A stretch of 64,000 nt of DNA. Origin: Candidatus Doudnabacteria bacterium. Lineage in GTDB: Bacteria > Patescibacteriota > Doudnabacteria > UBA920. The position numbers and the translations under genes are program-made. The notes beneath the pieces were generated by a model. That model made no database searches. It saw nothing but the letters and a program-made list of their open reading frames with translations, and was not told the origin of the DNA. The stretch covers positions 74,853 through 138,852 of the forward strand of contig CAWINB010000004.1 of NCBI GenBank assembly GCA_963837465.1. Direction: 5' to 3'. Within the stretch, counting starts at the first letter, position 1, and each line of letters starts with the position of its first letter. Positions 1 to 64,000 of the stretch are shown here, piece after piece.

Positions 1-2073
1 GGGCACGCTTTGTTTGTGACCATTGAGGACATCCTGATTAGATATAAAAGGATGCGGGGATACAAGGCCCTTTGGCAGCCGGGAACCGACCACGCCGGCT
101 TTGAAACCCAGGTGGTATTTGAAAAAAAACTGGAAAAAGAAGGCCGGTCGCGCTTTAAAATGCGGCGCGAAGAATTCTACAAAGAAATTTGGGATTTTGT
201 GCAAAGCAACAAGCACATAACGGAAAATGGTTTAAAAAGACTGGGCGCGTCGTGCGACTGGGACAGGAATATTTTTACACTGGATCCGGAAATTGTAAAA
301 ATCGTCTACGCGACATTTAAAAAAATGTACGCTGATGGCCTAGTCTACCGTGGCGACCGCATTGGCAACTGGTGCTTTAAACACCAAACCGCGCTGTCGG
401 ATTTGGAAACCAAATACGAAGAGCGCGTTGAGCCGTTTTATTATTTTAAATACGGCCCGTTCACTATTGGCACCAGCCGTCCGGAAACAAAATTCGGCGA
501 CAAGTACGTGATTATAAATCCAAACGACAAACGCTACCAACAATACAAAAATGGCGACACCTTTGAAGCTGAATGGATTAGCGGCCCCATTAAAGCCACC
601 ATTATAAAAGACGAGGCCGTGGATATGGAATTCGGCAGCGGCGTAATGACTATAACTCCTTGGCATGACCAGGTAGATTTTGACTTGGCGCAAAAGCACA
701 AACTGGACAAAGAGCGGATTATAGACAAGTTTGGAAAATTGCTTCCGGTTGCCGGAGAATTCGCCGGGATGAAAACCGCGATCGCGCGTCCTTTGATTGT
801 GGAAAAATTAAAAAATAAAGGCTTGCTGGAAAAAATTGACGAAAATTACAAGCATAACGTGCAAGTATGCTACAAGTGCGGCACAATAATCGAACCCCAG
901 ATAATTCCACAATGGTTTGTCGCAATGACAAAGACATTACCTGATGAACGCCCTTCCTTGCGTGATATGGCCGTTAATGCCGTCCAGAACAAAGAAGTGG
1001 AGATTGTCACGGAAAAATTTGAAAAAATCTTTACGCACTGGATGGAAAACCTGCGCGACTGGCCCATCTCCAGACAAATCTGGTGGGGAATCCCGATTCC
1101 GGTAAAATACTGTAAAAACAGTTACGAGTTGCGGGTAACTGGTAATGAATGCAAAGAGCCGGTAATTGACATAGAAAATAAAACTGATACCTGCCCCGGT
1201 TGTCGGGGAGCGCTGGTAAATGACCCCGATACCTTTGATACCTGGTTTTCCAGCGGCCAATGGCCATACGCGACTTTAATGGCTAATGATGTTAAACGCG
1301 GAACAAAAGATTTTGAAACTTATTTCCCGACGCAGGTTATGGAAACCGGCTGGGATATTTTATTCTTTTGGGTGGCGCGGATGATGATGCTGTCTTATTA
1401 TAAAACCGGCAAACAGCCGTTTGAAAAAGTTTACTTGCATGGGTTAGTGAGGGCCGGCGACAGGCAAAAAATGAGCAAGAGCAAAGGAAATGTTGTGGGT
1501 ATTTTGGAAGCCACCGATGAATTCGGCGCTGATGCAATTCGCATGGCTGTAATTTTTTCTTCCGCAGCCGGCAATGACATCCCATTGGCAATGGAAAAAA
1601 TTAAAGGAATGAAGCACTTTGCCAATAAGGTCTGGAATATCGCGAGATTTATTTTGAGCAACACTGTCATTGCCAACACTGTCATTGCGAGGAGCGCGGC
1701 CGACGAAGCAATCTTACCACAGGAAAAGATCGCTTCGGACGCACTCGCGATGACAGCCGCGGACAAAAATATTTTAGCTAAATTAGATGCTGTCATAAAA
1801 TCATCTACCGAACATCTCGAAAACTTCCGCCTCCACGAAGCCGCGCAGGAAATTTACCAGTTTATCTGGCATGAATTCGCGGACATTTACATTGAGGCCA
1901 GCAAAAAACAACTGGCCGATGGACAGTTAAAAGAAAGTACTTACAACTTACTAACTTACAACTTACTAACTGTCCTAAAACTTCTCCACCCTTTTATGCC
2001 CTTTGTGACCGAGGAAATTTGGAGCAAACTTAACCAAAAAAGTTTACTGATGGTAACCAAGTGGCCTCTCTAG
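1..2073 (+). CDS. valS: valyl-tRNA synthetase, 5'-partial (continues upstream of the window; track ORF begins at an in-frame TTG at 10)
   Basis: Class I aaRS motifs: 'WQPGTDHAGFETQ' (ValRS-like), 'SRPET', 'KMSKS'. Reading frame is open to the window edge. Confidence 0.8.
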   Translation, partial: GHALFVTIEDILIRYKRMRGYKALWQPGTDHAGFETQVVFEKKLEKEGRSRFKMRREEFYKEIWDFVQSNKHITENGLKRLGASCDWDRNIFTLDPEIVKIVYATFKKMYADGLVYRGDRIGNWCFKHQTALSDLETKYEERVEPFYYFKYGPFTIGTSRPETKFGDKYVIINPNDKRYQQYKNGDTFEAEWISGPIKATIIKDEAVDMEFGSGVMTITPWHDQVDFDLAQKHKLDKERIIDKFGKLLPVAGEFAGMKTAIARPLIVEKLKNKGLLEKIDENYKHNVQVCYKCGTIIEPQIIPQWFVAMTKTLPDERPSLRDMAVNAVQNKEVEIVTEKFEKIFTHWMENLRDWPISRQIWWGIPIPVKYCKNSYELRVTGNECKEPVIDIENKTDTCPGCRGALVNDPDTFDTWFSSGQWPYATLMANDVKRGTKDFETYFPTQVMETGWDILFFWVARMMMLSYYKTGKQPFEKVYLHGLVRAGDRQKMSKSKGNVVGILEATDEFGADAIRMAVIFSSAAGNDIPLAMEKIKGMKHFANKVWNIARFILSNTVIANTVIARSAADEAILPQEKIASDALAMTAADKNILAKLDAVIKSSTEHLENFRLHEAAQEIYQFIWHEFADIYIEASKKQLADGQLKESTYNLLTYNLLTVLKLLHPFMPFVTEEIWSKLNQKSLLMVTKWPL
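1681..1713 (+). repeat. copy (a) of the palindromic element family GTCATTGC-GAGGAGCGCGGCCGACGAA-GCAATC, in frame inside valS (encodes VIARSAADEAI); immediately preceded by a 15-nt tandem duplication (1659-1688)
   Basis: Near-identical to the intergenic copy at 25644-25670; stem arms ATTGC/GCAAT. Confidence 0.7.
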
Positions 2074-2105
2074 CAACTAAAAACTAAAAACTAATTACTA
2101 AGCTT

Positions 2106-2507
2106 ATGTTCAAAGGATTCAGGCAGTTTATTTTGCGGGGTAATGCCATAGATTTGGCCGTGGGTGTGGTTATGGGCGCGGCTTTTGGCAGTGTGGTTAA
2201 TTCTTTGGTTAAAGATTTGCTGACGCCGCTTATTGGCATACCCGGAAGAATATCCAATTTTTCCTCACTGACGCTGACCATAAACCACAGCCAGTTCGCT
2301 TTTGGCGACTTCTTAAATAATCTGATTTCATTTTTGCTTACGGCCATAGCCGTCTACTTTTTCGTGGTCCTGCCAATGAATACCGTGGTCAACAGGATGC
2401 GCGGAGGCGAAGTTTCGAAACCCAACACAAAAATCTGCCCGCAGTGCTGCAGCGAAATTCCCAAATCCGCTACCCGCTGCGCCCACTGCACCCAGCCGGT
2501 GGAATAG
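2106..2507 (+). CDS. mscL: large-conductance mechanosensitive channel MscL with C-terminal zinc-ribbon-like tail
   Basis: N-terminus 'FKGFRQFILRGNAIDLAVGVVMGAAFG' is typical of MscL. C-terminal C-x2-C...C-x2-C (CPQCC...CAHC). Confidence 0.8.
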   Translation: MFKGFRQFILRGNAIDLAVGVVMGAAFGSVVNSLVKDLLTPLIGIPGRISNFSSLTLTINHSQFAFGDFLNNLISFLLTAIAVYFFVVLPMNTVVNRMRGGEVSKPNTKICPQCCSEIPKSATRCAHCTQPVE

Positions 2508-2587
2508 CTACAAAGGGCAACCCTTGCGCGGGCCATCTGTCATTCGTTTTTACATCCGTGTCTTCCGTGTAAAATTGTCCCAAATTC

Positions 2588-3788
2588 CTATTCCCTCTCC
2601 TTATAAGCTTCAACTCCTTTGGCCAAAACATCCATAGCCTGTTTTAAGTCGCCTGTATTAAGCACGTAGGCAATCCTGATTTCCTGGGTGCCTTTGCCGG
2701 GGGTGATATAAAAATCTTTCATCGGAGTAACCATAACGGTTTTCCCCTGATGCGAAAACTCCCCTATCATAAATTTAACAAACTCTTCGCTGTCGTTAAT
2801 CGGCAGTTTCACCGCCTGGTAAAACGCGCCCTGGGCCGGCTTAAACACCGCGCCTTTTATTTTGGCCAGGCCGTCCGCCACTACCCTTTGCCTTTTTTTG
2901 TATTCCTGCACGACTTTGTTAACGTAAGGGGCGCTGTTTTCCAAAAGCGGCACCAAACCCAGCTGCTCCAAAGTCCCGGCGGAAAGCCGGGCCTGGGCGA
3001 ACTTTAATATGGCGGACATAACATCGGCGTTAAAACTGGACACGCAGCCAATCCTGGCACCGGGCATGGAAAAACGCTTTGACACGCTGTCGGTTAAAAT
3101 TACCTGCTGCCTGATTGTTTTGTCGCTAAGCAGGCAGTAAGGCTTGCCGGCAAAACGGATTTCGCGGTAAGTTTCATCGGAAATAATAAACAGGCTATAT
3201 TTTTTGGCGATGTCGGCTAAAACTTTCAGCTCCCCCGCGCTCCATAATTTTCCGGTCGGGTTGTCCGGGTTTATTATGACAATGGCTTTGGTGCGGGAGG
3301 TGATTTTTTTCTCTATCTCGGCGGCCGGCGGCAAAGCGAAGTTTTTTTCTATGGGCAGCGTCACGGGTACCAGCTTGATGCCGGCCATTACGGAAAAAGA
3401 TTTGTAGCTGGTATAAAGCGGTTCAAAAACAATAATTTCGTCGCCAAAATCCGCCACTGCCAAAAGCGCCAGCATGATAGCCTCGGCGCAACCCACCGTG
3501 GGCAGCATTCTGGTTTAATTCCAGGCTGATGCCAAATTGCTTGTAGTACTTTTGCCAGGCCGCCATATGAGCCTTTATTCCCGGGCTTGGCGCGTAACCC
3601 AAAGTCTTTTCGTCGTATTTTTTTATGACCCGCATAAACTCCGGCGGCGGAGCCAAATCCGGATCGCCCACATTTAACCTAAAAACCTTCACCCCCCTGC
3701 CTTCCGCCGCCTGCATCAACGGCAAAAACTTGCGTATTGGCGAAGCAATAACATTTTGTCCGCGCTTGGAAACTTGTAACTTATCCAT
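2588..3788 (-). pseudogene. class I/II (aspartate-like) aminotransferase interrupted by a single frameshift near 3500-3530
   Basis: Track ORFs 3423..3788 (N-terminal part) and 2588..3508 (C-terminal part) overlap in different frames. Both match the aminotransferase fold (PLP-enzyme-like 'IINPDNPTG', 'SKRFSMPGARIG'). Confidence 0.6.
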
Positions 3789-3881
3789 GATTAGTAAATT
3801 TTAATACTTTTAAGAAAGATTGTTCTTTATCTTTTTTTATTACGTGTTCCCAAATTCTAATTACTTTCCAACCCTTATTAT

Positions 3882-4244
3882 TTAAATAAGCGGTAATTTC
3901 ATGGTCTCTCTTTTATTATTTTCAATCTTTAATCTCCAAAAATCGTCTTTTAATAAATGCTTCCACCTTGGGTACTGCCAACCGTGCCAAAAATCACTGT
4001 CTAAAAAAACACAAATTCTCTTTTTTCTAAATACTATATCTGGTTTCCCTCTGATTGAAGCGGTATTAATTTCGAATTTATTTTTTGTTCTGATTTTTAA
4101 TTCCGCGATAAAATCTTGTTCAAATTTAGTTTCTCTAGAACGTATTTTGGACATTAAATTTGAACGGCGCTTTTTACTTAGCTTATCAGGCGTTCTGATT
4201 TTTTTAAAATTTCTGCCCGAATAATTTTTATAAACTTTTTTCAT
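3882..4244 (-). CDS. vsr: very short patch repair endonuclease Vsr
   Basis: 'RSRETKFE...GKPDIVF...ICVFLDSDFWHG' matches the Vsr signature (RSRNMSRI...GKPD...CFWHgH). Adjacent to a C5 methyltransferase. Confidence 0.75.
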   Translation of the reverse strand: MKKVYKNYSGRNFKKIRTPDKLSKKRRSNLMSKIRSRETKFEQDFIAELKIRTKNKFEINTASIRGKPDIVFRKKRICVFLDSDFWHGWQYPRWKHLLKDDFWRLKIENNKRETMKLPLI

Positions 4245-5287
4245 TCTAAACCAGATTCAAAAATTTCAGAGGCCTTACAGTTTTCCAAATCAGAATCGGA
4301 ACTTTTATTCAGTAAACTTTTCCAAGCTTCAATCCTGTCATTACCTATATTTTTCAATTTCCAATACTCTAATAATTTGTCTTGGGGTATTAAATCAATC
4401 GTCCTGGTTACTAATTTTGCTTTTTCGAAAAGAAGAGCGAATATCTGAGGAACCATAATTTTTTTACCACTAACTTTTAATCCAACCTGTCCGCCGGCTG
4501 TAAAAAAATCCCTCAAATTATGAGTTATGGCATTATAGTCATTAAGCAAAAAGGCTGCGACTCTTTCAAACTTTGTTTTGTTATTGTTGCCAAAAATCTC
4601 TGGGAAAAAAATCATGGATTTAATAATAAAATCCGACTCCTCTTTTTCGTCAAATTTATTTAAAAACCGTACGATCGGCTGATCGTTTTTTGCCATACCT
4701 GGATCTATCCACCATAATTCTTCTCCCGGCTTTAACAATGACCTATAGTGTTCTTTGAATTTTAAAATTGGCTTTGGGTCTTTTCGCAGTGAGTCATAAT
4801 CTAAGTTTAATTTATTAAAGATAGACTGTCCTAAAGGGAGTTCCATGTCAATTTTGTAACGCGGTGAATGGGTCACGGCAACTTCATAGAGACAATCTTG
4901 ATACGGTCTGTATATAATATTAGGAGAGCCTCCCAGTTTTCCAAAAAACATATATATTCGTTCTGTCTCTTCCACCCGAGTCCCCTCCGCGACGCTGTTG
5001 CCCGTGGAAATCCATTTATCTTCGGCGGTAACTTTAACTTCTATGCCATAATATTGATTGGCTATTATGTCAGGAAAGGTCTGCTTACCTGTTTGTCTTA
5101 TAGTGCCATAAAACTTTGTACCCTTTGACGCCAAACACATCTTCGCGAAAACTATATTTTCAAAAGACACCCCATCCATTTTTATGCTGGGCGTCTTTTT
5201 TATTTCTTCCAAACACAAAATCTTAGTTTTTTCCAACAAGTTCCTGAACTCTTCTTCCGTGATTTTTTGACTCTGAATGTAAACCAT
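4241..5287 (-). CDS. putative type II restriction endonuclease (PD-ExK) of the MTase-REase-Vsr operon
   Basis: Lies between the C5-MTase and vsr; 'FPDIIANQYYGIEVKV' is a D...ExK motif. Its start is overlapped by the last 65 nt of the MTase. Confidence 0.45.
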   Translation of the reverse strand: MVYIQSQKITEEEFRNLLEKTKILCLEEIKKTPSIKMDGVSFENIVFAKMCLASKGTKFYGTIRQTGKQTFPDIIANQYYGIEVKVTAEDKWISTGNSVAEGTRVEETERIYMFFGKLGGSPNIIYRPYQDCLYEVAVTHSPRYKIDMELPLGQSIFNKLNLDYDSLRKDPKPILKFKEHYRSLLKPGEELWWIDPGMAKNDQPIVRFLNKFDEKEESDFIIKSMIFFPEIFGNNNKTKFERVAAFLLNDYNAITHNLRDFFTAGGQVGLKVSGKKIMVPQIFALLFEKAKLVTRTIDLIPQDKLLEYWKLKNIGNDRIEAWKSLLNKSSDSDLENCKASEIFESGLE

Positions 5288-6263
5288 TAAGTTTGGAATT
5301 AAGATTCCTATCTAAAAATTCCTCAATACTTTTCGCTATATGCCAAGCCAAAACCGGAGGCACAGCGTTACCTATTTGTTTATACGCGCTAGATGTTGAA
5401 GGTAAAAATTCAAAATCATCCGGGAAAGATTGAATACGCGCCGCTTCTCGAGCGGAAAGCCTTCTTTTTCCATTCCAATGGTATTCAATATTGCCATGGT
5501 GCTCTGTTCTCATTGTTGGACCAGGTTTATTAGCGGAAACCAAGTTATTACCCTGACCTTTATTCTTTTTAGCTTTGGACCAATAATGATTTAGTAAAGC
5601 TCCTTCCTCTTTTTTCTCCAAATCCCCAATCGCTTCTTTTAAAGTAACCCAGTTATTTTTATTCAATAAAGGTTTTGGGTGATCAAAAGGAGGTAGCGCG
5701 TCTTTACGAGTTCCTACTATAATAACCCTTTCTCTCTTTTGAGGAACTCCATAATCGGCTGCTAGTAAAAGCTTATAACGGACATGGTAACCCAAAACTT
5801 CAAAATCTTTTACTATAGTTTCTATAGCGTTATCCATTGTTAGCAAACCTTTAACATTTTCAGCTATAAAAACTAGTGGAGTTGTTCTCTTTACTACTTC
5901 TACCATGCTGCGATACAAAACCCCTCTTTTACCTTCAAAGCCCATTCTTTTACCAGCGTGGCTAAAATCTTGACAAGGAAAACCTCCAAGCACAACATCA
6001 ACATGCTGAGGCAGCGATCTATCAAAAATAGTTCCGGAATGCTTGTTGGCTAAAATTTCGGTGATATTGCCGCAAATAATTTCGTGCTTAAAATATTTTC
6101 TAAAACTTTCACAAGCTGATTCGTCTATATCATTAGCCCATTTTACCTCAAAATTTCTTTTGGAGTACTTTTTACCTAAAAACGTAAAACCCCCAGTGAA
6201 GCCTAAATCTAATCCTCCACAACCTGTAAAGAGCGAAGCTATAGAATATTTTTGTTTTTGCAT
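5223..6263 (-). CDS. dcm: DNA cytosine-5 methyltransferase
   Basis: Motif I 'FTGCGGLDLGF', motif IV 'GFPCQDFSHAGKR', motif VI 'ENV'. Confidence 0.85.
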   Translation of the reverse strand: MQKQKYSIASLFTGCGGLDLGFTGGFTFLGKKYSKRNFEVKWANDIDESACESFRKYFKHEIICGNITEILANKHSGTIFDRSLPQHVDVVLGGFPCQDFSHAGKRMGFEGKRGVLYRSMVEVVKRTTPLVFIAENVKGLLTMDNAIETIVKDFEVLGYHVRYKLLLAADYGVPQKRERVIIVGTRKDALPPFDHPKPLLNKNNWVTLKEAIGDLEKKEEGALLNHYWSKAKKNKGQGNNLVSANKPGPTMRTEHHGNIEYHWNGKRRLSAREAARIQSFPDDFEFLPSTSSAYKQIGNAVPPVLAWHIAKSIEEFLDRNLNSKLNGLHSESKNHGRRVQELVGKN

Positions 6264-6295
6264 AAATTTATTATATTAGTTTTTACTGCATTTTA

Positions 6296-6324
6296 ATAGT
6301 ATACTTTCGTTCACCAATAGTCAA
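6296..6324 (-). promoter_or_regulatory. promoter-operator module copy 1: TTGACT-attg-GTGAAC-gaaa-GTATAC-TAT (gene strand), 17-nt spacer with -10 TACTAT, about 35 nt upstream of the dcm ATG
   Basis: Same 29-bp architecture as the copies at 47664-47692, 54222-54250 and 60853-60881. Confidence 0.6.
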
Positions 6325-6383
6325 CTAATCATAAATGGCTTGAATTGAAGACTTTTTGATTATTTATCCACAGAAATAAAACT

Positions 6384-6415
6384 AAAATCCCATCCTTTTG
6401 AGAGGATGGGATTTT
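6384..6415. terminator. bidirectional intrinsic terminator (AAAATCCCATCC-ttttgaga-GGATGGGATTTT) after the rpoC stop
   Basis: Perfect 12-bp stem flanked by an A-run and a T-run. Confidence 0.7.
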
Positions 6416-6424
6416 AAGAATTTT

Positions 6425-9400
6425 CTATTCCATTACTTCGACGACTGCTTCCATGGCCGAGCCTTCTATTTGCAGGTTTTGGCGGGCAATTTCGTCGGTG
6501 TAACCGGTACCGGCGGGAATGAGTTTGCCGATGATGACATTTTCTTTTAAGCCACGCAAATAATCTGTTTTTCCCGTAACAGCCGCTTCAATAAGCACGC
6601 GGGTGGTTTCCTGAAAACTGGCCGCGGCCAAAAACGAATCGGTGTTTAAGGAGACTTTGGTAATACCCATCAGCAGCTGCTCCGTGGTAGCGGGACGTTT
6701 GCCGGCGGAAACCAACTGTTCGTTAATGGCGCCGAGCTTGGCTTTGTCCACCACTTCGCCGGAAACAAATTCGCTGTCGCCGGAATCATTAATGCGGATT
6801 TTGGAAAACATTTGTTTTACAATAACTTCAATATGTTTGTCGTGGATGTTCTGACCCTGGGAAACGTAGATATCCTGGACTTCCTTGACCACGTATTTCT
6901 GCGCGGCTTCCAAACCCTTAAGTTCCATAATCTGCCCGGGGTTTAAATTGCCTTCTGTCAGCTGCTGGCCTTTGGTCACCAAGTCGCGGTCCTTAACCAG
7001 TAAAGACAAAGCCGCGGGAATGATATATTCCTTGACCTGGTCGCTTTCGTGCACCACGGTGATTTTGCTTTTGTCGGTGCCAAATCCGGATAAGACAACC
7101 AGGCCAGTTGTTTTAGCCTTAATCTGCTTGCCGCTTTCATCCACATACAAAACTTCCCCGGCTTCCACGCGGCTGCCATCTTTAATGGATGACTGCGCGT
7201 TGCCAAGTTCGTAGACATCCGTTTCCACATCCGCGCCCTGGATCCTGACCACCTGTTCTTTGTTGTTGGGCTTGCTGATGTAAACCTGTCCGTCTATTTC
7301 CGAAACCGTGGCCTGACCTTTGGGCTCTCTGGCTTCAAATAATTCTTCCACGCGGGGCAACCCCTGGGTAATATCTTTTACCGAGGCCGAACCTCCGGTG
7401 TGGAAAGTTCTCATAGTCAGCTGGGTACCCGGTTCGCCAATGGATTGAGCGGCCACAATACCTACGGCGGCGCCCATTTTTACCATATCGTTAAAACCTA
7501 AATCGTAACCATAGCACATGCGGCAAACGCCGCGGGGCAGCTTGCATTTGAGCACGCTGCGGCACTTAACTTCCTGCGAACCGGTATCGGCAATGGCCTT
7601 GGCCTGCAAATCATCAATCCCGTGGTTCTTTTCCACAATAACCTGTCCGTCTTTATCTTTCACTTCCTCGGCGGCAACTCTGCCGAACAAGCGGCGGTCA
7701 AACAGTTTGTTCATGCGCTGGCTTTCTTCCTGGGTGATTAGATCGTACTCTTCGGTGCCGCAATCCTCGGAGTTAACCACAATGTCCTGGGCCACGTCCA
7801 CCAACCGGCGGGTCAAATAACCGGCATCGGCGGTACGCATAGCGGTATCGGACATACCTTTTCTGGATCCGTGAGTGGAAATAAAATATTCCAAAACGCC
7901 CAGGCCTTCCTTAAAGCTGCCTTTAACCGGCAGTTCAATAACGTCGCCGGCCGGGTTAACCACCAGTCCTTTCATTCCGGACATCTGGGTGATTTGCGAA
8001 AACGAGCCTCTGGCGCCGCTGGACACAAAATAGTTAACCGAGCCGTATTCGGTAACGGTGCCGACAACCGACTTGGCGATGTTTTCCGAAACATCGGCCC
8101 AAATTTCCACCACGCGGTTTTTGCGCTCTTCTTCGGTAAGCAGTCCTTCGCGGTATTGCTGGTAAGTACCTTCAACTTCGGTGTCGGCTATTTTTAGCAT
8201 TTCATATTTGCCTTCAGGCACCAGCAAATCATCCATACCCCAGGACAGCCCGGATTTTTTCATATAGTAAAAACCGGTGCGCTTGATTTCGTCAATCAGT
8301 TCCGCGGTTTTTTCATTGCCGAGCAAACGGTGCGCCTCGCGGACCAGGGCTTGGAGTTTCTTCTTGTCAAAGTTATCGTTCCTAAAGCCAAATTCCCTGG
8401 GCACGACTTTATTAAAGATAAGCCGCCCAACGGAAGTTTCCGTAAGTTCTCCGTTCTCGCCGTTGTCCAAAGGCAACCTGACTTTAATGGCAGCCTGAAT
8501 ATGCGCGTAGCCGTTGTTGTAAGCCAAAATAGCTTCGGTGGGGTTGGCAAAGACCTTGCCTTCGCCTTTCATACCGGGATGGATGCGGGTAATGTAATAA
8601 CAGCCCACCACCACGTCTTTGTCCGGAGTCATAACCGGATCGCCGCTGGCAGGCTTAAGCAGGTTGTGGGCCGAGGCCATAATTTCCCGCGCTTCTTTTT
8701 GGGCCGCTTCGGTTAACGGCACGTGCACGGCCATTTGGTCGCCGTCAAAATCCGCGTTAAACGCGGCACAGACCATCGGATGCAACTGAATGGCCTTGCC
8801 TTCTATTAATACCGGCTGGAAAGCCTGGAAACCCAAACGGTGCAGGGTCGGGGCGCGGTTAAGCAGTACGTAGTGTCCGCGGGTAACCTCTTCCAAAATA
8901 TCATAAACTTCTGTCCTGCCCTGTTCTATTAAACGATTGGCGGAGCGGACATTATGGGCGAATTCGCGGCCGATTAGTTTGCTGATAACAAAAGGCTTGA
9001 ACAATTCCAAAGCCATCATTTTGGGCAAACCGCACTGGTGCAATTTTAAGTGCGGGCCCACAACAATAACGCTGCGTCCGCTGTAGTCCACGCGTTTACC
9101 CAAAAGGTTTTGGCGGAACCGTCCCTGTTTGCCTTTAAGCATGTCGGCAAGCGACCTTAACTTGCGTTTCTGTCCGGTGGAGGCAGTTACCTCTTTGCCG
9201 TGGCGGATGCTGTTGTCTATTAAAGCGTCCACCGCTTCCTGCAGCATACGTTTTTCGTTTTTGGTAATAACTTCCGGCGCCTTAATTTCCAGCAATTTTT
9301 TTAAGCGGTTATTGCGGTTAATAACGCGGCGGTACAAATCGTTTAAGTCGGACGCGGCAAAACGGCCGCCATCCAACTGGACCATGGGCCGCAAATCCGG

Positions 9401-10345
9401 AGGAATAACCGGCAAAGCCGAAATCAGCATCCATTCGGGGCGCAGTCCGGCGTGGACCAGGGATTTTATTAATTTTAAACGCTTTAAAACCTTGCGCTGG
9501 GCCTGGCCTTCCAGGTTGGGCAGCTGGGTTTGCAAATCCGCCAGCAACTGTTCCAGGTTAACTTCTTCTAAAAGACCCTTGATCCCCTCGGCGCCAATAC
9601 CGGCCGAAAAAACCGGGCCGTACTTTAAGCTTAAGTCGCGGTATTGCAGTTCGCTGATGATTTGATGCTTTTTGATGGATTTAAGTTCGCTCCTGGCCTG
9701 ATCCCGTATGCTTTCCAAACCTTCCAGCTCCTTGCTCCAGGCATCCTTGAGTCTTGTAACTTCCGCGTCAGTTTCCGCTCCGGCCAAATCTTTATCTTTA
9801 TTGGATGGCTTCTGCTGGGTCTTGGTTTTGGCAATCAGGGCTTCGTACTTGTCTTCTATTTCCTTTTTCTTGCCCTTAAACTCCCGTTCAATCTGCTCCA
9901 CAGTCTGCATTCTGGCTTCTTCGTCCACATTGGTAATAATGTGGGCGGCAAAGTAGACGACTTTTTCCAAATCCATAACGCCCAAATCCAAAATCAAACC
10001 CAAACGAGAGGGTACGCCGCGCAAAAACCAAATGTGGGCCACGGGCACGGCCAGTTTAATATGGCCCATGCGCTCGCGGCGGACAGAGGACTTGGTAACT
10101 TCCACGCCGCACTTGTCGCATACAATGCCTTTGTAGCGAATGCGCTTATACTTGCCGCAATAACATTCCCAGTCTTTGATAGGACCGAAAATCTTTTCGT
10201 CAAAAAGCCCGTCCTTTTCCGGACGCTGGGTTCTATAATTAATAGTTTCCGGCTTGGTAACCTCTCCGTGCGACCATTGCAAAATGGTATCCGGGGAAGC
10301 CAGTTTCAGCCTTACACCTTTAAAATCTTCGGTTTGGGTGAACAT
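6425..10345 (-). CDS. rpoC: DNA-directed RNA polymerase subunit beta'
   Basis: 1306 aa; 'NADFDGDQMAVH' catalytic motif; typical N-terminus. Confidence 0.95.
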   Translation of the reverse strand: MFTQTEDFKGVRLKLASPDTILQWSHGEVTKPETINYRTQRPEKDGLFDEKIFGPIKDWECYCGKYKRIRYKGIVCDKCGVEVTKSSVRRERMGHIKLAVPVAHIWFLRGVPSRLGLILDLGVMDLEKVVYFAAHIITNVDEEARMQTVEQIEREFKGKKKEIEDKYEALIAKTKTQQKPSNKDKDLAGAETDAEVTRLKDAWSKELEGLESIRDQARSELKSIKKHQIISELQYRDLSLKYGPVFSAGIGAEGIKGLLEEVNLEQLLADLQTQLPNLEGQAQRKVLKRLKLIKSLVHAGLRPEWMLISALPVIPPDLRPMVQLDGGRFAASDLNDLYRRVINRNNRLKKLLEIKAPEVITKNEKRMLQEAVDALIDNSIRHGKEVTASTGQKRKLRSLADMLKGKQGRFRQNLLGKRVDYSGRSVIVVGPHLKLHQCGLPKMMALELFKPFVISKLIGREFAHNVRSANRLIEQGRTEVYDILEEVTRGHYVLLNRAPTLHRLGFQAFQPVLIEGKAIQLHPMVCAAFNADFDGDQMAVHVPLTEAAQKEAREIMASAHNLLKPASGDPVMTPDKDVVVGCYYITRIHPGMKGEGKVFANPTEAILAYNNGYAHIQAAIKVRLPLDNGENGELTETSVGRLIFNKVVPREFGFRNDNFDKKKLQALVREAHRLLGNEKTAELIDEIKRTGFYYMKKSGLSWGMDDLLVPEGKYEMLKIADTEVEGTYQQYREGLLTEEERKNRVVEIWADVSENIAKSVVGTVTEYGSVNYFVSSGARGSFSQITQMSGMKGLVVNPAGDVIELPVKGSFKEGLGVLEYFISTHGSRKGMSDTAMRTADAGYLTRRLVDVAQDIVVNSEDCGTEEYDLITQEESQRMNKLFDRRLFGRVAAEEVKDKDGQVIVEKNHGIDDLQAKAIADTGSQEVKCRSVLKCKLPRGVCRMCYGYDLGFNDMVKMGAAVGIVAAQSIGEPGTQLTMRTFHTGGSASVKDITQGLPRVEELFEAREPKGQATVSEIDGQVYISKPNNKEQVVRIQGADVETDVYELGNAQSSIKDGSRVEAGEVLYVDESGKQIKAKTTGLVVLSGFGTDKSKITVVHESDQVKEYIIPAALSLLVKDRDLVTKGQQLTEGNLNPGQIMELKGLEAAQKYVVKEVQDIYVSQGQNIHDKHIEVIVKQMFSKIRINDSGDSEFVSGEVVDKAKLGAINEQLVSAGKRPATTEQLLMGITKVSLNTDSFLAAASFQETTRVLIEAAVTGKTDYLRGLKENVIIGKLIPAGTGYTDEIARQNLQIEGSAMEAVVEVME

Positions 10346-10371
10346 ATGGGAAAGTGATTAGTTGATAGTGT

Positions 10372-10397
10372 GTCATCCTGAATTTATTTCAGGATCC
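10372..10397. repeat. short variant (f) of the palindromic element: GTCATCCTGA-atttattt-CAGGATCC, just upstream of the rpoC start
   Basis: Shares the GTCATCCTGA arm with the copies at 26003, 26050 and 32915. Confidence 0.5.
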
Positions 10398-10408
10398 ATT
10401 ATTTATAT

Positions 10409-10513
10409 AATTTCAAATTACAAATATCAAATTTCAAATGAATGGCAAGTGTCAAAGTTTAAAATTGAAACATTAGGATTTTATTTGAAATTTGTAATTG
10501 GAAATTTGAAATT
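10409..10513. repeat. imperfect ~30-bp inverted repeat built from AATTTCAAAT/TTACAAAT units (arms 10409-10439 and 10483-10513) in the rpoC 5' region
   Basis: The reverse complement of the right arm matches the left arm in blocks; followed by a (CT)5 run. Confidence 0.5.
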
Positions 10514-10589
10514 AAACCTGGCCTTTACAAAACTCTCTCTCTCTTTGGTATTCTTGGGTGTCCGAACACTTGGTGTTTAAAGGAGGAGT

Positions 10590-10799
10590 ATGTACGTATA
10601 TTTCGTCGCCTACTGGGACCATTATTTCAATGGCTCCTACAATGATGAAGTGAAAATGGCGCAAAAGATCACTTCTTTGGAGCAGGTTAGGAAGCTGGAG
10701 CAAGAGATCAACAAGAAGAGGAACAAAGCAGCTGCCTCAGGGTCACAATACCACAATGTCAACATTACCTGGTTTCAGCTACTGCGTCGGGAAAAATGA
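10590..10799 (+). CDS. small hypothetical protein (69 aa) on the opposite strand inside the rpoB-rpoC intergenic region
   Basis: 'AAAGGAGGAG' precedes the ATG and a strong intrinsic terminator follows. No recognisable homology. Confidence 0.35.
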   Translation: MYVYFVAYWDHYFNGSYNDEVKMAQKITSLEQVRKLEQEINKKRNKAAASGSQYHNVNITWFQLLRREK

Positions 10800-10838
10800 C
10801 AGGCTGTCATCGCAAACTGCCAGTACATCGGCTGCGCG

Positions 10839-10895
10839 CCCGGTTCCGTCAATTCCGCCAAGCGATGGCGGGTGACGGAACCGGGTCGTTTTTTT
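10839..10895 (+). terminator. intrinsic terminator: 13-bp stem CCCGGTTCCGTCA/TGACGGAACCGGG followed by T7
   Basis: Perfect stem with an inner hairpin in the loop, then tcgttttttt. Confidence 0.7.
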
Positions 10896-10992
10896 GCCCA
10901 CAACAATTTAATTTATAGAGCCTCTGGAGGAGATATTTTTTACGGCTGATGATTATCCTTTGGCGTAAAAATCCGGGATGACAACTCTTAGA

Positions 10993-11033
10993 TTCAGCGT
11001 CTATTCAGCGTACGTATCAGCGACAATTCAGCG
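10993..11033. promoter_or_regulatory. four direct repeats of (T/A)TCAGCG at 11-12 bp phasing, abutting the rpoB stop codon
   Basis: Repeats at 10993, 11004, 11016 and 11027, i.e. helical periodicity. Confidence 0.4.
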
Positions 11034-11035
11034 GC

Positions 11036-14000
11036 TTATTTTTTCTTGTCTTTCTTATACTTCTTACCATCCTTCTTAGGCTCATCGGCAAATAAAGAAG
11101 CTTCAGATGCCATGGGCATCATTGCCGGCATATTGGGGACTATTATTTCCGGCTCTTCGGCGGCAGAGCTTACCGCGCCGTCTTTACCGAGAAGTTCTAC
11201 ATCCAAACAAAGCGACTGAAGTTCTTTGACCAAAACGCGGAAGCTTTCCGGAATATTCGGTTTCTTAATCGGTTCGCCTTTTACAATAGCTTCATAGGTT
11301 TTGCTTCTGCCGACCACATCGTCAGATTTAATAGTCAGCATTTCCTGCAAAGTGTGGGCAGCGCCGTAACCTTCCAAAGCCCAAACTTCCATTTCCCCAA
11401 AACGCTGGCCGCCGAACTGGGCTTTTCCGCCCAAAGGCTGCTGGGTAATTAAGCTGTACGGACCGGTGGAACGCGCGTGCATTTTGTCATCCACCAAGTG
11501 GTGAAGTTTCAAAAAGTACATAACGCCAACCGTAACTTTTTCGTCAAACGGCTCGCCGGTCTTGCCATCAAACAAAACAACTTTGCCGTCTTCGGGCACG
11601 CCGGCTTTTTTAAGTTCCGCCTTAATTTGGTCTTCGTGAATACCGTCCAGTACCGGGGTGGCAATTTTATAACCGAGCTTGTAAGCGGCCATCCCCAAAT
11701 GGGTTTCCAGAATCTGACCGAGGTTCATACGGGACACCACGCCAAGAGGATTTAAGATGATATCGACAGGAGTTCCGTCTGCCATAAACGGCAAATCTTC
11801 CAGCGGAATGACTTTGGAAATAACGCCCTTGTTGCCGTGGCGGCCGGCCATTTTGTCGCCGACCTGGATTTTACGAAGCACGGCCACCGATACCTGAATA
11901 GAGCGGATAACACCGCTGGGGAGTTTGTCGCCGGCATCGCGCGTAAACTGGCGGATGTTGACTACTTTTCCGTATTCGCCGTGCGGCAGGGTTAACGACG
12001 TGTCTTTAACGTCGCGGGATTTTTCACCAAAAATAACTCGCAGCAGTTTTTCTTCGGCCGTTAAGTCTGTTTCGCCTTTGGGCGTGATTTTTCCAACTAA
12101 AATATCACCGGCTTTAACCTGGGCGCCAACGCGGATAATGCCGTTTTCGTCCAAATCTTTTAATTTTTCATCGCCGACGTTGGGGATGTCGCGGGTAACC
12201 TGTTCGGGGCCGAGCTTGGTGTCGCGCACATCTATTTTAAAATCATCAATGTGAATGGAAGAATAGCGGTCCTGCTGAACCACGCGTTCACTAACCAAAA
12301 TAGCGTCTTCGTAGTTGCCGCCTTCCCAGGAAAGGAACGCCACCAAAACGTTCTGGCCCAAAGCCAATTCCCCGCCTTCGGTGGAAGCGCCGTCGGCTAA
12401 AACGTCGCCTTTGCTTACTTTTTGGCCGCGGTTAACACGGGCAATCTGGTTAATGGAAGTTGCTGAGTTGGTGCGCAAAAATTTCAGCAAAGGATATTCT
12501 TTCTTTTTGCCTTTTTCGCCGGCCACGATAATTTTTTCGCCGGTCACGGAAACTACGTCGCCGTCTTCCTCGGCCAAGACCACCGTGCCGCTGTCGCGCG
12601 CGCTCTTGGCTTCCATGCCGGTGCCTACCAAAGGCGCGTCCGGCTTAATGCAGGACACGGCCTGGCGTTGCATGTTGCTGCCCATTAAGGCGCGGTTGGC
12701 ATCGTCGTGTTCCAAAAAGGGAATTAAGGAAGTAGTAACGGAAATAATCTGCTTGGGGGAAACGTCCAGGGCATCTATGTCCGAAGTTTCGGAAATAGAC
12801 GGAACGGAGTGCACGCGCACCGAGGAGCGAGGCTGCACAAAGTAGCCTTTGTCGTCTATTTCAATATTGCTTTGGCCGATAATTAAATGCTCTTCTTCAA
12901 AAGCATCCATATAAACAATTTTGTCCGTGGCCCGGGCTTTAATCCGGACTTCCAAAAGCTGTTCGTTTTTAGCCAATTCTTTGGCCTGGGCCGGGCTGAT
13001 AGTTTGGCCGGCTTTGACTACAACATTACCCTTGGCATCTTTAACATCATAAAAAGCAATTTCATCCACAGAATCTTTGCCGTCATTTTTGGCGTTCTTT
13101 TTAACAAAACGGTAGGGAGTTTCTATAAAACCAAAATCATTTACGCGCGCGTAAGTGGCCAAGTGGGCTACTAGTCCAATGTTTGGCCCTTCCGGAGTGG
13201 TAATGGGACACAATCTTCCGTAGTGGGAACGGTGCACGTCGCGGACTTCAAAACCGGCGCGTTCGCGGCTTAAACCGCCGGGACCCATAGCGCTCAGTCT
13301 GCGCTTGTGCTCCAGTTCGGCTAGCGGGTTGGTCTGGTCCATAAACTGGCTAAGCTGGGAAGATGAAAAGAATTCCTGCATGGTGGCCACAACCGGACGC
13401 ACGTGGACCAGTTGGGCGGGTGTTACAGCGTCAAGATCAGTGAGAGTGGACATGCGGTCTTTGGCAATGCGGGCCATTCTCACCAAACCCACGCGGAAGC
13501 GGGCCTGGATAAGTTCACCCACGGCGCGGACGCGGCGGTTGGCCAAGTGGTCAATGTCATCGGGCGGTTCCTGGGTATTGTTTAAACGGATAACTTCGCG
13601 CACCACGGCAAGCAGATCCTCTTTGGTCAGCAGCGGAGTTTCGTTATCTTTTATGGACAGACGCTGGTTAAATTTGTAGCGGCCTACGTCTGAAAAATCA
13701 TAGCGCTCCAGATTAAAAAACATGCCGGAAATAAGGGATTTGGCATTATCTACGGTAGCCAAATCGCCTGGGCGGATTCTTTTGTAAACTTCTTTGTAGC
13801 CTTCATCACTGTTGGTGGAAGCGTCTTTTTCCAAAGTATTTTGAATGTATTTGGTGTCCGGATCGGTATCAATATCGGCAAAATTGGTTAAAATTTCTTC
13901 GTTGCTTGATAGGCCAAAAACACGCAACAGGGCGGTAATGGGAATTCTGCGTTTGCGGTCAATTTTTACGCCGATAACGCCGGCGGCATCGGTATCCAGC

Positions 14001-14551
14001 TCCAGCCAGGCGCCGCGGTTAGGGATAATTTTGGCGCCGTAGCAGTTTTTGCCGCGGATATTTTCCATGGTGAAAAACACGCCGGGAGATTTAATCAGCT
14101 GGTTAACCACCACGCGTTCCACGCCGTTGATAATAAAAGTGCCGCGCGGCGTCAGTAAAGGGAAATCCCCAAAATAAACATCCTGGGTTTTGGTTTTCCC
14201 GCTTATTTTATTGACCAGCTTGGCCGAAACGTACAAAGGAGCTTCGTAGGTGGTGTTGCGTTCGCGCGAAGTAAACTCGTCATACTTGGGTTTGTCAAAA
14301 AAATAGTCGCCAAAAAACAGCTCCAGGTTCTTGCCCGTAAAATCGCGGATAGGGTTAACTTCGCCAATAAGCGCCTTTAAGCCTTTTTCCACAAACCAGC
14401 GGTAAGAGTTCAACTGGACCTCTATTAAATTGGGCAACAGCGCGGTCTCGTGCTGCTTGGTAAAAAATTTGCGCGCGGGGAATTCTTCCACCCAGGTTTT
14501 GGTGGTAATTTCTTTTGATTTAGTGGCCATTAAGTATGAACTTTCAGCCAA
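11036..14551 (-). CDS. rpoB: DNA-directed RNA polymerase subunit beta (track start is TTG; a more likely start is the ATG 'MATKSK' at about 14530)
   Basis: 1171 aa with typical RpoB conservation throughout. Confidence 0.95.
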
Positions 14552-14635
14552 AACGCACTATTTTGGCTTAATTAAAGCAAAAACTAAACCTTGCTATGTG
14601 AGTCGGTAAGGACTTCCGTGCTTGGTCAAGTACTA

Positions 14636-14700
14636 GGCATTTTTTGAGGATGTTTGGAGATGTAGTCATACTACACCGGAAAACAGCGGAAAAAAATAAC
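14636..14700. repeat. 65-nt element copy 1: GGCATTTTTTGAGGATGTTTGGAGA + hairpin (TGTAGT-cat-ACTACA) + ...CGGAAAAAAATAAC, upstream of rpoB
   Basis: Second copy at 63929-63993. The hairpin stem differs between copies but stays paired (CGTAG-tttac-CTACG). Confidence 0.6.
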
Positions 14701-15206
14701 AAAGTAATTAAACAAGCCCTCTTTGGGGGTTTCATCAATAATATCAATATTTTTAGATAAAACACGGAAGTCCTTTATGGAATATTTTATGTTCTCTATC
14801 TTCCCGAAATCATGGATTGAGGACACAAAACATTCCCTTTTTACACGCATCCCGCTATTTTTTAATAATTGATGGGTTTTGGAAAAAAATTTACTTTATT
14901 TAAAAGCATAAATATTTTTCCAGCCAACGCAAAAAAATTTGCGGGGAACGCAAAAAGGGCCGATCCACAAAGGCTTATAGGCTTACAACATTGTGCATAT
15001 TTTGATTATACTCGTCAACCAAAACTTGTCAAGTCCCGATTCTACCGGAACAAAATCCTTAAAACCCGATATCTTTATACATCCATACTACCACACTTAC
15101 CCACAAACCTCAAACAGTTAATCCACAGGGGAATAAAAGATGGCTCTGATATTTTTTGGTTACTTTAAAATAAAGGCAATACCTTCTTTTAGTGGTGCTT
15201 ATTATT

Positions 15207-15430
15207 TACAAACACATAGAGAATTTTATATATGGATTTGAGTATTTTTTATGTATAAATCATTCACGTATCTACAAAAGTAGAAATTTTATATATGGAT
15301 TTGAGTTTTAGATTCTTATAATATTATAACATATCTACAAAAGTAGAAATTTTATATATGGATTTGAGAGTTCCTGTACGGAAAGGACTGGAATATCTAC
15401 AAAAGTAGAAATTTTATATATGGATTTGAG
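15207..15430 (-). CRISPR. CRISPR array, leader-distal segment: degenerate terminal repeat (15207-15242) plus three intact 36-nt repeats (15270-15305, 15333-15368, 15395-15430); spacers of 27, 27 and 26 nt
   Basis: Repeat on the transcribed (minus) strand is CTCAAATCCATATATAAAATTTCTACTTTTGTAGAT, the canonical Cas12a crRNA repeat 3' hairpin. Confidence 0.9.
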
Positions 15431-15443
15431 TGAACTGCTCTGA

Positions 15444-16403
15444 TTATACCGTACCACTTCGACCGTTTTTGATGAGAGGTTTTAGAGCGGTCTTGGTGTA
15501 GGCCATCGGCGGTTTGTAGCCGATGCTGCTGTGTAATCTTCTATAATTATAGTAGTTAATTTTCTTCTTTACAAACTTAATAACTTCGGTTAAATTGGTC
15601 AGCTCAGATATCTCGCTTTGCAGCTCAGTCTTAAACCTGCCAAAGAAAGATTCCTGTCCTGGATTGTCCGTTGGAGTGCCAGGCTTGGAAAAAGATATCT
15701 TGCCGTGTCCCAGTATCGCTTCCACATAACTGTAACCGGTATACTGACTGCCCCTGTCCTGATGCCAAATCATTTTCTTAAATAATCTTTTTAACAGTTT
15801 GGGACAAGGTGGGAGTCGGCTGATAGTTTTTAAAGCGCTGCAAAACGAATTTAAGACTAAAGTTTCTTCCATGTTGTCATCAATATCGTATCCGTAAACT
15901 GCTTCCCCTAAGTTGTCCTTATGTACACACAAGTAAGCTTTTCCGGTTTTGAACTTCAACTCCGTAATATCCGAAGTAACGGCCTGCAAGGGTTTGGTGA
16001 TATTAGCCTTTAAAAGTAAGTTGGCTTTATCTCCTAAAGCATTTAAAGTTTTTTGAATAAAAGTATCTTTATTCTTTTTAATATTTCTAGGTAGACTAAG
16101 GCCCCAAAGGTTGCTTAATTTAGCCACTTTATCTCGGCCAATAGTAATGCGCTTGTTATCGTTCAGCTCATAGTAAAGCCTTCTTATTCCATAACCAGAA
16201 TTATCTTTTATGACTTTGACAAAGACTGCTTTTAAATGTTTATGGGCAATTTCAAACTTTTGGGTTTTATCACAGGCGTGGTAGTAAGTGTCCTTACTGA
16301 TATTAAAGAGTTTACAGATTTGATTAATCCCAATTCCATCCTGGCCGGCAAACTTGCGACAGTATTCGGCGATGCAAAGCTTGCTTACCCCTGACTGTCT
16401 AAA
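15444..16403 (-). CDS. IS3-family transposase OrfB (integrase core), expressed as an OrfAB fusion by -1 frameshift at T TTT TTA (about 16398-16404); the track ORF 15444..16127 is the Met-initiated portion
   Basis: 'HQDRGSQYTGYSYVEAILGHGKISFSKPGTPTDNPGQESFFGRFKTE...YNYRRLHSSIGYKPP'. The -1 frame is open from the slippery heptamer into 'MAKLSNLWGL...'. Confidence 0.75.
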   Translation of the reverse strand, partial: FRQSGVSKLCIAEYCRKFAGQDGIGINQICKLFNISKDTYYHACDKTQKFEIAHKHLKAVFVKVIKDNSGYGIRRLYYELNDNKRITIGRDKVAKLSNLWGLSLPRNIKKNKDTFIQKTLNALGDKANLLLKANITKPLQAVTSDITELKFKTGKAYLCVHKDNLGEAVYGYDIDDNMEETLVLNSFCSALKTISRLPPCPKLLKRLFKKMIWHQDRGSQYTGYSYVEAILGHGKISFSKPGTPTDNPGQESFFGRFKTELQSEISELTNLTEVIKFVKKKINYYNYRRLHSSIGYKPPMAYTKTALKPLIKNGRSGTV

Positions 16404-16711
16404 AAATTTTTAAGTAAGTTAATTTCCACTTCCTTTTTTCCCAGTAAGGATTCCAGATCACGAATTTGTTGTTTTGCTTGCTCTGTAGTTTTATCTGCTT
16501 TGAGTTCAAAGATGCTGGGACCGTTGTCCAGGAAGTGCCTGCGCCAGGTGGAAATTTGGTTGGGAGCTAAGTTATGCTTCCTGGCCAGTGCTGTAACTTC
16601 CGATTGTTTAAAACTTTCCAGTACCAGGTTAAACTTAAATTGGGCTGAATGTTTAATCTTAGAATTTAATTTGCTGCTACGCTTGTAGACATATTTTTTT
16701 ACATAATTCAT
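16385..16711 (-). CDS. IS3-family transposase OrfA (HTH plus leucine zipper)
   Basis: 108 aa ending at the slippery site; typical OrfA arrangement upstream of OrfB. Confidence 0.75.
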   Translation of the reverse strand: MNYVKKYVYKRSSKLNSKIKHSAQFKFNLVLESFKQSEVTALARKHNLAPNQISTWRRHFLDNGPSIFELKADKTTEQAKQQIRDLESLLGKKEVEINLLKNFLDSQG

Positions 16712-16825
16712 AATGGTTTTAGCAGGGTTACAATTAATTGTATTTTACCCTCTAAAACCTCTCATGCATAGTGGTACGGGAAAGCCAGGACAGATCAGAG
16801 GATTACTACTGGCGCCGGGACTTTG

Positions 16826-17049
16826 ATCTACAAAAGTAGAAATTTTATATATGGATTTGAGTTTTATGGAACGGCGTACAAGCACAGATCTACAAAAGTA
16901 GAAATTTTATATATGGATTTGAGGGGGAATAACCAAGTCGCCGCATTCCATCTACAAAAGTAGAAATTTTATATATGGATTTGAGTATATTCTTTGTGGA
17001 AGATGTGGGCTACATCTACAAAAGTAGAAATTTTATATATGGATTTGAG
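16826..17049 (-). CRISPR. CRISPR array, leader-proximal segment: four intact 36-nt repeats (16826-16861, 16888-16923, 16950-16985, 17014-17049); spacers of 25 (IS-adjacent), 26, 26 and 28 nt
   Basis: Repeats identical to those of the distal segment. Leader 17050-17211 lies between the array and cas2. Confidence 0.9.
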
Positions 17050-17063
17050 TCCGAATTGTTTTA

Positions 17064-17121
17064 GTTTAAGCCAAAAAGAATGCAAATAACAAATAAATTG
17101 TTACGACTTTTTGGCTTAAAC
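17064..17121. repeat. perfect 15-bp inverted repeat in the CRISPR leader (GTTTAAGCCAAAAAG ... CTTTTTGGCTTAAAC, 28-nt spacer)
   Basis: Exact reverse-complement arms at 17064-17078 and 17107-17121. Confidence 0.6.
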
Positions 17122-17211
17122 ATAAGTGGCCAAAAAATAAAGACCAAGGTTTTCAAATCTATATTTAAACTTATACCTTTAGGTATTTTGTTTAATTTTT
17201 AAGGTACATTT

Positions 17212-17493
17212 TTATTTAAAGACTAACACATCTTTCTCTTCGTTAGCCGAATAGCCATAACGAATGACTTTTTTTTGACAGACCAGACAAACTGGAAAAA
17301 TAACAATACTATCGCTATTGGTAAACTGCTTTTTATATACCAATTCTATCTCTTTTAAAATGTTTGTCAATACGCGCGGGCTGTTCTTTATTTCAAAAAC
17401 CGAATACTGAATTCTGCGGCCAAATTTCTTTAAAAATTTGCTGAATTTTGTCCTGGTTTTGTCGTCGGCAAAATCGTAAGAAACTAAAATCAT
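17212..17493 (-). CDS. cas2: CRISPR-associated endoribonuclease Cas2
   Basis: 93 aa starting 'MILVSYDFADDKTRTKFSKFLKKFGRRIQYSVFE'; sits between cas1 and the array. Confidence 0.85.
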   Translation of the reverse strand: MILVSYDFADDKTRTKFSKFLKKFGRRIQYSVFEIKNSPRVLTNILKEIELVYKKQFTNSDSIVIFPVCLVCQKKVIRYGYSANEEKDVLVFK

Positions 17494-17494
17494 A

Positions 17495-18457
17495 TTATTG
17501 AACCTCTTTGTTTAAAATATTAAAGTCAGGAAACTCGCCGCCGCTATGCATAAGAGACCTGTAAAATTTTTGGGTGAATAAATATAAAGCCTCTTTATTG
17601 TCCATAATTGCTTCCATAAAAATTTTGCCGTACTTTTGGCTTTTTTGATAATCTAAAACATATCTTCTGCCTACAACAGAAAAATCTTTACTATCTATTT
17701 GCTTGAGGTTGTAGGATTTTATAAGTTGTTTTTCTATAATACAGCGAAATGGCTCAATGATATCGCAGGTTAGTGATTTCCGCTGGAAAAATAATTTATG
17801 ATAGACCCCTTTGTAGGTATCAAAGCCAAACAGCAATAAAAGCGAATCAATAAAGTTAAATAAAAAAGTATAGCCCATATCCAATAAAAAATTAGGGATA
17901 TCGGGTTTTACCCGCGGCATACGTCTAAGCCAGCCAATTTTCCCAAAATATTCTCCAAAAAATACTCGGCTAAAATTTCCTTCCAGTCCCAATAACTCTT
18001 CAGGATTTCTGGCATTAACGACCTGCGCTAAAAATTCTGCAATCCCAGCTTCAACGTTCAAATCCCTATCTAATAACCTAAACTGGTTTTCCATTTTATT
18101 TGCTACCAATTTTTTTGCCATCCTAAACTCTTTTTCCTCGGGCATAGTGTATTGCATTGACCTAAGCATATAATTTCCCTCTGCCCGCGCGTTAAGGGCG
18201 CCGTATAACCCAAAATTATTACCCAAAAAAAATAAGGAAACCGCCCGCTTGCGGCACTCTTTTACTAAACCAGAGGTAAAAGAAAAGTCCCCGATTACGA
18301 ATATAGCCAAAATGCGGTGGCACGAAGCCTGGTTTATAATTTTTCCCTCTTTTTCAAAAACCACGTTTTCATTTTTAAAGAACAACCGGTTTTTAGCTCC
18401 GTGTTCGGTCTGGACAAATAAAATCTGCTTGGCTTTTAAATCCGGCAAAGTTAGCAT
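17495..18457 (-). CDS. cas1: CRISPR-associated integrase Cas1
   Basis: 320 aa of typical Cas1 length and conservation, adjacent to cas2 and cas4. Confidence 0.85.
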   Translation of the reverse strand: MLTLPDLKAKQILFVQTEHGAKNRLFFKNENVVFEKEGKIINQASCHRILAIFVIGDFSFTSGLVKECRKRAVSLFFLGNNFGLYGALNARAEGNYMLRSMQYTMPEEKEFRMAKKLVANKMENQFRLLDRDLNVEAGIAEFLAQVVNARNPEELLGLEGNFSRVFFGEYFGKIGWLRRMPRVKPDIPNFLLDMGYTFLFNFIDSLLLLFGFDTYKGVYHKLFFQRKSLTCDIIEPFRCIIEKQLIKSYNLKQIDSKDFSVVGRRYVLDYQKSQKYGKIFMEAIMDNKEALYLFTQKFYRSLMHSGGEFPDFNILNKEVQ

Positions 18458-18460
18458 AAG

Positions 18461-19003
18461 TTAGTTCCAAGCTAATGGGCTGTAAATATTATTTTGACAA
18501 TGGGCGCATGAATGTTCGGTAATATCCTTGGGGCTGAAACTTCTCATTTTTTGCAACGTTTGTTCAAATTCTAAAATTTCCTCCGCGCTTGGCAAGCCAA
18601 CTTCATAACGTTTGTTATCGGAAAGGCTGTGTAAAAACATTTTTTCTACTTTATACCCCATTTCTTCCATACAAAACATTTCCGCGTAAAGCTGGTATTT
18701 GTAACCCAAATAAATGTTTTTAATTTTATTTTTGCGCTCTATTAAAGTTTTTCCGGTTTGGTCATATATATCGATCTTGCCAATCAAACCATACCTCTCG
18801 CAATATACATCTATCCCCTGAACAAATCGCTTAGCGCTGGAATAAGTCCCATCTTCTATATTTTCATGCACCAACTTCCCCGCCACCTGCGCAGTTTCGT
18901 GATATCCCCGCTGGTCAAAATTCTCATATATTGTATGCAGATATAAAGACAAAGGACAGTAAAGAAAGTCATTTATTTTGGAAATTTGTATGTAATTTTC
19001 CAT
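18461..19003 (-). CDS. cas4: CRISPR-associated Cas4 (RecB-like nuclease with Fe-S cysteines)
   Basis: 180 aa with an N-terminal 'YCP' and C-terminal 'CAHCQ' cysteines. Order is cas12a-cas4-cas1-cas2. Confidence 0.75.
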   Translation of the reverse strand: MENYIQISKINDFLYCPLSLYLHTIYENFDQRGYHETAQVAGKLVHENIEDGTYSSAKRFVQGIDVYCERYGLIGKIDIYDQTGKTLIERKNKIKNIYLGYKYQLYAEMFCMEEMGYKVEKMFLHSLSDNKRYEVGLPSAEEILEFEQTLQKMRSFSPKDITEHSCAHCQNNIYSPLAWN

Positions 19004-19010
19004 TTATTTT

Positions 19011-22000
19011 TTATTTCTGAACAAAGGAATCCCATTCTGATAAACTAACAAATAAGTCTTTATAAACCAATTTATCTGCGCCGCCTTTGGCCTTCGCGGC
19101 ATCTCTAATTTTATTAATCATATATAAACCTTTTCGAGCTATATTATAAGCTCCATTTGCGTCTCCGTTTATTATTGTTGCCAGACTAAGATTAGCATCT
19201 TTAGGATTACGGCTATCAAAACTGCAAACAGGGCATTGTATAAAATCATCATCCTTTTCAGAACTATTACGAATAGATAGCAATAGGCCAAAATAAAATA
19301 AAAAGTTTTTATAAAATTGCGCCGTCAAATTAGCATTAATTATCGCGTCTGTTATATCCCCTTTTCCACGCCAGTCAATCTTGGATTCGTCAAATAATTC
19401 AATAAACCTTTCTGTAATTTGATAGCTATTAGTAATATAACGCTTTTCTCCATTTTCAATTCTAGGGCTAGTCTTATAGCGAATAACGTCTGAATATAAA
19501 GTCCATTCGTTTTTCCCTGATGGTTTTTCATTACTGAAGTCAGCAATCTTATAAGTAAAAGCGAGCCTATTATTTTTTACCTCGTACTGGATCCGTAAAT
19601 TTTGGATTAACTCTTTTGATTTTTCAACATTTTCGAAAACAGTCTTTAGCCGCGCATCTTTACGGAAACCACAGTTTGGGCAGGTGGTAGAAGTATAAGC
19701 TGGGGCCGTATAGAATATCACACCCGTTTGTCCGGAAAGATTCTGAACACTTTGTATTGGAGAAGTTAGCTGAAAAGCTTTTAAAGGATGACCGAATTCA
19801 CCCTCTTGAGCGTGTTTAAGTACCAAAAAATTCAACTTTTTTACCAATGCCAATTCTAACTTTTGATAAACCTGTTTTTCTATTTTTGTTCTCCCGCGTT
19901 TAAACTTACTATTCAAATCCTCAAATATCACAATAGCATTATACTTTATAACTAAATCGCATAACTTTTTAACGGCGTGGGAAGCATAACCTTCTTTGAG
20001 TTCTTTGATATTTGCTATGGCCTGCCAGTCTAACCGAGCTTGTTTCCGTTGTTTTTCTCTTTCGTCTAATTTTTGGTGATAAGAAATACCATTAACTACA
20101 TTTAGACTCTGATGCTCATTTTCAATAATATTACCCTCGCCATCCAATATACAATAATAACCCAAGTGTTTTTCACCTCGGTCTATACCAATAATATTAA
20201 TCTTATTTTGTACCAACTCCTTATTAACTGCTATGTTAAAATTTTTAGGTGTAATAGCGCCACTATTTGCGTTTAATGATATGGGTAGATGAAGTAATAT
20301 TTTATCTTCCGTGTATCTTTTGTTCCCTATAACATCAATTTTAGTTTTCCTTTCTTTATCAACAACAGACTTAAGTGATTTTGGCCGGAAAAAAACTTCA
20401 GCTCCACCACTTAATTTAAAGACCAAATCGTTCAAATTTTGTTTATCAAATAAAAGTTTGAAGTATGTGGTATGCAGGTTTTCCTTACCGGATGATTTTT
20501 TAGCAAAATCCTTTGAATAAATCTCAAACAAATATAAATGTTTATCTGCCGTTTCTTTAGTTTTTTTATTTGTTCTAATATATACCCCCTGCTCTACATA
20601 AACTTGACTAACCTGTTCAAAATCAAGTTCGTAAGTATTAACCAATTCCAAATCAGCCAGTAAGTCCTTGGTGGCGACATATGTTTTACTAACAAGACTT
20701 TGCAACTCTGGGAACTTTGATATTTTAGTCAGCAGAATTTTGTTAATCCTTTCCAACAATTTTTTCTCAGACATAAGCTTCTTGTCGTCTTTGAAAGTTG
20801 AGCCAAACATGCCTTTATAACTACTTCCAAAAAGACTTGTGGTTTTGAGCTGCTTGTAGACCATTTTTTCATATCGTGCTCCTTTTTCAAATGCAGTAAA
20901 AGCTTCTGGATACTTCTGCCTTTCAAATAATCCTGGGTCATCAGAAATTCCCAGAAAGAACTTTTTATGCTTTTTGAAAATAAAACCACAAAATTGAGCC
21001 GCGCCGGCATCATTTTCAGACCAGCCATCTAATAAATTCCCTTTATCAAAATTCAACTTAACCTTTCTGGTCAAAAATATTTTTTTTGTCAAAAAATTAC
21101 GTAAAGCATCATAATATTTAAAGGCTGCCCAATTATGGTATATATCATTAAATGAATTATAAAAATTGCTTTCAATTTTTATATCTGCAATTTTCTTCTT
21201 CCCTTTTTCTAAAGCTAAATATTTTACCATACGGTATAAGCTTAAAACCGCTTCGGCATAATGCTTTACAATTTCCAAAGACTGTGGGGTTTTATTCCAC
21301 TTTTGTTTCAATAATAACCCAAGCTCTTTATTTGCTTCTTGATAAATCTTTAATAGTTGATAAAATTCACTGAGCCAAATGTTGTAAAAATTATGCAAAT
21401 GACTTTGCGTGGAATCGATTGTCTTAGTTTTAATATATTCTTCCTTAAAAAGATCTTCGTTTTTTATATAGCGTAATGTTTCCAGTGCATTGCTAATTTC
21501 CATAAAACTAACAAAATCCGGTAAATTATCTTTTATATCTTTTTTCTTTTTTTCTTCATTAACAATATTTATAACGGCTTGTTTAAAAATTTCACCATTT
21601 TTAAACCATTTATAGCTTATTGTATTAAAAGCTTGTCCGTTTACATAAATTCCCGATAAATCAAAAGGGGCTTTATCTATGAGCAACGATTTAAATAATT
21701 TTTCAATTTCTGGGATAACTTCATTATTTTCTCTTTCAAATTCGTTTAGTGTGTCTAATAAATTATCATCGTCTTCAATAATTAATCTACCAACTTCTTG
21801 GGCAGATTTCTCGCTTAGAATCTGCTTATACAAAGCCTGAAATAATGGCAATTTTTCTTCTTTGTGTTTCTGCCTATATTCATTAATTTTTTGATTCAAG
21901 CCCTTAGCTCCAACGCCGCCAGCTTCCTTATCTGCGCCAATTATTTTATTATAGACATCAATACCAGATTGCAAAAAACAGTTATTATAATAATCCAAAT

Positions 22001-22718
22001 TAAATATTTTTAAATCCTCCTCGCTAAATGCCAGATCGCCTTGTAGCTGACCTTTATAATATTTATCAAACAGCTCCTTATTTTTGGAAAAAATGGTTAA
22101 GTTTTCATCTATAATACGATTAGCAATTGCCGTATCTTCAGCGCCATCGCTATACAAATTTTCTCTGCTTTGACGAAAATTTCCCAAAGAAGTTGCAAAT
22201 TTTTTAAAAGAATCGATCAAAGCTACCGCTTCTTTATTTTTAATCTCTTGAGACTTTAAGATATCCAAAATTTCCTTTTTGAACAGAAATTTAAAGTCCG
22301 TCGAATTTTCAGCAAATTTTACACCATCGGCCGTATATTTTTCTCTCCACTTATCACCAGCGATTTTAAAATATTCAACAACCTCTCTACGTAGATTCTC
22401 TTTTTCTTTACTAAACGGATTCACTTTACCTTTTAACCCAGTTAAATTGCTACTAGTAAACAGCTCATAAAATTCCTTAAAATCCATTTCAGGGGCCATC
22501 AAGGCATCTATTACAAAACGACGATGTACTTCGTCCAAATATGGTTTTATTTTTTTATAATTTTCCGCTACTAATTTATCTTTTTCAATTATCCGGTTTT
22601 CCACCAACATTTTTAAAGTGTTTCCAACCGGCTTCAACTCAAACCTTAAAGTCTTGGAAAGGGCGTATTTTCCAGTAAATTGTTCAAAAATAGACTTTTC
22701 CTTAATTGTGTTTGGCAT
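19011..22718 (-). CDS. cas12a: Cas12a (Cpf1) type V-A effector nuclease
   Basis: 1235 aa with N-terminal 'YALSKTLRFELKPVGNTL'. RuvC-I 'IGIDRGEKHLGYYCIL', RuvC-II '...VIFEDLNSKFKRGR', RuvC-III 'DANGAYNIARKGL'. Adjacent cas4-cas1-cas2 and a Cas12a-type repeat. Confidence 0.9.
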   Translation of the reverse strand: MPNTIKEKSIFEQFTGKYALSKTLRFELKPVGNTLKMLVENRIIEKDKLVAENYKKIKPYLDEVHRRFVIDALMAPEMDFKEFYELFTSSNLTGLKGKVNPFSKEKENLRREVVEYFKIAGDKWREKYTADGVKFAENSTDFKFLFKKEILDILKSQEIKNKEAVALIDSFKKFATSLGNFRQSRENLYSDGAEDTAIANRIIDENLTIFSKNKELFDKYYKGQLQGDLAFSEEDLKIFNLDYYNNCFLQSGIDVYNKIIGADKEAGGVGAKGLNQKINEYRQKHKEEKLPLFQALYKQILSEKSAQEVGRLIIEDDDNLLDTLNEFERENNEVIPEIEKLFKSLLIDKAPFDLSGIYVNGQAFNTISYKWFKNGEIFKQAVINIVNEEKKKKDIKDNLPDFVSFMEISNALETLRYIKNEDLFKEEYIKTKTIDSTQSHLHNFYNIWLSEFYQLLKIYQEANKELGLLLKQKWNKTPQSLEIVKHYAEAVLSLYRMVKYLALEKGKKKIADIKIESNFYNSFNDIYHNWAAFKYYDALRNFLTKKIFLTRKVKLNFDKGNLLDGWSENDAGAAQFCGFIFKKHKKFFLGISDDPGLFERQKYPEAFTAFEKGARYEKMVYKQLKTTSLFGSSYKGMFGSTFKDDKKLMSEKKLLERINKILLTKISKFPELQSLVSKTYVATKDLLADLELVNTYELDFEQVSQVYVEQGVYIRTNKKTKETADKHLYLFEIYSKDFAKKSSGKENLHTTYFKLLFDKQNLNDLVFKLSGGAEVFFRPKSLKSVVDKERKTKIDVIGNKRYTEDKILLHLPISLNANSGAITPKNFNIAVNKELVQNKINIIGIDRGEKHLGYYCILDGEGNIIENEHQSLNVVNGISYHQKLDEREKQRKQARLDWQAIANIKELKEGYASHAVKKLCDLVIKYNAIVIFEDLNSKFKRGRTKIEKQVYQKLELALVKKLNFLVLKHAQEGEFGHPLKAFQLTSPIQSVQNLSGQTGVIFYTAPAYTSTTCPNCGFRKDARLKTVFENVEKSKELIQNLRIQYEVKNNRLAFTYKIADFSNEKPSGKNEWTLYSDVIRYKTSPRIENGEKRYITNSYQITERFIELFDESKIDWRGKGDITDAIINANLTAQFYKNFLFYFGLLLSIRNSSEKDDDFIQCPVCSFDSRNPKDANLSLATIINGDANGAYNIARKGLYMINKIRDAAKAKGGADKLVYKDLFVSLSEWDSFVQK

Positions 22719-22801
22719 AAGTTTTATTAGGAAAATTTAATTGTTAGGCTTATTTTAGGATAATTTCATAGTTTTTACAAATTTCGAGGCCGTTGACAAA
22801 T

Positions 22802-22830
22802 ATATTAAAACTGCTAAACTGTTTATACAA
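22802..22830 (-). promoter_or_regulatory. putative sigma70-type promoter for cas12a (TTGTAT-17-TAATAT on the minus strand)
   Basis: About 75 nt upstream of the cas12a ATG. Overlaps a plus-strand TTGACA-16-TAAACT promoter-like sequence (22793-22820). Confidence 0.4.
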
Positions 22831-22850
22831 ATGGTCACTAGGCCAACCGA

Positions 22851-22875
22851 GGCTCCCGAAAGGGAGCCGTTTTTT
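22851..22875 (+). terminator. plus-strand intrinsic terminator GGCTCCC-gaaa-GGGAGCC + T6, abutting the mazF-like stop
   Basis: Perfect 7-bp stem with a GNRA-like loop and T-run. Not terminator-like on the minus strand. Confidence 0.55.
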
Positions 22876-23269
22876 ATAGACCTAATAAACCTCCAAGCTT
22901 TTGTTTTATGGCTTGAAGCTGAGCTGGGGATATTTTTCTAACAAGTCTTCTAAACCTTTTTACGCTTACCAGCCGGAGCTGGGACAGGATGACGCTATAC
23001 AGATTTCCCTGATATTCAAGACCGTGATAATAAATACCGATTTTTTCTTTGCTTGTCATTGGCAAGACCCATGCCAACTTTGCGTTAAATTTCCTTACTA
23101 CTAAAACAGGCCTTTCATATAAATCGTTCTTTCCGTCCTGTTCATCACCCAAGTTAACTCCAATACTACACCACCAAATTTCTCTTTCATGAAAGGGTAG
23201 AGTGTCCGGAGCGATTATCTCTAAATTTTTCTTTTCTTTGTTCCAGCCGTCAAAATTTTTTTGATACAT
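22874..23269 (-). CDS. MazF/PemK-family endoribonuclease toxin-like protein (solitary)
   Basis: 'REIWWCSIGVNLGDEQDGKNDLYERPVLVV...VLPMTSK...SVILSQLRLVSVKRF' aligns with the MazF/EndoA core (GDV...GSEQ.G.RP.LV...P.TS...S.VLLDQIRTIDK.RL). No adjacent antitoxin ORF. Confidence 0.65.
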   Translation of the reverse strand: MYQKNFDGWNKEKKNLEIIAPDTLPFHEREIWWCSIGVNLGDEQDGKNDLYERPVLVVRKFNAKLAWVLPMTSKEKIGIYYHGLEYQGNLYSVILSQLRLVSVKRFRRLVRKISPAQLQAIKQKLGGLLGL

Positions 23270-23408
23270 TTATTTTATCTTGTAAGTTATCCGGGAGAAC
23301 TTATACTTACCCCTTCTTATATAGTATACGAACGTTTACCTTATGTAAAGTGCATAGCTATGGCCAATTTAACAACGGTTTTAAAAATGCTATAATTCAG
23401 CCATAGCT

Positions 23409-24389
23409 ATGGACAAGGTTATTGAAATCCAAAATTTAAAGAAAAGCTATCCGCTGGCCAAGGGGAAAAGTTTGGAAGCCATTAAGGGTACGTCTTTTTT
23501 TGTTGGGAAGGGCGAGATTTTTGGGATTTTGGGGCCGAATGGGGCGGGCAAGACTACGACTTTGGAGATTATAGAGGGCCTAAAACGGCAGACTGATGGC
23601 TTGGTAACCGTTTTAGGTTTTAACAACATAACGCAAGCCGATGAAATAAAAAAACGCATTGGGGTGCAGCTGCAATCGGCCGACTATCTCCCCTATTTAA
23701 CCTTAGGGGAATTATTAGATTTATTTGCGTCGCTTTATAGCCCTGTAGCGCAGGCCCCCGGCCTGCCCAAGCAGGAAAAGCAGGCCACGGGCCTGCGCTA
23801 CAAGAAACTCGATTTGCTAAAGCTCGTAGACCTACAAGAAAAAGAAAACGAACAGGTTAAAAACCTGTCCGGCGGCCAAAAGCAGCGTTTTACGATTGCT
23901 ACTTCTTTGGTTAACCGGCCGGAAATTTTATTTTTAGATGAGCCGACCACGGGCCTGGACCCGGCCGCGCGCAGGAATTTGTGGGATTTGGTAAAAAAAA
24001 TCAACGCCCGCGGAATCAGCATTGTCCTGACCACCCACTACATGGAAGAAGCGGAGTTTTTATGCCATCGCGTGGCTATTATGGACCACGGCGAAATTTT
24101 AAAAATAGACGAACCGAGGAAACTTATTGAACAGCTTTCTGGCACTGTGCAGGTTAGTTTTTTAACCAGCGATGACTGCGACGCCGAAATATTCAAATCC
24201 ATAACTGGGGTTAAAAAAGTTTACAGCCAGGCCCCGAAAACCATTATTGATATTGAGAACTTGGATAAAGTTGCCTCGGTAATAGAAAAACTTAAAGCTT
24301 CTAAAATTACTTTCAGCGGCTTTACCGTAAAAACCGCAAGCCTTGAAGATGTTTATTTGCAATTAACAGGCAGAGAATACCAGGAATAG
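23409..24389 (+). CDS. ABC transporter ATP-binding protein
   Basis: Walker A 'GPNGAGKTT', signature 'LSGGQKQR', Walker B 'ILFLDEPTTGLD'. Confidence 0.9.
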   Translation: MDKVIEIQNLKKSYPLAKGKSLEAIKGTSFFVGKGEIFGILGPNGAGKTTTLEIIEGLKRQTDGLVTVLGFNNITQADEIKKRIGVQLQSADYLPYLTLGELLDLFASLYSPVAQAPGLPKQEKQATGLRYKKLDLLKLVDLQEKENEQVKNLSGGQKQRFTIATSLVNRPEILFLDEPTTGLDPAARRNLWDLVKKINARGISIVLTTHYMEEAEFLCHRVAIMDHGEILKIDEPRKLIEQLSGTVQVSFLTSDDCDAEIFKSITGVKKVYSQAPKTIIDIENLDKVASVIEKLKASKITFSGFTVKTASLEDVYLQLTGREYQE

Positions 24390-24420
24390 CAAATAGGCGA
24401 TAGGGATTAGGCAATAGCAT
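24390..24420. repeat. left inverted repeat flanking the four-helix-bundle gene (…AATAGGCGATAGGGATTAGGCAATAGC)
   Basis: Reverse complement shares GATTAGGCAATAG with 24794-24820. Confidence 0.5.
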
Positions 24421-24789
24421 ATGCAAATTCAAAGTTACAAAGATTTAATAGCATGGCAAAAGTCCATAATCCTTGTGAAGATTATTTACAAGATTTGTAA
24501 AGAATTTCCTAAAATGGAGTTATATAATCTTTCCAGCCAGATGCAGCGCTCAGCGATTTCCATACCATCTAATATTGCGGAAGGCTGGGCAAGAAACCAC
24601 AAACTTGAATTCGCCCGATTTCTTTCGATTGCTTATGCATCGGCCGCAGAACTGGAAACTCAAATCATTATTGCAAAAGATCAATATCCGGCTGTTGACT
24701 ACACAGAAGCAGAAAATTTATTATTAGAAATACAAAAAATACTATTTGTTCTTATAAGAAACACCAAATCGGCTGAACAAAAATGGTAG
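24421..24789 (+). CDS. four-helix-bundle protein (23S rRNA intervening-sequence protein family), inserted between the ABC ATPase and permease genes
   Basis: 122 aa; 'YKDLIAWQKS...LSSQMQRSAISIPSNIAEGWAR' is typical of TIGR02436-like proteins. Confidence 0.8.
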   Translation: MQIQSYKDLIAWQKSIILVKIIYKICKEFPKMELYNLSSQMQRSAISIPSNIAEGWARNHKLEFARFLSIAYASAAELETQIIIAKDQYPAVDYTEAENLLLEIQKILFVLIRNTKSAEQKW

Positions 24790-24793
24790 TGCG

Positions 24794-24820
24794 CCCCTAT
24801 TGCCTATTGCCTAATCACTA
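24794..24820. repeat. right inverted repeat flanking the four-helix-bundle gene (CCCTATTGCCTATTGCCTAATCACTA); a related motif lies upstream of rpsT (42451-42487)
   Basis: CTATTGCCTAATC shared in inverted orientation with 24390-24420. Confidence 0.5.
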
Positions 24821-24826
24821 TTTTCT

Positions 24827-25570
24827 ATGAACCCCCTCTATCAACTCTTTCTTGCCCATCTTAAAATTATAATCCGCAACACCAGCGGAGTTTTTTGGAC
24901 GATTATTATGCCGGCGGTCATCTACATTGGCCTGTCGGTTTTGCCCATTGGCGCGGCGATTAACCCACAACTGCGTTATTCCAATTACGTTTTGCCCGGA
25001 ATTTTAGCTATGACTATTATGCAGGGCGGGATTTACGGCCTGGCTTACTGGATGACGGACTTAAAAGCCCTGGGCGTTATCAAACGTTTTTTGGTAACCC
25101 CGCTAAAAATGTGGCAGCTGATTATTGCCGTAGTCGGCGCGCGGCTGGTGCTTATTTTTTCCCAGGTGATAATTCTTACTTTAATCGGTATGGCTATTTT
25201 CCACGCCCAATTCTCCGGCAATATTGTTTCCACTATAATACTGGTATTTTTAGGCGGCTCAATATTCCTGCTGGTCGGACTATTGATAGCCAACTACGCC
25301 ACATCGTACGACACGGCCGCGCCAATAACCACGGGCATCGGGCTGCCTTTAACTTTTTTGGGAAATATTTTTTATCCCATTAGCCTGTTGCCCCACGGCT
25401 TAAGAATTTTCGCGGAACTTTTACCCATAACCTACCTGGCCGACGGCCTGCGCCAGGCCTATTTATACCCTTTTAATTTCGCGGTTATTGGAAAAAATAT
25501 TTTAGTCCTTGCTATTTGGCTGGTCGGGATGCTTATTGTGACAATATCTTTGTTTAGATTAAAAGAATAA
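24827..25570 (+). CDS. ABC-2 family transporter permease
   Basis: 247 aa with six predicted TM segments, downstream of the ABC ATPase. Confidence 0.8.
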   Translation: MNPLYQLFLAHLKIIIRNTSGVFWTIIMPAVIYIGLSVLPIGAAINPQLRYSNYVLPGILAMTIMQGGIYGLAYWMTDLKALGVIKRFLVTPLKMWQLIIAVVGARLVLIFSQVIILTLIGMAIFHAQFSGNIVSTIILVFLGGSIFLLVGLLIANYATSYDTAAPITTGIGLPLTFLGNIFYPISLLPHGLRIFAELLPITYLADGLRQAYLYPFNFAVIGKNILVLAIWLVGMLIVTISLFRLKE

Positions 25571-25605
25571 AAACACCAAAGCAAAAGACTTTGGTGTTTT
25601 TATTA
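25571..25605 (+). terminator. intrinsic terminator AAACACCAAAG-caaaagac-TTTGGTGTTT + T-run
   Basis: Perfect 10-bp stem directly after the permease stop. Confidence 0.7.
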
Positions 25606-25643
25606 TTGCGCTTTTTTTGCAATACCCCACGACTCCGCTGCGT

Positions 25644-25670
25644 TGTCATTGCGAGCGCGGCCGAAGCAAT
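25644..25670. repeat. palindromic element copy (b): GTCATTGC-GAGCGCGGCCGAA-GCAATC, ending 3 nt from the tsaB-like stop
   Basis: Same arms as the in-frame copy inside valS. Confidence 0.7.
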
Positions 25671-25673
25671 CTG

Positions 25674-25991
25674 TTAACATATATACTCGCGGTCAAACTT
25701 ATCTTTAGCCACAGCTTTTACCGGCACGTTCCAGGCAAAGCCCAAAGCCAGGGCGTGGGCAACGCCCATGCGCACGCCGGTGTAGGAACCAGGGCCTTTG
25801 TTTACGATAATCTTTCTAATTTTAGATTTAGGATTTGAGATTTTAGATTTCCGTAAAAATTCACCAAGCTTTGCCAAAACCTGATGGGACTTATGGGGGT
25901 CGATTTTGTAAAATTTTTTTACGGTTTCTTTACCGTCAAAAACCCCAAAAGTGACTTTATTAAAATCTGTTCCGTCTATGTATAGTATCAT
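25674..25991 (-). CDS. TsaB/YeaZ-like (N-terminal Kae1/TsaD-fold) protein, short (105 aa)
   Basis: 'GPGSYTGVRMGVAHALALGFAWNVP' matches the TsaB core. It lacks the usual C-terminal half. Confidence 0.5.
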   Translation of the reverse strand: MILYIDGTDFNKVTFGVFDGKETVKKFYKIDPHKSHQVLAKLGEFLRKSKISNPKSKIRKIIVNKGPGSYTGVRMGVAHALALGFAWNVPVKAVAKDKFDREYIC

Positions 25992-26002
25992 GCCGGTCTG
26001 GC

Positions 26003-26090
26003 GTCATCCTGAGGGAGCGCATCCGACCGAAGGATCTTACAAATTTAAGGGATCCTTCGTCCCTCGGATGCACTCGGGACTCAGGATGAC
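26003..26090. repeat. two inverted copies (c, d) of the element GTCATCCTGAG(G)GAGCGCATCCGAC(C)GAAGGATC, 13 nt apart, forming an ~88-nt palindrome; the TGA in copy d is the Mur-ligase stop codon
   Basis: 26003-26036 is the forward copy and 26050-26090 the reverse-complement copy. Stop codon tca/tga lies at 26081-26083. Confidence 0.7.
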
Positions 26091-27406
26091 GCCGATGTTA
26101 GCTTATTTAATTCTTCCCGCGCCACATCGCGATCATCCCACTCAATCCGTTTATTGCCGGGCAAGACCAAAAACTGCTCACTGCCTTTGCCGGTAATTAG
26201 CACAATGTCGTTTGCCTGGGCAATTTTTAAGGCGTGGGCGATGGCGGCGCGCCGGTCTAAAATTATTTCGTACGGCGGTTTCCTTAATTTAAAGCTGTTA
26301 ATTCCCTGCTCTATATTTGCCGCGATTTCCGCCGGGTCTGAGCCGTAGACGTCGTCGTTGGTCACAATAATATAGTCGGCAAACTGGGCCGCGGTTTTGC
26401 CGAAAATGAATCTTTTGGAACCATCGCGATGGCCGCCCGTGCAGCCGAAGACGTGGATCAATCGGTTGTGGGGAAACAGGCTGGCCGCCTCAAGCGAGCT
26501 TTTAATGGATATCGGTTCGCAGCCGTAATCCACAATTACGCCGAAACCCAGATTATTTTTCACCATTTCCATGCGGCCGGGAGCGCCACGGAAGCTTTTC
26601 AGCAGTTCCGCGGACTTGGCCAAATCCACTCCCAGCATAACCGCGCACGAGGCGGCCAAGCCGGCGTTTTTAGCGTTAAATTCAGCCAGTAAATCAACCA
26701 CAAAAGGCACGCCATCAATGGTAAATTCCGCCGGCGGCGCCATCCTGACCAACCCGGCGTTAAAAACTTTGTCCGCGTCCCGCGCCACGACATTGCCAAA
26801 GCTGACGCCGAATTTTTTATCGGCGGGAAAGCTTAAAAAATAACCGGACATCGCGTCATCCAGATTCACGCCGATTATTTTTCTCGGGAAAAAACTTTTT
26901 TTCCGGGCTTTTCCCAAAGCCCCGAACAATTTCCCTTTGGCCGCCTGGTAGTTGCCAAAACTGCCGTGGGAATCCAGGTGCGCGCGTGAAAGGTTCGTAA
27001 ACAAAGCTATGTCAAAATTAATCCCCAAATGGCGGTTTTGTTCCAGTCCTTCGGAAGTACATTCAATAACCGCGGCTTGGCATTTATTTTTTGCCATAGT
27101 ACGCAATTGCCGCTGCAGCAAAATTTCATTGGGCATGGACAAGCCGTGCTTGTTGATGTTTATGTTCTGCCCATCAAAAAATTCCACCGTTGTAATATAA
27201 CCCGTCCGCGTTCCCGCTCCGTTTAAAATATGCGCCAGCATAGCCGCCGTGGTTGACTTACCCACAGTACCGGTTATGCCAATGACAATCATTTTTCCGC
27301 TCGGGCGCCCATAATAAAAACCCGCGGCTCGGGCTGTTAAACCGTGGTAATAGGGGCGAATAAATTTTAACAAAGGCCGCGGCAACAGGCTTTTGAAGGA
27401 ATCCAT
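26081..27406 (-). CDS. Mur ligase family protein (MurE-like UDP-N-acetylmuramoyl-tripeptide synthetase)
   Basis: 'IGITGTVGKSTTAAML' P-loop typical of Mur ligases; central and C-terminal Mur ligase domains present. Confidence 0.65.
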   Translation of the reverse strand: MDSFKSLLPRPLLKFIRPYYHGLTARAAGFYYGRPSGKMIVIGITGTVGKSTTAAMLAHILNGAGTRTGYITTVEFFDGQNININKHGLSMPNEILLQRQLRTMAKNKCQAAVIECTSEGLEQNRHLGINFDIALFTNLSRAHLDSHGSFGNYQAAKGKLFGALGKARKKSFFPRKIIGVNLDDAMSGYFLSFPADKKFGVSFGNVVARDADKVFNAGLVRMAPPAEFTIDGVPFVVDLLAEFNAKNAGLAASCAVMLGVDLAKSAELLKSFRGAPGRMEMVKNNLGFGVIVDYGCEPISIKSSLEAASLFPHNRLIHVFGCTGGHRDGSKRFIFGKTAAQFADYIIVTNDDVYGSDPAEIAANIEQGINSFKLRKPPYEIILDRRAAIAHALKIAQANDIVLITGKGSEQFLVLPGNKRIEWDDRDVAREELNKLTSASS

Positions 27407-27498
27407 AGACTTATTTTGACAAAATAGCCAAAATTAAGCAATTATTCTATAATACAGCAGACAGAATCCATCTTCTTTGACACAAATTTGACACAAAA

Positions 27499-28353
27499 AT
27501 GCAAATTCAATACCAAAAAATTTCCGGCGGCGCTTTGGAAGGGGTTTGGGAAAACCGCAGGCTGATTTTTTCCGGCCAAACTGACGGCGGCCTTACGAAC
27601 AGGGTAAAATGGTTAAAAAGGTTTTTGTCGGGACGGAAAAACCAACTCCTTAATCTTGGCGCGTCCGAAAATTCAACCATAGACATTTACAGCCTGTTCA
27701 GCAAAAGCGCCAAAGACGCCTGGAAGCAAAGTTTCCGCTTGGCAAAAAAACGCGGCGGCAAACCGGAACTTGAAGAAATTTTTTTGGCCCTGCTCAAGGA
27801 ACTGTCGGTGCAGGAACTGCTTAAGCGCTTGGGCGCCAAAGCGGAAGACGCGCGAATCTTACTGGACAATTATTTAAAACTCAAACAACCGTCCGGCGGG
27901 GAAACCATAACGCGAATTCCTTTTGAAGCTTTTGCCCTGGCCGTAAAATTGCGCGACCATAAAGTCGGGAGCCTGATGCTTTTGGGCGCCCTGCTCAAAA
28001 CCGCGCCCAAAGACAGCATGCTCCAGGCTATTTTCAGCAACATCGGCCTCACCTTGGATAAGCTGGAAGTCTTGGCGGTTTGGCAAGTAAAACTTAATTT
28101 TGATTTTCCGGAAAGCCCCCAAAAAAGCGGACTGCTTGATTGCGCCAGGCAGGCGGAATTTTTGGAGCGGCAGTTTGGTTACAGGTTTGATTTTTCCGCC
28201 ATTGAAACCGCGACAGCTTTATCATCGGCCGACAATAACTCTACCAGAAGGCGCAAAAACACTCTGCGCCTCCTGGTTAAGGCCGGGCTGCTGGCAAAGC
28301 AGGGAAAAAACAAAACTATTTCCGCTTTAATGGTAAAAAAATCTTCAGCTTAG
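27499..28353 (+). CDS. Clp N-terminal-domain-like repeat protein (hypothetical)
   Basis: Two Clp_N-like repeats ('...EEIFLALLKELSVQELLKRLGAKAEDA...'). Confidence 0.4.
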   Translation: MQIQYQKISGGALEGVWENRRLIFSGQTDGGLTNRVKWLKRFLSGRKNQLLNLGASENSTIDIYSLFSKSAKDAWKQSFRLAKKRGGKPELEEIFLALLKELSVQELLKRLGAKAEDARILLDNYLKLKQPSGGETITRIPFEAFALAVKLRDHKVGSLMLLGALLKTAPKDSMLQAIFSNIGLTLDKLEVLAVWQVKLNFDFPESPQKSGLLDCARQAEFLERQFGYRFDFSAIETATALSSADNNSTRRRKNTLRLLVKAGLLAKQGKNKTISALMVKKSSA

Positions 28354-28368
28354 GCTGAAGATTTTTTT
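28342..28368 (+). terminator. intrinsic terminator TCTTCAGC-ttag-GCTGAAGA + T7, overlapping the stop codon
   Basis: Perfect 8-bp stem followed by a T-run. Confidence 0.7.
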
Positions 28369-29465
28369 AAAACCCGGTTTAACCTGCGCATATGCTTATA
28401 AACCCAGTAGCCGAACCTGCTGTTAATCAAATCGTAAGCGCCCGGGTATTGCAGGATGCCGGAGCCGGACTGCGGTCCAAAGCCCAGTTTAAAACGCACA
28501 AAACCGGGCACATCCCCGACCGAGGTTTCCACGCCCCAGAAATCGTAAGCACTCAAGCCTAAATTTTTGGCATCCAGCATGGCCTGCCAATGCAGCAGAT
28601 ACGGCGCCATGACATTTTTATGGTTATAGGACGATCCGCCGAATAAAAATGTCCGGGTGGTGCCAAAATCCACCATGATAGCGGCGGCCAGAAGTTGGTT
28701 CTGTTCGCCAGAAGCGGATCCGCCTCCGGCGGAAAAAACGGCTTTGTAAATATGGAGTTTTAGATCGCCGCGGTTATGGAGAGTAAAAAAATCCGCCAAT
28801 TTTTTATAATAGGAAACCGGAAAAGTATTAAATTTTTGGCGCCTTGATGTTTCCAAAATCAGTTTTAATGCTTCGTCAAAAAATAACCCATGTCCAACGG
28901 AAACATCAAATTCGTCCTTAACTTCGACTTCGTGTTTTTGCGCTACTTTAATGTTATAGCGGGTTTTATGATGCATCTCGGCCAAGAGTTGGTTTTCGGA
29001 TTTTGTAAGGTCAATTAGTAACGTTTTAGCCGGCTGAATATTAACGGTTTTTTTAAGTCGGAGGTCGGAGGTCGGAGGTCGGAGGTCAAATTTTGGCTCA
29101 ACACGGATAAAAACCGAATCTCTAAATTTTTCCCTCAACTTCTCAATTATCAGATTTCCGATTCTCCGATTCTCCGACCTGTCCGACGTAGCCTTGGCGA
29201 AGTTGGATTCTCCGATTTTTCCGGTAACCCATCCGTACGGCGCGTACAAATAATATTTGCCGAAAGGCAACGGCATTTTAATAAGCTGGATAACAGCGGC
29301 GGTTTCCCCGCTTTCCGCTTTCCACTTTAACCTTTTAACTTGCCGTCCAAGGGCTGACTGCCATTCTCCCCACTCCCAGCTCTGCGAAAAACTGCCGCTT
29401 GGGCTTTCTGCCACAAAGCGGTTATAAGATTCTTTATCGGAAGATGATAATTCTGTAAGGTTCAT
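28350..29465 (-). CDS. FemAB-family peptidoglycan peptide-bridge aminoacyltransferase
   Basis: 'YNIKVAQKHEVEVK' and 'FLFGGSSYNHKNVMAPYLLHWQAMLDAKNLGLSAYDFWGV' match FemA/FemX motifs. Confidence 0.75.
   Translation of the reverse strand: MNLTELSSSDKESYNRFVAESPSGSFSQSWEWGEWQSALGRQVKRLKWKAESGETAAVIQLIKMPLPFGKYYLYAPYGWVTGKIGESNFAKATSDRSENRRIGNLIIEKLREKFRDSVFIRVEPKFDLRPPTSDLRLKKTVNIQPAKTLLIDLTKSENQLLAEMHHKTRYNIKVAQKHEVEVKDEFDVSVGHGLFFDEALKLILETSRRQKFNTFPVSYYKKLADFFTLHNRGDLKLHIYKAVFSAGGGSASGEQNQLLAAAIMVDFGTTRTFLFGGSSYNHKNVMAPYLLHWQAMLDAKNLGLSAYDFWGVETSVGDVPGFVRFKLGFGPQSGSGILQYPGAYDLINSRFGYWVYKHMRRLNRVLKKSSA
29058..29087. repeat. tandem heptamer (TCGGAGG)x4 inside femAB (encodes DLRPPTSDLRL); a partly complementary GATTCTCC x2 lies about 80 nt away
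   Basis: Direct 7-nt repeats counted from the femAB start codon. Confidence 0.6.
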
Positions 29466-29481
29466 AGCGTAAGAAAGTGTT

Positions 29482-29644
29482 CCATCCCGGAATTTTTCAG
29501 TGGCAGATCATGGTTCTCTGAAAAATATCCGGCCCGTCCGCCAAAGCTTTAGCGGCGGCGGAGATCCAGGCACGGGTTTTGTTCTGGATCCCGGATATTT
29601 TTTGTCGCCTATTATTGACGCCTGTACAAAAAATTCCGGGATGG
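29482..29644. repeat. 163-nt structured element with perfect 16-bp terminal inverted repeats (CCATCCCGGAATTTTT / AAAAATTCCGGGATGG) and nested internal inverted repeats, between ruvA and femAB
   Basis: Outer arms 29482-29497 and 29629-29644. Inner arms CTGAAAAATATCCGG (29518-29532) and CCGGATATTTTTT (29592-29604), plus hairpins ATCCAG/CTGGAT and CCGCC/GGCGG. Confidence 0.6.
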
Positions 29645-29650
29645 GAGCAC

Positions 29651-30208
29651 CTAATGTTTTCCTAACATCTTGAGTGATTGCTTCAGTTGTTCACTTTGGG
29701 GCTTTGAGCTGTCAATTTTATTTATAACTTCCCGGACTTCGCGCTGGTTGTAGCCCAAAGCCAACAAGGCGTCAAAAACTTCACTGCTTGCCGCAGGTGA
29801 ACTGCCGGAGAGCGAGCCAACTTTACTTTTGAGTTCGACGATGATCTTCTCCGCGGTCTTAAGCCCCACTCCGGAAATTCTGGTAAACACCCCCGCGTCC
29901 TGGTTGGCAATGGCCTGGCGCACGGCATCGGCAGGGGCTGACGATAAAATAGCCAGCGCGACTTTTGGCCCGACTCCGGAAACCGTAATTAAAAGTTCAA
30001 AAAACTGCAGGCTGGAAAAATCCGGCAACCCAAACAAGCTCTGCCCGTCATCGCTGACCTTCATATAGGTATATAAAGCTACTGTACCGCCAATCTTGTT
30101 TTCCAAAATTTCCGGCGTCACAAAAACCTTATAGCCAATCCCCTGGTTTTCGAGGATAATATAAGTCAAACCTTTTTCTAAGATTACGCCTTTTAAATAA
30201 GAGATCAT
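29651..30208 (-). CDS. ruvA: Holliday junction DNA helicase RuvA
   Basis: 'MISYLKGVILEKGLTYIILENQGIGYKVFVTP' and a C-terminal HhH domain. Confidence 0.9.
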   Translation of the reverse strand: MISYLKGVILEKGLTYIILENQGIGYKVFVTPEILENKIGGTVALYTYMKVSDDGQSLFGLPDFSSLQFFELLITVSGVGPKVALAILSSAPADAVRQAIANQDAGVFTRISGVGLKTAEKIIVELKSKVGSLSGSSPAASSEVFDALLALGYNQREVREVINKIDSSKPQSEQLKQSLKMLGKH

Positions 30209-30369
30209 TTACCCACCTAAATTTTGCCCGAACAGTCAGGCAAACCTAATTATCTAAAAACAGTACCGTATGTTTTCCCAAACTTCCCGCAAAATTTTGG
30301 CGGGTGAACTAATTTTAGCATTATAAAAACCCATTGACAAAAGACGCAACTAAGCATAGATTTGTCTTA

Positions 30370-30758
30370 TATAACCTGGGTTAAGGATCGCGGCTGCGCA
30401 AGCAGGTTGTCCGTCTTTTGCAAGACTAATGAATTAACAAACTTTCGAGATGTTAATCCCGCGATCCAAGCCTAATGTTTTCGGGAGCCGACCCTGGGGG
30501 TTGGATGCTCATTATCCAGCCGTTTTCCGCGCAGACGGAACCTGCAAGGATATGGGTAGTCGGCTTCCGTCCAGTACCAAGCCATAGTAATTAAAGAGGA
30601 ATTGGGCATGCGACCTGATTTGCCGCAGGTTGTAAAATCCGTTTGCCCGGATTTTGAGCCCAGGATTAGTTTTAATTCCTGACAGGCGCGCCGCCAGAAC
30701 GCCATAAGTCAGAACCCGGGCTCGAGTAGTTCCTTCTCCTCCTGCCCGGCTTTTTTTT
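30370..30758 (+). ncRNA. candidate ~390-nt structured ncRNA (class unresolved; 3' region AGUCAGAACCCGGGCU resembles the RNase P RNA P4 3' strand ACAGAACCCGGCUUA)
   Basis: TTGACA-17-TAGATT promoter-like sequence (30334-30362) and intrinsic terminator CCCGGGC...GCCCGGC + T8 (30715-30758). Local pairing GGATCGCGG (30385-30393) with CCGCGATCC (30459-30467). No convincing ORF in 600 nt. uvrB has its own downstream -10 (TATATT about 30789). Confidence 0.35.
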
Positions 30759-30805
30759 GTTCGCCGATGCTGGTATGCTAATAATTGGTATATTGATATT
30801 AAGCT

Positions 30806-32902
30806 ATGTCAAAATTTAAATTACAATCCAAGTTTAAACCTGCTGGCGACCAACCCAAGGCTATTGAAGGCTTGATTAAATCTATAGAGGCCAAGCGCCG
30901 CTACCAGACTTTGCTTGGAGTAACGGGCTCGGGAAAAACCTTCTCCATGGCGAACGTGGTACAGCATTTCCAAAAACCCACGCTCATCATCAGCCACAAC
31001 AAAACTTTGGCCGCGCAGTTGGCCGCGGAGTTTCAGGAATTTTTTCCGGATAACGCCGTGCACTATTTTGTTTCCTATTACGATTACTACCAGCCCGAAG
31101 CCTATATCCCCCGCTCAGATACCTACATAGAAAAAGACACCCAAATTAACGAAGAGATAGACCGTTTGCGCAACGCGGCCACGCAATCGCTTTTATCCCG
31201 AAAAGATGTGCTGATAGTAGCCAGCGTTTCCTGCATTTACGGGCTTGGCAACCCCGCCAATTATTTGGAACTGTCCCTGCCGGTAAAAAAAGGCCAGTCG
31301 CTTAAACGCGACAAGCTAATTAGAAGGCTAACAGACCTCCAGTATCATAGAAACGATCTTGAGCTGGAGCGCGGAAGTTTTAGAGCCAAGGGCGACGTGG
31401 TGGAAATTATTTTATCTTCCGAGGACACCGTTATCCGTATGGATTTTTTTGGCGATGTCCTGGAGAATATAGAACGTCTGGACGTGGTAACCGGCCGCAA
31501 AATCGAAAGCTTAAAGGAATTTATTATTTTCCCGGCCAAGCATTTTGTGACGCCCGAAGACAAGCTTAAGGAGGCCACGGAAAATATCCGGCGGGAACTG
31601 GCTGACCAGATTAAAAAATTCAAATCGCGGGACAAGCTTATAGAAGCCCAGCGCGTAGAACAGCGCACCAATTTTGACCTGGAAATGCTCACCAACACCG
31701 GTTTTGTTTCGGGCATAGAAAACTACTCCCGCCAGCTGGAAGGCCGCGAAGCCGGCAGTCCGCCTTCCACATTAATTGATTATTTTCCCGATGACTTCCT
31801 TTTATTTATAGACGAATCCCACCAGAGCATCCCGCAAATTGGCGCCATGTACGAGGGCGACAAATCGCGCAAAACCACTTTGGTGGATTACGGCTTCCGG
31901 CTGCCCAGCGCTTTGGACAACCGGCCGTTAAAATTCGCCGAGTTTGAAAAAAAAATCAACCAGGTAATTTTTGTTTCCGCCACGCCGGCCGAGTTTGAAA
32001 TAGAAAGAAGCCTGACGCAAAAAGACACCAAGTTCGTCACAAAGTCCAAACGTACACAAGAGGAGCAAAGCATTATAGACGCGCGCGGGAAATTAAAACA
32101 AATGGATCCGCCTTCAATTGTTGAGCAAATTATCCGCCCCACTGGACTGCTTGACCCAACAATAGAAATCAAACCCATAAAAAACCAAGTGGATGATTTA
32201 ATGGAGCGGATTAAAGAACGGATAAATAAACACCAGCGCGTTTTGGTGGCAACCTTAACCAAGCGGATGGCCGAAGAGTTGACCGAATATTTAAAAGAAG
32301 ACGGCGTAAAAGTCCAGTACCTGCACAGCGATGTGGATACTTTTGAGCGTTTGGAAATACTACGCGACCTGCGCTTGGGAGTTTTTAATGTCTTGGTGGG
32401 AATTAACCTATTACGGGAAGGCCTGGATTTGCCGGAAGTTTCCCTGGTGGCAATTTTGGACGCGGACAAAGAAGGTTTTTTGCGCAGCGAAACTTTTTTT
32501 ATGCAAATGATGGGCCGCGCGGCCCGCCACTTAGAGGGCCATGTGGTAATGTATGCCGATAGGATTACCGGGAGTATGGATAGAGCTATAAGCGAAACCA
32601 CCCGCCGCCGCAAACTCCAGGAAAACTATAACAAAAAGCACGGCATTACCCCGCAGTCCATAAAAAAAGCCATAGCCGATTCCCGCCTGGCCGGCAGCAA
32701 AAAAGAAATTGAAGCTGTTGACGACGAGGCCAAGCAGATTGATCCGAGCAAAATGAACAACGAAGAGATAAAATTCTACATGGACGAACTGGAACAACAA
32801 ATGGACTTGGCCGCCAAAAACCTGGAATTTGAACTTGCGGCGAGACTAAGGGACAGAATTGATGAGATAAAAAAAGTGCAAAAACTGACAGCAAAAAGAT
32901 AA
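30806..32902 (+). CDS. uvrB: excinuclease ABC subunit B
   Basis: 'LLGVTGSGKTFSMANVV' Walker A, helicase motifs and a C-terminal UVR domain. Confidence 0.95.
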   Translation: MSKFKLQSKFKPAGDQPKAIEGLIKSIEAKRRYQTLLGVTGSGKTFSMANVVQHFQKPTLIISHNKTLAAQLAAEFQEFFPDNAVHYFVSYYDYYQPEAYIPRSDTYIEKDTQINEEIDRLRNAATQSLLSRKDVLIVASVSCIYGLGNPANYLELSLPVKKGQSLKRDKLIRRLTDLQYHRNDLELERGSFRAKGDVVEIILSSEDTVIRMDFFGDVLENIERLDVVTGRKIESLKEFIIFPAKHFVTPEDKLKEATENIRRELADQIKKFKSRDKLIEAQRVEQRTNFDLEMLTNTGFVSGIENYSRQLEGREAGSPPSTLIDYFPDDFLLFIDESHQSIPQIGAMYEGDKSRKTTLVDYGFRLPSALDNRPLKFAEFEKKINQVIFVSATPAEFEIERSLTQKDTKFVTKSKRTQEEQSIIDARGKLKQMDPPSIVEQIIRPTGLLDPTIEIKPIKNQVDDLMERIKERINKHQRVLVATLTKRMAEELTEYLKEDGVKVQYLHSDVDTFERLEILRDLRLGVFNVLVGINLLREGLDLPEVSLVAILDADKEGFLRSETFFMQMMGRAARHLEGHVVMYADRITGSMDRAISETTRRRKLQENYNKKHGITPQSIKKAIADSRLAGSKKEIEAVDDEAKQIDPSKMNNEEIKFYMDELEQQMDLAAKNLEFELAARLRDRIDEIKKVQKLTAKR

Positions 32903-32947
32903 TATCTTTTTGCTGTCATCCTGAGGAGCGCATCCGACGAAGGATCC
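32888..32947. repeat. perfect 13-bp hairpin ACAGCAAAAAGAT-aat-ATCTTTTTGCTGT overlapping the uvrB stop, immediately followed by palindromic element copy (e) GTCATCCTGAGGAGCGCATCCGACGAAGGATCC (32915-32947)
   Basis: Exact reverse-complement arms; element identical in arms to 26003-26036. Confidence 0.7.
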
Positions 32948-32965
32948 CTTACTTAAAAACCGGCA

Positions 32966-33826
32966 TTACGCCTGTTTTTTTATAACCTTCTCATAAGGCT
33001 CGGCCGATTCCCAAGCGAACTCAAACAAAATCTTAATAGCGTGGCTTATTTCTTTGCTTGTAATGCTTACCGCGAATATAGTTGGCCGAAAAGAAAAAAA
33101 TACTACAGTGTCGCCAAAAATGGCGTTGTCCGTTAAAAAGTTTTTTTCATTCGGCAAAAACCGCGCCTGGTAATTTTTGTCTTTGGTTGCAATTTTTGCG
33201 TATTCCAAGTTCTCTTTAGAGTATCCCATAACATCGCGCACGGTTAAATTTATTTCCTGGGCTCTTTTCAAAAATTGCACCAGGGTTTCCGGGTCCACTT
33301 TTAAAGCATCCGCGGGAGTGCCAAAAAACCAGACCTCGTTAGCGGAATAAATTTTTTGATAAATTTGTTTTACACCCTCTTTGCCCTCAAATAATTGGAC
33401 ATTGGGTTTTTCCTTTTTGGCGTTAAATAAGGCCAATAAATTTGGCATTGTGCTTTTAAGCAATTCTTCTTTTTTGCGCAAATCGTAAATCAGCTTTTCC
33501 GGCGACTCGGCCGTGTACAAAGCTTTTTTGGCGCGCGGAATAATGCTGACAATCCCCTTTTGCTGGAGCTCATCCAAAATTAAATAGGTAGTCGGGCGTT
33601 TAAGCCCCGCTTTTGCGGCAATTAACTGCACACTCGCCGTCCCCAATTCCAAAAGGGCCAAATAAACTCCGGCCTGTTTTTGGTTTAATCCTGTTTGATT
33701 TAAAACATCGGAAATCTCCATATATTTTACTCGGCAGCATTCCTTAAGTTTGTAATCAAGGGTTCCTTCGGCTGCACTCAGGACGACAGCTATGTTAAGT
33801 ATAAATGATGTTTGTCGTTTTGTCAA
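32966..33826 (-). CDS. TrmB-family HTH transcriptional regulator, paralogue 1 (track start is TTG; likely true start is the ATG 'MEISDVLNQ' at about 33721)
   Basis: 'LNQKQAGVYLALLELGTASVQLIAAKAGLKRPTTYLILDELQQKGIVS' is a TrmB-type wHTH. Paralogue at 40907-41677. Confidence 0.7.
   Translation of the reverse strand: MTKRQTSFILNIAVVLSAAEGTLDYKLKECCRVKYMEISDVLNQTGLNQKQAGVYLALLELGTASVQLIAAKAGLKRPTTYLILDELQQKGIVSIIPRAKKALYTAESPEKLIYDLRKKEELLKSTMPNLLALFNAKKEKPNVQLFEGKEGVKQIYQKIYSANEVWFFGTPADALKVDPETLVQFLKRAQEINLTVRDVMGYSKENLEYAKIATKDKNYQARFLPNEKNFLTDNAIFGDTVVFFSFRPTIFAVSITSKEISHAIKILFEFAWESAEPYEKVIKKQA
33761..33787. repeat. divergent copy (h) of the palindromic element (reverse orientation: GTCGTCCTGAGTGCAGCCGAAGGAACC) in the TrmB-1 upstream region
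   Basis: GTCNTCCTGAG...CGAAGGANCC skeleton conserved. Confidence 0.45.
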
Positions 33827-33839
33827 TTTTTATGACAAA
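33819..33839. promoter_or_regulatory. palindrome TTTGTCA-attttta-TGACAAA upstream of TrmB paralogue 1 (candidate autoregulatory operator)
   Basis: Perfect 7-bp arms. Confidence 0.35.
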
Positions 33840-33904
33840 TAAATATATAAGCCTATAAATGCTTTATTTATGGGTAATTAATGATATAAACTAAGTCATT
33901 ATTA

Positions 33905-33933
33905 TTGACTATCTTGTATATTTATGACATAAT
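33905..33933 (+). promoter_or_regulatory. conserved promoter copy 1: TTGACT-17-CATAAT (…TTATTGACTATCTTGTATATTTATGACATAATA…) driving the plus-strand gene at 34026
   Basis: Near-identical 35-nt block at 41774-41802, next to the other TrmB paralogue. Confidence 0.6.
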
Positions 33934-34025
33934 AGCGAGTTACAATCAAGTAACAAACCTCCCAACTCCGGAGCGGTTGGCAAAGGTAACCTAAGCTCTA
34001 ACACAAAGCCTTAAGGAGGCAAAAA

Positions 34026-34562
34026 ATGAAGACGCAAATCGGTTGGACAAAGATGGCATGGACATTAGTGACCGCCCTCGTTCTTGGACTCATCATCTAT
34101 CCGCATCAACGCCGAGAGAAGAAGGTTGCGGCGGATACTGCCACACTTCGCGGCCGCCTGCTCGGCAATAAGAATTACCGCAACTTTGAAGTCGGCCTGG
34201 AGGAGTATAACATCTCCCTGGTTGACCACGGCGAAATAGAAGTCGAACTGCGCGACCGGCGCGTATGTCACGGCAGCACAAATCCTGATGATGTTTGTAC
34301 CGCCATCATTTGGAGAATGGATGTCCACGGAAAATTCATCAGCCGCGAGACCTACAACTTCAACCACGGGATAAATGTCGGGGTCGGCCGCATCGACAGC
34401 ATTGGACCTAAGGAAGATTATCGTCAGGTGGCGAGTTACGGGATAGGCAACGCGATCCCTTATACCTTTCAGGTCTATCCTTACAGTCCTAAAGACAGGC
34501 GCCTGTACTACTTTCAGCAGCAAATCGACGCGCTGCTGAAAGACATCCCTCCGGCAGCGTAA
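34026..34562 (+). CDS. hypothetical membrane-anchored/secreted protein (178 aa)
   Basis: SD AAGGAGG 8 nt upstream; N-terminal TM segment 'MAWTLVTALVLGLIIY'. Confidence 0.5.
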   Translation: MKTQIGWTKMAWTLVTALVLGLIIYPHQRREKKVAADTATLRGRLLGNKNYRNFEVGLEEYNISLVDHGEIEVELRDRRVCHGSTNPDDVCTAIIWRMDVHGKFISRETYNFNHGINVGVGRIDSIGPKEDYRQVASYGIGNAIPYTFQVYPYSPKDRRLYYFQQQIDALLKDIPPAA

Positions 34563-34643
34563 CTACTTCAGGCGGGCGGCGATGACAACATCAACCGCCC
34601 TGCCCACTTTACTTTTTTGAATTCAACAAAGTTTTTTGACCTT

Positions 34644-34673
34644 ACCTTAGTAAATAAAATTTGTTTACCGAGG
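34644..34673 (+). promoter_or_regulatory. operator/promoter motif copy 1: ACCTTAGTAAATAAAATTTGTTTACCGAGG (imperfect dyad CCTTAGTAA...TTACCGAGG) preceded by TTGACC
   Basis: Second copy at 35036-35065 with perfect 9-bp arms. Confidence 0.5.
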
Positions 34674-34739
34674 TAGGGCCATAAACCCTAGTTCCCAGGA
34701 ACGCTCCAAACAAACTCCCCACAATATTAAGGAGAGTGT

Positions 34740-34970
34740 ATGACACAGCGCAAAGAACAGTACTTCGTTATCTCGTACCGAGATAACGGCTACTACGAGG
34801 ATGACTTAGACTGCTACACTTGGGAGTCTGACCTCCAATTCAAAGGAGCAGCCGGGCCCTTTGAAAAAGCCGAGGCGCAAGCCTGGGCAGACAAGGGCAA
34901 TAGGGTTGATAAAGAGTGGCACTACAAAATAGTGCCAAAACTGAAACTCAACCTTTTGGCTCGACTGTAA
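34740..34970 (+). CDS. hypothetical small protein (76 aa)
   Basis: SD AAGGAGA upstream; preceded by the operator motif. Confidence 0.45.
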   Translation: MTQRKEQYFVISYRDNGYYEDDLDCYTWESDLQFKGAAGPFEKAEAQAWADKGNRVDKEWHYKIVPKLKLNLLARL

Positions 34971-35035
34971 CTTCGCTAACCGCCCCGCAGGTCTGTGCGG
35001 GGACGGCAAGACTCTTCACCGATTCTTGCCGCTCT

Positions 35036-35065
35036 ACCTTAGTAAGTAAATTTTGTTTACTAAGG
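35036..35065 (+). promoter_or_regulatory. operator/promoter motif copy 2: ACCTTAGTAAGTAAATTTTGTTTACTAAGG (perfect arms CCTTAGTAA/TTACTAAGG)
   Basis: Upstream of the lipoprotein-like gene; preceded by two GC hairpins (34980-35030). Confidence 0.5.
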
Positions 35066-35141
35066 AGGAGAATACATAATTTTTTCCAGGTAACTTGTTT
35101 ATCTAAACAATAAATGGTAACCGGGTTTCCTGGAAAAAGTT

Positions 35142-35651
35142 ATGAAAAAACTAATTACTACCATTCTGTTTGCGATATCCACGTGCGCAAGCCTGACCGC
35201 CCAAACCCCCAATGAGCCGCAACTCTCATTGGAAGAACAAAAGATAAAGCTTAAAAAGCTGGCGCAAGACCTGCGCTTGAGCGTTGCTTTTATAAGCTTT
35301 GAGGCAGAAAAACTGCAGACGGCGACCACAAAGGCCAAAAAAGCCAAGGAAACGGACGACGAGTTCTCGGCCAAGAAAGAAGTCCAAAAAGAAGCAGGTA
35401 AATTGTTTGGGCTCGTTAAGAACTATGGGGGCTTATACCCACATCTCCAGCAGGAGTTTGATAAAATCCTCAACTCTTTTGAAGTGTTCAGACCCAAATC
35501 TGACGACCCCGACTACCTTAAAAAAACGACGGCGGAAAATAGCCGTGAGATGGAGCTTCTGGCGTGGTACAACAAACTCTGCGCGGGAACACAGCTTCCA
35601 AATAATCTGGTAAAGATTATGAGGGAAGCCAAGACTGCCACAGAGCAATAA
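35142..35651 (+). CDS. hypothetical secreted/lipoprotein-like coiled-coil protein (169 aa)
   Basis: Signal peptide 'MKKLITTILFAISTCASLTAQ'. Confidence 0.5.
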   Translation: MKKLITTILFAISTCASLTAQTPNEPQLSLEEQKIKLKKLAQDLRLSVAFISFEAEKLQTATTKAKKAKETDDEFSAKKEVQKEAGKLFGLVKNYGGLYPHLQQEFDKILNSFEVFRPKSDDPDYLKKTTAENSREMELLAWYNKLCAGTQLPNNLVKIMREAKTATEQ

Positions 35652-35869
35652 ACCATACCCGGCGCGAGACTCAAAACCTCGCGCCCCTATCTTAGCAAAT
35701 AAGCTTTATTTGTTGAGATAGGGATGTCCACTAAATTGACAACATATTAGTTAAATAAATTGCTTTAAATTAATCTTAGTATATAATTAACTTAAATAGA
35801 GACGGCTTAAATAAGCTATTCTCTTTATCTAAATAATTTAATCCCAAATTTTGGGAGAAATAAATATGT

Positions 35870-36622
35870 ATGAGAGATTTAGGAAGCACGCCTCTGGATG
35901 CTGTGGAATGGAAAGCTCCGGACACTGGGGCTGGAAGCCCTGAAGAAGGAAGCCCGCAGGCCAAAGCCGCAAAAATTATTGAAATATCAAAAGCCAATGC
36001 CTTACAGATTACTGAGAGAGAAGGAAAACCGGGCTGGGCTCCTTATGAAGACAGGTTGGCTGTTGCGGAGCGTAACTGGATATCGCAAGCCATGAAAGGC
36101 AACCAAGACCAGGCGGTTTTGGGAATTTTACAGCAACGATTGGCAGAAATAGACGAGCAAGTCCCAAACATGCAGGAATATTTACAGGATAGAGCAGCAG
36201 CGGAAGACAGTCTTGAAACGTATAGGGCTGGGATTGAGAATTCTAAAAAGGAAGCCAAAATTCTTTTGGAGCAAAAATTACCCGCCATAGAGGCTGCCTT
36301 TGCAGATTTTCCCCAAGAATTAAAAATAAATATTGCGGATAATAATGGTAAAAATATAGTGGCTTTGGATGACAGTCCTAATATGGCGATTGTGCACCAA
36401 AGGGAGCTGGGACAGCAAAAGTTTCCCGGCAAAACCGAGCAGCTGGAAAGTTTTTTAGACCAAGCCGGAAAAATTGTTACTACTTTTCCTAAACTGGAAG
36501 GAGAATACAACCTTGGTTTAATATGGCATAAAGAAAAAAGTATTACCGTCGGCAAACTATTAAAAGAAATTAAGTCCGCCCTTGAAGCGGCGGAAAAAGT
36601 TAAAACCCCGGAAACTCTTTAA
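35870..36622 (+). CDS. hypothetical protein (250 aa)
   Basis: Long ORF with coiled-coil-like composition and no recognisable domain. Confidence 0.45.
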   Translation: MRDLGSTPLDAVEWKAPDTGAGSPEEGSPQAKAAKIIEISKANALQITEREGKPGWAPYEDRLAVAERNWISQAMKGNQDQAVLGILQQRLAEIDEQVPNMQEYLQDRAAAEDSLETYRAGIENSKKEAKILLEQKLPAIEAAFADFPQELKINIADNNGKNIVALDDSPNMAIVHQRELGQQKFPGKTEQLESFLDQAGKIVTTFPKLEGEYNLGLIWHKEKSITVGKLLKEIKSALEAAEKVKTPETL

Positions 36623-36640
36623 ACAAGAGGGTTTATTATT

Positions 36641-37360
36641 TTGATTATGAACGAAACGGGAAGCAACAACGAAGAATTAGCCAATTGGCATCCGCCCGAA
36701 GAACCCAAAAAACCTTCGCGTTTTGGCAGGACTTTGGGCGCTGTAAACAGATTCAAAGACGCCGCAACAGAAGCGGCGGCTGGACAGTTTGCCAAGGGCA
36801 TGAAAGCCGCAAGGAATTTTGATACAGAGGCGGTTTTGACAGCGGCACAGGCGGCAGTGGATAGCGCCGCAACTGTCGGTAAGGATCTTGCCGGACGAGG
36901 CGCGGAGGTTGCAATCAATTTTAAAGATAGTGCTATTAAAACTTTTGAGGGTGAAAGATTCCGACAGCTTACTGCAACCCTCCAGGAAGTATTAACTTCG
37001 CCGGAAGCCCGTAAAGTTCTGGAAAAATTGCCCTTTGCCCGTGGGATTGTAAAAATTATTGAGGGCGGCGTGGGCACAACCATGGAACGGGAATCTTTAA
37101 GTGTATTCGGCAGAATGAAAAAAGTTGTCGGCGGAGGTAAAGATTTAGCGGTGGATACTCTGGGCGGAGAGGCTATAAAGGGAGCAAAAATTTTACAAGC
37201 GTTAATTAATGCCGGGCCCGATATTTTATCCCAAGTTGGGCATGCGCTAAAGGCCAGAGAAGTTAAAGGCGCGGAAACAATAGCGGCTTTGGCAAGTTTT
37301 ATGCAGGAACACCCAACCATCATAAACTTCTTAAGCGGCAAATTGCCGTCAAAAAGATAA
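36641..37360 (+). CDS. hypothetical Ala/Gly-rich protein (239 aa)
   Basis: Long ORF 18 nt after the previous gene (operon-like). Confidence 0.45.
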   Translation: MIMNETGSNNEELANWHPPEEPKKPSRFGRTLGAVNRFKDAATEAAAGQFAKGMKAARNFDTEAVLTAAQAAVDSAATVGKDLAGRGAEVAINFKDSAIKTFEGERFRQLTATLQEVLTSPEARKVLEKLPFARGIVKIIEGGVGTTMERESLSVFGRMKKVVGGGKDLAVDTLGGEAIKGAKILQALINAGPDILSQVGHALKAREVKGAETIAALASFMQEHPTIINFLSGKLPSKR

Positions 37361-37365
37361 TACTT

Positions 37366-37536
37366 ATGACCCAAGACCAACTAAACCAAATTTTAGATCA
37401 GCTTATTTCCTTAGGCGGGAATAAAGACGAATTGGAAATGTGGAGGGCCTTATACTTGACTTTACCTCAGGAAAAACAGGAGCAATTGGATAAAAATTTC
37501 AAACGGGAACTGGAACTGCTAAAAAATCAAGCCTGA
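37366..37536 (+). CDS. small hypothetical protein (56 aa, below the track cutoff), whose stop is embedded in an intrinsic terminator (37530-37553)
   Basis: ATG 6 nt after the previous stop; AGCCTGAT-aaa-ATCAGGCT + T5 at the 3' end. Confidence 0.3.
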   Translation: MTQDQLNQILDQLISLGGNKDELEMWRALYLTLPQEKQEQLDKNFKRELELLKNQA

Positions 37537-37567
37537 TAAAATCAGGCTTTTTAAATCCACGGATACC

Positions 37568-40500
37568 TTGATTTTTGGGTCAAAATACTATAAAGTTTGT
37601 TGTATGAAAAATTCATGGATTAACAATTATTTTGACGGGTTTACAATAGAAAAAGGGCGGGATTACTTTAACCAAAACAGGGTAAAGAGTATTAAATTTG
37701 AAGACGATGAATTAACGGCAAAAGTTTGGGGTACCGGCGCAAACCCTTACGATACAAAAATTCATCTGGAAAAAAGCGGAATATGTCACACCGAATGCAG
37801 TTGTCCAATAGGAGACGGCTGCAAACATTGCTCGGCTCTGGCTTTGGCTTACTTATCGGAGCAAAATAACCTGGCCTTGCCAACCATTAACGCGGCCGCC
37901 AAACAGGTTGTAAGCGGGCCTCCGGTAAAAATCGGCGCGTGGCAAAAATTTTTGGAGCCGATAATCGGCGGCAAACAGGAAACAAACAGCGACGCCGCGA
38001 CTCCGTGGCGCCTGCAAATTATATTGCGAACCAATGAGCCGGATTATTACCAAGAGGGTGTGGCGGAAGGCGCCGAACTACTGGTGGAACTTCGTCCGCA
38101 AAAAGTACATAACCAAACCGGCAAAACTATTTTCAGCGGCGTGGAATGGAACAGCCTGGAAAACTTAAAAACCCGCGACTATCAATATTACGTCCACGAG
38201 CCGGACAAACAACCCCCCAGAAGCCAAATAATTTGGCTTTGTAATTTACACGACGCCTTAAACCCGGACACCGGTTATTATTTTTCATCCAAAGACTGGC
38301 TGCCGGTGCCCGCCAGAAAAGCCGCGGATGTTTTTCGGTTGCTGTTAACAGCCGAAGAATTCGGCATAGACATAAAAGACCTGGCCGGCATTAAAGTAAA
38401 TATCAGCAACAAACCGGTAAAAAATTCTTTGGTAATAACCGAAGCCGGCAATAATGTAACTATCAGCCCTGAACTGACCCAGGACGGCAAAGTCATTGAT
38501 ATGGAAAGCCTGGAAACGGGAAGGCCGCCTGTTTTTGTCCTTTTGACCGGCAAACAGCCGAATTCCAAACAGCCGCTGGAGCTGAGACCTGTAATTCAAG
38601 CCGGCGCCGGCGTTAAAAAATTTGAAAGGCCTCTGGCAATACCGCAAAATGAACTTGACCAGTTTGTTAAAGAGTACCTGCCGCTGCTGGCCAGGGATTT
38701 TTATATAATTTCACAAACTGAAAAAATAAAACCGCCGATTTTAGGTGATCCGGTTTTAAACATATCCGTAAATAAAATATCTCCCCAATCCATAGGCATA
38801 GAAAATTATCTTGCCTACAATAACCGGCGCCTGGATTTGGCAAAAAATGATATTTATCTGGATAACGGGAACGAAGCGCCAATAGCCAGAAATTTGCGGC
38901 TGGAAAACCGTTTGAGCCGCGTAGTGACGGAAAAAATAATAGCGGCCGGCATTAAAACAGCGGCCAGGGAACAATTTACGCTGGCCGGCGCCGAAGCCAA
39001 AAGTTTTTTGGAAAAGGTTTTGCCGTCGCTGCGCGAACATCAGAACATTATTCTGGAGTCCGCCGCCGATTTGCCCCGGTTTGAAGAAGTGCTTGGGGCT
39101 CCAAAAATAGAAATTGAAATGGAGCAGGGGCAAAGCCAGGATTGGTTTGACCTCCAGCTAAAAATTTTCGTTGATGGCGCCAGCATACCTGTCGCAGAAA
39201 TTTTAAACGCGCTCGCGCAAAACAGCACCCTGTTGTTTTTGGCGGACGGCAGGTACATAGATTTAAGCAAAAGTCCGGAAATCCAAAAACTCCAGGCCCT
39301 GCTCAAACGCGCCAACAAGCTAAAAGACGTGGCCGGCGGCAAGCTCTCCATAAGCAAGTTTGAAGCCGGATGGTTCGAACAGCTTAAAGAACTCGGCATT
39401 GTGGCCAAGCAATCCAAACTTTGGGAAGACAGTGTGGGAAAACTAAAAAATTCTTCCGCTCCGGAATTGCTGCCGCATCCAAAAAATTGGCAGCACAAAC
39501 TGCGGGATTACCAACTGGAAGGCTTTTCCTGGCTGAACTTTTTGGCCGAAAACAACCTGGGCGGAATTTTGGCCGATGACATGGGCCTGGGCAAGACTGC
39601 TCAAAGTATTGCCCTGATATGCAAAGTTGCGGAAACAACCAAACTGCCCACCCTGATAGTAGCCCCAACCAGCGTGGTGGAAAGCTGGGATATGGAACTT
39701 AAAAAATTCGCGCCGGAACTTAAAACGGCAATTTTAAGGAGCGGCGACAGAAAAGCCGCGCTTAAAACGCTGGGCAAAAACCAGGTAGTGATAACTTCTT
39801 ACGCCCTTGTCAGGCGCGATTTTGAAATTTTAAAAAAACAGGTCTGGAAAATGCTGGTACTGGACGAAGCTCAAATGTTGAAAAACTACCAGTCGCAAAG
39901 CTACGGGCTGATAAGACAATTAAATGCCGGTGTAAAAATAGGGCTCTCCGGCACGCCAATGGAAAACAATTTAAGCGAGCTCTGGTCGGTTTTTTCCATA
40001 GTTTGTCCCGGACTGTTTTCCGATATTGAGCACTTTAAGGAATTTTTCCAAAAACCAATAGAAAGATTTTCCAATAAGGAAGCGCTGGACAGCCTGCGCA
40101 AACAAATCCGGCCTTTTATAATGCGGCGCAAAAAAGAACTGCTGGGAAAAGAATTGCCGGCAAAAATTGAACAAATTTCCCTGATGGATTTACAGGGCCG
40201 CCACCGAAAAATTTATGACCTCTGGCTGGCCAAGCAGAGGCAACTGGTTTTGGGGTTAATTGAACAGGGCGGGATGAAAGCCAACCGCTTTGCCATTCTT
40301 ACCGCCCTTACCCGCTTAAGGCAACTTTGCCTGCATCCGGCATTGGTGGATAAAAAACACCTGTCGGTGGAAGCTGTAAAAGTAGAAGGGCTGATTGGAC
40401 AAATTGAAGCCATTGTAGACGGCGGCCACCAGGTGCTGGTATTTAGCCAGTTTACCGGTTTTTTGGAAATTATCAGAAGCAGGCTTTCCGCGGAAGGCTA

Positions 40501-40876
40501 TTTTTATTCCTACATAGACGGCTCGGTAAAAAAACGCCGCGAAGAAATTGACAAGTTCCAGTCGGGCAAAACAAAAATTTTCCTCATTAGCCTTAAAGCC
40601 GGCGGTTTTGGGTTAAATCTGACGGCGGCCGATTACTGCATTATGCTTGACCCATGGTGGAACCCGGCGGCCGAAGCCCAGGCCATAGACCGCGCCCACC
40701 GCATTGGCCAGACCAAACAGGTTATGGTCTACCGCTTCATCGCTAAAAATACCATAGAGGAAAAAGTTTTAAAACTTCAGGAAAAAAAGCGCTCCCTGTT
40801 TAAAAATGTCCTGGACGAAGGCGAATTCTTCTCGCAAATGATTACCGAGGATGACATAAAATCCATTTTGGAATAA
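37568..40876 (+). CDS. SWIM zinc-finger / SNF2-family helicase (likely start at the Met at about 37604)
   Basis: N-terminal SWIM 'CSCPIGDGCKHCSALALAYL'. C-terminal SNF2 ATPase 'LRDYQLEGFSWL...DDMGLGKTAQSIAL', 'DEAQMLKN', 'LSGTPMENNLSELWSVF' and helicase-C 'DRAHRIGQTKQVMVYRFIAKNTIEEKV'. Confidence 0.85.
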   Translation: MIFGSKYYKVCCMKNSWINNYFDGFTIEKGRDYFNQNRVKSIKFEDDELTAKVWGTGANPYDTKIHLEKSGICHTECSCPIGDGCKHCSALALAYLSEQNNLALPTINAAAKQVVSGPPVKIGAWQKFLEPIIGGKQETNSDAATPWRLQIILRTNEPDYYQEGVAEGAELLVELRPQKVHNQTGKTIFSGVEWNSLENLKTRDYQYYVHEPDKQPPRSQIIWLCNLHDALNPDTGYYFSSKDWLPVPARKAADVFRLLLTAEEFGIDIKDLAGIKVNISNKPVKNSLVITEAGNNVTISPELTQDGKVIDMESLETGRPPVFVLLTGKQPNSKQPLELRPVIQAGAGVKKFERPLAIPQNELDQFVKEYLPLLARDFYIISQTEKIKPPILGDPVLNISVNKISPQSIGIENYLAYNNRRLDLAKNDIYLDNGNEAPIARNLRLENRLSRVVTEKIIAAGIKTAAREQFTLAGAEAKSFLEKVLPSLREHQNIILESAADLPRFEEVLGAPKIEIEMEQGQSQDWFDLQLKIFVDGASIPVAEILNALAQNSTLLFLADGRYIDLSKSPEIQKLQALLKRANKLKDVAGGKLSISKFEAGWFEQLKELGIVAKQSKLWEDSVGKLKNSSAPELLPHPKNWQHKLRDYQLEGFSWLNFLAENNLGGILADDMGLGKTAQSIALICKVAETTKLPTLIVAPTSVVESWDMELKKFAPELKTAILRSGDRKAALKTLGKNQVVITSYALVRRDFEILKKQVWKMLVLDEAQMLKNYQSQSYGLIRQLNAGVKIGLSGTPMENNLSELWSVFSIVCPGLFSDIEHFKEFFQKPIERFSNKEALDSLRKQIRPFIMRRKKELLGKELPAKIEQISLMDLQGRHRKIYDLWLAKQRQLVLGLIEQGGMKANRFAILTALTRLRQLCLHPALVDKKHLSVEAVKVEGLIGQIEAIVDGGHQVLVFSQFTGFLEIIRSRLSAEGYFYSYIDGSVKKRREEIDKFQSGKTKIFLISLKAGGFGLNLTAADYCIMLDPWWNPAAEAQAIDRAHRIGQTKQVMVYRFIAKNTIEEKVLKLQEKKRSLFKNVLDEGEFFSQMITEDDIKSILE

Positions 40877-40879
40877 AAT

Positions 40880-40909
40880 ACCGGCTTAGGCTTTAGCGCC
40901 GGTTTTTTA
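40880..40909 (+). terminator. intrinsic terminator ACCGGC...GCCGGT + T6 after the SNF2 gene
   Basis: Stem followed by a T-run; overlaps the 3' end of the convergent TrmB-2 gene. Confidence 0.5.
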
Positions 40910-41677
40910 ATTTACCACTTTCTCATAAGGCTCGCTTGCCAGCCAGGATGTGATAAACAGCGCTTCCAGGGATTCATAAATTCCCCTGCTGGAGATTTGC
41001 ACGGCAAAAATATAGGGTTGGTAGGAAAAAAATGCCGCGGTGCCATCAAACAGAGCGTTATCTGTCATTAAATTCATACCGGCGGGCAAAAACCTATGCT
41101 GGTAGTTCTCGCTGTGCTGCATTTTTTTTGCGTAATTAATGTCTCCCTCGTTACGGCTTAAAAGTTCCCGAAATTTCATTTTGCCCTCCAGGGCTGTTTT
41201 CATTATTCGATTGGGATAATCCGGAAACACACTTTCAATATCGCGGATTGTACAGAAAAAATCCACTTTTTTTGCCTGTAAAATTCTTTCGTAAACTTCA
41301 GCCACAGCCTCTTTTCCCTCAAAAAACTGAACTTGGGGTTTTTCTTTGCGTTCAGATTCATTATAAAGAGCCTCAAGGTTGGGTAAAAATCTTTTATAAA
41401 GCTCCTTGGTTTTTTCCAGCTCTCCTAAAATTTTCCCCGGGCCGACGGCAACATACAATTTTCTACCCCCTTGCGGCACCGAAGAAACCAGGCCTTTATG
41501 CTGAAGGCTTTCCAAAACAACATAGGTAATAGGCCTTTTAAGCGCGGCCTTTGGTCCTATTTTGTAGGCAGAAGACGGTCCCAGCTCAAGCAAAGCCAAA
41601 TAAACCCTGGCTTCTTTATCACTTAACCCTGCCTTGTTTAACACTTCTGCTAATTCCATATATACAGTATATATCAA
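40907..41677 (-). CDS. TrmB-family HTH transcriptional regulator, paralogue 2
   Basis: 'LNKAGLSDKEARVYLALLELGPSSAYKIGPKAALKRPITYVVLESLQHKGLVS'. Similar length and C-terminal domain to paralogue 1. Confidence 0.7.
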   Translation of the reverse strand: MIYTVYMELAEVLNKAGLSDKEARVYLALLELGPSSAYKIGPKAALKRPITYVVLESLQHKGLVSSVPQGGRKLYVAVGPGKILGELEKTKELYKRFLPNLEALYNESERKEKPQVQFFEGKEAVAEVYERILQAKKVDFFCTIRDIESVFPDYPNRIMKTALEGKMKFRELLSRNEGDINYAKKMQHSENYQHRFLPAGMNLMTDNALFDGTAAFFSYQPYIFAVQISSRGIYESLEALFITSWLASEPYEKVVN

Positions 41678-41773
41678 ATCTTAAATTTAGTCAATATTTT
41701 TGATTATTATATTATATATCATAAAAAAGCTTATAAATAAAGCATAATATAACATTTAGTCTATTCTATGTTA

Positions 41774-41802
41774 TTGACTATATGTCATATTTATGACATA
41801 AT
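41774..41802 (+). promoter_or_regulatory. conserved promoter copy 2: TTGACT-17-CATAAT with internal dyad TATGTCATA..TATGACATA
   Basis: Matches 33905-33933; drives the plus-strand gene at 41837. Confidence 0.6.
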
Positions 41803-41836
41803 ACATTGTCAGGATAATTAAACGAAAGGATTTCAT

Positions 41837-42265
41837 ATGCATAATGAAAAAAGTTATAATTCTGATTTTTTATTGTTTCAACCGATTTTTAAAAAAGAAA
41901 GCCAGCTAGAAGGAGGTGTTAATATGGACGAAACTTTAGGGAAAATAGCCGTTGAAATGGACAGGCTCGCAGAAAAACAGGCCAATAAAATTGGCTGGAA
42001 CAGAGACATGAGGCGCTTCACTGAAGGATGCCTATATTGCACAGCAAGGTGCCATTTACGCGGCCAGCCCGATGTGCGGCATGATTTTTTAGAAGACCTT
42101 TGGCAGATTCTCCCGGCTTACGGAATAAACCCCCTGCCAATCCAGGAAGCCTTTAAACAAAAGTTGTTGGAAAAACCATGGACTACAACGGTTGCATATC
42201 GTCGAGAGGATATCTTAAAGTTGGTTGCCGATCAGCTTATCAATCGGGCAGCTAAGTCTAAATAA
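41837..42265 (+). CDS. hypothetical protein (likely true start at the ATG at about 41924, preceded by GAAGGAGGTG)
   Basis: Strong SD before the internal Met 'MDETLGKIAV'; no recognisable domain. Confidence 0.45.
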   Translation: MHNEKSYNSDFLLFQPIFKKESQLEGGVNMDETLGKIAVEMDRLAEKQANKIGWNRDMRRFTEGCLYCTARCHLRGQPDVRHDFLEDLWQILPAYGINPLPIQEAFKQKLLEKPWTTTVAYRREDILKLVADQLINRAAKSK

Positions 42266-42450
42266 AAAATAAAACTATCAATTATGGGGAACATTGCGAC
42301 ATGCTCCCCTCCGTTTTTGAGAACTTGATAGCAATTCAAGCTTTCAAAAATGGAAAATATCACTATTGCCCTAAAATATGTTTTCTGCTAAACTATTTCC
42401 ATCCCGGTAAAAAGTTGCTGCTATTTACCTGGGTCCGTGTCCTATTTTAT

Positions 42451-42487
42451 GCTATTCCCTAATCACTAATCCCTATTCCCTAAATTT
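42451..42487 (+). repeat. GCTATTCCCTAATCACTAATCCCTATTCCCTAAATTT motif immediately upstream of the rpsT ATG; related to the inverted repeats flanking the four-helix-bundle gene
   Basis: Shares CCTAATCACTA with 24794-24826, which likewise abuts a start codon. Confidence 0.45.
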
Positions 42488-42751
42488 ATGCCCAACACCA
42501 AATCGGCCGCCAAGGCCATGAGACAGTCTGTTCGCCGCAGAGAAAAAAACTTGGCCAGCAAAGATAAGTTCAAGGACGCGGTTAAGGAAGTAAAAAAACT
42601 TATTGCCGCCGGCAAAAAAAGCGACGCCATGGAAGCCATGAAAGCCGCCATGTCCTCACTGGACAAAGCCGTTAAGAAAAATGTTATCAAAAAAGGCAAA
42701 TCATCGCGTCTGAAATCCAGAATCGCGAAAGCAATCGCGAAAATCAAATAA
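42488..42751 (+). CDS. rpsT: 30S ribosomal protein S20
   Basis: 'MPNTKSAAKAMRQSVRRREKN...'; 87 aa. Confidence 0.9.
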   Translation: MPNTKSAAKAMRQSVRRREKNLASKDKFKDAVKEVKKLIAAGKKSDAMEAMKAAMSSLDKAVKKNVIKKGKSSRLKSRIAKAIAKIK

Positions 42752-42756
42752 CATTA

Positions 42757-42783
42757 AAAATCCTCCGCATGGAGGATTTTTTA
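42757..42783 (+). terminator. intrinsic terminator ATCCTCC-gcat-GGAGGAT + T5
   Basis: Perfect 7-bp stem and T-run after rpsT. Confidence 0.75.
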
Positions 42784-42871
42784 GCAAAGACTTCGCTGGA
42801 ACCCAATTTTAAAAATCCTTTATGGCTAAAGTAGCGGCAATTTCGCCTGAAAATTATTTTTAAAACAGGCT

Positions 42872-45733
42872 CTAATAGCTCCAATTTAAGTCCCCCTGAT
42901 TAGTTGTTATTTTAATCAACGCTAACCCATTTAAAGTTTTATTAATTTTTCCAGTTTGGTCTTTACCTATTAACAGGGTTTTATTCAGCATGTAAATGGC
43001 TAAAATATTATAGTCTTTTTTGGATTGTACCTGCTGGGTCAGGACTTGCGGGACGCCTTTTCTGTCAAATGACCAATCAAAGTGTAAAAGGTTGGCGCTT
43101 AAGTCCGCGGCTTTGCCATTATAGGTCAAGGATTTAATGTCGGCCTTAAGCGTATTCTTCCTGCCTTTGCCCTGCAAGGTCATTATGGTTCGGTTGCCCG
43201 CGGCATCGGTAGCTGTAATAACATCGTCCTGGTCTAAAACCTTAAGGCTTGGACGGCTGATTAAGCTTGACGTGGAAGACAATAAAGCAGGAAGAGTATC
43301 TGTCGCGGTAAATTGCAGGTCCTCCAGGTCGGGATTAAACCGCACAACCAACTCCGGCGCGGTTTTATCTATTGTAAAGACAATGGTTTGGTGCTGTTCG
43401 TTGTTGCCGGCTTTATCCGTGGAGAAAAAACTTACGGTATGGATGCCTTCTGAACTTACCACAACCGGCTGGTCATAAGCTTGGTAACCGCTGCCATCCA
43501 AACTATATCGCGTATTTAAAACTCCGGATGTTTGGCTTGAGTTATTGCCCGCCACAGGATCGATGGCGGACAAACCAACGCTGACATTGCTGCTGTAATA
43601 TCCGATCTGTCCCATAGTGCCTGTAATGGTGGAAGTGGAAACGGGAGCCGTAATATCAGCGGACTGATTCGCGTTAATAACCGAAGAAGGCATAACCGTA
43701 ACCGGAACGCTGGTGGCCGTAGCCCGTAAACTTAAAGTTGTCGGTCCCCCGCTGCCAAGATTAACAGATCCGGTCAATGACGGGGTTACGGGAAGATTGC
43801 TAAAGACCTGGGTTTGGGTTACATTGTTGCCGTCTATACTTTGGTCATCCAGGGTAAAGGTACCGGAGCCTACGCCAGTTAAGTTGATATTATAAGTTTG
43901 CCCGTCATCGTCAGGTAAAAATACGTACTTATGATCGCCCCATACTTCGTAATCGGCTCCCGGAATATCGTTTTGCATGGAGCCGTTGGAAGCGACTTGG
44001 GAAATATTACCTGACTGGTCGGTAACGGATATCGCCACAGGGCTTTTAATCTTAATCTGCTCACCTTTAATTTCACAAAGCTTGGGGTTGGCCTGGACCG
44101 CGTCGTGGGTTAAAATTTTTCCATCCGTATCAAGCCGACTGCCAGTTAAAATATTAACTATTTGCTGTCTAATGCCGTCTGCCGATGGCATTTTTCCATG
44201 TTCCGCTTTCGGCGCGAAAAATACGTGATCGGGATCAGCAGGAATGGTTTGCGCGCTCAGCAGCGGCACAGTACCGTCGCCGCTGGCATCAACCGGAAAA
44301 TCATAAACAGAAGAGCCGTCCTCCTGGACACTTTCCGTAAACTTGCCGAAGGTCGCGGTTTTACAACCAATAATATTATACACATCAACGCCATTGTTGC
44401 GGATATCATAGTTATCAAAATCGGCGGTACGCAAAGCATGGCTGTTGGCAAGAGCCGCGCTGTTTACCAAATGCTGATTTTCAAACTCCGCGACCGTGCT
44501 ATTGTAATCCAGGTCTTTGCCCTCATCTATGAGCGAAACAAAAGGATCGGACTTATTTAAAAAACTGCCTACCTGCCGGCCATACTGCGCGTCCGGAGCC
44601 AAGTCATAAGCGATGGGCAGGTTTTGGGAGATTTGCTTCATCTCCTGATCATTCAGGTCCGGTACGCTAAAACCATCGCCATTTATTAAAGCCTTAAAGG
44701 CTTTTGGGGCTCCCAGGTTTGGGACGCCTACAAACACAACCTTGTTTAAAAAGCTTGGCTCATTATTGTTGGCACTATCCATTACATATTTTTTTACAAT
44801 TAAGCCCCCGGTACTATGCGCCACAAGATTAACCTAACCTATGCCGGTCTGTAAAATTATGGAATCAATTTTATTTTTTAATTGCCTTACAACATCATCG
44901 CTCACCCCATAACGCCAATCATAAGGAAAAACAAATAAATTTTGATTTTCAGTATATCCTTGACTGGTAAGCTGGCTTATCAGACCCGCGGAATAATTAT
45001 ATAACTGAAAGGGGTTTCTTATTATATCCCCTGTTTCTACATCAGCATTGGACGGAACTAAGTCCGGGCTAAAACCCAAAGGGTTCATGAAAGAATCGCT
45101 GTCAAATGGATTTTTAGCCATTCTTGGGATGTCGGCCCACAGTAAAGTATTGTTTTGGAATATTTCCGTACCCAACAAGCCAGGGACAATCAGCACAGGC
45201 CGCGGAGCGCCTGGGTCGGCAATAGAAAAAGAAGCGGAAACAACCTCGGAACTTCCGTAATAATCATTGGCGCTAAAAGAGGCTTTAAATCCGCTTTGAA
45301 AATTTGGGTTTGTAAAAACATTGTCACAAAGAGGGCAGTTTAAAAGCGTATTATGATCGTCATCCCAAATCTGGAAGCGCGCCCCGCTAATAAAACGCAG
45401 GCTAAAATTAATGGTGCCCGCGGGCAGGATAAACGTACTGGTTTGTAAATTTGAAAAATTATCGACCAAATTGCAGTTGCTGTCAAAAATATCCAAGCCC
45501 GGCACAATAATATTTTGTCCATTGTTATTTTCATTATCCAAAAGCCGCAAATGAATTCTTAAAAGCCCATTCGCATAGTCGGCGGACGTAAAACTATCCA
45601 AAAAATGATTATCATCGCGGTAGCTAACACCTCTGCAAACCGCGCCGCCGCCAATAGGAATAGTAACAGCCGCAAAAGCATAATAAGGCAAAATAAATAA
45701 CCCCGGAACCAAAACCAAAAAAATTTTTCTCAT
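42872..45733 (-). pseudogene. large secreted lipase/PGAP1-like alpha/beta-hydrolase with C-terminal beta-rich surface domains, interrupted by one in-frame TAG (44834-44836) five codons upstream of the GHSxG-like nucleophile motif
   Basis: Track ORFs 44834..45733 (signal peptide, 'PVLIVPGLLGT') and 42872..44824 (begins V-N-L-V-'AHSTGG') are in the same frame: ...QTGIG-TAG-VNLVAHSTGG. Confidence 0.6.
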
Positions 45734-46095
45734 AATACTTTCACTTTAATTTTTAATACCGAAAATTTATTGTGGCCGATAATAAATAAAGGTTCCCCGC
45801 CGCAAACAGCGGGGTATTACCGCAACTACGCTTCGCGGCAAGCCCGCGGGGCGGGGCATTGAACCTGTATTAACCCCTCTCGGCTCTCAAAGTAAATAGC
45901 AAGCTATTTACTTTGACTCGCTCTACGTCGCGAATAAAAATATTGCTGAAAATGTGCTTATGAGATTTATCATTTTTTATTATAAACTTATCCCTTTTAT
46001 AAATTTATGCTTTATTTAAGCATAACAGTTATAAATCTGTTGTCAAATAAGGTTATTTTAATTAAAAAGGCTTAATTATAATAAGTTATCCACAT

Positions 46096-46131
46096 AAAAA
46101 TCACCCTTTGGCTAAGCAAAGGGTGATTTTT
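46096..46131. terminator. bidirectional terminator AAAATCACCCTTTG-gctaagc-CAAAGGGTGATTTT downstream of the DUF3276-like gene
   Basis: Perfect 14-bp stem flanked by an A-run and a T-run. Confidence 0.65.
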
Positions 46132-46139
46132 ACCAAAAG

Positions 46140-46370
46140 TTATTTAACTTTTTCCGCCATCTCCTGGATTGCCTGGTTAAAATTTGTGAGATGATCCTGA
46201 AAAACAGTAAGCGAGCTTCTAAATTTCCTGCCGTCTTTGTTAATACTGCTTTCGGTAATAGTAAGGTACTTATTACCGTTCTTGGCCGCTTTGACGTCAA
46301 AAAAGTAAGTCTTGTTGCCTGCCTTTAAGTTGGCGGAGTGGAGCGCCGGCGCGTGTAATTGTTCGGGCAT
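46140..46370 (-). CDS. DUF3276/PUR-like small nucleic-acid-binding protein
   Basis: 'KAGNKTYFFDVKAAKNGNKYLTITES' resembles the DUF3276 family ('GKRTYFFDVKATRSGDYYLTITES'). Confidence 0.45.
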   Translation of the reverse strand: MPEQLHAPALHSANLKAGNKTYFFDVKAAKNGNKYLTITESSINKDGRKFRSSLTVFQDHLTNFNQAIQEMAEKVK

Positions 46371-46531
46371 ATATTTTGTGTTGGTTTATAATGCGACCTT
46401 TCATCCGGAAACTGGAATCTATTTTAAAAATCCTTTACGGCTGAAGTAGCGGGATCTCGCATAAAAATTATTTTTAAAATGGGTTCCGATTCTGCTGGCG
46501 AATTAGTCTTGGATTTTAATTTAAGATGGTG

Positions 46532-47527
46532 TTATTTCTTATTGATTAAATTTACCACCAGTTTAACCATAATGTCTTTATCCTGGGGTTTACTTTCGGC
46601 AATCAGCAGAGCCAGAGCGGCCAGGGCGCTGTCGTTGATTTTTCGTTCGCCGGTTTTGTTGCTGTAGAGCGCGTGGTTCTGGACCAGATAAAGCATAAAT
46701 ATCAACGAACCGATTCTTTTGTTGCCATCGGCAAAAGGATGGTCTTTAACCAAAAAGTACAGCAAATGCGCGGCTTTTTCCTCCAAACTGGGATAAAGCT
46801 GTTTGCCGTTATAAGTCTGTCCAATGTTGCCCAGAATGGCTTTAAATTTTTCTCCCACTTCCTGGCCGAACAAATCTCCGGCTTCTTTTTTTGCCCCAAG
46901 CCGGGTCTTAAACACAACAATACTTTTTTGCAAGTCTGCATAATCCAAAACCGCGGCCGCGCGGCTGCTTACGCCCTCCAGTCCCAGTTCGCCCTTATCG
47001 TATTTATTCAGTAAAGCCCAGGTAGCGGAATAGTCTGTAATAATTTTAAGCAGATCTTTTTCGTAACCTTCGGCGCGGCGGCTTTCCAGCACATTTTGGA
47101 ACAACCTGGCAGTATCCTGCAGCTCTTTCATTTTGAGGTCGTGCTCTTGCATCAAGCGCCGCTCGTTGATTAGGTAACCTTTTAGCAAGTAGTCTTTTAG
47201 TTTTTTTGTAGCCCAAATTCTAAACTGGGTTGCCCGCGAAGAATTAACCCTATAGCCTACGGAAATAATAAAATCCAGATCATAAAATTTAACCGGTTTG
47301 TCTGAATTAGCAATGTGCAAAAATTGCACATTGCTTTTTTCGCTTAATTCAGATGAATTTATTATATTTTTAATATGTTTTCCGACCGACGTACGATCTG
47401 TCTGAAACAATGCCGCTAATTGGGCTTGCGTCACCCATACTGTATCTCCTTCTATGCGTACTTGGAGTTCCGCGCCTGCTTGAGGCTTATAAATAATGAT
47501 TTCGCCTTTGTTTATTTGTTCAGTCAT
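46532..47527 (-). CDS. Fic/DOC-family protein with N-terminal RhuM-like DNA-binding domain
   Basis: Fic motif 'HPFADGNKRIGSLIF'; N-terminus 'KGEIIIYKPQAGAELQVRIEGDTVWVTQAQLAALF' is RhuM-like. Confidence 0.75.
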   Translation of the reverse strand: MTEQINKGEIIIYKPQAGAELQVRIEGDTVWVTQAQLAALFQTDRTSVGKHIKNIINSSELSEKSNVQFLHIANSDKPVKFYDLDFIISVGYRVNSSRATQFRIWATKKLKDYLLKGYLINERRLMQEHDLKMKELQDTARLFQNVLESRRAEGYEKDLLKIITDYSATWALLNKYDKGELGLEGVSSRAAAVLDYADLQKSIVVFKTRLGAKKEAGDLFGQEVGEKFKAILGNIGQTYNGKQLYPSLEEKAAHLLYFLVKDHPFADGNKRIGSLIFMLYLVQNHALYSNKTGERKINDSALAALALLIAESKPQDKDIMVKLVVNLINKK

Positions 47528-47663
47528 AAAAAGTACCTTTATATAAGACAGTTCTTGCTTTTCCAGAATTGCTTTTTGTAAAACCTTTTCATTATCCTAA
47601 ATCTTAAAAAACTTATAGTTCGTTTTTTAACTGTTTCCAATACAGAAACAGTTGATACTTATT

Positions 47664-47692
47664 ATAGTAAACTATCGTTCACCAATTGTAAA
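47664..47692 (-). promoter_or_regulatory. promoter-operator module copy 2: TTTACA-attg-GTGAAC-gata-GTTTAC-TAT, about 135 nt upstream of fic
   Basis: Same 29-bp architecture as the other three copies. Confidence 0.6.
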
Positions 47693-47740
47693 GCCCTTAA
47701 TAATAAGGGTTAAATAAACTATCGCTTTAGTTATGCACAG

Positions 47741-48379
47741 TTATATTTCAAAGCTTTCCAATTGTTTTTTAATGCCTGCCACAGACTGCTCTGTAATATC
47801 TTCGGGGTTGATGGAACAACGTTCAAAAATCTGTCGTTCCATTTGCCGCATAGCGTTTTCAAAATTATCCCGCGCTTCTGAACTATCTTTATGATGCTTG
47901 TAACGCGCGCGCAAATCGGCCAACCTTTGCTCCAAACTGACCACGCCATGCGGCCCTACGCGGTCATCGCAATACTCCACAATTTTTTTGCCAAAATCCG
48001 CGCCGGCGGCGTTTGCCGGAGCGCCCAAAAAACTTACAGAGTCTATTAATTCCAAAACCCTGGCGCTTACCCCCAGCTCCCCGGCAATTTGTAAATGCGC
48101 CTGATGTTCGTTATTGCCGTATTTAGCCCGATACTCATCCTGAACTTTTTGCCAATAGCCAATATCAATATTAAAATTCAGCAAATTTTTTGTAACCCCA
48201 AGGTCAAACTTAATAATGTTACCCATATCGTGCAGCAGGCAGGCTTTAATAATATTGCCGTCGTCGACTTGGCCGCTAAAATTTTGGCAGATTATTTTCG
48301 CCACGGCCGCCACCCTAAGCTGATGCTGGGCCAACTGCGGCATAATTTTATATTTTTTATAGATTTCTAAAATATTCAT
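47741..48379 (-). CDS. HD-domain phosphohydrolase
   Basis: 'ACLLHDMGNIIKF' HD motif. Confidence 0.6.
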   Translation of the reverse strand: MNILEIYKKYKIMPQLAQHQLRVAAVAKIICQNFSGQVDDGNIIKACLLHDMGNIIKFDLGVTKNLLNFNIDIGYWQKVQDEYRAKYGNNEHQAHLQIAGELGVSARVLELIDSVSFLGAPANAAGADFGKKIVEYCDDRVGPHGVVSLEQRLADLRARYKHHKDSSEARDNFENAMRQMERQIFERCSINPEDITEQSVAGIKKQLESFEI

Positions 48380-48531
48380 ATTATCACCTATCTTAAAAAT
48401 ACCAGTTTGTTTACACCTGGTCTTGTTACTTAACCCTAACGCAAAATACCATCCGTCAACTCCTCCACCGTTAGAACGATGGCTTTTTTTATATAATTTC
48501 CGCCGATGTAAATTTTGATTTTGTTAATATT

Positions 48532-49071
48532 CTAAAAAAACCCTTCCATAATCTCAATAATTCTTTTTAGCGTGGCGTTTTTGATTCTTGTCGTTTCAAT
48601 AACTGTCTTCGTAAAAAGTTTCTCGCACTTAATTTGGGTTAGCGTCTTGTCTCCATTTAGATAATTTTTTTGAAAACGCTTCTTTAGGGCGGCAGACATA
48701 TCATTGGCGTGATTTGCCGATGGTTCTAAAATTGACAATAGCAAACATTCCAAACAGGGTGTATTTTCCACTACTTCAATATTTCTATTGGAAGCTTCTT
48801 CTCTGGCCACAGCCATTTCTCCTTCGCTTTTATCATTATCCAGGATAACAACTCTCTTATCAAAGGCAGAAAAATCGTTACCCGCATCTACAACAATGTC
48901 TCTGGCGCTGCCGCCTTTACCCCTTCTTACGGTCACGGCAACATTTTTGCCATAGGCAAATAAGCTTTTAAGATGCCTTAAAAAGATTTCTTCATTAAGA
49001 CCTTCCCCATAAACCAAAATTGTCCTGTTTGCCGAGCGCGGTTTTTTCTTATATGGATCCGTTCGTGACAT
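48532..49071 (-). CDS. small TOPRIM-like protein (RloB/DUF4276-like) paired with the upstream ATPase
   Basis: 'TILVYGEGLNEEIF' (conserved Glu) and 'VVILDNDKSEGE' (DxD) are TOPRIM-type motifs; 19 nt downstream of the ATPase gene. Confidence 0.5.
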   Translation of the reverse strand: MSRTDPYKKKPRSANRTILVYGEGLNEEIFLRHLKSLFAYGKNVAVTVRRGKGGSARDIVVDAGNDFSAFDKRVVILDNDKSEGEMAVAREEASNRNIEVVENTPCLECLLLSILEPSANHANDMSAALKKRFQKNYLNGDKTLTQIKCEKLFTKTVIETTRIKNATLKRIIEIMEGFF

Positions 49072-49089
49072 TTTGTTTTACTGTTACTT

Positions 49090-50304
49090 TTAAAGCTTTG
49101 GAACGGCACCATAGGCTCCGGCCATATATTTAGCGTAGTAGTTATCATCCGCCCGTACGCCACTAACCTCATCCAAACGCCAAGATTCACTTTCATTACT
49201 TTGGTTTTTTTCTACGAATACTAACTGATATTTATCCAATTTACTTAAAATTATATGGCTATGAGTGCTAAATAAAAGCTGGGCATTCTTAGGGTTGGTT
49301 TCCGGCTGGATAAATAGATCAAAAAGCGAAAGTAATATCTCAGGATGCAGACTGGAGTCCATTTCATCAAACACGGCAATTCCTCCTTTATCCAATACTT
49401 GTAAAATACTTTTTAAAAGAACAAATAACTGTTTAGTTCCTGAAGACTCATAAATAATCGGAAGGGCTTGTTCTTGGCCATTGTATGAGTGAATGCCCGT
49501 GATGTTTATTTGAAAACCATTCCCGGATGGCTTTTTGTCTATATTAATACCCGCCAATCCAAGATCAAAACGAGATAAAAGCTTTTCTGCTTTTTCTTTC
49601 AAAGCCTTATTATCGTTATAAAAAACCAAAGCATCAAACCATTGAGGCATTGCGTTATTCAACATTGGATCTCCCATCCAACCAGTCTCACTGGCATTCG
49701 TCTCTAGTCCCTGCCAAAATTCTGCGATCTCCTGGCTTTCCTTATGGTTTAAACGGGCCGCTGCCGAAATAACGCTAGCATTTTTACGCAATAAATTTAA
49801 ATTTTCAAAACCTTTAGGCAAGCCGAAGCCCTCGCCGTCAAAAGTATAAGCTGCTGATTGAGGGTTCCATGTTCGGACAAATAACGTTTTGGTCCCCATT
49901 TTTTCTTTTGCCATACTTGTGAGTTTTAACTCTTCCAAAAAAATCTTGGTTTTGTCTAAAATAAAGCTATACGTATAAATTTTTTTATCAACTTCAAACA
50001 CAACAGAAAGCTCTGTTTGCTGATCTTTCTTCTCTCCAAAAGCAAACGATTGTACTGCAATAGGAAATTCTGGCGGCATTGTAAACGAAGTAACAATAAG
50101 CCATTTAAAAAATGGTAAAACTTTAAGCAAGTTAGTTTTGCCTGAGGCATTAGAACCTATTATCGTTTCTACTTTTGAAAGCCGGGTGCCGGAAGGGGCT
50201 ACAAAATATCCATAATTTTCCGGAGCATTGTCGTTCACGACAAAATCAAGGGTTGTCAAGTCCCCAAAAGAATAAAAATTCTTGCAAGAAAAAGAATGGA
50301 TCAT
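49090..50304 (-). CDS. AAA/ABC-type ATPase of the OLD/RloA/AriA class (AAA_21-like)
   Basis: Walker A 'GSNASGKTNLLKV' near the N-terminus and a Walker B/D-loop region 'GIAVFDEMDSSLHP'. Confidence 0.6.
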   Translation of the reverse strand: MIHSFSCKNFYSFGDLTTLDFVVNDNAPENYGYFVAPSGTRLSKVETIIGSNASGKTNLLKVLPFFKWLIVTSFTMPPEFPIAVQSFAFGEKKDQQTELSVVFEVDKKIYTYSFILDKTKIFLEELKLTSMAKEKMGTKTLFVRTWNPQSAAYTFDGEGFGLPKGFENLNLLRKNASVISAAARLNHKESQEIAEFWQGLETNASETGWMGDPMLNNAMPQWFDALVFYNDNKALKEKAEKLLSRFDLGLAGINIDKKPSGNGFQINITGIHSYNGQEQALPIIYESSGTKQLFVLLKSILQVLDKGGIAVFDEMDSSLHPEILLSLFDLFIQPETNPKNAQLLFSTHSHIILSKLDKYQLVFVEKNQSNESESWRLDEVSGVRADDNYYAKYMAGAYGAVPKL

Positions 50305-50398
50305 AATTGTTCTTTCTTAGTTTATTGTTTAATGTAAGACCAGTTTAGCATGTATTAAGTAAATTTGCAAGTATTTATACAAAAATTTGTATAAAATA

Positions 50399-50427
50399 CC
50401 AAAAAATGCCTCTTTTTAGGCATTTTT
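50399..50427 (-). terminator. terminator hairpin AATGCCT-cttttt-AGGCATT flanked by A/T runs (downstream of the type IIG fragments)
   Basis: Perfect 7-bp stem with a T-run on the minus strand. Confidence 0.5.
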
Positions 50428-50527
50428 GACCTTTGTATATCCTATTAACATGACTTTTCCACAACCACCTACTGGGCAAACTTCTTGTACTGTTCAAACA
50501 AGAACTCCAGCCATTCTGCGTTTAGCA

Positions 50528-53389
50528 CTATTTTACTTCAATAATCTTGATTTCCTCATCCGTCAAACCATATAGCTTATAAATTTCCTGGTCGATTTTT
50601 TTGTCAGTTTTGACGATTTCATCTTTGAGCTTTTGCCAATCATTGGAGTTTGCTTGAGTTTTTACTAATGAATGATTGAGTTCAACTATTTTGTCTACCA
50701 AAACGGCAACTTGCTTTTGTTCTGTAGCGCTGGGAACGTAAATAGGAATATTAAGAATCGGTTCTTTGTCGATTTGAAGCATATCACCTTGCATTTTGCC
50801 TTTTCCTCGAAGCCAAAAATAGTTTAGCTTTGAATTTAAAAGCCCAGTTAGGTATTTTAGATTGGAGCGATTTGTACTTATGACAAAATAGGTCTGTGAT
50901 ACAAAACAGGGAAAGTCAACATAAGAAAACCTTGGGATATCGGTTTTGCGTATTGAAAAAACGCTAGGTCCGAGAAATAATTTCTCCTCACGGGCTCAAT
51001 GCAAACCATAAGGTCCAAATGATGAGGTGATAACACTTTTGTATCTGCTAAGATGTTTTTTTATTTCAGGATAACTATCAATTTTTTTTGCAACTTTACT
51101 ATCTGTATAAATTATCCAAAAACTATTTTTGGGGTTAATGTTGTAACGATTTATTTGCTCTGAAGTATAAAAGGGTCTTATAAGCTTTCTCTCTTCTGGG
51201 GATAATTTTAGACTACTAAGCTCATCATTAGATAAAACAAATATCCCTTCCCCTAATACGGCCCCGTGAATTAATGAAAGATGGGGACGAATTACAGACT
51301 CCTGGGGAGCCACAATACCTTGGCCAACTTCTTTATCGGTGAGTTCAAAATTTTTTTTACTTTCTAATTTATCAAAAATTGAGCCGAATTCTTCGTTCGC
51401 AAAAGTAATATTTTTACCAATTAATTTTTGGGGTTCAATTTCGATTTTCTTTTTAGCTGACAAAATATCAGAAACCAATTTACCTTCATCAATATTTTTA
51501 TCTGTAATCCTTAAATATTCTATTGGGTATTTTTAGCGTGGCTCGCCTTTTTTAAAAACGTAAATCATTGTTTGAATGCCAGCATCTTCAAAAACTTTGT
51601 AATCTCCGAAGTCGATAAAAGTAATTAACTCACCTTCATTCAGAATTTTATCTCTAAAAATACTTGCTCCGGCATTAGTCACCCAGTTATTAGGGGCTAT
51701 AAAACTCATCGTGCTGTTATCTTTTAAAAGGTCAATTGACATACAGGCAAACATTGTCCAAATATCCATTTTGCCTTGATAGTAAGGGCTGCTATGTAAA
51801 CCATCAAATGCGCTTTTATTTACAAACTCTTTAATATATGGCGGGTTGCCGATTATACAATCAAAACCGCCCTGTTTAAAGACTTCCGGGAATTGGTCTT
51901 GCCAGTCAAAGGGTTTTTTGGAACGGAACTCGGAGCCGAAGTGTTTTTTTAGTTCTTCATCTGTACCAGAAATTAAGGAATTGCCATTTTTTATGTTATT
52001 ACCAAGATTGGGTAGTTTTATCTGTGAATCGCATACCGCCAAGAGTAGGTTTAAACGCGCAAGTTCAACGGCTTGTTCGTCTAAATCTACGCCATAAATA
52101 TTATTTATTAAAATTTGTACTTTTAAAAATGGCTCGTTCTTAGCCCCAAATTCTTCATATTTTTTTAGGATTTTTTCAAATGCGGCAATTAAAAAAGAAC
52201 CGCTTCCGCAGGCTGGATCTAGGACTTTTATTTTTTGCAAATCATTTATGCTTTTGCACTTATCCAAGACCGGACAGAGAGCATTTTGGACTATATATTC
52301 CACAACAAACCTGGGGGTATAATAAATGCCGTGTTCTTTGCGTTTTCTTTTATCTTTGGCCAGGTCTAAATCCTTGCCGAACAAAGTTTTTTTGGACTGT
52401 TCCAATTTATAGCCCAAATAGTTTTCGTAAACAGCGCCTAAAACATCGGCCGGAATGGCAGAAAAATCATATTCAAAATAGTCTTTATCTCCATACAAAA
52501 TTTCAATTGATTTTTCTGTAGCGCCGCTAAATTCTTCCCATTGCTCAAAAGGGTGAGGGGAGAATAGGTTAGAGTTATAAATATTGTCTAAATAGCGAAA
52601 TTTTTCTACCATGGCCTGATAAGGACTGCTTTGGCCTGATGTACCGCCGGCTTTCCATTGATTAATTAAAGGCCTAAGGGTTTGTGGCTCTATTTTTCTA
52701 TCCTCTGCGACGCGTATAAAAATTAAACGGTCAAGTAATTTTTGCACGCCCTCGTCAATTAAATATGGGGAAACTTTTTGGTTCCAACTTGTAAAGGCCT
52801 CTGTTAAAATCTTGCGGCTGTCGTTTAAATCTTTTGCTAATTTTTCAGTAACAGAAACCTTCTGGAGCTTCTTTCCGACTTTCTCGGCCTCTCTGTCCAA
52901 AACATCTTCAGTAAACGCTTGTTTGGACAACCACCATAATTCTTCAAAGCGAGTTAAATATTCCTGATATGTAAAAGATAGATACTTTTTACCTGCCAAA
53001 GATTTTTCCGGAGAAAGAGCGTTAAACACCATTAATCCTTCAAAATCGCTTAAGGCAGCCCAAGTAACACCCTTATTCCAAGAATAGCGTATGGCCTGCT
53101 TGGCATGATCTTCACGATATAAGTCCACCGAAAACTTTTTAGCTTCCAGATAAAATTTAATTCTGCCATTTAAATAAAAACCGTAATCAACTCTATCCTT
53201 ACTGATTTGCTCCTCGGCTGTTACTTCATTTCTTTGCAAAAAATCCCAGCCTAAAGCTGAAAATAAGGGCTCTATAAAACCCTTTTTTGTTTCTTCTTCA
53301 CTATATTTTGCCAATTTTCCGGCGACTTTTTCTGTCTGGTACTTTTCTACTAACTTAACTATCTGCTTTTTTGCGAGTTCTTTTTCCAT
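50528..53389 (-). pseudogene. type IIG/IIL (MmeI/Eco57I-like) restriction-modification enzyme split into three ORFs (53389-51533, 51478-50996, 50794-50528)
   Basis: N-terminal PD-ExK 'VDYGFYLNGRIKFYLEAKKF', gamma-class N6-adenine MTase motifs 'VLDPACGSGSFL' and 'IIGNPPY', TRD-like middle fragment, C-terminal '...LYGLTDEEIKIIE'. Total length is about that of MmeI. Confidence 0.6.
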
Positions 53390-53436
53390 TGTTTGTCTTA
53401 TTAAAATAACACCCTTATAAATTTTTATACATCAAA

Positions 53437-53466
53437 ATAAAAAAATCCAACGCTGGTCGGTTGGAT
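53437..53466 (-). terminator. intrinsic terminator for the rnh-like gene (AATCCAAC-cgaccagc-GTTGGATT + T7 on the minus strand)
   Basis: Hairpin plus T7 in minus orientation. A separate plus-strand hairpin with T6 lies at 53531-53584. Confidence 0.5.
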
Positions 53467-53673
53467 TGTTTCTAAAACACAAAGCCCCGCGCCAGCATGA
53501 GCCTTACGGCTCCATGGCCTTTCGACCATGACCCAACGAAGAGTAGCTGAACACGGGGTTCAGTATTTTCGTTGGGTTTTTTCATGCCATGCCCGGGCCC
53601 TTGGGGGGCTGCGGGTTTAGGCATATTAAGTTGTTAGCCTTATTTTAGGGTAATTTTAGGTTTTTTACAAATT

Positions 53674-54201
53674 TTACCCCCTCTGCAGCCGGCTGTATTC
53701 TTCGTTGGCAACTTTGTCCGCGGCTCTGGCCCAAAAACTGCCGCGGCTGTGGTGGAAGTAGGAAACTTTGGCAAAACGCCTTTCCAGTTTTTTAATTTCG
53801 TCAAACAGCGGCTTAATACGCTCCGAGCGCAGGCAATAAATTCCATTGAGTTGCCCCACTACCACCTCGCTATCCATCCAAACCTCCACTTCCCTCCTGC
53901 AAAACCCCGGCGCGCGATCGAGCGCGAAAATAACGGCCGCGTATTCCGCCTGGTCAATTGTAACATCGCCTAAATATTTAGCTCTTTGCTCAACTACTTC
54001 ATCACGACCACCAACCATAACGTAGCCGCAAGCGGATTTGCCCCGCGCCTTATGCTGTGGAATATGCTGTCTGTTTTCCGGCACGCGGCAACAGGCATCG
54101 CAAATAATTTTTAAAAATGGATAGCAAAAATACGCTGCCAATTTCTCGCCAACGGCAATATCCTGCAAATAATAAAAACTGTTTAAGGTAAATTTGGGCA
54201 T
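53674..54201 (-). CDS. ribonuclease H-like (RNase HI/RVT-associated RNase H family) protein
   Basis: 'ACGYVMVGG...QAEYAAVIFALDRA...EVEVWMDSEVVVGQLNG...' carries the DEDD-type RNase H core. Confidence 0.6.
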   Translation of the reverse strand: MPKFTLNSFYYLQDIAVGEKLAAYFCYPFLKIICDACCRVPENRQHIPQHKARGKSACGYVMVGGRDEVVEQRAKYLGDVTIDQAEYAAVIFALDRAPGFCRREVEVWMDSEVVVGQLNGIYCLRSERIKPLFDEIKKLERRFAKVSYFHHSRGSFWARAADKVANEEYSRLQRG

Positions 54202-54221
54202 ATTAAAATTAGTATACTTTT

Positions 54222-54250
54222 ATAGTATACTATCGTTCACCTATTGTCCA
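54222..54250 (-). promoter_or_regulatory. promoter-operator module copy 3: TGGACA-atag-GTGAAC-gata-GTATAC-TAT, about 20 nt upstream of the rnh-like ATG
   Basis: Same 29-bp architecture as the other copies. Confidence 0.6.
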
Positions 54251-54305
54251 GTGGATAACTTTTTACAGCAGAGATTATAAAAAGTTAATCGTTAAATGTT
54301 AAATG

Positions 54306-57152
54306 TTAAATGTCTAACCTATCCATCTCCCCCCAATTATTCCCGACCTTGGCTTCCACCCGCACGGGAACCGAAAGCTTTATGGCGTTTTCCATTAAGG
54401 GGATGAGTTTTTTGGCCCAAAATTCCACTTTATCTTCTTTAACCTCAAACACCAGTTCATCGTGAACCTGAAGAAGCATCCGGATTTCCTGACTTGTTAC
54501 CAGTAACTTGTCACTAGTCACTTGTTTGTGAATGTTAATCATCGCCACTTTAATAACGTCCGCCGCCAAACTCTGAATGGGAAAATTCACGGCGGCGCGT
54601 TCGGCCGCGGCGCGTATAAAAAATTGCGAGGATTTAATTTCCGGGAACTTGCGGACGCGGCCAAGCTCGTTACGCACAAACCCCTCCTGGTTAACCTGTA
54701 GCTTAACCTGCTCTATATATTGCTCCACGGCCGGGTAGGCTTCAAAATATTTTTTAATAAACTGCTTGGCATCGGCATTGCTGACTTCGCCAATACGCGA
54801 TGAAAGCCCAAACGATGAAAGTCCGTAAAGAATGCCGAAATTAATGGTTTTAGCGTCCCGGCGCATATCTTTGGTTATTTTGTCGGCAGGCACCCCAAAA
54901 ATTTCCATGGCTGTTTGGCTGTGAATATCTTCACCTTTTTTAAACACCTCCATCATCTTTTTATCTTTGGCCAAATGCGCCGCGACGCGCAGTTCAATTT
55001 GCGAATAGTCGATGGACAGCAATTTATAGCCTTTTTCCGCCACAAAAGCCTGCCTTACCTTGCTTCCCATCCCCTCACCTTTAACCGGAATGTTTTGCAG
55101 ATTCGGGTCTACCGAAGACAGCCTGCCCGTTGCCGCGATGGTCTGGTTATAGCTGGTATGGATGCGTCCGGTTTTTTTATTTACCAATTCCGGCAGGGCC
55201 AGCAAATAGGTGGATTGTAATTTGGACAGTTCGCGGTACTGCATAATTTTGGCAATGACCGGATGCTGGCCCAGCATTTTTTCCAGCTCGTCGGCGGCCG
55301 TGGAAAGTCCGCTCTTGTTTTTCTTGTTCATAACAGGCAACAGGCCCATTTTTTCAAACAAGACTTCCTTCATTTGCTTGGGTGAGTTTATATTAAACTC
55401 TTCCCCCGACAGCTTATAAATTTCACTTTCCAGTTCTTTAATGTCTATTTCCGCCTCGGCCGATAACCGGTTTAAAAACTTGGCATCCACCTTAATGCCA
55501 TTTTGTTCCATATTGGCCAAAACTTCTATAAGCGGAATTTCAATTTCGTTAAAAACTTTTTCCAAGCCCTCTTCCTTTAATTTTGGCGCAAATAATTCTT
55601 TGAGCCGCAAAGTCATGTCCACATCTTCACAGCAATACCAGGAAACTTTTGCGGGATCAACTTTATCCATGGTTATTTGCGTTTTGCCTTTGCCGATAAG
55701 CTCCTCTATTGGCTGCATTTGATAACCCAGCTCGTTAAAAGCCAGCGCTTCCAGGTTATGCTGGCGGGTACCGGCGTTTAATAAATACGACGCGATCATA
55801 GTATCAAAATAGAGAGGCGCCAGGTTACAGGTATTGGATTTAAGGGCCTCGAGGTCGAACTTAATGTTGTGGCCGGTTTTTTTTATTTTTTCATCGACCA
55901 GTAATTTTTTTAAGCTATGGGATGCCGATGCCAAAGCCGCGGACACATAATAAGCCTCGCCGGCTTTAGAACAAAGGCCTATGCCCACCAGTTCCGTATC
56001 CACCGATGTCAAACTTGTTGTTTCTGTGTCTATAACAATTTCTTTTTCTCGCGCTAATTTTTTTAAAGCCTTTTCCAGTTTTTCCTGGGTGTCTAAAAAT
56101 ATATAGTCCTGTTTGAATTTCCTATCGGAGACATTTTTTTCCAGTGGAGAGCTATCGTCACTAACCGCTAATCCCTCTTTATCCGCCGAAGCCTTGTCGA
56201 AGGCGGAACCCCTGTCAACTTGTCCCTGCCCCTTCGGCAACTTGCTCAGCAAACTCCTGAACTCCAATTCCTGGAAAAGTTTTACCGTAGTTTGCAAATG
56301 GGGCGCGTCCAAATCGTACTTTGGCACATTTATTTCCACAGGTACACTGCAATCTATTGTGGAAAGTTCAAAAGACATCCGTGCTTCTTTTTCCTGGGCC
56401 TTAAGCAATTCCAAAACCCGCGGCTTTATTTTAGCGCCGGTTTTTTCCGCGGTAATGGCTTCATACAAACCATCAAGTGATTTAAAATCTTTCACCAACT
56501 CGGAGGCGGTTTTTTCGCCAATACCTTTTACGCCCGGGATGTTATCGGACGGGTCGCCCCGCAGGGCTTTATAACTCACCATTTGGTCGGGATTCAAACC
56601 ATAGCGCGCCCTTACGGCCTTGGGGTCATAAACCATGGTATCGCTGATACCTTTGCGCATGGTGTAAATTTTTACGCAAGTCTCTACAAGCTGCAAAGTA
56701 TCCAAATCCCCGGTGACAATAAAAACTTCGCAGTCGTTTTTGCAATGCTCACAAATTTTTTTAGACAGCGTACCCAGCAGATCATCGGCCTCAAATCCTT
56801 CTTTTTCGTAAATAGAAATATTCAACCCGCGCACCACTTCCTTAACCCGGGGGATTTGGTCGTAAAGCTCCTGGTCACTTTTGACCCGGTGCGCCTTATA
56901 CTGGTCATAAGCCAAATGCCTAAAAGTGGGTCCTTTTAAATCAAAAGTACAGGCAATGTGGGTAGGCTTAATATCCTTTATGGCCTTAAGTAATATTAAA
57001 GTAAAACCATATACTGCGTTGGTTTGTTCGCCGCTCTTGGTATTTAAAACCGGGATGGCATGATAACCGCGGTGAATAAGCGCGTTGCCGTCTATGAGCA
57101 TGTAGCGTGATTTTGATGATGTTGGCATAAAGCTATTATAAACCATCGGCAC
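54306..57152 (-). CDS. polA: DNA polymerase I (5'-3' exo, 3'-5' exo and polymerase domains; GTG start)
   Basis: 948 aa with the Pol A family motif 'DYSQIELRVAAHLAKD'. Confidence 0.95.
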   Translation of the reverse strand: MPMVYNSFMPTSSKSRYMLIDGNALIHRGYHAIPVLNTKSGEQTNAVYGFTLILLKAIKDIKPTHIACTFDLKGPTFRHLAYDQYKAHRVKSDQELYDQIPRVKEVVRGLNISIYEKEGFEADDLLGTLSKKICEHCKNDCEVFIVTGDLDTLQLVETCVKIYTMRKGISDTMVYDPKAVRARYGLNPDQMVSYKALRGDPSDNIPGVKGIGEKTASELVKDFKSLDGLYEAITAEKTGAKIKPRVLELLKAQEKEARMSFELSTIDCSVPVEINVPKYDLDAPHLQTTVKLFQELEFRSLLSKLPKGQGQVDRGSAFDKASADKEGLAVSDDSSPLEKNVSDRKFKQDYIFLDTQEKLEKALKKLAREKEIVIDTETTSLTSVDTELVGIGLCSKAGEAYYVSAALASASHSLKKLLVDEKIKKTGHNIKFDLEALKSNTCNLAPLYFDTMIASYLLNAGTRQHNLEALAFNELGYQMQPIEELIGKGKTQITMDKVDPAKVSWYCCEDVDMTLRLKELFAPKLKEEGLEKVFNEIEIPLIEVLANMEQNGIKVDAKFLNRLSAEAEIDIKELESEIYKLSGEEFNINSPKQMKEVLFEKMGLLPVMNKKNKSGLSTAADELEKMLGQHPVIAKIMQYRELSKLQSTYLLALPELVNKKTGRIHTSYNQTIAATGRLSSVDPNLQNIPVKGEGMGSKVRQAFVAEKGYKLLSIDYSQIELRVAAHLAKDKKMMEVFKKGEDIHSQTAMEIFGVPADKITKDMRRDAKTINFGILYGLSSFGLSSRIGEVSNADAKQFIKKYFEAYPAVEQYIEQVKLQVNQEGFVRNELGRVRKFPEIKSSQFFIRAAAERAAVNFPIQSLAADVIKVAMINIHKQVTSDKLLVTSQEIRMLLQVHDELVFEVKEDKVEFWAKKLIPLMENAIKLSVPVRVEAKVGNNWGEMDRLDI

Positions 57153-57156
57153 CCTA

Positions 57157-57203
57157 TAAAAAAGGGCGCCCCTTTGCGAGGGGCGCCCTGTTAAATATTT
57201 TTT
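57157..57203. terminator. bidirectional terminator A6-GGGCGCCCC-tttgcga-GGGGCGCCC-T-run between polA and the upstream gene
   Basis: Perfect 9-bp GC stem. Confidence 0.7.
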
Positions 57204-57211
57204 GGGTTTGG

Positions 57212-58150
57212 CTAATTTTGCTGGCCGGATGGCGGAGGCGGCGGTCTTTGGCCGGGCATTTGCGGCGGAGTGGAGCTGGGAGTGGTGGATGAATTCATTA
57301 TCATATAAGGAAAATGGCCGCGCGGCATATGCATTAAGCCGGGCGGGCTGCTGCTGGCTTGTCCGGCGCCGGAAAGCATAGGAGGCCGGCAGGAAGTTGG
57401 GGAACAGGACACAGCGCCGTTATCTTCTTTTATGCAAAATCCCGGCATAAAAAGTCCTGATGATGTGGAAGAAGCGGTCGTTGTTGAGTTTGGAGATGAA
57501 GGGGGAGTTTGCGGCTGTAAGCAGGGTGTGCCGGAACTGCCGCCTTCGGATCCGCCGGCCTTTTTGGTCTTAAGCGCGAATTCCGCCGCGGCTGTATTGT
57601 TGCCGCTGGCATCTGTTACCCACAAAGTGACGTGGTAAAGCATAGAGGGTTTCAGTATAGAGCCGGTTTGGACAGTGCCGGTAGCGCTGGTTAAGCCGCT
57701 TGCCAGGACATAAGTGCCTATGGTAATGCTGCCTGTGCCGCTTAATCCTCCTGAAACCGAATAAGAGATATTGTAGTTCCAGCGGCCCAAAGTGCTGTCG
57801 TAACTTACGGCCTTGGCGGAAATTTTAGCGGTTGGCACGGCGTTAGTGGCTTCCAGGGATGAATCGTCAACAGTTGTTTGGCTGACAACCGATATGGAAT
57901 CGCCCAAAACCTGGGTTTTGGCCGGCATACGCATAGCAACATAGGGACTCGGGTCGACCGCCGAGCTTACTTCCGGATAAGCCAAAGCGGCCATACTGAC
58001 TGTGGATCCGGCCGCGAACAATACAAAGGCAAAAGCAACGGCCGGGCTCATTGGACTTAAAAAAATTGCCTTGCTCCAGGCCACCAAAGACGATTGCGCC
58101 GCCGGCTGCCCAGGCTTTGTCCAGCCTTTCCTGTAGGTGTATGGGTTCAT
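57212..58150 (-). CDS. hypothetical membrane-anchored surface protein with Pro-rich C-terminus
   Basis: N-terminal TM segment; Ser/Thr/Gly-rich; C-terminal 'QRPPPPPSGQQN'. Confidence 0.5.
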   Translation of the reverse strand: MNPYTYRKGWTKPGQPAAQSSLVAWSKAIFLSPMSPAVAFAFVLFAAGSTVSMAALAYPEVSSAVDPSPYVAMRMPAKTQVLGDSISVVSQTTVDDSSLEATNAVPTAKISAKAVSYDSTLGRWNYNISYSVSGGLSGTGSITIGTYVLASGLTSATGTVQTGSILKPSMLYHVTLWVTDASGNNTAAAEFALKTKKAGGSEGGSSGTPCLQPQTPPSSPNSTTTASSTSSGLFMPGFCIKEDNGAVSCSPTSCRPPMLSGAGQASSSPPGLMHMPRGHFPYMIMNSSTTPSSTPPQMPGQRPPPPPSGQQN

Positions 58151-58471
58151 ATTTTTGTTTTCTGATGCAAAAATCTGGGATTTGCCTGATTTTGGACAAA
58201 GCCTGACTCTACTACATCAATAATTAATTTTTATTTTTGTTTCTATATACTCGCGCTAATTTTGGCACGAATATTATTTTTTGGAACTAGTAAATGCATT
58301 ATAGCAGATAATAAGATTTCTGTCAAAACTTTTAAAATATGCAAAATAAAAAACCGCGCCGCACATCATATCCTCAGATACAATGGCGCACGCGGTTCTC
58401 GCAGGCTCTTTGGTACGGTAGCCTACCGCCAACCCACCGCAATGTGCGGAGATCGGAGAGAAGAAATTAGA

Positions 58472-59494
58472 CTAGTGGGGAATGGAGACGTTCGCGCTTG
58501 GAAGACTCGGTAACTCGACGATGCTCTGCGCACTATAGACCACATCATCGTACGCAACCCCTGAAGGCGAAAATACCATAACTCGAAACGTAGTTGGCTG
58601 ACGAACGCTAGACAACGGATACGGAACGCGCTGAGTGAACTGCTGGAGAATGGGCTGACCTACCGGCGCCGCCAAAATTGGCCAGAAGCCTGGGATACCG
58701 ATGCTATTAAAAGCTGCCGTTACATTGTTTCCATTGACCAGCCAAGTAAATGATACTTCCGACTGCGCCAACGTCGATGACACACCGGCGATCAGCTGGA
58801 CATTTGTCGGTTGACCAGGGATATTATAAAGAATAGTACCTGTCGCCGGGGACAAGCTAACGCTAAGCGTAGACGGAACAGTCGCGTAACCCGACGACGG
58901 GAAAAAATCCGTCGAGTCGCCATTTATGTTGGTATATAGGTACAGAGCTACCTGCGCCGGCTGACCTTCATTGCCGATGTCCGCGTTATTGAACGAGAAA
59001 GCGAAGCTGGTCCCGTCGAACTGGAAATCATCAGCGTTTAAACTATTTTGGGTGCCAGGAGTGAGGGTCGCACCGAACTGCGTCACAGAAATCAGCGCGC
59101 TGTATGGATCGAAGCTCCGACTTTGGTTCGAAGGCAACGTAATGGTAAAGTTGCCGTTTACCTTTATGCCGCCGGAGTCAAGCAAGTGAATATAGGCGCC
59201 GGTCCTCAATGGGTCTGTGACTTGAAGCCGGAAAGCCGTTTTTAGGCCATTGCTCTGGGCGCAGAATGATATCAACCTTCCGGGAGGTACGGCCACCGTG
59301 ACCGGACCGGTTGACACTGGTGCTGTTGTACTCTGGGGAGTAATACAAACCGGCATCGGATCTGCGACCTCAAAGATGCCAGCGTCTGCTGCCATGGCTT
59401 TCAGGGGCCGAGTCGTCTGGGCTGTAACGGCGACTGGAAAAAATAGCGCCGCGGAAACGAGAAAGAGAAAACGCGTCATGTTGTGATACTCCAA
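58472..59494 (-). CDS. hypothetical secreted beta-rich protein
   Basis: Signal peptide 'MTRFLFLVSAALFFPVAVTAQT'. Confidence 0.5.
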   Translation of the reverse strand: MEYHNMTRFLFLVSAALFFPVAVTAQTTRPLKAMAADAGIFEVADPMPVCITPQSTTAPVSTGPVTVAVPPGRLISFCAQSNGLKTAFRLQVTDPLRTGAYIHLLDSGGIKVNGNFTITLPSNQSRSFDPYSALISVTQFGATLTPGTQNSLNADDFQFDGTSFAFSFNNADIGNEGQPAQVALYLYTNINGDSTDFFPSSGYATVPSTLSVSLSPATGTILYNIPGQPTNVQLIAGVSSTLAQSEVSFTWLVNGNNVTAAFNSIGIPGFWPILAAPVGQPILQQFTQRVPYPLSSVRQPTTFRVMVFSPSGVAYDDVVYSAQSIVELPSLPSANVSIPH

Positions 59495-59988
59495 TCTACT
59501 TTGAGATAACTACATCACCAAGAAGCCCTGCAGGGTAACTCCTTGGGCGGGGACAAAAATGAAACTTTCATTTCTAACTTCGCCCAAGGAATCCAAATTT
59601 TCTTCTCTTAAAATCCTCCTACGGATTTATTTAAAGAACAAAAAAGTAATCGGCACGGTTTGTGCAGATTAACTCAAAATTGTACCTTATTTTAGGGAGT
59701 TTGTCAATATCAAAATTATTAAAACCGCATATTTATGCGGAATTAGAGGATGGAGATTACAAATTTATTGCTGATATACTGATAGGAACACTTATTTTAT
59801 GATATATTTACAATTCTCTTGAATTTAACACCTTCACGACCAAAGTGAACCAACAAGCCAAGTTGGAGGTTTAAGGCTTTTAAATAATTTAAAGTTTGCT
59901 GTATGTGGTTCCTGGAAACGCGTAAATGAGATCAATAGTGTTTTTTGTTTCCATCCGTATATCAGTAACAAATTAGTAATCCCTATCC

Positions 59989-60828
59989 TTATTTAAACTG
60001 TTTGTTATTTTTAAGTACAAAACGCCGGCCGGGCAGGTAATTACTTTTGGATACTACGCTCCTGCCGGTTTCTTTTTCTGTTTCTTTTCTGGCTTTGCCG
60101 GCTACGCTGCCGCCTCTTTGGGCTACTTTTTTGTTGTTTAAAAATGTTGTCGGTTTTTCTATTTGGGAAATTTCGGTTGTGACCCGTTCGCCAAGCATAG
60201 TAAATATAAGCTCCAGGTCGGTCATATGGTCCGCAAATTTTCCTGTTTCAGATCTTTAAGTTTTTTGTATTGGCCCGGAGTCATTCCAAAAGTCGCTTTG
60301 GAAATTTCCGCGGTCAGGATTTCATAGTTTTTTTGTTCGCTCACGCCTCTGTTTTTCCATTCGTCGGTCAGCTCCTCCCTAATGGCAATGCCACGCATTC
60401 GCTTTTCTATCCAACCGTCGGGATAACCTTTAAGTTTATAAAGCATCCCGCGTCCTTTTTGTGGCCAGTTCGGGATCTTCTATTTCCTGCACCCGCTCAT
60501 AGCCAACTTTGGCCAGCCATCGCTTAAACGGCTCGGCCTTGGGAGATGGAATGGACTGGACTATACGAAAAATGCCTTCTGTATTGGCGCAGTCGGTTTC
60601 GCGCATTTTTCCATCCGGGGCTTGTAACTTCAACCATCGACAAATTGTCGATAGTTCAAGGCCGTCTTCCGTTTTAACCCTGACTTTCATTTTATACCAA
60701 TAATCATTGGCGTTTAAGCTGTCAGTAAGAGCCGCGATAACATCCACAACCGAAAACCACCAGTCATTTTGGTGTATGACTTTTCTTATTTCCTTACCTT
60801 TAAACAAGGCGATTGCTGTTGTTTCCAT
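59989..60828 (-). pseudogene. dinD-like (DNA-damage-inducible protein D; Bro-N/KilA-N-type N-terminus) gene split by two frameshifts into ORFs 60828-60436, 60446-60222 and 60225-59989
   Basis: Consecutive fragments align along E. coli DinD ('...WFSVVDVIAAL...', '...AEPFKRWLAKV...', '...MTDLELIFTMLGERVTTEI...'). Overlaps of 11 and 4 nt indicate frame changes. Confidence 0.55.
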
Positions 60829-60852
60829 AATTCTAAAGTTAATCTTTTTATT

Positions 60853-60881
60853 ATAGTAAACAAACGTTCACCTTTTGTCAA
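60853..60881 (-). promoter_or_regulatory. promoter-operator module copy 4: TTGACA-aaag-GTGAAC-gttt-GTTTAC-TAT, about 25 nt upstream of the dinD-like ATG
   Basis: Same 29-bp architecture as the other copies. Confidence 0.6.
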
Positions 60882-60942
60882 TGCGGAAAGCTCTTTTACA
60901 ATTTGACGGGCAATTGTCAATTGTTAAAAGCTAATTGTTGTC

Positions 60943-62661
60943 CTACCCCTCCCCTGCCACCCTAAACACCTCCTCAACATCCGTAACCCCCTCCAAAGCT
61001 TTTAACAGGCCGTCCTGGGTCATGGTTATCATTCCCTGGGAGACGGCGATTTTTTTGAATTCGGCCATGGAGGTGTTTTCGGCCAGTATCAGTTTTTGCA
61101 CGGCTTCGGTGTTTTCCAGGACTTCGTAAATGCCAACACGGCCCTGGTAGCCGAGATGCCTGCATTGGTCGCAGCCGGAAGCGTGGTAAAACTGCAAATC
61201 TTTGGGTAGTTTAACTCCGGCATCGGCAGGGATTTGTTTTAAAATATACTGGATTTTTTCCATAACTCCGGGCGCAAGCAGAGCCGGTTTTTTGCAAGTC
61301 TGGCACAGGCGGCGCACCAGGCGCTGGGCCAAAACAGCGGAAAGCGCCGGCGCCACCACAAAAGCTTTAATGCCCATATTCAGCAAACGCGGAATCGCCC
61401 CGGCGGCATCGTTGGTATGCAGAGTAGAAAAAACCATATGTCCGGTCAGCGCCGCCTGCATAGCCACTTCTGCGGTTTCCTGGTCGCGGATTTCACCGAC
61501 CATCACAATATCCGGGTCCTGCCGCAAAATAGCGCGCAAACCCTTGGCAAAATCAAAATCCACGTTGTGGTCTATGGGAGTTTGCACAATCCCCTCCAGC
61601 TTGTATTCCACCGGATCTTCCAAAGTAATAATTTTTACGCCTGGCTCGTTAAGCTGGTTTAAAAAAGCGTACAGGCTGGTGGTTTTGCCGCTGCCGGTGG
61701 GGCCGGTGGTAATAATCATACCGTTGGGCTTTTGCAATTGCCGCTCCAATACGCTTAAAGCCTGGTCGGAAAAACCCAAATCTTTTAATTTTAAACTGGT
61801 GGCGCCCGTGCCCAAAAGCCGCATAACAATTTCTTCGCCGTAAGCGCTTGGCAGGGTGGAAACACGCACGTCTATGGCTTTGCCCAAATAGTGGAAAGTA
61901 ATGCGCCCGTCCTGCGGGATGTTGTCAACATTTAGCTTAAGCTTGGATAAAATTTTAATGCGGGTCACAATCGTGCGCTGCAAATCTTTGCTGATATGCA
62001 GCATGTCCTGCAGCACGCCGTCCACCCGGAAACGCAATTTCACGAAATGATCTTCCGGTTCAATATGGATGTCGGAAGATTTATAAAACATGCCCGCGCC
62101 AAAAATAATTTCCAGAAGCCCGCTGCCGTTTATCTTTTTTTGCTCGTCTTCGGACTTAAGCAAATCCAGCAGCTTGCCGTAATCTTCCTGCTTTTCCACG
62201 CGCACGGACTCGTCGGCGAGTATTTTGGGCCGCGCAACCTTACTGTAAAATTTTAAGGTCTGCTGCAGGCTTTTTTGGGAAATAAAATACAGGGTGACTT
62301 TATTTTTTTTGGACAGTTCCGCGACTTTTTCCAAAAGCAACGGATGGCGCGGCTGGGTCACGCCAACGCGCAGGTCGTTCAGCTCCTTGTAAAAAGGTAC
62401 GGCGCCCATTTCTTTGGCCTCATCCTCGGTAAAAATGCCGAGCACGCTCAAATCCACGGGAAAATGATGCAGGTCAATGTAAGGCAAGCCCAGACTGCCC
62501 GCCTTTCCTTGGGTTTCTTCTTCCTGCATTTTGCGGTTTAGGTCGTCCAGGCTTTCCTGCAGCTGCTGGGGAGTGCCGGATAAAAATCTGTCGCTCATTT
62601 TTTTTGTTTCAGAAACTTTTAATTTCGTTTTTCTATTATAACATCGGCTATAAAAAAGCAA
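60943..62661 (-). CDS. pilB: type IV pilus assembly / type II secretion ATPase (PilB/GspE family)
   Basis: Walker A 'GPTGSGKTTSLYA', 'VGEIRDQETAEVAMQAALTGHMVFSTLHTND', C-terminal Zn-binding CxxC...CxxC. Confidence 0.85.
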   Translation of the reverse strand: MLFYSRCYNRKTKLKVSETKKMSDRFLSGTPQQLQESLDDLNRKMQEEETQGKAGSLGLPYIDLHHFPVDLSVLGIFTEDEAKEMGAVPFYKELNDLRVGVTQPRHPLLLEKVAELSKKNKVTLYFISQKSLQQTLKFYSKVARPKILADESVRVEKQEDYGKLLDLLKSEDEQKKINGSGLLEIIFGAGMFYKSSDIHIEPEDHFVKLRFRVDGVLQDMLHISKDLQRTIVTRIKILSKLKLNVDNIPQDGRITFHYLGKAIDVRVSTLPSAYGEEIVMRLLGTGATSLKLKDLGFSDQALSVLERQLQKPNGMIITTGPTGSGKTTSLYAFLNQLNEPGVKIITLEDPVEYKLEGIVQTPIDHNVDFDFAKGLRAILRQDPDIVMVGEIRDQETAEVAMQAALTGHMVFSTLHTNDAAGAIPRLLNMGIKAFVVAPALSAVLAQRLVRRLCQTCKKPALLAPGVMEKIQYILKQIPADAGVKLPKDLQFYHASGCDQCRHLGYQGRVGIYEVLENTEAVQKLILAENTSMAEFKKIAVSQGMITMTQDGLLKALEGVTDVEEVFRVAGEG

Positions 62662-62710
62662 AAGCGGGCGATTAGCCCATCAGTGCGTCAGATAATCAGC
62701 TGGCTGCTGT

Positions 62711-63877
62711 TTACTGACTACTGATTAACAGCCCACTTTCCAAGCTCTTCAAAAAACGCTGCTGCAGCGCTTCCAGGGTTTGGCCGTCAAAATCCTGTTC
62801 AACAACCCTGTGGCGGCCGAAAGATATATCTAAAACTTTGGCTTCCGGCCCAAGAGCTGACAAAAAACCTTCCAGCGGCAAAGACTCATGGATGGCGACC
62901 AGCAGTTTGGCCGAAGATTTATCCGGCTGGGCCAAAAGCGCTATTAACCTATAGCCGCTGACGCTGTCCACAAACTCCTTTAAGGCCGGCAGCAAGTCCA
63001 GCGGCGAACTTTGGGCTTTTTCAAAATCAGCCGGAGCCAGGGCCGAGTAAATAATTTTAGCGTCTTCCAGAATTGTCATGCGCGCCAGGGCCCGGCCCCA
63101 GAGCTTGAGCAGGGACAACGGCTTGGTTTTGTAAATATTTTTTATAATTTCCTGCTGCCTGCCGCCCAATGCCACCAGTTCGCTGGCCTTGAGGAAACTT
63201 TTGGGCGTGGTTTGGGCGTGCTGGAAGCTGGAAGTTTTTTCTATAATGCCGGTTAAAAGGCAGGTGGCAATATCCTGGTCGATGACCTGGGATTCATAAT
63301 TTAAAAACAGTTCGGCCAAAATTTCCGAAACCGAAGTGGCCGTAACATCCACTAAATTTACGGCGCCGAAATAATCATTGCCTGCCTGGTTATCTATATT
63401 AATTTTCGGGGTTTCAAAAAACAGGTCGGTATTCTGTTCATAAAGCAATCCCGATTCTTCGGGCGATTTCAGCCCCAGGCAAAAAATAAGGTCCAGCGGA
63501 AATTTCTCCTGCGCGAACTTTAAGTCGCTTTCCGTAAACTGCCGGTCTTTGGCCTTGAGATAAATATCAACCCTGTTGTCCTGCTTTTGATAACTGACCT
63601 CGGCCAGTTCTTTATCCCTGGTGTCCACGGTTATAACCAAACTTTTGCCGGCGTCCAGTTGCGGCCTGACCGCTTCCCAGCCCGGCAAAAATTTAAGATT
63701 TTCCGGCACAGGCCCGCTGCCGGCCAAAGAAACGTCTTTTTCCAGTTTGGTTAAAAACAGCCTCAGCGCCAAAGCCGAAGCCAGGGCATTGGCCGTAACC
63801 TGAGCAGGCAGGCTGATAAGGATTTTTTGGCTCTTCTTTATTTGTTCAAAAATTTGTTCTTGTACGGATAGTTCCAT
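62711..63877 (-). CDS. DHH/DHHA1-superfamily NrnA-like protein with degenerate catalytic motifs
   Basis: Architecture and 'NIDNQAGNDYFGAVNLVDVTATSVSEILAELF' resemble NrnA, but the DHH motif is replaced (DNQ) and the N-terminal DxD is absent. Confidence 0.4.
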   Translation of the reverse strand: MELSVQEQIFEQIKKSQKILISLPAQVTANALASALALRLFLTKLEKDVSLAGSGPVPENLKFLPGWEAVRPQLDAGKSLVITVDTRDKELAEVSYQKQDNRVDIYLKAKDRQFTESDLKFAQEKFPLDLIFCLGLKSPEESGLLYEQNTDLFFETPKINIDNQAGNDYFGAVNLVDVTATSVSEILAELFLNYESQVIDQDIATCLLTGIIEKTSSFQHAQTTPKSFLKASELVALGGRQQEIIKNIYKTKPLSLLKLWGRALARMTILEDAKIIYSALAPADFEKAQSSPLDLLPALKEFVDSVSGYRLIALLAQPDKSSAKLLVAIHESLPLEGFLSALGPEAKVLDISFGRHRVVEQDFDGQTLEALQQRFLKSLESGLLISSQ

Positions 63878-63928
63878 ATAAAATTAAACCGGCGAAACGT
63901 CAGAGATTCCGCGCTTGGCCGCTAACGA

Positions 63929-63993
63929 GGCATTTTTTGAGGATGTTTGGAGACGTAGTTTACCTACGGCGATAAACACCGGAAAAAAATAAC
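63929..63993. repeat. 65-nt element copy 2, upstream of the nrnA-like gene (hairpin CGTAG-tttac-CTACG)
   Basis: First 25 nt and last 14 nt identical to 14636-14700; the hairpin has compensatory substitutions. Confidence 0.6.
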
Positions 63994-64000
63994 GACGTTA

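Follow-up and report, generated by a model that had tools for sequence, protein, structure and literature searches.

CGTC REPs, as defined by Di Nocera et al. (2013, BMC Genomics 14:522), are palindromes preceded by a CGTC tag (often TGTC or CCTC), with a stem of 8-9 bp that has AT at positions 1-2, a loop of 4-5 nt, and a short tail with the consensus CCA (PMC3733652). They form dimers and include intragenic copies, and no RAYT was found flanked by CGTC repeats; families CGTC-1 to CGTC-4 include Neisseria dRS3 and the Rickettsia conorii repeats RPE-4 and RPE-6 (PMC3733652). More recently, Chenal et al. (2025, Nat Commun 16:2388) reported that cd10448 GIY-YIG Ssn genes are flanked by NTS/SRM hairpins. 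Ssn cleaves ssDNA upstream of the tag; cutting depends critically on the GTC and binding on the 3' C, and the motif is not bound by SsnA when it is RNA. NTS are rarely intragenic (2%), and 19% of SRM-rich genomes have no Ssn homologue (PMC11893778).

Here we analyzed a 64-kb stretch of DNA from Candidatus Doudnabacteria (the window, at its full length) that contains eight hairpin elements. The hairpin family to which they belong has already been described; it is seen here in a candidate-phyla (Doudnabacteria) genome, and in a variant form. We conclude that the eight elements are probably members of the CGTC-tagged REP superfamily (NTS/SRM), linked to Ssn GIY-YIG nucleases, and that they may have spread via Ssn. 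The host is a CPR bacterium, whereas CPR is not among the five phyla in PMC3733652 and is unmentioned in the main text of PMC11893778.

Eight copies of one hairpin family

The copies share the form (C/T)GTC-AT-arm…arm'-AT-C and are 26-41 nt long. The first-pass annotation had listed seven positions as one family whose arms differ between copies (ATTGC/GCAAT and ATCCT/AGGAT) and yet remain complementary. Each of these positions does carry a palindromic element, the single family is confirmed, and an eighth copy absent from that list (B) adds a third arm type, ATCGC/GCGAT. Copy A (1681-1713, plus strand; tGTC-ATTGC-GA-G-GA-GCGCGGCC-GA-C-GAA-GCAAT-C) and copy B (GTCATCGCGAGTGCGTCCGAAGCGATC; 1728-1754, minus strand; tGTC-ATCGC-GA-GTGCGTCC-GAA-GCGAT-C), which starts 14 nt past copy A, are the left and right halves of a convergent doublet within valS. 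Copy C (10372-10397, plus strand; tGTC-ATCCTGAA-TTTAT-TTCAGGAT-CCA) occupies the rpoB-rpoC spacer, and copy D (25645-25671, plus strand; tGTC-ATTGC-GA-GCGCGGCC-GAA-GCAAT-C) lies between convergent ABC-2 permease and tsaB-like genes. A second convergent doublet, between murE and tsaB, consists of copy E (26003-26036, plus strand; cGTC-ATCCT-GA-GG-GA-GCGCATCC-GA-CC-GA-AGGAT-C), directly 5' of the tsaB-like start, and copy F (26050-26090, minus strand; cGTC-ATCCT-GA-GTCCC-GA-GTGCATCC-GA-GGGAC-GA-AGGAT-C). The doublets have spacers of 13-14 nt, and the remaining copies are singletons. Copy G (32915-32947, plus strand; tGTC-ATCCT-GA-G-GA-GCGCATCC-GA-C-GA-AGGAT-CCC) is found between convergent uvrB and TrmB-family regulator genes, and copy H (33761-33787, minus strand; tGTC-GTCCT-GA-GTGCAGCC-GA-AGGAA-CCC) upstream of the TrmB-family gene.

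GTC precedes the stem and C follows it in all eight copies. The tag is CGTC in E and F and TGTC in A, B, C, D, G, and H, and the outer stem is AT...AT in every copy except H, which is degenerate (GT...AA, with a GTCGT head and the outer pair lost); in seven of the eight, the outer stem is thus perfect and both the tag and the 3' C are intact. In all copies but C, a 5-bp outer stem is followed by GA/AG mismatches, an inner stem of 0-5 bp, and an 8-nt G+C-rich core. Resemblance to the CGTC REPs extends to the tag, the AT opening, the short 3' tail, the lack of an associated RAYT, the inverted dimers able to fold as single long hairpins, and the intragenic in-frame copies, which encode 20-30 residues. 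Copy C even has the canonical shape, with an 8-bp stem, a 5-nt loop, and a CCA tail. The other seven, in contrast, fall outside the definition of an 8-9-bp stem and 4-5-nt loop, and their tails are not CCA but a single C (A, B, D, and E) or CCC (F, G, and H), followed by TTA.

Chance does not explain this set. The string GTCATYSYGA has eight matches in the window against 0.47 expected, one of which (920-929) is a chance match, and a stricter family pattern has six matches against 0.00 expected (100 shuffles). The copies are dispersed, mainly at gene ends, and all eight fall within the window's first 34 kb, with none in the last 30 kb.

Fold stability and a possible role in RNA

Five of the eight copies lie just past the 3' end of a gene or in an operon spacer, as would be expected of transcript-end hairpins that terminate transcription or stabilize mRNA and are kept by selection on RNA structure, a role proposed for REPs generally. 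The doublets would give very stable long hairpins: with DNA nearest-neighbour parameters, E/F folds at -30.3 kcal/mol (z -7.2) and A/B at -22.9 kcal/mol (z -5.1). Under the same parameters, however, copy C is the sole single copy more stable than its shuffles (z -3.2), the others being no more stable than shuffles (z -0.5 to +1.0). Moreover, a U-run follows none of the eight copies, a canonical terminator (25571-25600) already stands before copy D, copies point both with and against transcription and also lie inside a coding region, and no Rfam family matches. Conservation of the unpaired tag and the 3' C is characteristic of recognition by a protein on ssDNA, and the motif as RNA is not bound by SsnA. 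We therefore consider a role at the RNA level improbable.

Association with GIY-YIG nuclease genes in other genomes

When genome contigs were scanned with the element pattern, at least 120 stretches matched. The matches listed come from Acidobacteriota, Alphaproteobacteria, Chloroflexota, Bacteroidota, Planctomycetota, Bacillota, Omnitrophota, Saccharibacteria, Doudnabacteria, and others. Perfect 5-nt complementary arms were present in 64 of the 134 matches listed, the ATTGC/GCAAT and ATCCT/AGGAT subfamilies recur across phyla, and near-identical hairpins occur in different phyla. Among the matches listed, five of 120 genomes (L006, L032, L044, L065, and L085) have a 95-99-aa GIY-YIG gene bracketed by hairpins of the same type (ATTGC...GCGCAGCC... 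or ATCCT...); Patescibacteria are not represented in these five. All five bracketed proteins were assigned to Pfam PF01541 (GIY-YIG); NCBIfam has no model for them, and their only relatives among PDB structures are distant ones of the UPF0213 type.

The reverse test began with 80 metagenome loci selected solely by GIY-YIG homology. A hairpin lies within 400 nt of the gene at 70 of these loci, and on both sides at 54, with 332 hairpins in total versus 42 in shuffles. The orientation is '>' upstream (median 42 nt) and '<' downstream (median 11 nt), and where both are present the arm type is equal at 32 of 42 loci. At one locus (L164) the gene is flanked by hairpins near-identical to copy C. Searches that started from the element pattern and from GIY-YIG homology thus led to this link independently of the published Ssn/SRM system, with which it agrees (PMC11893778).

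The likeness to that system includes the HGTC tag directly 5' of an AT-opening palindrome, the C directly 3' of it, the dispersal of copies over many phyla, and the bracketing of ~95-aa GIY-YIG genes in other genomes by the window's hairpin type, '>' upstream and '<' downstream. Nevertheless, the published string HGTCWYN(0-2)YYVSBRHN(0-5)WNVSBRGN(0-2)RNCYNB matches none of the eight window copies, although it does match the NTS positive controls; the window copies therefore represent a variant form of the hairpin. Whereas the stem of the SRM is a continuous 8 bp, that of most window copies is interrupted by GA/AG mismatches and has a variable inner part, and their loops are longer. The same string also misses most hairpins beside Ssn-like genes: it matches 9 of the 332, and at 5 of 80 loci it has a match no more than 400 nt from the gene, compared to 70 of 80 loci for the definition 'GTC[AG]T plus 5-bp arm'. 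Thus, it serves as a narrow filter for practical searches and does not mark the limits of the family. Two further differences are that no GIY-YIG/Ssn gene is encoded within the 64-kb window and that one of the window's doublets lies in frame in an essential gene, a location seldom reported for NTS, which are rarely found inside genes.

The first-pass annotation had compared the elements to REP- or MITE-like mobile palindromes, which could be REP/REPIN repeats moved by a RAYT or MITEs derived from a classical insertion sequence. The palindromic, dispersed character of the elements and their presence or absence among relatives (see below) agree with this comparison, as do the unpaired tag on a short palindrome, the REPIN-like inverted doublets, and the mainly gene-end location. 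As in REP/REPIN-RAYT systems, the elements are tagged hairpins that would be recognized on ssDNA, the inverted doublet is the likely unit, and in other genomes a lone small nuclease gene lies between repeats. The proposed RAYT partner is a different matter: the tag is (C/T)GTC and not GTAG, and what hairpins of this family bracket at 70 of 80 loci is a gene for a GIY-YIG nuclease and not for an HUH/Y1 (IS200/IS605-like) enzyme. No Y1_Tnp (RAYT) or other transposase is found among the window ORFs, the ORF between copies G and H being a TrmB-family HTH regulator, and Di Nocera et al. saw no RAYT beside CGTC repeats (PMC3733652). REPIN-RAYT systems are also described as mostly vertically inherited, whereas near-identical hairpins of the window's family are found in different phyla. 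It is thus very unlikely that a RAYT or a classical insertion sequence accounts for these elements.

A proposed path for the spread of the elements

By analogy with Neisseria SsnA and three homologues, from which the published mechanism is transferred, the elements would act as DNA. Each unit comprises the unpaired (C/T)GTC tag, a stem opening with A-T and T-A pairs, GA/AG mismatches, joined in some copies by an inner stem of 1-5 bp, a G+C-rich loop, and a C immediately past the palindrome. Replication, repair, or DNA uptake could expose the motif strand as ssDNA, and the hairpin with its 3' C could then be bound by a single-domain GIY-YIG Ssn of ~95 aa. The enzyme would cut a few nucleotides 5' of the tag, and would not act on dsDNA, RNA, or the opposite strand. 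The complete autonomous unit is hairpin(>)-ssn-hairpin(<), and the A/B and E/F doublets have the geometry of such a unit minus the gene. This proposal supposes three things: a cognate Ssn, present or past, in this genome; recognition of the variant hairpins by that enzyme; and spread or homogenization of the copies, either by Ssn itself or by host recombination at its nicks.

Filled and empty sites at murE-tsaB

Comparison of orthologous sites revealed both filled and empty states. The murE-tsaB site is empty in the closest relative found, GCA_031291995.1, and filled in L203 and L202, with the second copy in L202 being degenerate. The spacer that holds copy D is empty in the L202 and L204 orthologues and carries a different hairpin in L203. 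Presence and absence among relatives fit, as expected, a REP-like element that is mobile now or was formerly. At murE-tsaB, no target-site duplication or other transposition footprint could be recognized between the filled (window, L203, and L202) and empty (L204) sites, whose flanks have diverged far enough to obscure one; this may count against a RAYT or insertion sequence. The arm covariation had been taken as a sign of selection on the hairpin. Most of it instead reflects old subfamilies shared across phyla and does not on its own demonstrate compensatory evolution in place. One genuine compensatory change was seen, between copy E and its L203 orthologue (ATCCT/AGGAT versus ATTCT/AGAAT).

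As the first-pass annotation had noted, the TGA inside GTCATCCTGA (copy F) is the stop codon of the Mur ligase ORF (26081-27406), but its suggestion that the element replaced the native C-terminus was overstated. The contribution of copy F is limited to the two final codons and the stop (TCA TCC TGA, Ser-Ser-stop), which come from its head; the tail of the protein exceeds that of the shortest orthologues by ~5 residues, and a ...KL(T/S)(S/P).AS(S/P) tail is common to at least five orthologues.

A possible, less probable account of the copies is that they are orphans or relics of the same SRM family, the matching Ssn having been lost or never encoded. They would then be neutral leftovers or arrivals by recombination that decay slowly and persist where they are harmless, at gene ends and in a flexible ValRS loop. 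The missing ssn gene in the window, the decay of copy H and of the second L202 copy, the published SRM-rich genomes that lack an Ssn homologue (19%; PMC11893778), and the low number of copies, just eight per 64 kb with zero in the last 30 kb, all point in this direction. The intact outer stem, tag, and 3' C of the other seven copies speak against it, as does a 33/34-identical copy of E at a non-orthologous locus in another Doudnabacteria species (L107).

The in-frame doublet in valS

The ValRS loop bears on the same question. Copies A and B are both translated in frame (...NTVIANTVIARSAADEAILPQEKIASDALAMT...); the reading VIARSAADEAI had been noted for copy A, and copy B, on the opposite strand, contributes KIASDALAMT. 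The valS site is empty in GCA_031291995.1, and in more distant relatives (L001, L205, L206, and L207) doublets of other hairpin subtypes sit at identical ValRS boundaries; the L001 orthologue of copy A has identical arms and a different inner stem, and the L207 loop carries a hairpin near-identical to copy C. An in-frame element pair is thus tolerated in this hypervariable loop. Because the hairpin subtype varies by lineage at one site, the data favor ongoing replacement over simple decay, which speaks against relics. The extra peptide recalls Rickettsia RPE-1 and its relatives, palindromic repeats tolerated in surface loops of essential proteins, although RPE-1 is a longer insertion than RPE-4 and RPE-6, and the 26-41-nt window elements are of the CGTC class.

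The 15-nt duplication reported ahead of copy A is real, with 1660-1674 and 1675-1689 identical at 14 of 15 positions. The half-site at 1660-1674 (plus strand; AACACTGTCATTGCC), a direct repeat translated as NTVIA, takes in the head and 5' arm of copy A together with 6 nt of flanking sequence. Elsewhere, 29 of 524 hairpins are preceded by a comparable duplication of the head, which is also seen in the ValRS loop of L206. A second repeat in valS, TYNLL at 1939-1968, is a perfect 15-nt DNA tandem, but it is unrelated to the element: it adds no length relative to the orthologues, five of which share TYNLLTYNLL.

Eight hairpin elements in the window

An element is present at each of the seven positions where the first-pass annotation, working from sequence alone, had placed a palindrome, and a pattern search identified an eighth, copy B, on the minus strand at 1728-1754, inside valS and 14 nt 3' of copy A. 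Its arms (ATCGC/GCGAT) form a third arm pair in the window set. The window has a G+C content of 43%, and the pattern GTCATYSYGA matches it eight times versus 0.47 expected, one of these matches (920-929) being due to chance; a stricter family pattern gives six matches versus 0.00 expected from shuffled sequence. The window copies far exceed chance.

When aligned on the element strand, the copies open with a (C/T)GTC tag, a 5-bp arm starting with AT, and GA, to which some add a complementary inner stem (1, 2 or 5 bp) and another GA; next come an 8-nt core (G-YGCRKC-C), GA or GAA, the complementary arm, a C and either TTA or CCC as a short tail. Copy C is exceptional: its 8-bp stem is uninterrupted, its loop measures 5 nt and its tail is CCA. 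Copy H is degenerate. Copies A and B are read in frame in valS (...SNTVIANTVIARSAADEAILPQEKIASDALAMT...), copy C lies in the rpoB-rpoC spacer, copy D between convergent ABC-2 permease and tsaB-like genes, copies E and F between murE, which encodes a Mur ligase, and the tsaB-like gene, copy G between convergent uvrB and TrmB-family regulator genes, and copy H upstream of the regulator gene. A/B and E/F are convergent pairs, hereafter doublets, with spacers of 14 and 13 nt, respectively. Folded with DNA parameters, single copies except C are no more stable than shuffled sequence; doublets A/B and E/F fold as long hairpins (z of -5.1 and -7.2). No Rfam family was found for the elements in a gathering scan of the window or an E-value scan of 25600-26120, which otherwise returned plant and animal miRNA noise and a genuine LOOT RNA elsewhere in the window.

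A convergent doublet at a fixed position in ValRS

Alignment of 120 ValRS orthologues revealed that the segment from ...ARF(I/V)LS to ...ADK.IL is hypervariable in length. The nearest orthologues (79-73% identity) have no element-like peptides. Seven orthologues combine VIA or VIP as a head signature with ...AMT, ...DDK or ...NDS as a tail signature, and their median loop length is 34 residues versus 22 in the others. We inspected the DNA of five element-bearing valS genes, namely that of the window and those of loci L001, L205, L206 and L207 from more distant relatives. All five contain a convergent doublet that begins with GTCAT directly after ...(T/A)CT and ends with ATGAC directly before A..., the boundaries (CT before GTCAT, A after ATGAC) being identical in the five lineages. 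The subtypes are different, except that the window and L001 have the same arm types (ATTGC and ATCGC): L205 has ATTCC and ATCCT, L206 has the NTS-like hairpin GTCATTCCCGCGAAAGCGGGAATCCAG plus ATCCTCGGG, and L207 has ATTCCGGA plus ATCCTGAA, the latter almost identical to window copy C. The doublets of the window and L001 have arms and spacer in common and differ in the inner stem of copy A, with complementarity kept (G/C versus CCCC/GGGG). The palindrome in valS is thus conserved and the peptide is not, which is the opposite of the shared peptide without a palindrome that the first-pass annotation had named as evidence against an element. The closest relative found, GCA_031291995.1 (locus L208), has no hairpin at this site.

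A 15-nt duplication made up of the element head and 6 nt of flanking sequence precedes copy A (1660-1674 and 1675-1689); the L206 valS loop has a comparable head duplication at the same place. At other loci, head duplications were seen upstream of 29 of 524 hairpins (~5%) versus 19 in a downstream control, an excess only weakly above this imperfect control. Elsewhere in valS, two identical 15-nt units of ACTTACAACTTACTA stand in tandem at window positions 1939-1968 and encode TYNLLTYNLL. Orthologues are equally long there, and five share the peptide; thus, this repeat adds no length relative to them.

Presence, absence and turnover at murE-tsaB

The gene order ruvA, femAB, an ORF, murE, tsaB and then ABC transporter genes is conserved, so the sites can be compared directly between relatives. 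These differ in presence or absence of elements, and in turnover, at both the murE-tsaB and copy D sites. The murE-tsaB site of L204, also from GCA_031291995.1, is empty, with the murE TGA followed by 14 nt and the tsaB ATG. At the same site, locus L203 has the same doublet as the window, with ATTCT/AGAAT in its second copy versus ATCCT/AGGAT in the window, a true two-sided change in an orthologous copy, and locus L202 has an intact first copy and a decayed second one. The copy D site is empty in L202 and L204 and holds a different hairpin in L203. No target-site duplication was recognisable in the diverged flanks of the filled and empty sites compared. From the comparative presence and absence, we infer that the elements may be, or have been, mobile.

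The TGA within GTCATCCTGA of copy F is the stop codon of the Mur ligase ORF (26081-27406), as had been proposed from the sequence. The accompanying idea that an insertion replaced the native C-terminus proved too broad, since orthologue tails indicate that only Ser-Ser-stop is element-derived: the tail extends about five residues beyond the shortest orthologues, and at least five orthologues (58-69% identity) end ...KL(T/S)(S/P).AS(S/P) or read through. In L202, the tsaB-like gene (4336-4791 of that locus) is called as 151 aa starting directly after the murE stop, so that the hairpin doublet would encode its predicted N-terminus; the element has probably led to a miscalled start codon here.

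Distribution and arm types

The family pattern, run against 185,579 species genomes, matched at least 120 stretches. Those listed fall in the Acidobacteriota, Alphaproteobacteria (including Rickettsiales), Chloroflexota, Bacteroidota, Planctomycetota and Bacillota, and also in the Omnitrophota, Gemmatimonadota, Saccharibacteria, Chisholmbacteria and another Doudnabacteria genome. Among the matches listed, 64 of 134 have a perfect 5-nt complementary arm, and the main types are GTCATTGCGAG…GCGCAGCC…CGAAGCAATCC and GTCATCCTGAG…GCGCAGCC…CGAAGGATC, in both of which the inner stem varies in length and keeps its complementarity. Thus, the arms of the window copies do differ and remain complementary, as first described, but this apparent covariation mostly reflects old subfamilies shared across phyla. 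The Doudnabacteria match, L107, has an E-type copy (33/34 identical) at a non-orthologous position. Family members also occur in regular same-orientation arrays, rather than as singletons or inverted doublets, in a Terracidiphilus MAG (L019, 5-320 and 5694-5858) and a Planctomycetota MAG (L026, 819-1151), the array periods being 87 and 155 nt.

A GIY-YIG gene bracketed by hairpins

ORFs around the 120 listed matches were clustered. Among these matches, the sole recurrent gene directly adjoining the elements encodes a 95-99-aa, single-domain GIY-YIG protein (Pfam PF01541 in 5/5). Hairpins of the same type bracket the gene in 5/5 loci, in one orientation (>) upstream and in the other (<) downstream. 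In a reverse test, 80 metagenome loci were picked solely by homology to the GIY-YIG protein; because the query proteins adjoin elements, these loci sample one subfamily of Ssn, the single-domain GIY-YIG ssDNA nucleases. At 70 of the 80 loci, at least one hairpin headed by GTC[AG]T and having perfectly paired 5-bp arms lies within 400 nt of the gene (upstream at 63, downstream at 61 and on both sides at 54). Together, the loci hold 332 such hairpins versus 42 in shuffles, concentrated less than 200 nt from the gene. Median distances are 42 nt from the nearest > hairpin upstream to the domain start and 11 nt from the stop to the nearest < hairpin downstream; hairpins of both these kinds occur at 42 loci, with matching arm types in 32. 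Bracketing and reverse test thus define a hairpin(>)-GIY-YIG-hairpin(<) unit, and the > < doublets of the window have the geometry of this unit without the gene.

A profile search for Ssn homologues gave thousands of matches, none of them traced to the contig of the window. NCBIfam has no model for these GIY-YIG proteins, and the PDB returned only distant UPF0213 relatives. The GIY-YIG gene adjoining valS in L001 was rejected as an Ssn, being of the YhbQ/UPF0213 type without flanking hairpins. The 64-kb window itself contains neither a GIY-YIG gene nor a Y1/RAYT transposase, and the ORF flanked by copies G and H, considered as a RAYT, was rejected as a TrmB-family regulator. The original reading as a REP-like element, with a RAYT as candidate partner, was right about the kind of element and wrong about the partner enzyme.

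Relationship to CGTC REPs and SRM sites

The GIY-YIG/hairpin association has already been published (Chenal et al. 2025; PMC11893778); ours is thus an independent re-derivation, not a discovery. As that paper shows, NTS/SRM hairpins (CGTCATTCCCGCGMAVGCGGGAATCYRG) flank the gene for SsnA, a 94-aa GIY-YIG protein of family cd10448, in many phyla. Only the ssDNA form of the hairpin is bound by SsnA, which cuts a few nucleotides upstream of it; cutting depends critically on the three bases before the palindrome, binding on the C after it, and the enzyme is inactive on dsDNA, RNA and the reverse strand. In N. meningitidis it restricts transformation by NTS-bearing DNA, and NTS-ssnA-NTS is noted to look like an insertion sequence by the authors of the paper. 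Its main text makes no mention of CPR bacteria. Di Nocera et al. (2013; PMC3733652) defined a REP superfamily with a CGTC or TGTC tag, AT as the first two stem positions and a short tail, found as inverted dimers and as in-frame intragenic copies. Its members include Neisseria dRS3 and Rickettsia RPE-4 and RPE-6, and CPR is not among the five phyla given there. Such repeats, the authors concluded, "apparently lack a dedicated transposase".

The window elements probably belong to this known CGTC-REP/SRM family, and they are a variant hairpin form in a new host group, the candidate-phyla Doudnabacteria. Seven of the eight window copies depart from the 8-9-bp stem and 4-5-nt loop of CGTC-1 to CGTC-4. 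None of the eight is matched by the published degenerate SRM string, which does match NTS controls; near Ssn-like genes, this string matches 9 of 332 hairpins and recovers 5 of 80 loci, versus 70 of 80 with a simple tag-plus-arm rule. With so narrow a motif, genome censuses of SRMs, and of those Ssn specificities that are useful as ssDNA tools, are probably large underestimates. Membership would place a seemingly new repeat family among the CGTC REPs, as SRM sites of Ssn ssDNA nucleases, and extend this framework to a candidate-phyla (Doudnabacteria) genome.

A broader reading, which we consider unlikely and offer tentatively, is that hairpin(>)-ssn-hairpin(<) units and gene-less > < doublets make up a GIY-YIG-driven, ssDNA-based mobile or self-homogenising system active in CPR bacteria. 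The fixed doublet in the ValRS loop would then be overwritten repeatedly by the hairpin subtype fitting each lineage's Ssn, and the recurrent duplications of flank plus head may record a cleavage a few nt upstream of the tag and its subsequent repair. If true, this reading would supply the missing "transposase" of the CGTC REPs and explain mechanistically how dispersed repeats evolve in concert.

The sections consulted of PMC3733652 and PMC11893778 make no mention of a fixed-position ValRS doublet with subtype turnover. The doublets at ValRS and murE-tsaB, which hold their position and switch subtype, offer a tractable case for repeat-nuclease co-evolution. For annotation, the elements explain odd peptides (VIARS..., ...LAMT, VIPSEAEG..., ...AQDDK) and shifted stops in predicted CPR proteins.

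Other features of the window

A type V-A CRISPR-Cas locus occupies the minus strand at 16826-22718. It comprises a 1235-aa Cas12a-like ORF (19011-22718; Pfam RuvC_1 and REC1), a 180-aa ORF (18461-19003), cas1 (17495-18457), cas2 (17212-17493) and an array of four repeats (16826-17056), the repeat containing ATCTACAAAAGTAGAAAT, which is the Cas12a crRNA handle in reverse complement; within 15259-15301, an apparent orphan repeat lies near 15262-15300. The LOOT RNA (Rfam RF03000) is full-length, on the minus strand at 53499-53623, and scores 65.6 bits versus a gathering score of 46.4; its neighbours are a restriction-modification-like gene (51533-53389) and an RVT_3/RNase H-like ORF (53674-54201). 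Restriction-modification-type matches among the ORFs (3882-6263, 42872-44824 and 50996-53389) include Vsr (3882-4244), a C-5 cytosine methylase, an Eco57I/MmeI-type methylase and N6_Mtase. Further matches are to a PemK/MazF toxin (22874-23269) and a Bro-N protein (60436-60828), and the window also has a match to a type II/IV secretion ATPase. Defence and mobile genes thus seem abundant in the second half of the window, even though no hairpin copy occurs there.

At 10400-10440 and 25805-25850, the window has short A+T-rich repeats of a second kind (…atttcaaattacaaatatcaaatttcaaat…, …tttagatttaggatttgagattttagattt…). In several Mur ligase orthologues, related motifs seem to encode the C-terminal residues ...LELGIRN or ...LEIGKN, and in the ValRS loops of relatives they seem to encode ...ISNFQ...; this points to a further repeat family that is tolerated at the ends of CPR coding sequences.

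Follow-up and report, generated by a model that had tools for sequence, protein, structure and literature searches.

Gene Content of the Locus

The window, i.e., the entire 64-kb stretch of DNA that was analysed, contains five copies of a 29-bp promoter module, each preceding a gene or operon on the minus strand (Table 1). Downstream of promoter 1 lies a restriction-modification (R-M) operon comprising genes for a Dcm C5-methyltransferase (MTase), a type II restriction endonuclease (REase) and Vsr, which forms an islet of low GC content (0.357). Behind promoter 2, a gene for a PemK/MazF-like toxin, adjoining which no antitoxin gene was seen, is followed on the same strand by a type V-A cas operon, with 600 nt separating the promoter from cas12a. 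A GC-rich hairpin, after which there is no T-run on the minus strand, and a 44-nt promoter-like element lie in between; the latter has a second copy in the window, on the side of a type IIG R-M gene. This gene and a LOOT RNA are found downstream of the RVT_3/RNase-H-like gene that comes first after promoter 4, and promoter 3 precedes a RhuM-Fic gene. The first-pass annotation had named the C5-MTase/REase/Vsr operon, the Fic/DOC protein and the RNase-H-like protein as minus-strand genes, and these assignments are borne out by Pfam, NCBIfam and PADLOC.

Promoter 5 is followed by a Bro-N gene of the PADLOC family PDC-S13, whose three open reading frames (60436-60828, 60222-60446 and 59989-60225) match residues 1-130, 132-201 and 204-271 of the family model, respectively. 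The gene is, hence, frameshifted, being either a pseudogene or affected by assembly indels. Its earlier designation as “DinD-like” is valid at the domain level only, because both proteins match Pfam Bro-N (E. coli DinD with 32.4 bits, the window product of 60436-60828 with 50.3 bits), yet a BLASTP comparison of DinD with the window protein gave no similarity (E = 2.6 or worse); in NCBIfam, no match for the window protein was obtained. In E. coli, dinD is a LexA-regulated gene coding for a Bro-N domain protein. The window gene resembles it in this domain and in its predicted LexA control, but differs in its PDC-S13 affiliation, its frameshifts and the mentioned lack of BLASTP similarity.

Within the 64-kb window, lexA is not encoded and no box is present at uvrB, ruvA or polA; Rfam revealed nothing significant in the uvrB upstream gap or at 45700-46150.

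Table 1. Coordinates of genes, putative promoters and associated elements in the window.
Feature	Position	Strand	Remarks
Vsr	3882-4244	-	R-M operon 3882..6263
Type II REase	4241-5287	-	R-M operon
Dcm C5-MTase	5223-6263	-	R-M operon
Putative LexA-box promoter 1	6296..6324	-	TTGACTATTGGTGAACGAAAGTATACTAT; TTGACT-N17-TACTAT; operator GTGAAC-GAAA-GTATAC
DnaA-box consensus	6364..6372	+	TTATCCACA; on promoter strand TGTGGATAA
Type V-A cas operon	17212..22718	-	
cas2	17212-17493	-	
cas1	17495-18457	-	
cas4	18461-19003	-	
cas12a	19011-22718	-	
Promoter-like element, 44 nt	22741..22784	-	TTGTAA-N17-TAAAAT; directly 5' of cas12a ATG
GC-rich hairpin	22851..22868		directly 3' of mazF stop codon
PemK/MazF-like toxin gene	22874..23269	-	first gene after promoter 2
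Putative LexA-box promoter 2	23321..23349	-	TTTACATAAGGTAAACGTTCGTATACTAT; TTTACA-N17-TACTAT; operator GTAAAC-GTTC-GTATAC
RhuM + Fic/DOC protein	46532..47527	-	matches the candidate defence family PDC-S23 of PADLOC over its full length
Putative LexA-box promoter 3	47664..47692	-	TTTACAATTGGTGAACGATAGTTTACTAT; TTTACA-N17-TACTAT; operator GTGAAC-GATA-GTTTAC
DnaA-box variant	47731..47739	+	TTATGCACA
Type IIG R-M gene	51533-53389	-	covers only about two-thirds of family model
LOOT RNA	53499-53623	-	Rfam match
Promoter-like element, 44 nt	53631-53674	-	second copy
RVT_3/RNase-H-like gene	53674..54201	-	first gene after promoter 4
Putative LexA-box promoter 4	54222..54250	-	TGGACAATAGGTGAACGATAGTATACTAT; TGGACA-N17-TACTAT; operator GTGAAC-GATA-GTATAC
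DnaA-box octamer	54251..54258	-	TTATCCAC
Bro-N gene (PADLOC PDC-S13)	59989..60828	-	three open reading frames
Putative LexA-box promoter 5	60853..60881	-	TTGACAAAAGGTGAACGTTTGTTTACTAT; TTGACA-N17-TACTAT; operator GTGAAC-GTTT-GTTTAC

The Promoter Module in the Window

With up to three mismatches allowed, the 29-bp module has five matches in the window, compared with 0.01 expected from shuffles, and the operator core GGTGAACGNNNGTWTAC, with up to two mismatches, picks out the same five sites (0.40 expected). Four of these copies had been recorded in the first-pass annotation and were all recovered on the minus strand, while the fifth, promoter 2, had been overlooked. The 17-nt spacing and the -10 hexamer TACTAT are invariant throughout, as had been claimed; the -35 hexamer, which was taken to be preserved as well, varies between TTGACT, TTTACA, TGGACA and TTGACA, scoring 4–6 of 6 positions against TTGACA and being sub-consensus in three of the five sites. 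The left operator half GTGAAC is perfect in four sites, with the G missing in site 2 (GTAAAC), and the right half is degenerate, reading either GTTTAC (5/6 match) or GTATAC (4/6). The exact canonical sequence GAAC-N4-GTTC has no match within the 64-kb window.

Distribution of the Module among Related Genomes

Using the exact pattern AC-N4-GGTRAACG-N3-GTWTACTAT, 185,579 species genomes of GTDB were scanned, which returned 98 loci in comparison to about 17 by chance, according to our own uniform-composition estimate. Genomes of the Candidate Phyla Radiation (CPR) account for 88 of these loci, equalling 89 sites, and the 87 sites with enough flanking sequence were tabulated. Due to the exact-pattern search, the specified motif positions in the relatives are ascertained rather than seen as conserved. 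The TTG of the -35 hexamer was left unspecified in the pattern; its three positions are present in 87, 87 and 86 of the 87 tabulated sites, and an A is located 7 nt after the -10 hexamer in 75 of them.

Of the genes that follow the 89 CPR sites, lexA is the most frequent (28), with RhuM-Fic as the second commonest regulon member (15), followed by N6_N4 MTase (9), PIF1 helicase (6), recA (5), ORF6N (4), dinB (2) and RadC (1) genes. At least 14 R-M genes are found downstream, and eight cases were checked to be full operons of MTase and REase; judged from these gene neighbourhoods, the predicted R-M link is a lineage-wide feature and not peculiar to the source genome. When five lexA genes were picked by protein similarity alone, the module was present upstream of all of them (four exact, one variant). 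Moreover, module-bearing genes occur as pairs in the same genome, i.e., lexA with recA (L009/L034), lexA with an MTase gene (L010/L008; L066/L058) and recA with RhuM-Fic (L018/L037; L074/L042). A lexA gene with an exact box (L116) also stems from the sequencing run of the source (ERR10755945), its other carrier being a contig of 699,532 bp, compared with 868,218 bp for the source contig.

A metagenome scan with the pattern TTGAC-N5-GGTG, representing the form with an 18-nt spacer, yielded four such variants, belonging to RadC, two 23S-IVP genes and one gene of a 127-aa family. The scan of viral contigs returned one match, which is devoid of the TTG of the -35 hexamer and probably due to chance, and gave no sign of the module in CPR phages.

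LexA as the Predicted Cognate Repressor

The LexA proteins of the relatives are canonical, combining LexA_DNA_bind and Peptidase_S24 domains and scoring 201 bits for TIGR00498 (cut-off 111); they align over the full length with E. coli LexA, with the Ala-Gly, the serine of GDSMK and the lysine of TVKR kept. Some of the relatives' lexA promoters have a second operator that is a perfect palindrome (GTGAAC-N4-GTTCAC, GTAAAC-N4-GTTTAC); such boxes are located upstream of lexA in L010, L020, L051 and L096, and in L065, a second palindromic box lies upstream of a TTGAC like that of the lexA promoters. Every instance of GT[GA]AAC-N4-GTT[CT]AC in 713 kb is situated at these promoters. The perfect palindromes at lexA promoters confirm the Gram-positive-type GAAC-N4-GTTC core and back the earlier suggestion that the imperfect dyad resembles an SOS box of this type. 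The accompanying proposal of a LexA-type regulon that joins R-M with stress or toxin-like genes gains support from the module preceding 28 lexA, five recA and two dinB genes in the relatives. We consider it very probable that a Doudnabacteria-like lineage of Patescibacteria has the module TTGACA-N4-GTGAAC-N4-GTWTAC-TAT as its LexA operator-promoter.

The operator of Gram-positive-type LexA (DinR) is the “Cheo box” CGAAC-N4-GTTCG. The predicted operator shares with it the GAAC-N4-GTTC core and spacing, the overlap with the promoter, the place upstream of lexA, recA and dinB, and a cognate repressor that, in the relatives, is a canonical LexA with a self-cleaving S24 domain. In contrast to the Cheo box, it is flanked by GT..AC instead of C..G, its right half is GT(A/T)TAC in nearly all sites, and R-M genes and defence candidates predominate in its regulon. 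Since this right half is fused to the -10 hexamer, operator and promoter constitute one fixed 29-bp unit. A LexA (SOS) network of Patescibacteria, which agrees with the present case in superphylum and regulator, has reportedly been described by Sanchez-Osuna, Barbe and Erill in Environ Microbiol in 2017.

Alternative Explanations

The most credible alternative, albeit an improbable one, is that Bro-N, ORF6N and RhuM-Fic are not defence or stress genes of the host but belong to cryptic mobile elements, for which they would act as antirepressor-type switches under LexA control, similar to those of some temperate phages. Prophages are known to encode LexA-repressed antirepressors, and the Pfam families Bro-N, ORF6N and Phage_pRha are typical of phage antirepressor and regulatory proteins. 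However, PADLOC classes these families as candidate defence genes, and RhuM-Fic occupies a conserved position in many genomes—the arrangement polA-HD-[box]-RhuM/Fic is orthologous in at least nine relatives—with phage genes not nearby.

There is only a slim chance that the module chiefly represents a conserved terminus shared by exchangeable defence-gene cassettes, serving as a portable promoter or recombination junction, a scenario which is compatible with LexA control. Its recurrence would then reflect cassette mobility, not a host regulon. Three window sites are indeed located in conserved slots at which relatives carry different defence cargo. Downstream of rpoC, L031, L078 and L085 combine the box promoter with other R-M genes; in the slot divergent from the ABC transporter, it is combined with an N6_N4 MTase gene in L008 and L016; and after polA, the orthologous site of L036 (4539) precedes a PDC-S05 gene. 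Furthermore, the islets are low in GC, and a sub-family, AGTTATCCAC-N-TTGACAATAGGTGAACGAT, is found before unrelated R-M systems in differing contexts (L044, L080, L092 and window site 4). Against this, the similarity between copies stops within about 35 bp, flanks and 5' leaders being unrelated, the core genes lexA and recA have this module in front of them as well, and neither an integrase nor a recombinase is associated with it.

Slightly less credible still is the binding of a different, lineage-specific repressor to the operator, with lexA, recA and dinB merely belonging to its regulon. While the right half-site does deviate from the canonical LexA palindrome, no gene for another regulator recurs beside the sites, and GAAC-N4-GTTC is the known half-site pair of Gram-positive-type LexA, with perfect palindromes at lexA promoters; that lexA itself is the commonest gene behind the motif (28/89, plus the 5/5 picked without it) is the classic signature of autoregulation. 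Finally, it is most unlikely that the module is just the strong-promoter consensus of the organism without a dedicated regulator, since, despite its near-consensus sigma-70 -35, spacing and -10, the invariant spacer GGTGAACG...GT is unneeded by sigma-70 and missing from other promoter-like sites in the window (e.g., ABC transporter, 23369-23396; ~46030; the cas12a element), there are just five sites in 64 kb with none before rpoB/C, uvrB, polA or pilB, and a small set of genes recurs downstream.

Proposed Mechanism and Implications

With LexA as the regulator, we infer that it binds and represses these promoters, that DNA damage induces them and that transcription reads through within operons, along the following lines. 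Each copy would act as a sigma-70-type promoter (-35 TTGACA, 17 nt, -10 TACTAT), in which the spacer together with the first half of the -10 hexamer would form the LexA operator, ideally GTGAAC-N4-GTTCAC; relaxation of the right half to GT(A/T)TAC would allow it to double as the -10. With a LexA dimer positioned at about -25 to -10, RNA polymerase would be blocked until, upon DNA damage, RecA-ssDNA filaments trigger LexA self-cleavage and the genes become derepressed. The units under such control would be Dcm/REase/Vsr, the MazF-like toxin, RhuM-Fic, the RNase-H-like gene and the degraded Bro-N gene, with possible read-through from the MazF promoter into the Cas12a operon and from the RNase-H-like promoter into the LOOT RNA and the type IIG R-M gene.

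SOS control of the cas operon would need this read-through from promoter 2; for cas12a and the type IIG gene it is uncertain because of their own promoter-like elements and, in the case of cas12a, also because of the hairpin after mazF. Among the CPR scan sites, no other cas locus is found behind a box. Judged from MazF homologues (69–79% identity), which reside in unrelated contexts without box or cas12a, the mazF-cas12a arrangement behind the box does not seem to be conserved.

The location of the five copies before R-M, toxin/CRISPR-adjacent and other candidate defence genes suggests that DNA damage may raise the expression of immunity genes in this uncultured patescibacterium; for these organisms, the prediction is that damage switches on R-M genes along with further defence candidates. 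Next to nothing is known, to our knowledge, about how genes are regulated in the CPR, for which the module offers a concrete cis-element with a predicted cognate repressor; it also bears on how bacteria regulate their defence systems. That relatives hold different cargo in the conserved promoter slots points to a simple way for newly acquired defence genes to come under regulation at once. A single DNA-damage regulator over both repair and defence genes is likewise present in Moraxellaceae, where the WYL activator DdaA directly controls repair genes as well as R-M and CRISPR-Cas defence genes (PMC12392091). However, DdaA is an activator that replaced SOS, whereas here, in a very distant phylum, a classical LexA repressor appears responsible.

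A Putative DnaA Box as Companion of the Promoters

The perfect DnaA-box octamer TTATCCAC is present, as a sequence match, at phased distances in 73 of 94 LexA-box promoters (Fisher p = 4e-17 versus other intergenic regions); apart from the two dinB promoters, it is represented in every class of genes. In the window, the DnaA box at promoter 1 precedes the “AC” of the -35 hexamer by 50 nt, and the variant at promoter 3, which fits the 9-mer TTATNCACA, is at the same -50 position. At promoter 4, the octamer abuts the -35 hexamer (AGTTATCCAC-TGGACA), as is also the case at the R-M promoters of L031, L044, L080 and L092 and in L067, where the contig ends right after the motif.

This predicted DnaA-box companion of LexA promoters is a new finding. 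It hints at a possible coupling of SOS genes to the replication status which, if confirmed, would represent a new promoter architecture. Possible but doubtful is the further-reaching reading that such dual-input SOS promoters, with a LexA operator and a phased DnaA box, mark fixed chromosomal docking slots for exchangeable anti-phage cargo, with damage and replication status as the master immunity signal of these ultra-small bacteria. The docking slots would be those after rpoC, after polA and beside the ABC transporter, and the cargo would comprise type II/IIG R-M systems, PDC-S05/S13/S23 genes and the MazF toxin heading the Cas12a locus.

Co-regulation by DnaA and LexA has been described for E. 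coli uvrB, where DnaA boxes and LexA boxes are likewise contained within one promoter region (PMC6015884). That case concerns one promoter with mostly weak boxes, whereas the octamer described here is perfect and phased.

Probable LexA-type operators within promoters of the window

Five minus-strand copies of a 29-bp promoter module (TTGACA-N4-GTGAAC-N4-GTWTAC-TAT) are present in the window, compared with 0.01 expected from dinucleotide-preserving shuffles. Four of them had been listed in the first-pass annotation and were recovered with its own pattern at exactly the coordinates it gave, while site 2 is additional. The operator core GGTGAACGNNNGTWTAC, searched with up to two mismatches, is found at the same five sites and nowhere else (0.40 expected); at three mismatches, extra matches occur only at chance level. 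The earlier claim of preserved promoter elements holds for the spacing and the -10 TACTAT, which are invariant, but not for the -35 hexamer, which varies across the five sites. As had been stated, the promoters are all directed towards minus-strand genes; these lie without exception within low-GC islets (GC 0.31-0.40 vs. 0.45-0.50) interrupting a chromosomal stretch that encodes housekeeping functions (class I tRNA synthetase, mscL, rpoB, rpoC, Mur ligase, FemAB, ruvA, uvrB, polA, and pilB). In the window, uvrB, ruvA and polA are without a box.

Coordinates of promoter modules and associated features (window positions unless a locus is named)
Feature	Position	Strand	Remarks
Site 1	6296-6324	-	-35 TTGACT; Dcm, type II REase, Vsr downstream
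Site 2	23321-23349	-	-35 TTTACA; PemK/MazF-like gene, then cas12a-cas4-cas1-cas2 and Cas12a-type CRISPR array
Site 3	47664-47692	-	-35 TTTACA; RhuM+Fic protein, full-length match to PADLOC PDC-S23
Site 4	54222-54250	-	-35 TGGACA; RVT_3/RNase-H-like gene, then LOOT RNA, then truncated type IIG R-M gene
Site 5	60853-60881	-	-35 TTGACA; Bro-N gene (PDC-S13) in three ORFs
DnaA-type box, site 1	6364-6372
DnaA-type box, site 3	47731-47739		reads TTATGCACA
DnaA-type box, site 4	54251-54258
Second palindromic LexA box	L010 1985, L020 5093, L096 1441, L051 3186; L065 3403		loci of relatives, the first four being lexA promoters; GGTAAAC-N4-GTTTACC or GTGAAC-N4-GTTCAC
44-nt element	22741-22784, 53631-53674	-	AAATTTGTAAAAA-N5-AAATTA-N-CCTAAAATAAG-N-CTAACAA; promoter-like TTGTAA-N17-TAAAAT
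CRISPR array halves	15217-15431, 16826-17049		Cas12a-type; repeat reads ...AATTTCTACTTTTGTAGAT on minus strand
IS3-like element	15444-16711		HTH_Tnp_1 and rve ORFs
LOOT RNA (Rfam RF03000)	53499-53623	-	65.6 bits vs. gathering score 46.4
Type IIG R-M region	50996-53389
Bro-N/PDC-S13 gene	59989-60828
Promoter-like site without LexA box	46030-46095	-	TTGACA-N16/17-TATGCT
GC-rich untranslated stretch	~45780-45960
HD-domain gene	47741-48379
AbiLi/AbiLii pair	48532-50304		AAA_21 and RloB
Heptamer tandem repeat	54280-54313		AAATGTT x 4.9
polA stop codon	54306-54308
23S rRNA-intervening-sequence protein gene	24421-24789
ruvA-uvrB gap	30209-30805		600 nt

Motif identity in relatives

The pattern AC-N4-GGTRAACG-N3-GTWTACTAT was scanned against 185,579 genomes, one per species, yielding 98 loci compared with about 17 expected by chance (our uniform-composition estimate). 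Patescibacteria MAGs (labelled Candidatus Doudnabacteria, "Saccharibacteria" or Patescibacteria group) account for 88 loci; the other ten stem from unrelated taxa and are without a -35. The search pattern itself fixes part of the motif statistics in these relatives. Positions it leaves unspecified are conserved among the 87 Candidate Phyla Radiation (CPR) sites with enough flank for tabulation, namely the TTG of the -35 (87/87, 87/87 and 86/87) and an A at 7 nt after the -10 (75/87). First downstream genes were tallied for 89 CPR sites and comprise lexA (28), RhuM-Fic (15), N6_N4 DNA methylase (9), PIF1-like helicase (6), recA (5), ORF6N (4), Eco57I-type methylase (2), dinB (2), one each of RadC and Dam and of the HaeIII, EcoRII-C and Tsp45I endonucleases, and a few unrelated genes. 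The LexA-type regulon suggested initially is supported by the module preceding lexA, recA and dinB together with R-M genes.

The lexA products of the relatives are canonical (LexA_DNA_bind plus Peptidase_S24; TIGR00498 at 201 bits) and align over their full length with E. coli LexA, with the Ala-Gly cleavage site and the Ser/Lys dyad kept. Since this lexA set had been selected by the motif, an unbiased test was made on lexA genes taken from protein searches; in all five homologues picked, the module precedes the start codon by 25-60 nt, with four exact copies and one variant (GTGTAC...TACCAT). The window contains no lexA gene, and none was found for its source genome among the LexA homologues listed. 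A lexA with an exact box (locus L116) and a contig with a window gene share one sequencing run, but this lexA probably belongs to another contig or genome.

Across 713 kb of CPR sequence, GT[GA]AAC-N4-GTT[CT]AC occurs exclusively at these promoters, and at some lexA genes the promoter has an additional box that is perfectly palindromic (e.g., AGTGAACAAATGTTCACT, GGTAAACGACTGTTTACC). On these grounds, the predicted LexA box of the lineage is GTGAAC-N4-GTTCAC with a GAAC-N4-GTTC core, in agreement with the likeness to the Gram-positive-type SOS box noticed at the outset. In the predicted promoter-embedded operator, the C of the right half is swapped for T, by which the -10 TACTAT is created. The second palindromic boxes are found upstream of the promoter-embedded one, directly beside a DnaA-like box.

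A DnaA-type box as companion

Within 120 nt upstream, 72 of 94 LexA-box promoters from relatives (loci L003-L098) and the window contain the exact octamer TTATCCAC/GTGGATAA, 73 boxes in all. Its extended consensus, TTGTGGATAACT, matches the DnaA-box consensus in sequence. The box occupies discrete offsets. For reverse boxes, these are about -50, -60 and -70 (10-nt steps) or -17; for forward boxes, they are -21 or -12, abutting the -35. The octamer is the top-enriched 8-mer upstream of LexA-box promoters (68 of 91 regions; 113 copies in all sequence examined), and where genes are preceded by 90 nt or more of intergenic sequence, it is present at 34/56 with a LexA box vs. 20/256 without (Fisher p = 4e-17). 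It is found across lexA, recA, RhuM-Fic, R-M, PIF1 and ORF6N promoters, and is missing from both dinB promoters. The boxes are putative DnaA sites; joint control by DnaA and LexA is known from E. coli uvrB (PMC6015884).

The DnaA-like box is not strictly confined to LexA promoters, because TGTGGATAACTT is also found, just past a terminator, at exactly 50 nt upstream of a window promoter-like site without a LexA box. This site precedes a GC-rich untranslated stretch followed by an LCAT-like gene.

Defence cargo and conserved promoter slots

In relatives, box promoters head complete type II R-M operons, i.e., MTase with MutH-like (L031) or MvaI/BcnI (L084), Eco57I-type MTase with DpnII/Tsp45I-like (L041, L083), Dam-Dam-AlwI (L044), HaeIII-Dcm (L060), EcoRII-C-Dcm (L080) and Tsp45I-MTase (L092). 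Further cargo corresponds to PADLOC candidate defence families, with ORF6N being PDC-S05, Bro-N PDC-S13 and RhuM-Fic PDC-S23.

Three window sites are in syntenically conserved positions. These slots are (i) rpoC-[box]-R-M, where the R-M systems of L031, L078, L085 and the window differ; (ii) polA-[box]-variable gene, followed by HD-[box]-RhuM/Fic; and (iii) an ABC transporter divergent from [box]-MTase (L008, L016), whose window equivalent is mazF-cas12a. Similarity between module copies is restricted to about 35 bp; the promoter may stay in its slot while the cargo is swapped, or it may travel with the cargo.

Downstream of promoter 5, three consecutive ORFs (model residues 1-130, 132-201 and 204-271) make up the Bro-N/PDC-S13 gene, reflecting either a pseudogene or assembly indels. 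The type IIG R-M gene looks disrupted: of a 1011-residue model, its 618-aa ORF covers no more than residues 6-648, and a 160-aa ORF further downstream is a weak match to the family's C-terminal part. The IS3-like element divides the CRISPR array in two.

Proposed mechanism and its reach

It is very probable that the module copies are LexA operators. If transcription starts about 7 nt downstream of the -10, the operator would lie at about -25 to -10. LexA bound there as a dimer would keep RNA polymerase out, and derepression of the downstream genes would then follow from RecA-stimulated self-cleavage of LexA. The actual inducibility of each of these genes is less certain than the identity of the operator.

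In the site 2 unit, a hairpin lies 3' of mazF, and the 44-nt element shared by two window positions, absent from all loci retrieved, directly precedes cas12a and, in its other copy, the LOOT RNA with the type IIG gene behind it. This RNA is located between the RNase-H-like and type IIG R-M genes, within the unit headed by a box promoter. Because the hairpin and the promoter-like elements intervene, Cas12a and the type IIG enzyme could come under SOS control only by read-through.

Relation to known systems

The module is assigned to the LexA/SOS kind, with an operator core as found in Gram-positive bacteria. For Patescibacteria, Sanchez-Osuna et al. reportedly described an SOS network in 2017, and the motif, perhaps with part of the regulon, may already be published. 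Compared with the literature examined, the dominance of R-M and candidate defence genes in the regulon, the conserved promoter slots with exchangeable cargo and the phased DnaA-type box beside most promoters appear to be new. LexA-regulated R-M systems were not described in the literature searched. The closest functional analogue is DdaA of Moraxellaceae, a WYL activator by which R-M and CRISPR-Cas defence are coupled to the damage response (PMC12392091).

Further observations in the window

The AbiLi/AbiLii abortive-infection pair is located in the island between polA and RhuM-Fic, adjoined by the HD-domain gene; relatives likewise have an HD gene between polA and RhuM-Fic. In the window, neither the pair nor the HD gene has a LexA box of its own. 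The heptamer repeat overlaps the polA stop codon and extends into the spacer before promoter 4. In an ABC-2 transporter operon, the 23S rRNA-intervening-sequence protein gene separates the genes for ATPase and permease; LexA-box promoters with an 18-nt spacer precede homologues of this family in two metagenome loci (L101, L103). The ruvA-uvrB gap, with no ORF and no Rfam match, contains a promoter-like site (TTGACA-N17-TAGATT) and, about 390 nt later, a T-run; it folds better than shuffles (z = -3.3) and may be an undescribed ncRNA.

Follow-up and report, generated by a model that had tools for sequence, protein, structure and literature searches.

Organization of the locus

The CRISPR locus begins with cas12a, followed by cas4, cas1, and cas2 on the minus strand, then by a leader and a repeat array, as listed in Table 1. 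The window, the whole 64-kb stretch of DNA that was analysed, also holds rpoB, which lies beside the locus as the original prediction had placed it. The same prediction described a collinear minus-strand cas12a/cas4/cas1/cas2 set, and this was borne out: all four open reading frames are intact and full length, the junctions between them are tight (1 to 7 nt), and every family model is matched above its cut-off. The last point includes all three models of the cas4-cas1-cas2 adaptation module, which is of the V-A type. The D..ExK and QxxxY motifs are visible in Cas4, and the N-terminal D7 is present in Cas2. The host rpoB is 85% identical to that of a ‘Patescibacteria group bacterium’. The CRISPR locus forms a low-GC island of 33% (28–40%), compared with about 50% (46–53%) in rpoB and its neighbouring genes.

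Table 1 Features of the CRISPR locus and its surroundings, in window coordinates
Feature	Position	Strand	Details
cas12a	19011..22718	-	1235 aa; TIGR04330 713 bits (cut-off 300)
Short WED-III linker RPKSLKSVVDKERKTKIDVIGNKRY	20313..20387	-	aa 778-802; no His
RuvC-I motif IGIDRGE	20172..20192	-	D846 = Fn D917; column D in 121/121 homologues
RuvC-II motif IVIFEDLN	19911..19934	-	E933 = Fn E1006
Zinc ribbon, first CxxC	19671..19682	-	C1013, C1016; weak PF07282 TNB match
Nuc motif LSIRNS	19263..19280	-	R1150 = Fn R1218; Pfam NUC PF18510 72.4 bits
Zinc ribbon, second CxxC	19224..19235	-	C1162, C1165
RuvC-III motif NGDANGAY	19146..19169	-	D1186 = Fn D1255
cas4 (type V)	18461..19003	-	180 aa; TIGR04328 191.6 bits (cut-off 70)
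cas1 (type V)	17495..18457	-	320 aa; TIGR04329 315.9 bits (cut-off 300)
cas2	17212..17493	-	93 aa; TIGR01573 55 bits (cut-off 24.5)
Leader	17050..17211	-	162 nt; conserved blocks common to loci L082 and L084
Leader motif TTGAAAACCTTGGTCTTTATTTTTT	17132..17156	-	consensus [TTGnAA]ACCTnnGTCT[TtAT]
Leader hairpin	17063..17122	-	60 nt; ends 13 nt before repeat 1
Leader-proximal array block	16801..17049	-	repeats 17014-17049, 16950-16985, 16888-16923, 16826-16861; spacers S1-S4
IS3-family element	15431..16797	-	intact, 1,367 bp; same orientation as array
IS orfA	16385..16711		HTH_Tnp_1 domain
IS frameshift site T TTT TTA	16399..16405		-1 frameshift
IS orfB	ends 15444		rve/rve_3 (DDE) domains
CTC target duplication	16798..16800 and 15428..15430		3 bp, flanking the IS
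Leader-distal array block	15243..15430	-	repeats 15395-15430, 15333-15368, 15270-15305; spacers S5-S7
Degenerate terminal repeat	15207..15242	-	first 21 nt kept, stem-loop destroyed; leader-distal end
rpoB	11036..14551		beside the CRISPR locus

The Cas12a effector

The effector matches Cas12a profiles from end to end, with 985 bits against the PADLOC profile (residues 9–1235, full length) and 713 bits against TIGR04330, and residues 9–1231 can be aligned with solved Cas12a structures (PDB matches, E 1e-103 to 6e-159). RuvC motifs I to III had been claimed from the sequence, and they are present: alignment to Fn Cas12a shows that the single RuvC active site is kept as D/E/D (D846, E933, D1186). 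Neither RuvC-III nor Nuc is missing, with D1186 and R1150 both conserved and a Pfam NUC match of 72 bits. The stretch ARLDW...IKELKEGY aligns with the Fn bridge helix, its W898 being invariant in the clade, and the REC domains are of the Cas12a type (REC1, 152 bits; REC2, 40 bits). An AlphaFold model of residues 760–1235, the WED-III/RuvC/Nuc half, reached a pLDDT of 85, rising above 90 in the Nuc region. When this model was searched against the PDB with Foldseek, the top 50 matches were all Cas12a (TM by query 0.69–0.81), and across the modelled C-terminal part the effector is 29–38% identical to Cas12a structures. The closest relatives found are 38–41% identical, about 41% being the maximum, and the nearest genome matches come from Moranbacteria, Woesebacteria, Peribacteria, Gracilibacteria, Dojkabacteria, and Saccharibacteria. 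Judged by sequence similarity, the effector is a member of a clade, drawn mostly from CPR, with several differences from the studied Cas12a proteins.

One such difference lies in the WED-III linker, which is 25 aa long here but 41 to 45 aa in characterized V-A effectors. The pre-crRNA RNase triad is absent: Fn H843 and K852 have no equivalents, and G798 occupies the position of K869. When the effector was aligned pairwise with Fn, Lb2, Mb, and ReChb by HMMER, a deletion of about 16 residues was seen to remove the H and K positions. Near the linker, R801 and Y802 (Fn R872 and F873) are kept, as is R778, which we take to be the equivalent of R790 in AsCas12a numbering. A short Lys/Arg-rich loop (DKERKTK...NKRY) fills the triad position. 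The short linker is found clade-wide: of the nearest 120 homologues about 70 have it, and the arrays in loci with this linker reach as many as 51 repeats. Within the clade, the effector falls in a sub-branch with the motif DKxRKT...[EG][NK][KR]RY, in which the linker has no His at all; many other members carry ‘DH[KR]RY’.

Processing sites that lack His have been reported for Cas12a2 and Cas12a3 (PMC13594972, PMC9849127), which process pre-crRNA with a basic Lys/Arg loop similar to the one seen here. By analogy, the crRNA would most likely be matured through self-processing at a His-less basic site. Because the RNase triad is missing, self-processing is something that we can only infer, and the alternative route would be trimming by host RNases. 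How maturation proceeds when the textbook RNase residues are missing is relevant to array-based multiplexing with orthologues of this kind.

The PAM-interacting region also appears to depart from that of characterized V-A effectors. In this effector no stretch can be aligned with the PAM-reading ‘LPK’ lysine motif, although LP[KR] is present in most clade members, and the protein has no match to the Pfam PI domain. This raises the question of which PAM is read. The original prediction had called the locus canonical, a word that suits the repeat but neither the RNase centre of the effector nor its PAM-interacting region. Two CxxC pairs, 146 residues apart, enclose the Nuc domain, and the CxxC...CxxC zinc ribbon that they form is intact here, whereas Fn Cas12a has C/T/S/N. 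A protein with both a zinc ribbon and Nuc could stand midway between the studied Cas12a and either TnpB-like ancestors or Cas12a2.

The repeat array and its insertion

The array contains seven exact copies (100% identical) of the 36-nt repeat CTCAAATCCATATATAAAATTTCTACTTTTGTAGAT and a degenerate eighth copy, which marks the leader-distal end as had been predicted. The last 19 nt of the repeat are the Cas12a pseudoknot handle, AAUUUCUACU-loop-GUAGAU, with seven matches found against 0.03 expected by chance. The predicted fold is a 5-bp UCUAC/GUAGA stem (-4.8 kcal/mol, z -2.8), in agreement with the Cas12a-type stem first proposed for it. About 60 related loci have this handle too; their near-identical repeats form one family, and their arrays follow cas12a downstream on its own strand, with the polarity seen here. 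No further handle-like sequence was found on either strand of the window, and no tracrRNA or anti-repeat was found in the leader or by handle motif, the two places examined. The seven spacers are all unique and measure 28, 26, 26, 25, 26, 27, and 27 nt, within the 25 to 28 nt expected from the first reading. Searches of IMG/VR, GenBank phages, the window itself, and the fetched related loci returned no protospacer for any of them. Metagenome arrays with an identical repeat hold 17 and at least 40 spacers, none of which is common to this array.

The array had been taken as continuous. It instead consists of two blocks (16801–17049 and 15207–15430) with an intact insertion sequence (IS) between them, so that the V-A identity first described stands, but ‘complete’ leaves this split out of account. 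The element, flanked by a CTC duplication, interrupts repeat 5 within its first 3 bp, at a spacer-repeat boundary, and divides the array into 4 + 4 repeats. Its terminal inverted repeats are imperfect, about 28 bp long, and start with TGA (TGATCTG... / TGAACTG...), with a perfect 16-bp inverted repeat further inside. The fused OrfAB scores 203.9 bits against NF033516 (cut-off 160) over positions 2–368 of 369. The frameshifted orfA/orfB, the TG-starting inverted repeats, and the 3-bp duplication identify an IS3-family insertion.

If established V-A biology is a guide, Cas4-Cas1-Cas2 would add spacers at the leader-repeat junction, and transcription of the array would run along the minus strand, out of the leader. 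Cas12a would then bind the 3′ 19 nt of each repeat as the 5′ handle of the crRNA, and PAM-flanked dsDNA would be cut by its single RuvC site with the help of Nuc. The degenerate last repeat would prevent a spurious crRNA, following the logic described for terminal repeats (PMC13187072). The IS cuts S5–S7 off from the leader and probably lowers their expression, or leaves them to read-through only.

A conserved hairpin in the leader

The leader has the predicted length of 162 nt and carries a hairpin in which P1 (15–16 bp) and P2 (7 bp) are separated by an internal loop, UC / UUUGYAU. The hairpin has an MFE of -22.8 kcal/mol (z -6.8) and scores 61.5 bits with model R1. Each of the 35 short-linker loci whose leader is visible carries it; the roughly 34 canonical loci all lack it. 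Most hairpin loci also carry the motif TTGAAAACCTTGGTCTTTATTTTTT about 19 nt before the hairpin, and several canonical V-A loci show a related ACCTnnGTCTTAAT core. The hairpin seems absent from Rfam and from the literature searched, and appears to be undescribed so far.

On the sense strand, the hairpin would probably belong either to the 5′ region of the pre-crRNA or to the cas transcript, at its 3′ end. Its role may lie in crRNA biogenesis or stability, or it may act as a fixed-distance landmark for integration. A different reading, which we regard as possible but doubtful, is that it works at the level of DNA, as a protein-bound inverted repeat or a cruciform for integrase positioning, or that it overlaps an array promoter with TTGYAT as the -35 box. 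The strictly fixed spacing to repeat 1 (13 nt in 25 of 31 loci) would suit this, as would the TTG.AT hexamer, which is invariant across loci and, as TTGYAT, lies 29–30 nt before repeat 1. In addition, leader positions -3 to -1 and the start of the first repeat are read by Fn Cas1-Cas2 (PMC13034035), which shows that the leader plays a part in integration as DNA. However, covariation is strong, with double changes in 20 of 23 pairs and 115 compensatory cells against 34 in shuffles. A sequence-specific binding site is unlikely because the arms vary freely while staying complementary. The wobble pairs (29 G.U/U.G against 8 A.C/C.A, with one G.U kept in 19 of 25 sequences) fit a sense-strand RNA. 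As for a promoter, inspection revealed no consistent -10 box 16–18 nt after TTGYAT.

Returning to a structured RNA, conserved leader structures near repeat 1 are also known from the type II-A and VI-B leader RNAs of the Beisel laboratory. In those hairpins, leader bases pair with repeat 1, whereas the one described here is self-contained; over 23 loci, its leader-repeat duplexes are no better in energy than those with shuffled repeats (mean z -0.2). V-A crRNAs are repeat-then-guide, so an extraneous crRNA at repeat 1 does not have to be blocked. The function of a strongly covarying hairpin with fixed spacing to the integration site is a question raised by these loci.

Activity of the locus

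Taken together, the locus can be read as a genuine type V-A (Cas12a) CRISPR locus from a little-studied variant clade, carried by a small-genome Patescibacteria (CPR) bacterium; we put the probability of this reading at roughly 85%. Points that weigh against it are the failure to find a protospacer in the collections searched, the LPK motif that does not align, the missing RNase triad, and a leader in which a scan for consensus promoters picked up nothing sigma-70-like. The system is ordinary in kind, and the effector branch is the little-studied variant clade. The presence of V-A is unsurprising, as CPR bacteria are known as occasional carriers and the relatives are already labelled Cas12a in public records. 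The follow-up yields testable points on a large, uncharacterized Cas12a branch. A second, independent data set contains the same strain (99.95% identity); together with the unshared spacers of same-repeat arrays, this gives signs of an active system. Given that it has seven spacers and that an IS interrupts its array, this copy may show lower activity than related ones.

A locus in decay or functionally impaired, with the system on its way out, is an unlikely explanation. The IS inside the array would fit it, as would seven spacers against 17 to at least 40 in same-repeat arrays, the absence of the RNase triad and of an alignable LPK motif, and the failure to detect a target for any spacer in IMG/VR and GenBank phages. 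Against this, the four cas genes are full length with close junctions, the DNase residues of the effector are intact, and all seven repeats are identical. The short linker is a property of the clade rather than a private lesion, and the IS hits only the three terminal bases of one repeat and duplicates them.

Comparison with known systems

The gene order cas12a-cas4-cas1-cas2-leader-array is shared with Francisella novicida, Lachnospiraceae ND2006, Acidaminococcus, and Moraxella. Characterized V-A systems are also alike in the 36-nt repeat ending AAUUUCUACU-NNN-GUAGAU, the degenerate terminal repeat, the 25- to 28-nt spacers, the RuvC D/E/D, the Nuc Arg, the bridge helix, and REC1/REC2. They differ in having the longer linker with H843, K852, and K869, an alignable LPK lysine, and a standalone repeat upstream of cas12a; canonical loci have no structured leader hairpin.

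An RNA-targeting abortive-infection relative (Cas12a2- or Cas12a3-like) in place of a DNA-cutting Cas12a is highly improbable, for while such proteins share the repeat handle, the missing H/K/K triad, and four zinc-binding cysteines (CxxC...CxxC), they are defined by a missing Nuc domain, a compact zinc ribbon in its place (about 47 aa), an insertion domain replacing the bridge helix, and 10–20% identity to Cas12a (PMC9811890, PMC9849127) and have unrelated REC lobes, whereas the present effector has cysteine pairs spaced widely around Nuc, a bridge-helix region with its Trp conserved, Cas12a REC domains, higher identity to Cas12a structures, only Cas12a among its top 50 fold matches, and, at E<=10, a marginal Cas12e as the sole non-Cas12a chain.

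The Cas12a described here is closest to those of other CPR/Patescibacteria. They are alike in clade by similarity, short WED linker, UUUU-loop repeat family, and leader hairpin, and differ in that identity is at most 41% and the linker here belongs to the His-less sub-branch. It is conceivable, if speculative, that the CPR type of V-A is a distinct functional variant. In such a variant, a basic loop would replace His-Lys-Lys, an ancestral zinc ribbon would be kept around Nuc, and a leader-encoded structured RNA would have co-evolved with the effector clade; crRNA biogenesis or stability, or else leader-proximal spacer integration, would depend on that RNA. The original panel of 16 Cpf1 orthologues reportedly included Parcubacteria and Peregrinibacteria Cpf1.

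IS6110 in the DR locus of Mycobacterium tuberculosis is a known case of an IS within a CRISPR array. In both, a transposable element inside the array splits it; here the element is an IS3 with an orfA/orfB frameshift, in another host, at a spacer-repeat boundary and with a 3-bp duplication. The insertion can be viewed as a natural experiment on array polarity.

Locus organization and proposed function

The locus is a type V-A system, as the original prediction had read it, and a variant within a familiar kind. Four collinear ORFs on the minus strand, separated by gaps of just 7, 3 and 1 nt, match curated models for cas12a, cas4, cas1 and cas2 above their cut-offs, and the end-to-end Cas12a profile of PADLOC aligns to the effector with 985 bits. 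The predicted leader, short spacers (25 to 28 nt) and degenerate terminal repeat were all found where expected. The repeat, CTCAAATCCATATATAAAATTTCTACTTTTGTAGAT, occurs in seven copies with zero mismatches in the window, its 19-nt handle gives 7 matches against 0.03 expected, and it folds into the 5-bp UCUAC/GUAGA stem typical of Cas12a. No standalone repeat was found upstream of cas12a. What had gone unnoticed is that the array is in two blocks, with an insertion sequence (IS) between them.

Features of the locus and its surroundings (window coordinates)
Feature	Position	Strand	Remarks
Restriction enzyme (type II R-M)	4241-5287	minus	
C5 cytosine methyltransferase (type II R-M)	5223-6263	minus	
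Degenerate eighth repeat	15207-15242	minus	first 21 nt retained, stem gone
Repeats 5-7	15270-15430	minus	leader-distal array block
IS3-family element, complete	15431-16797	minus	fills 1.4-kb interval separating repeats 1-4 from 5-7
Repeats 1-4	16826-17049	minus	leader-proximal array block
Leader	17050-17211	minus	162 nt, directly after cas2
Leader hairpin	17063-17122	minus	-22.8 kcal/mol, z -6.8; ends 13 nt before repeat 1
cas2	17212-17493	minus	93 aa; TIGR01573 55 bits (cut-off 24.5)
cas1, type V	17495-18457	minus	320 aa; TIGR04329 315.9 bits (cut-off 300)
cas4, type V	18461-19003	minus	180 aa; TIGR04328 191.6 bits (cut-off 70)
cas12a	19011-22718	minus	1235 aa; TIGR04330 713 bits (cut-off 300)
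PemK/MazF-like toxin gene	22874-23269	minus	immediately upstream of cas12a

In such a system, Cas4-Cas1-Cas2 would carry out adaptation at the leader-repeat junction. The array would be transcribed from the minus strand, giving mature crRNAs that would start at AAUUUCUAC; Cas12a would bind the 3' repeat handle, and PAM-flanked DNA would be cut by RuvC/Nuc. The terminal repeat is presumably disabled (PMC13187072). The interest of the locus lies in clade-level departures from the studied enzymes, in a leader RNA motif that is apparently undescribed, and in the IS that splits the array.

Identity of the effector

Alignment to solved Cas12a chains covers residues 9 to 1231 of the effector. The predicted RuvC-III and Nuc regions are present: D846, E933 and D1186 correspond to D917, E1006 and D1255 of the Francisella novicida enzyme (Fn), and R1150 to Fn R1218. 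These four columns are invariant or nearly so in 121 sequences, the bridge-helix segment is conserved together with its tryptophan, and Pfam NUC matches the sub-sequence with 72 bits. An AlphaFold model of residues 760 to 1235 (pLDDT 84.9, pTM 0.83) finds Cas12a in all of its best 50 PDB fold matches (TM 0.69 to 0.81). What defines Cas12a2 and Cas12a3 is that they have lost Nuc and the bridge helix, have a compact zinc ribbon and share 10 to 20% identity with Cas12a (PMC9811890, PMC9849127, PMC13594972). None of these traits applies to the effector, which unlike them keeps both Nuc and the bridge helix, and no chain of either family appears among its structure matches even at E≤10; this identity was therefore rejected.

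The closest cluster representative in a large protein collection is 38 to 39% identical to the effector, and the closest relative in a search of genome contigs 41%. The exact Cas12a is itself present in a public collection, and the homology search gave no matches above 39% because the representative of its 90% cluster is a 599-aa fragment. Near relatives come mainly from the CPR (Moranbacteria, Woesebacteria, Peribacteria, Gracilibacteria, Dojkabacteria and Saccharibacteria). Some homologues (P0018, P0021, P0024 and others) carry W at a conserved G, for instance NWDDNWAF for NGDANGAY, a pattern expected if genes of code-25 Gracilibacteria (UGA = Gly) are translated with UGA as Trp.

Clade-level departures from studied enzymes

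The pre-crRNA RNase centre of studied Cas12a enzymes consists of Fn H843, K852 and K869 (PMC9508855; PMC11127173), a triad within a linker of 41 to 45 residues running from FYR to KRF. The linker of the effector, in contrast, has 25 residues (RPKSLKSVVDKERKTKIDVIGNKRY) and no histidine: the segment holding H843 and K852 is deleted and the position of K869 is G798. Short linkers are found in about 70 of the 120 nearest homologues, many with ‘DH[KR]RY’, and the sub-branch of the effector has the common motif (I/V)DKxRKT...[EG][NK][KR]RY. At the flanks, R778 and R801-Y802 do not vary. The triad is missing from Cas12a2 and Cas12a3 as well, yet both self-process via a basic loop, with K784/R785 in Cas12a2 (PMC13594972, PMC9849127). 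By this precedent, a remodelled pre-crRNA RNase site is more likely than no site at all.

Two further departures were seen. C1013-x2-C1016 and C1162-x2-C1165 form a zinc ribbon on either side of the Nuc domain; all four cysteines are common to 53 of 120 homologues, while the corresponding residues of Fn are C/T/S/N. The ‘LPK’ segment with the PAM-reading lysine has no counterpart in the aligned PAM-interacting region of the effector (residues 621 to 660, window ~20740-20858), and no Pfam PI domain was detected. Most clade members keep LP[KR], but homologues P0001 and P0018 are without it, like the effector. On sequence grounds, the PAM may be non-canonical.

A conserved hairpin in the leader

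The leaders of 31 related loci each fold alone into the same hairpin shape. Besides the window, the hairpin was recorded in L002, L005-L008, L010, L011, L013, L014, L018, L020-L022, L024-L028, L031-L035, L037, L042, L047, L059, L061, L082 and L084. It consists of an outer stem, P1, of 12 to 22 bp, an internal loop of UC (5') and UUUGYAU (3'), and an inner stem, P2, of 7 bp; TTG.AT is invariant. MAFFT and RNAalifold on the raw leaders recovered just 7 outer pairs; structural alignment therefore required a covariance model, which was built from nine hairpin sequences. This model gives one sense-strand match per locus in the 31 loci, always directly ahead of repeat 1, and no other match in 1.2 Mb; antisense scores are about 30 bits lower. 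In 25 of the 31, hairpin and repeat 1 are separated by exactly 13 nt.

In a 26-sequence alignment fitted to the model, whose structure is also given by independent single-sequence folds, 94% of cells form a standard pair (shuffled, 73%; slid controls, at most 57%). Compensatory cells number 115, against 34±5 in shuffled alignments and at most 29 in slid controls, and in 20 of 23 pairs both sides have changed. Among the pairs, G.U/U.G outnumber A.C/C.A by 29 to 8, and 19 of 25 sequences retain a G.U at the base of P2. Both the excess and the retained pair speak for an RNA from the cas/crRNA strand.

Among Cas12a loci, the hairpin is confined to the short-linker clade, which is mostly CPR. Every one of the 35 loci with both a non-canonical linker and an on-contig leader has it (30 by the model and 5 by eye), and none of about 34 loci with a canonical linker does. 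Since the former make up one clade, the association should not be read as a tally of independent events.

Several other readings of the hairpin were considered. A mobile repeat can be rejected, as each locus has a single copy and that copy is always at the leader; a terminator can be rejected because no U-tract follows. A tracrRNA-like role or leader-repeat pairing was likewise rejected, complementarity between hairpin and repeat not going beyond chance. A search of the whole window with known RNA families gave no match to the hairpin at gathering score, and Rfam at E≤10 returned only sub-threshold, implausible eukaryotic snoRNA and miRNA models in the leader. A linear form of the motif had 110 matches in IMG/VR, of which 80 were screened as loci and none fits the model. 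No description of the hairpin was found in the literature searched.

The leader also carries the motif [TTGnAA]ACCTnnGTCT[TAATAT/TTATTT] at 17132-17156 (minus strand), 19 nt before the hairpin and in the same place in related loci. Canonical V-A loci have the same ACCTnnGTCTTAAT core directly before a TATAAT box, and the motif may belong to the array promoter or overlap with it. A consensus scan found no sigma-70 promoter in the leader, and TTGYAT, if taken as a -35 box, has no consistent -10 to go with it.

An IS3-family element within the array

The element that splits the array has terminal inverted repeats starting with TGA and an inner perfect 16-bp inverted repeat. Its orfA encodes an HTH_Tnp_1 domain and its orfB rve domains, the two being linked by a T TTT TTA -1 frameshift site; the conceptual OrfAB fusion matches the NCBIfam IS3 model with 203.9 bits (cut-off 160) over positions 2 to 368 of 369. 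CTC stands at both ends, one copy making up the opening three bases of repeat 5, so the IS went in where spacer 4 meets repeat 5 and duplicated 3 bp. Spacer 4 had 25 nt before the insertion, and the junction of an IS-free allele would read ...CCAGTAGTAATCCTCAAATCC... The element has the orientation of the array, is present in one copy in the window and has zero DNA matches in PLSDB plasmids.

Related arrays and spacer targets

An unrelated run, ERR10755945, contains a 3,978-bp contig with 99.95% identity from the C-terminal part of cas12a through cas4, cas1 and cas2 to the leader. Three JGI metagenome contigs (L082, L083 and L084; Ga0209541/Ga0209542) carry the identical 36-nt repeat, with cas genes and leader merely 69 to 73% identical to the window. 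Their arrays of 17 and at least 40 spacers share none with the window, so related organisms are actively using this repeat family. In L083/L084, one spacer is tandem-duplicated and one is a 14-nt stub.

Searching viral databases with the spacers had been suggested as a route to targets and PAM, and gave zero targets: the first 20 to 22 nt of each of the seven spacers had no protospacer in IMG/VR, nor did 62 spacers, including those of the same-repeat metagenome arrays, in GenBank phages and all fetched loci. No self-target occurs within the window at up to 6 mismatches. With zero protospacers, no PAM could be inferred.

Genomic context

The adjacent rpoB is 100% identical to a protein on a public NCBI/ENA contig and 85% identical to a named rpoB of ‘Patescibacteria group bacterium’. 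It is followed by rpoC and, just beyond, the type II restriction-modification pair (4241-6263), so the rpoBC operon is flanked by defence genes on both sides. The array, the IS, the cas genes and the MazF/PemK-like gene all lie in the interval ~14550-23400, which is situated between rpoB and an ABC transporter operon and has 28 to 40% GC, compared with 46 to 53% in rpoB and flanking genes (cas operon 33.4%, rpoB 49.6%). This contrast marks the locus as a probable foreign island among core genes and suggests horizontal acquisition.

Smaller features were also noted. A GC-rich hairpin, GGCTCCC-TTTC-GGGAGCC, follows the PemK/MazF-like gene. Between the array end and rpoB is a perfect sigma-70 consensus, TTGACA-16-TATAAT (15005-15032, minus strand), with a terminator-like hairpin and T-run (14938-14954, minus strand) about 50 nt past it. 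The region 14938-15032 has no Rfam match; the pair could produce a short transcript or serve as an rpoB leader/attenuator. Farther away, Rfam LOOT RNA (RF03000) matches over the full model at 53499-53623 (minus strand) with 65.6 bits (gathering 46.4), and a gene for a four-helix protein resembling 23S rRNA intervening-sequence proteins (bAvd-like) lies at 24421-24789 (plus strand), between ABC ATPase and permease genes.
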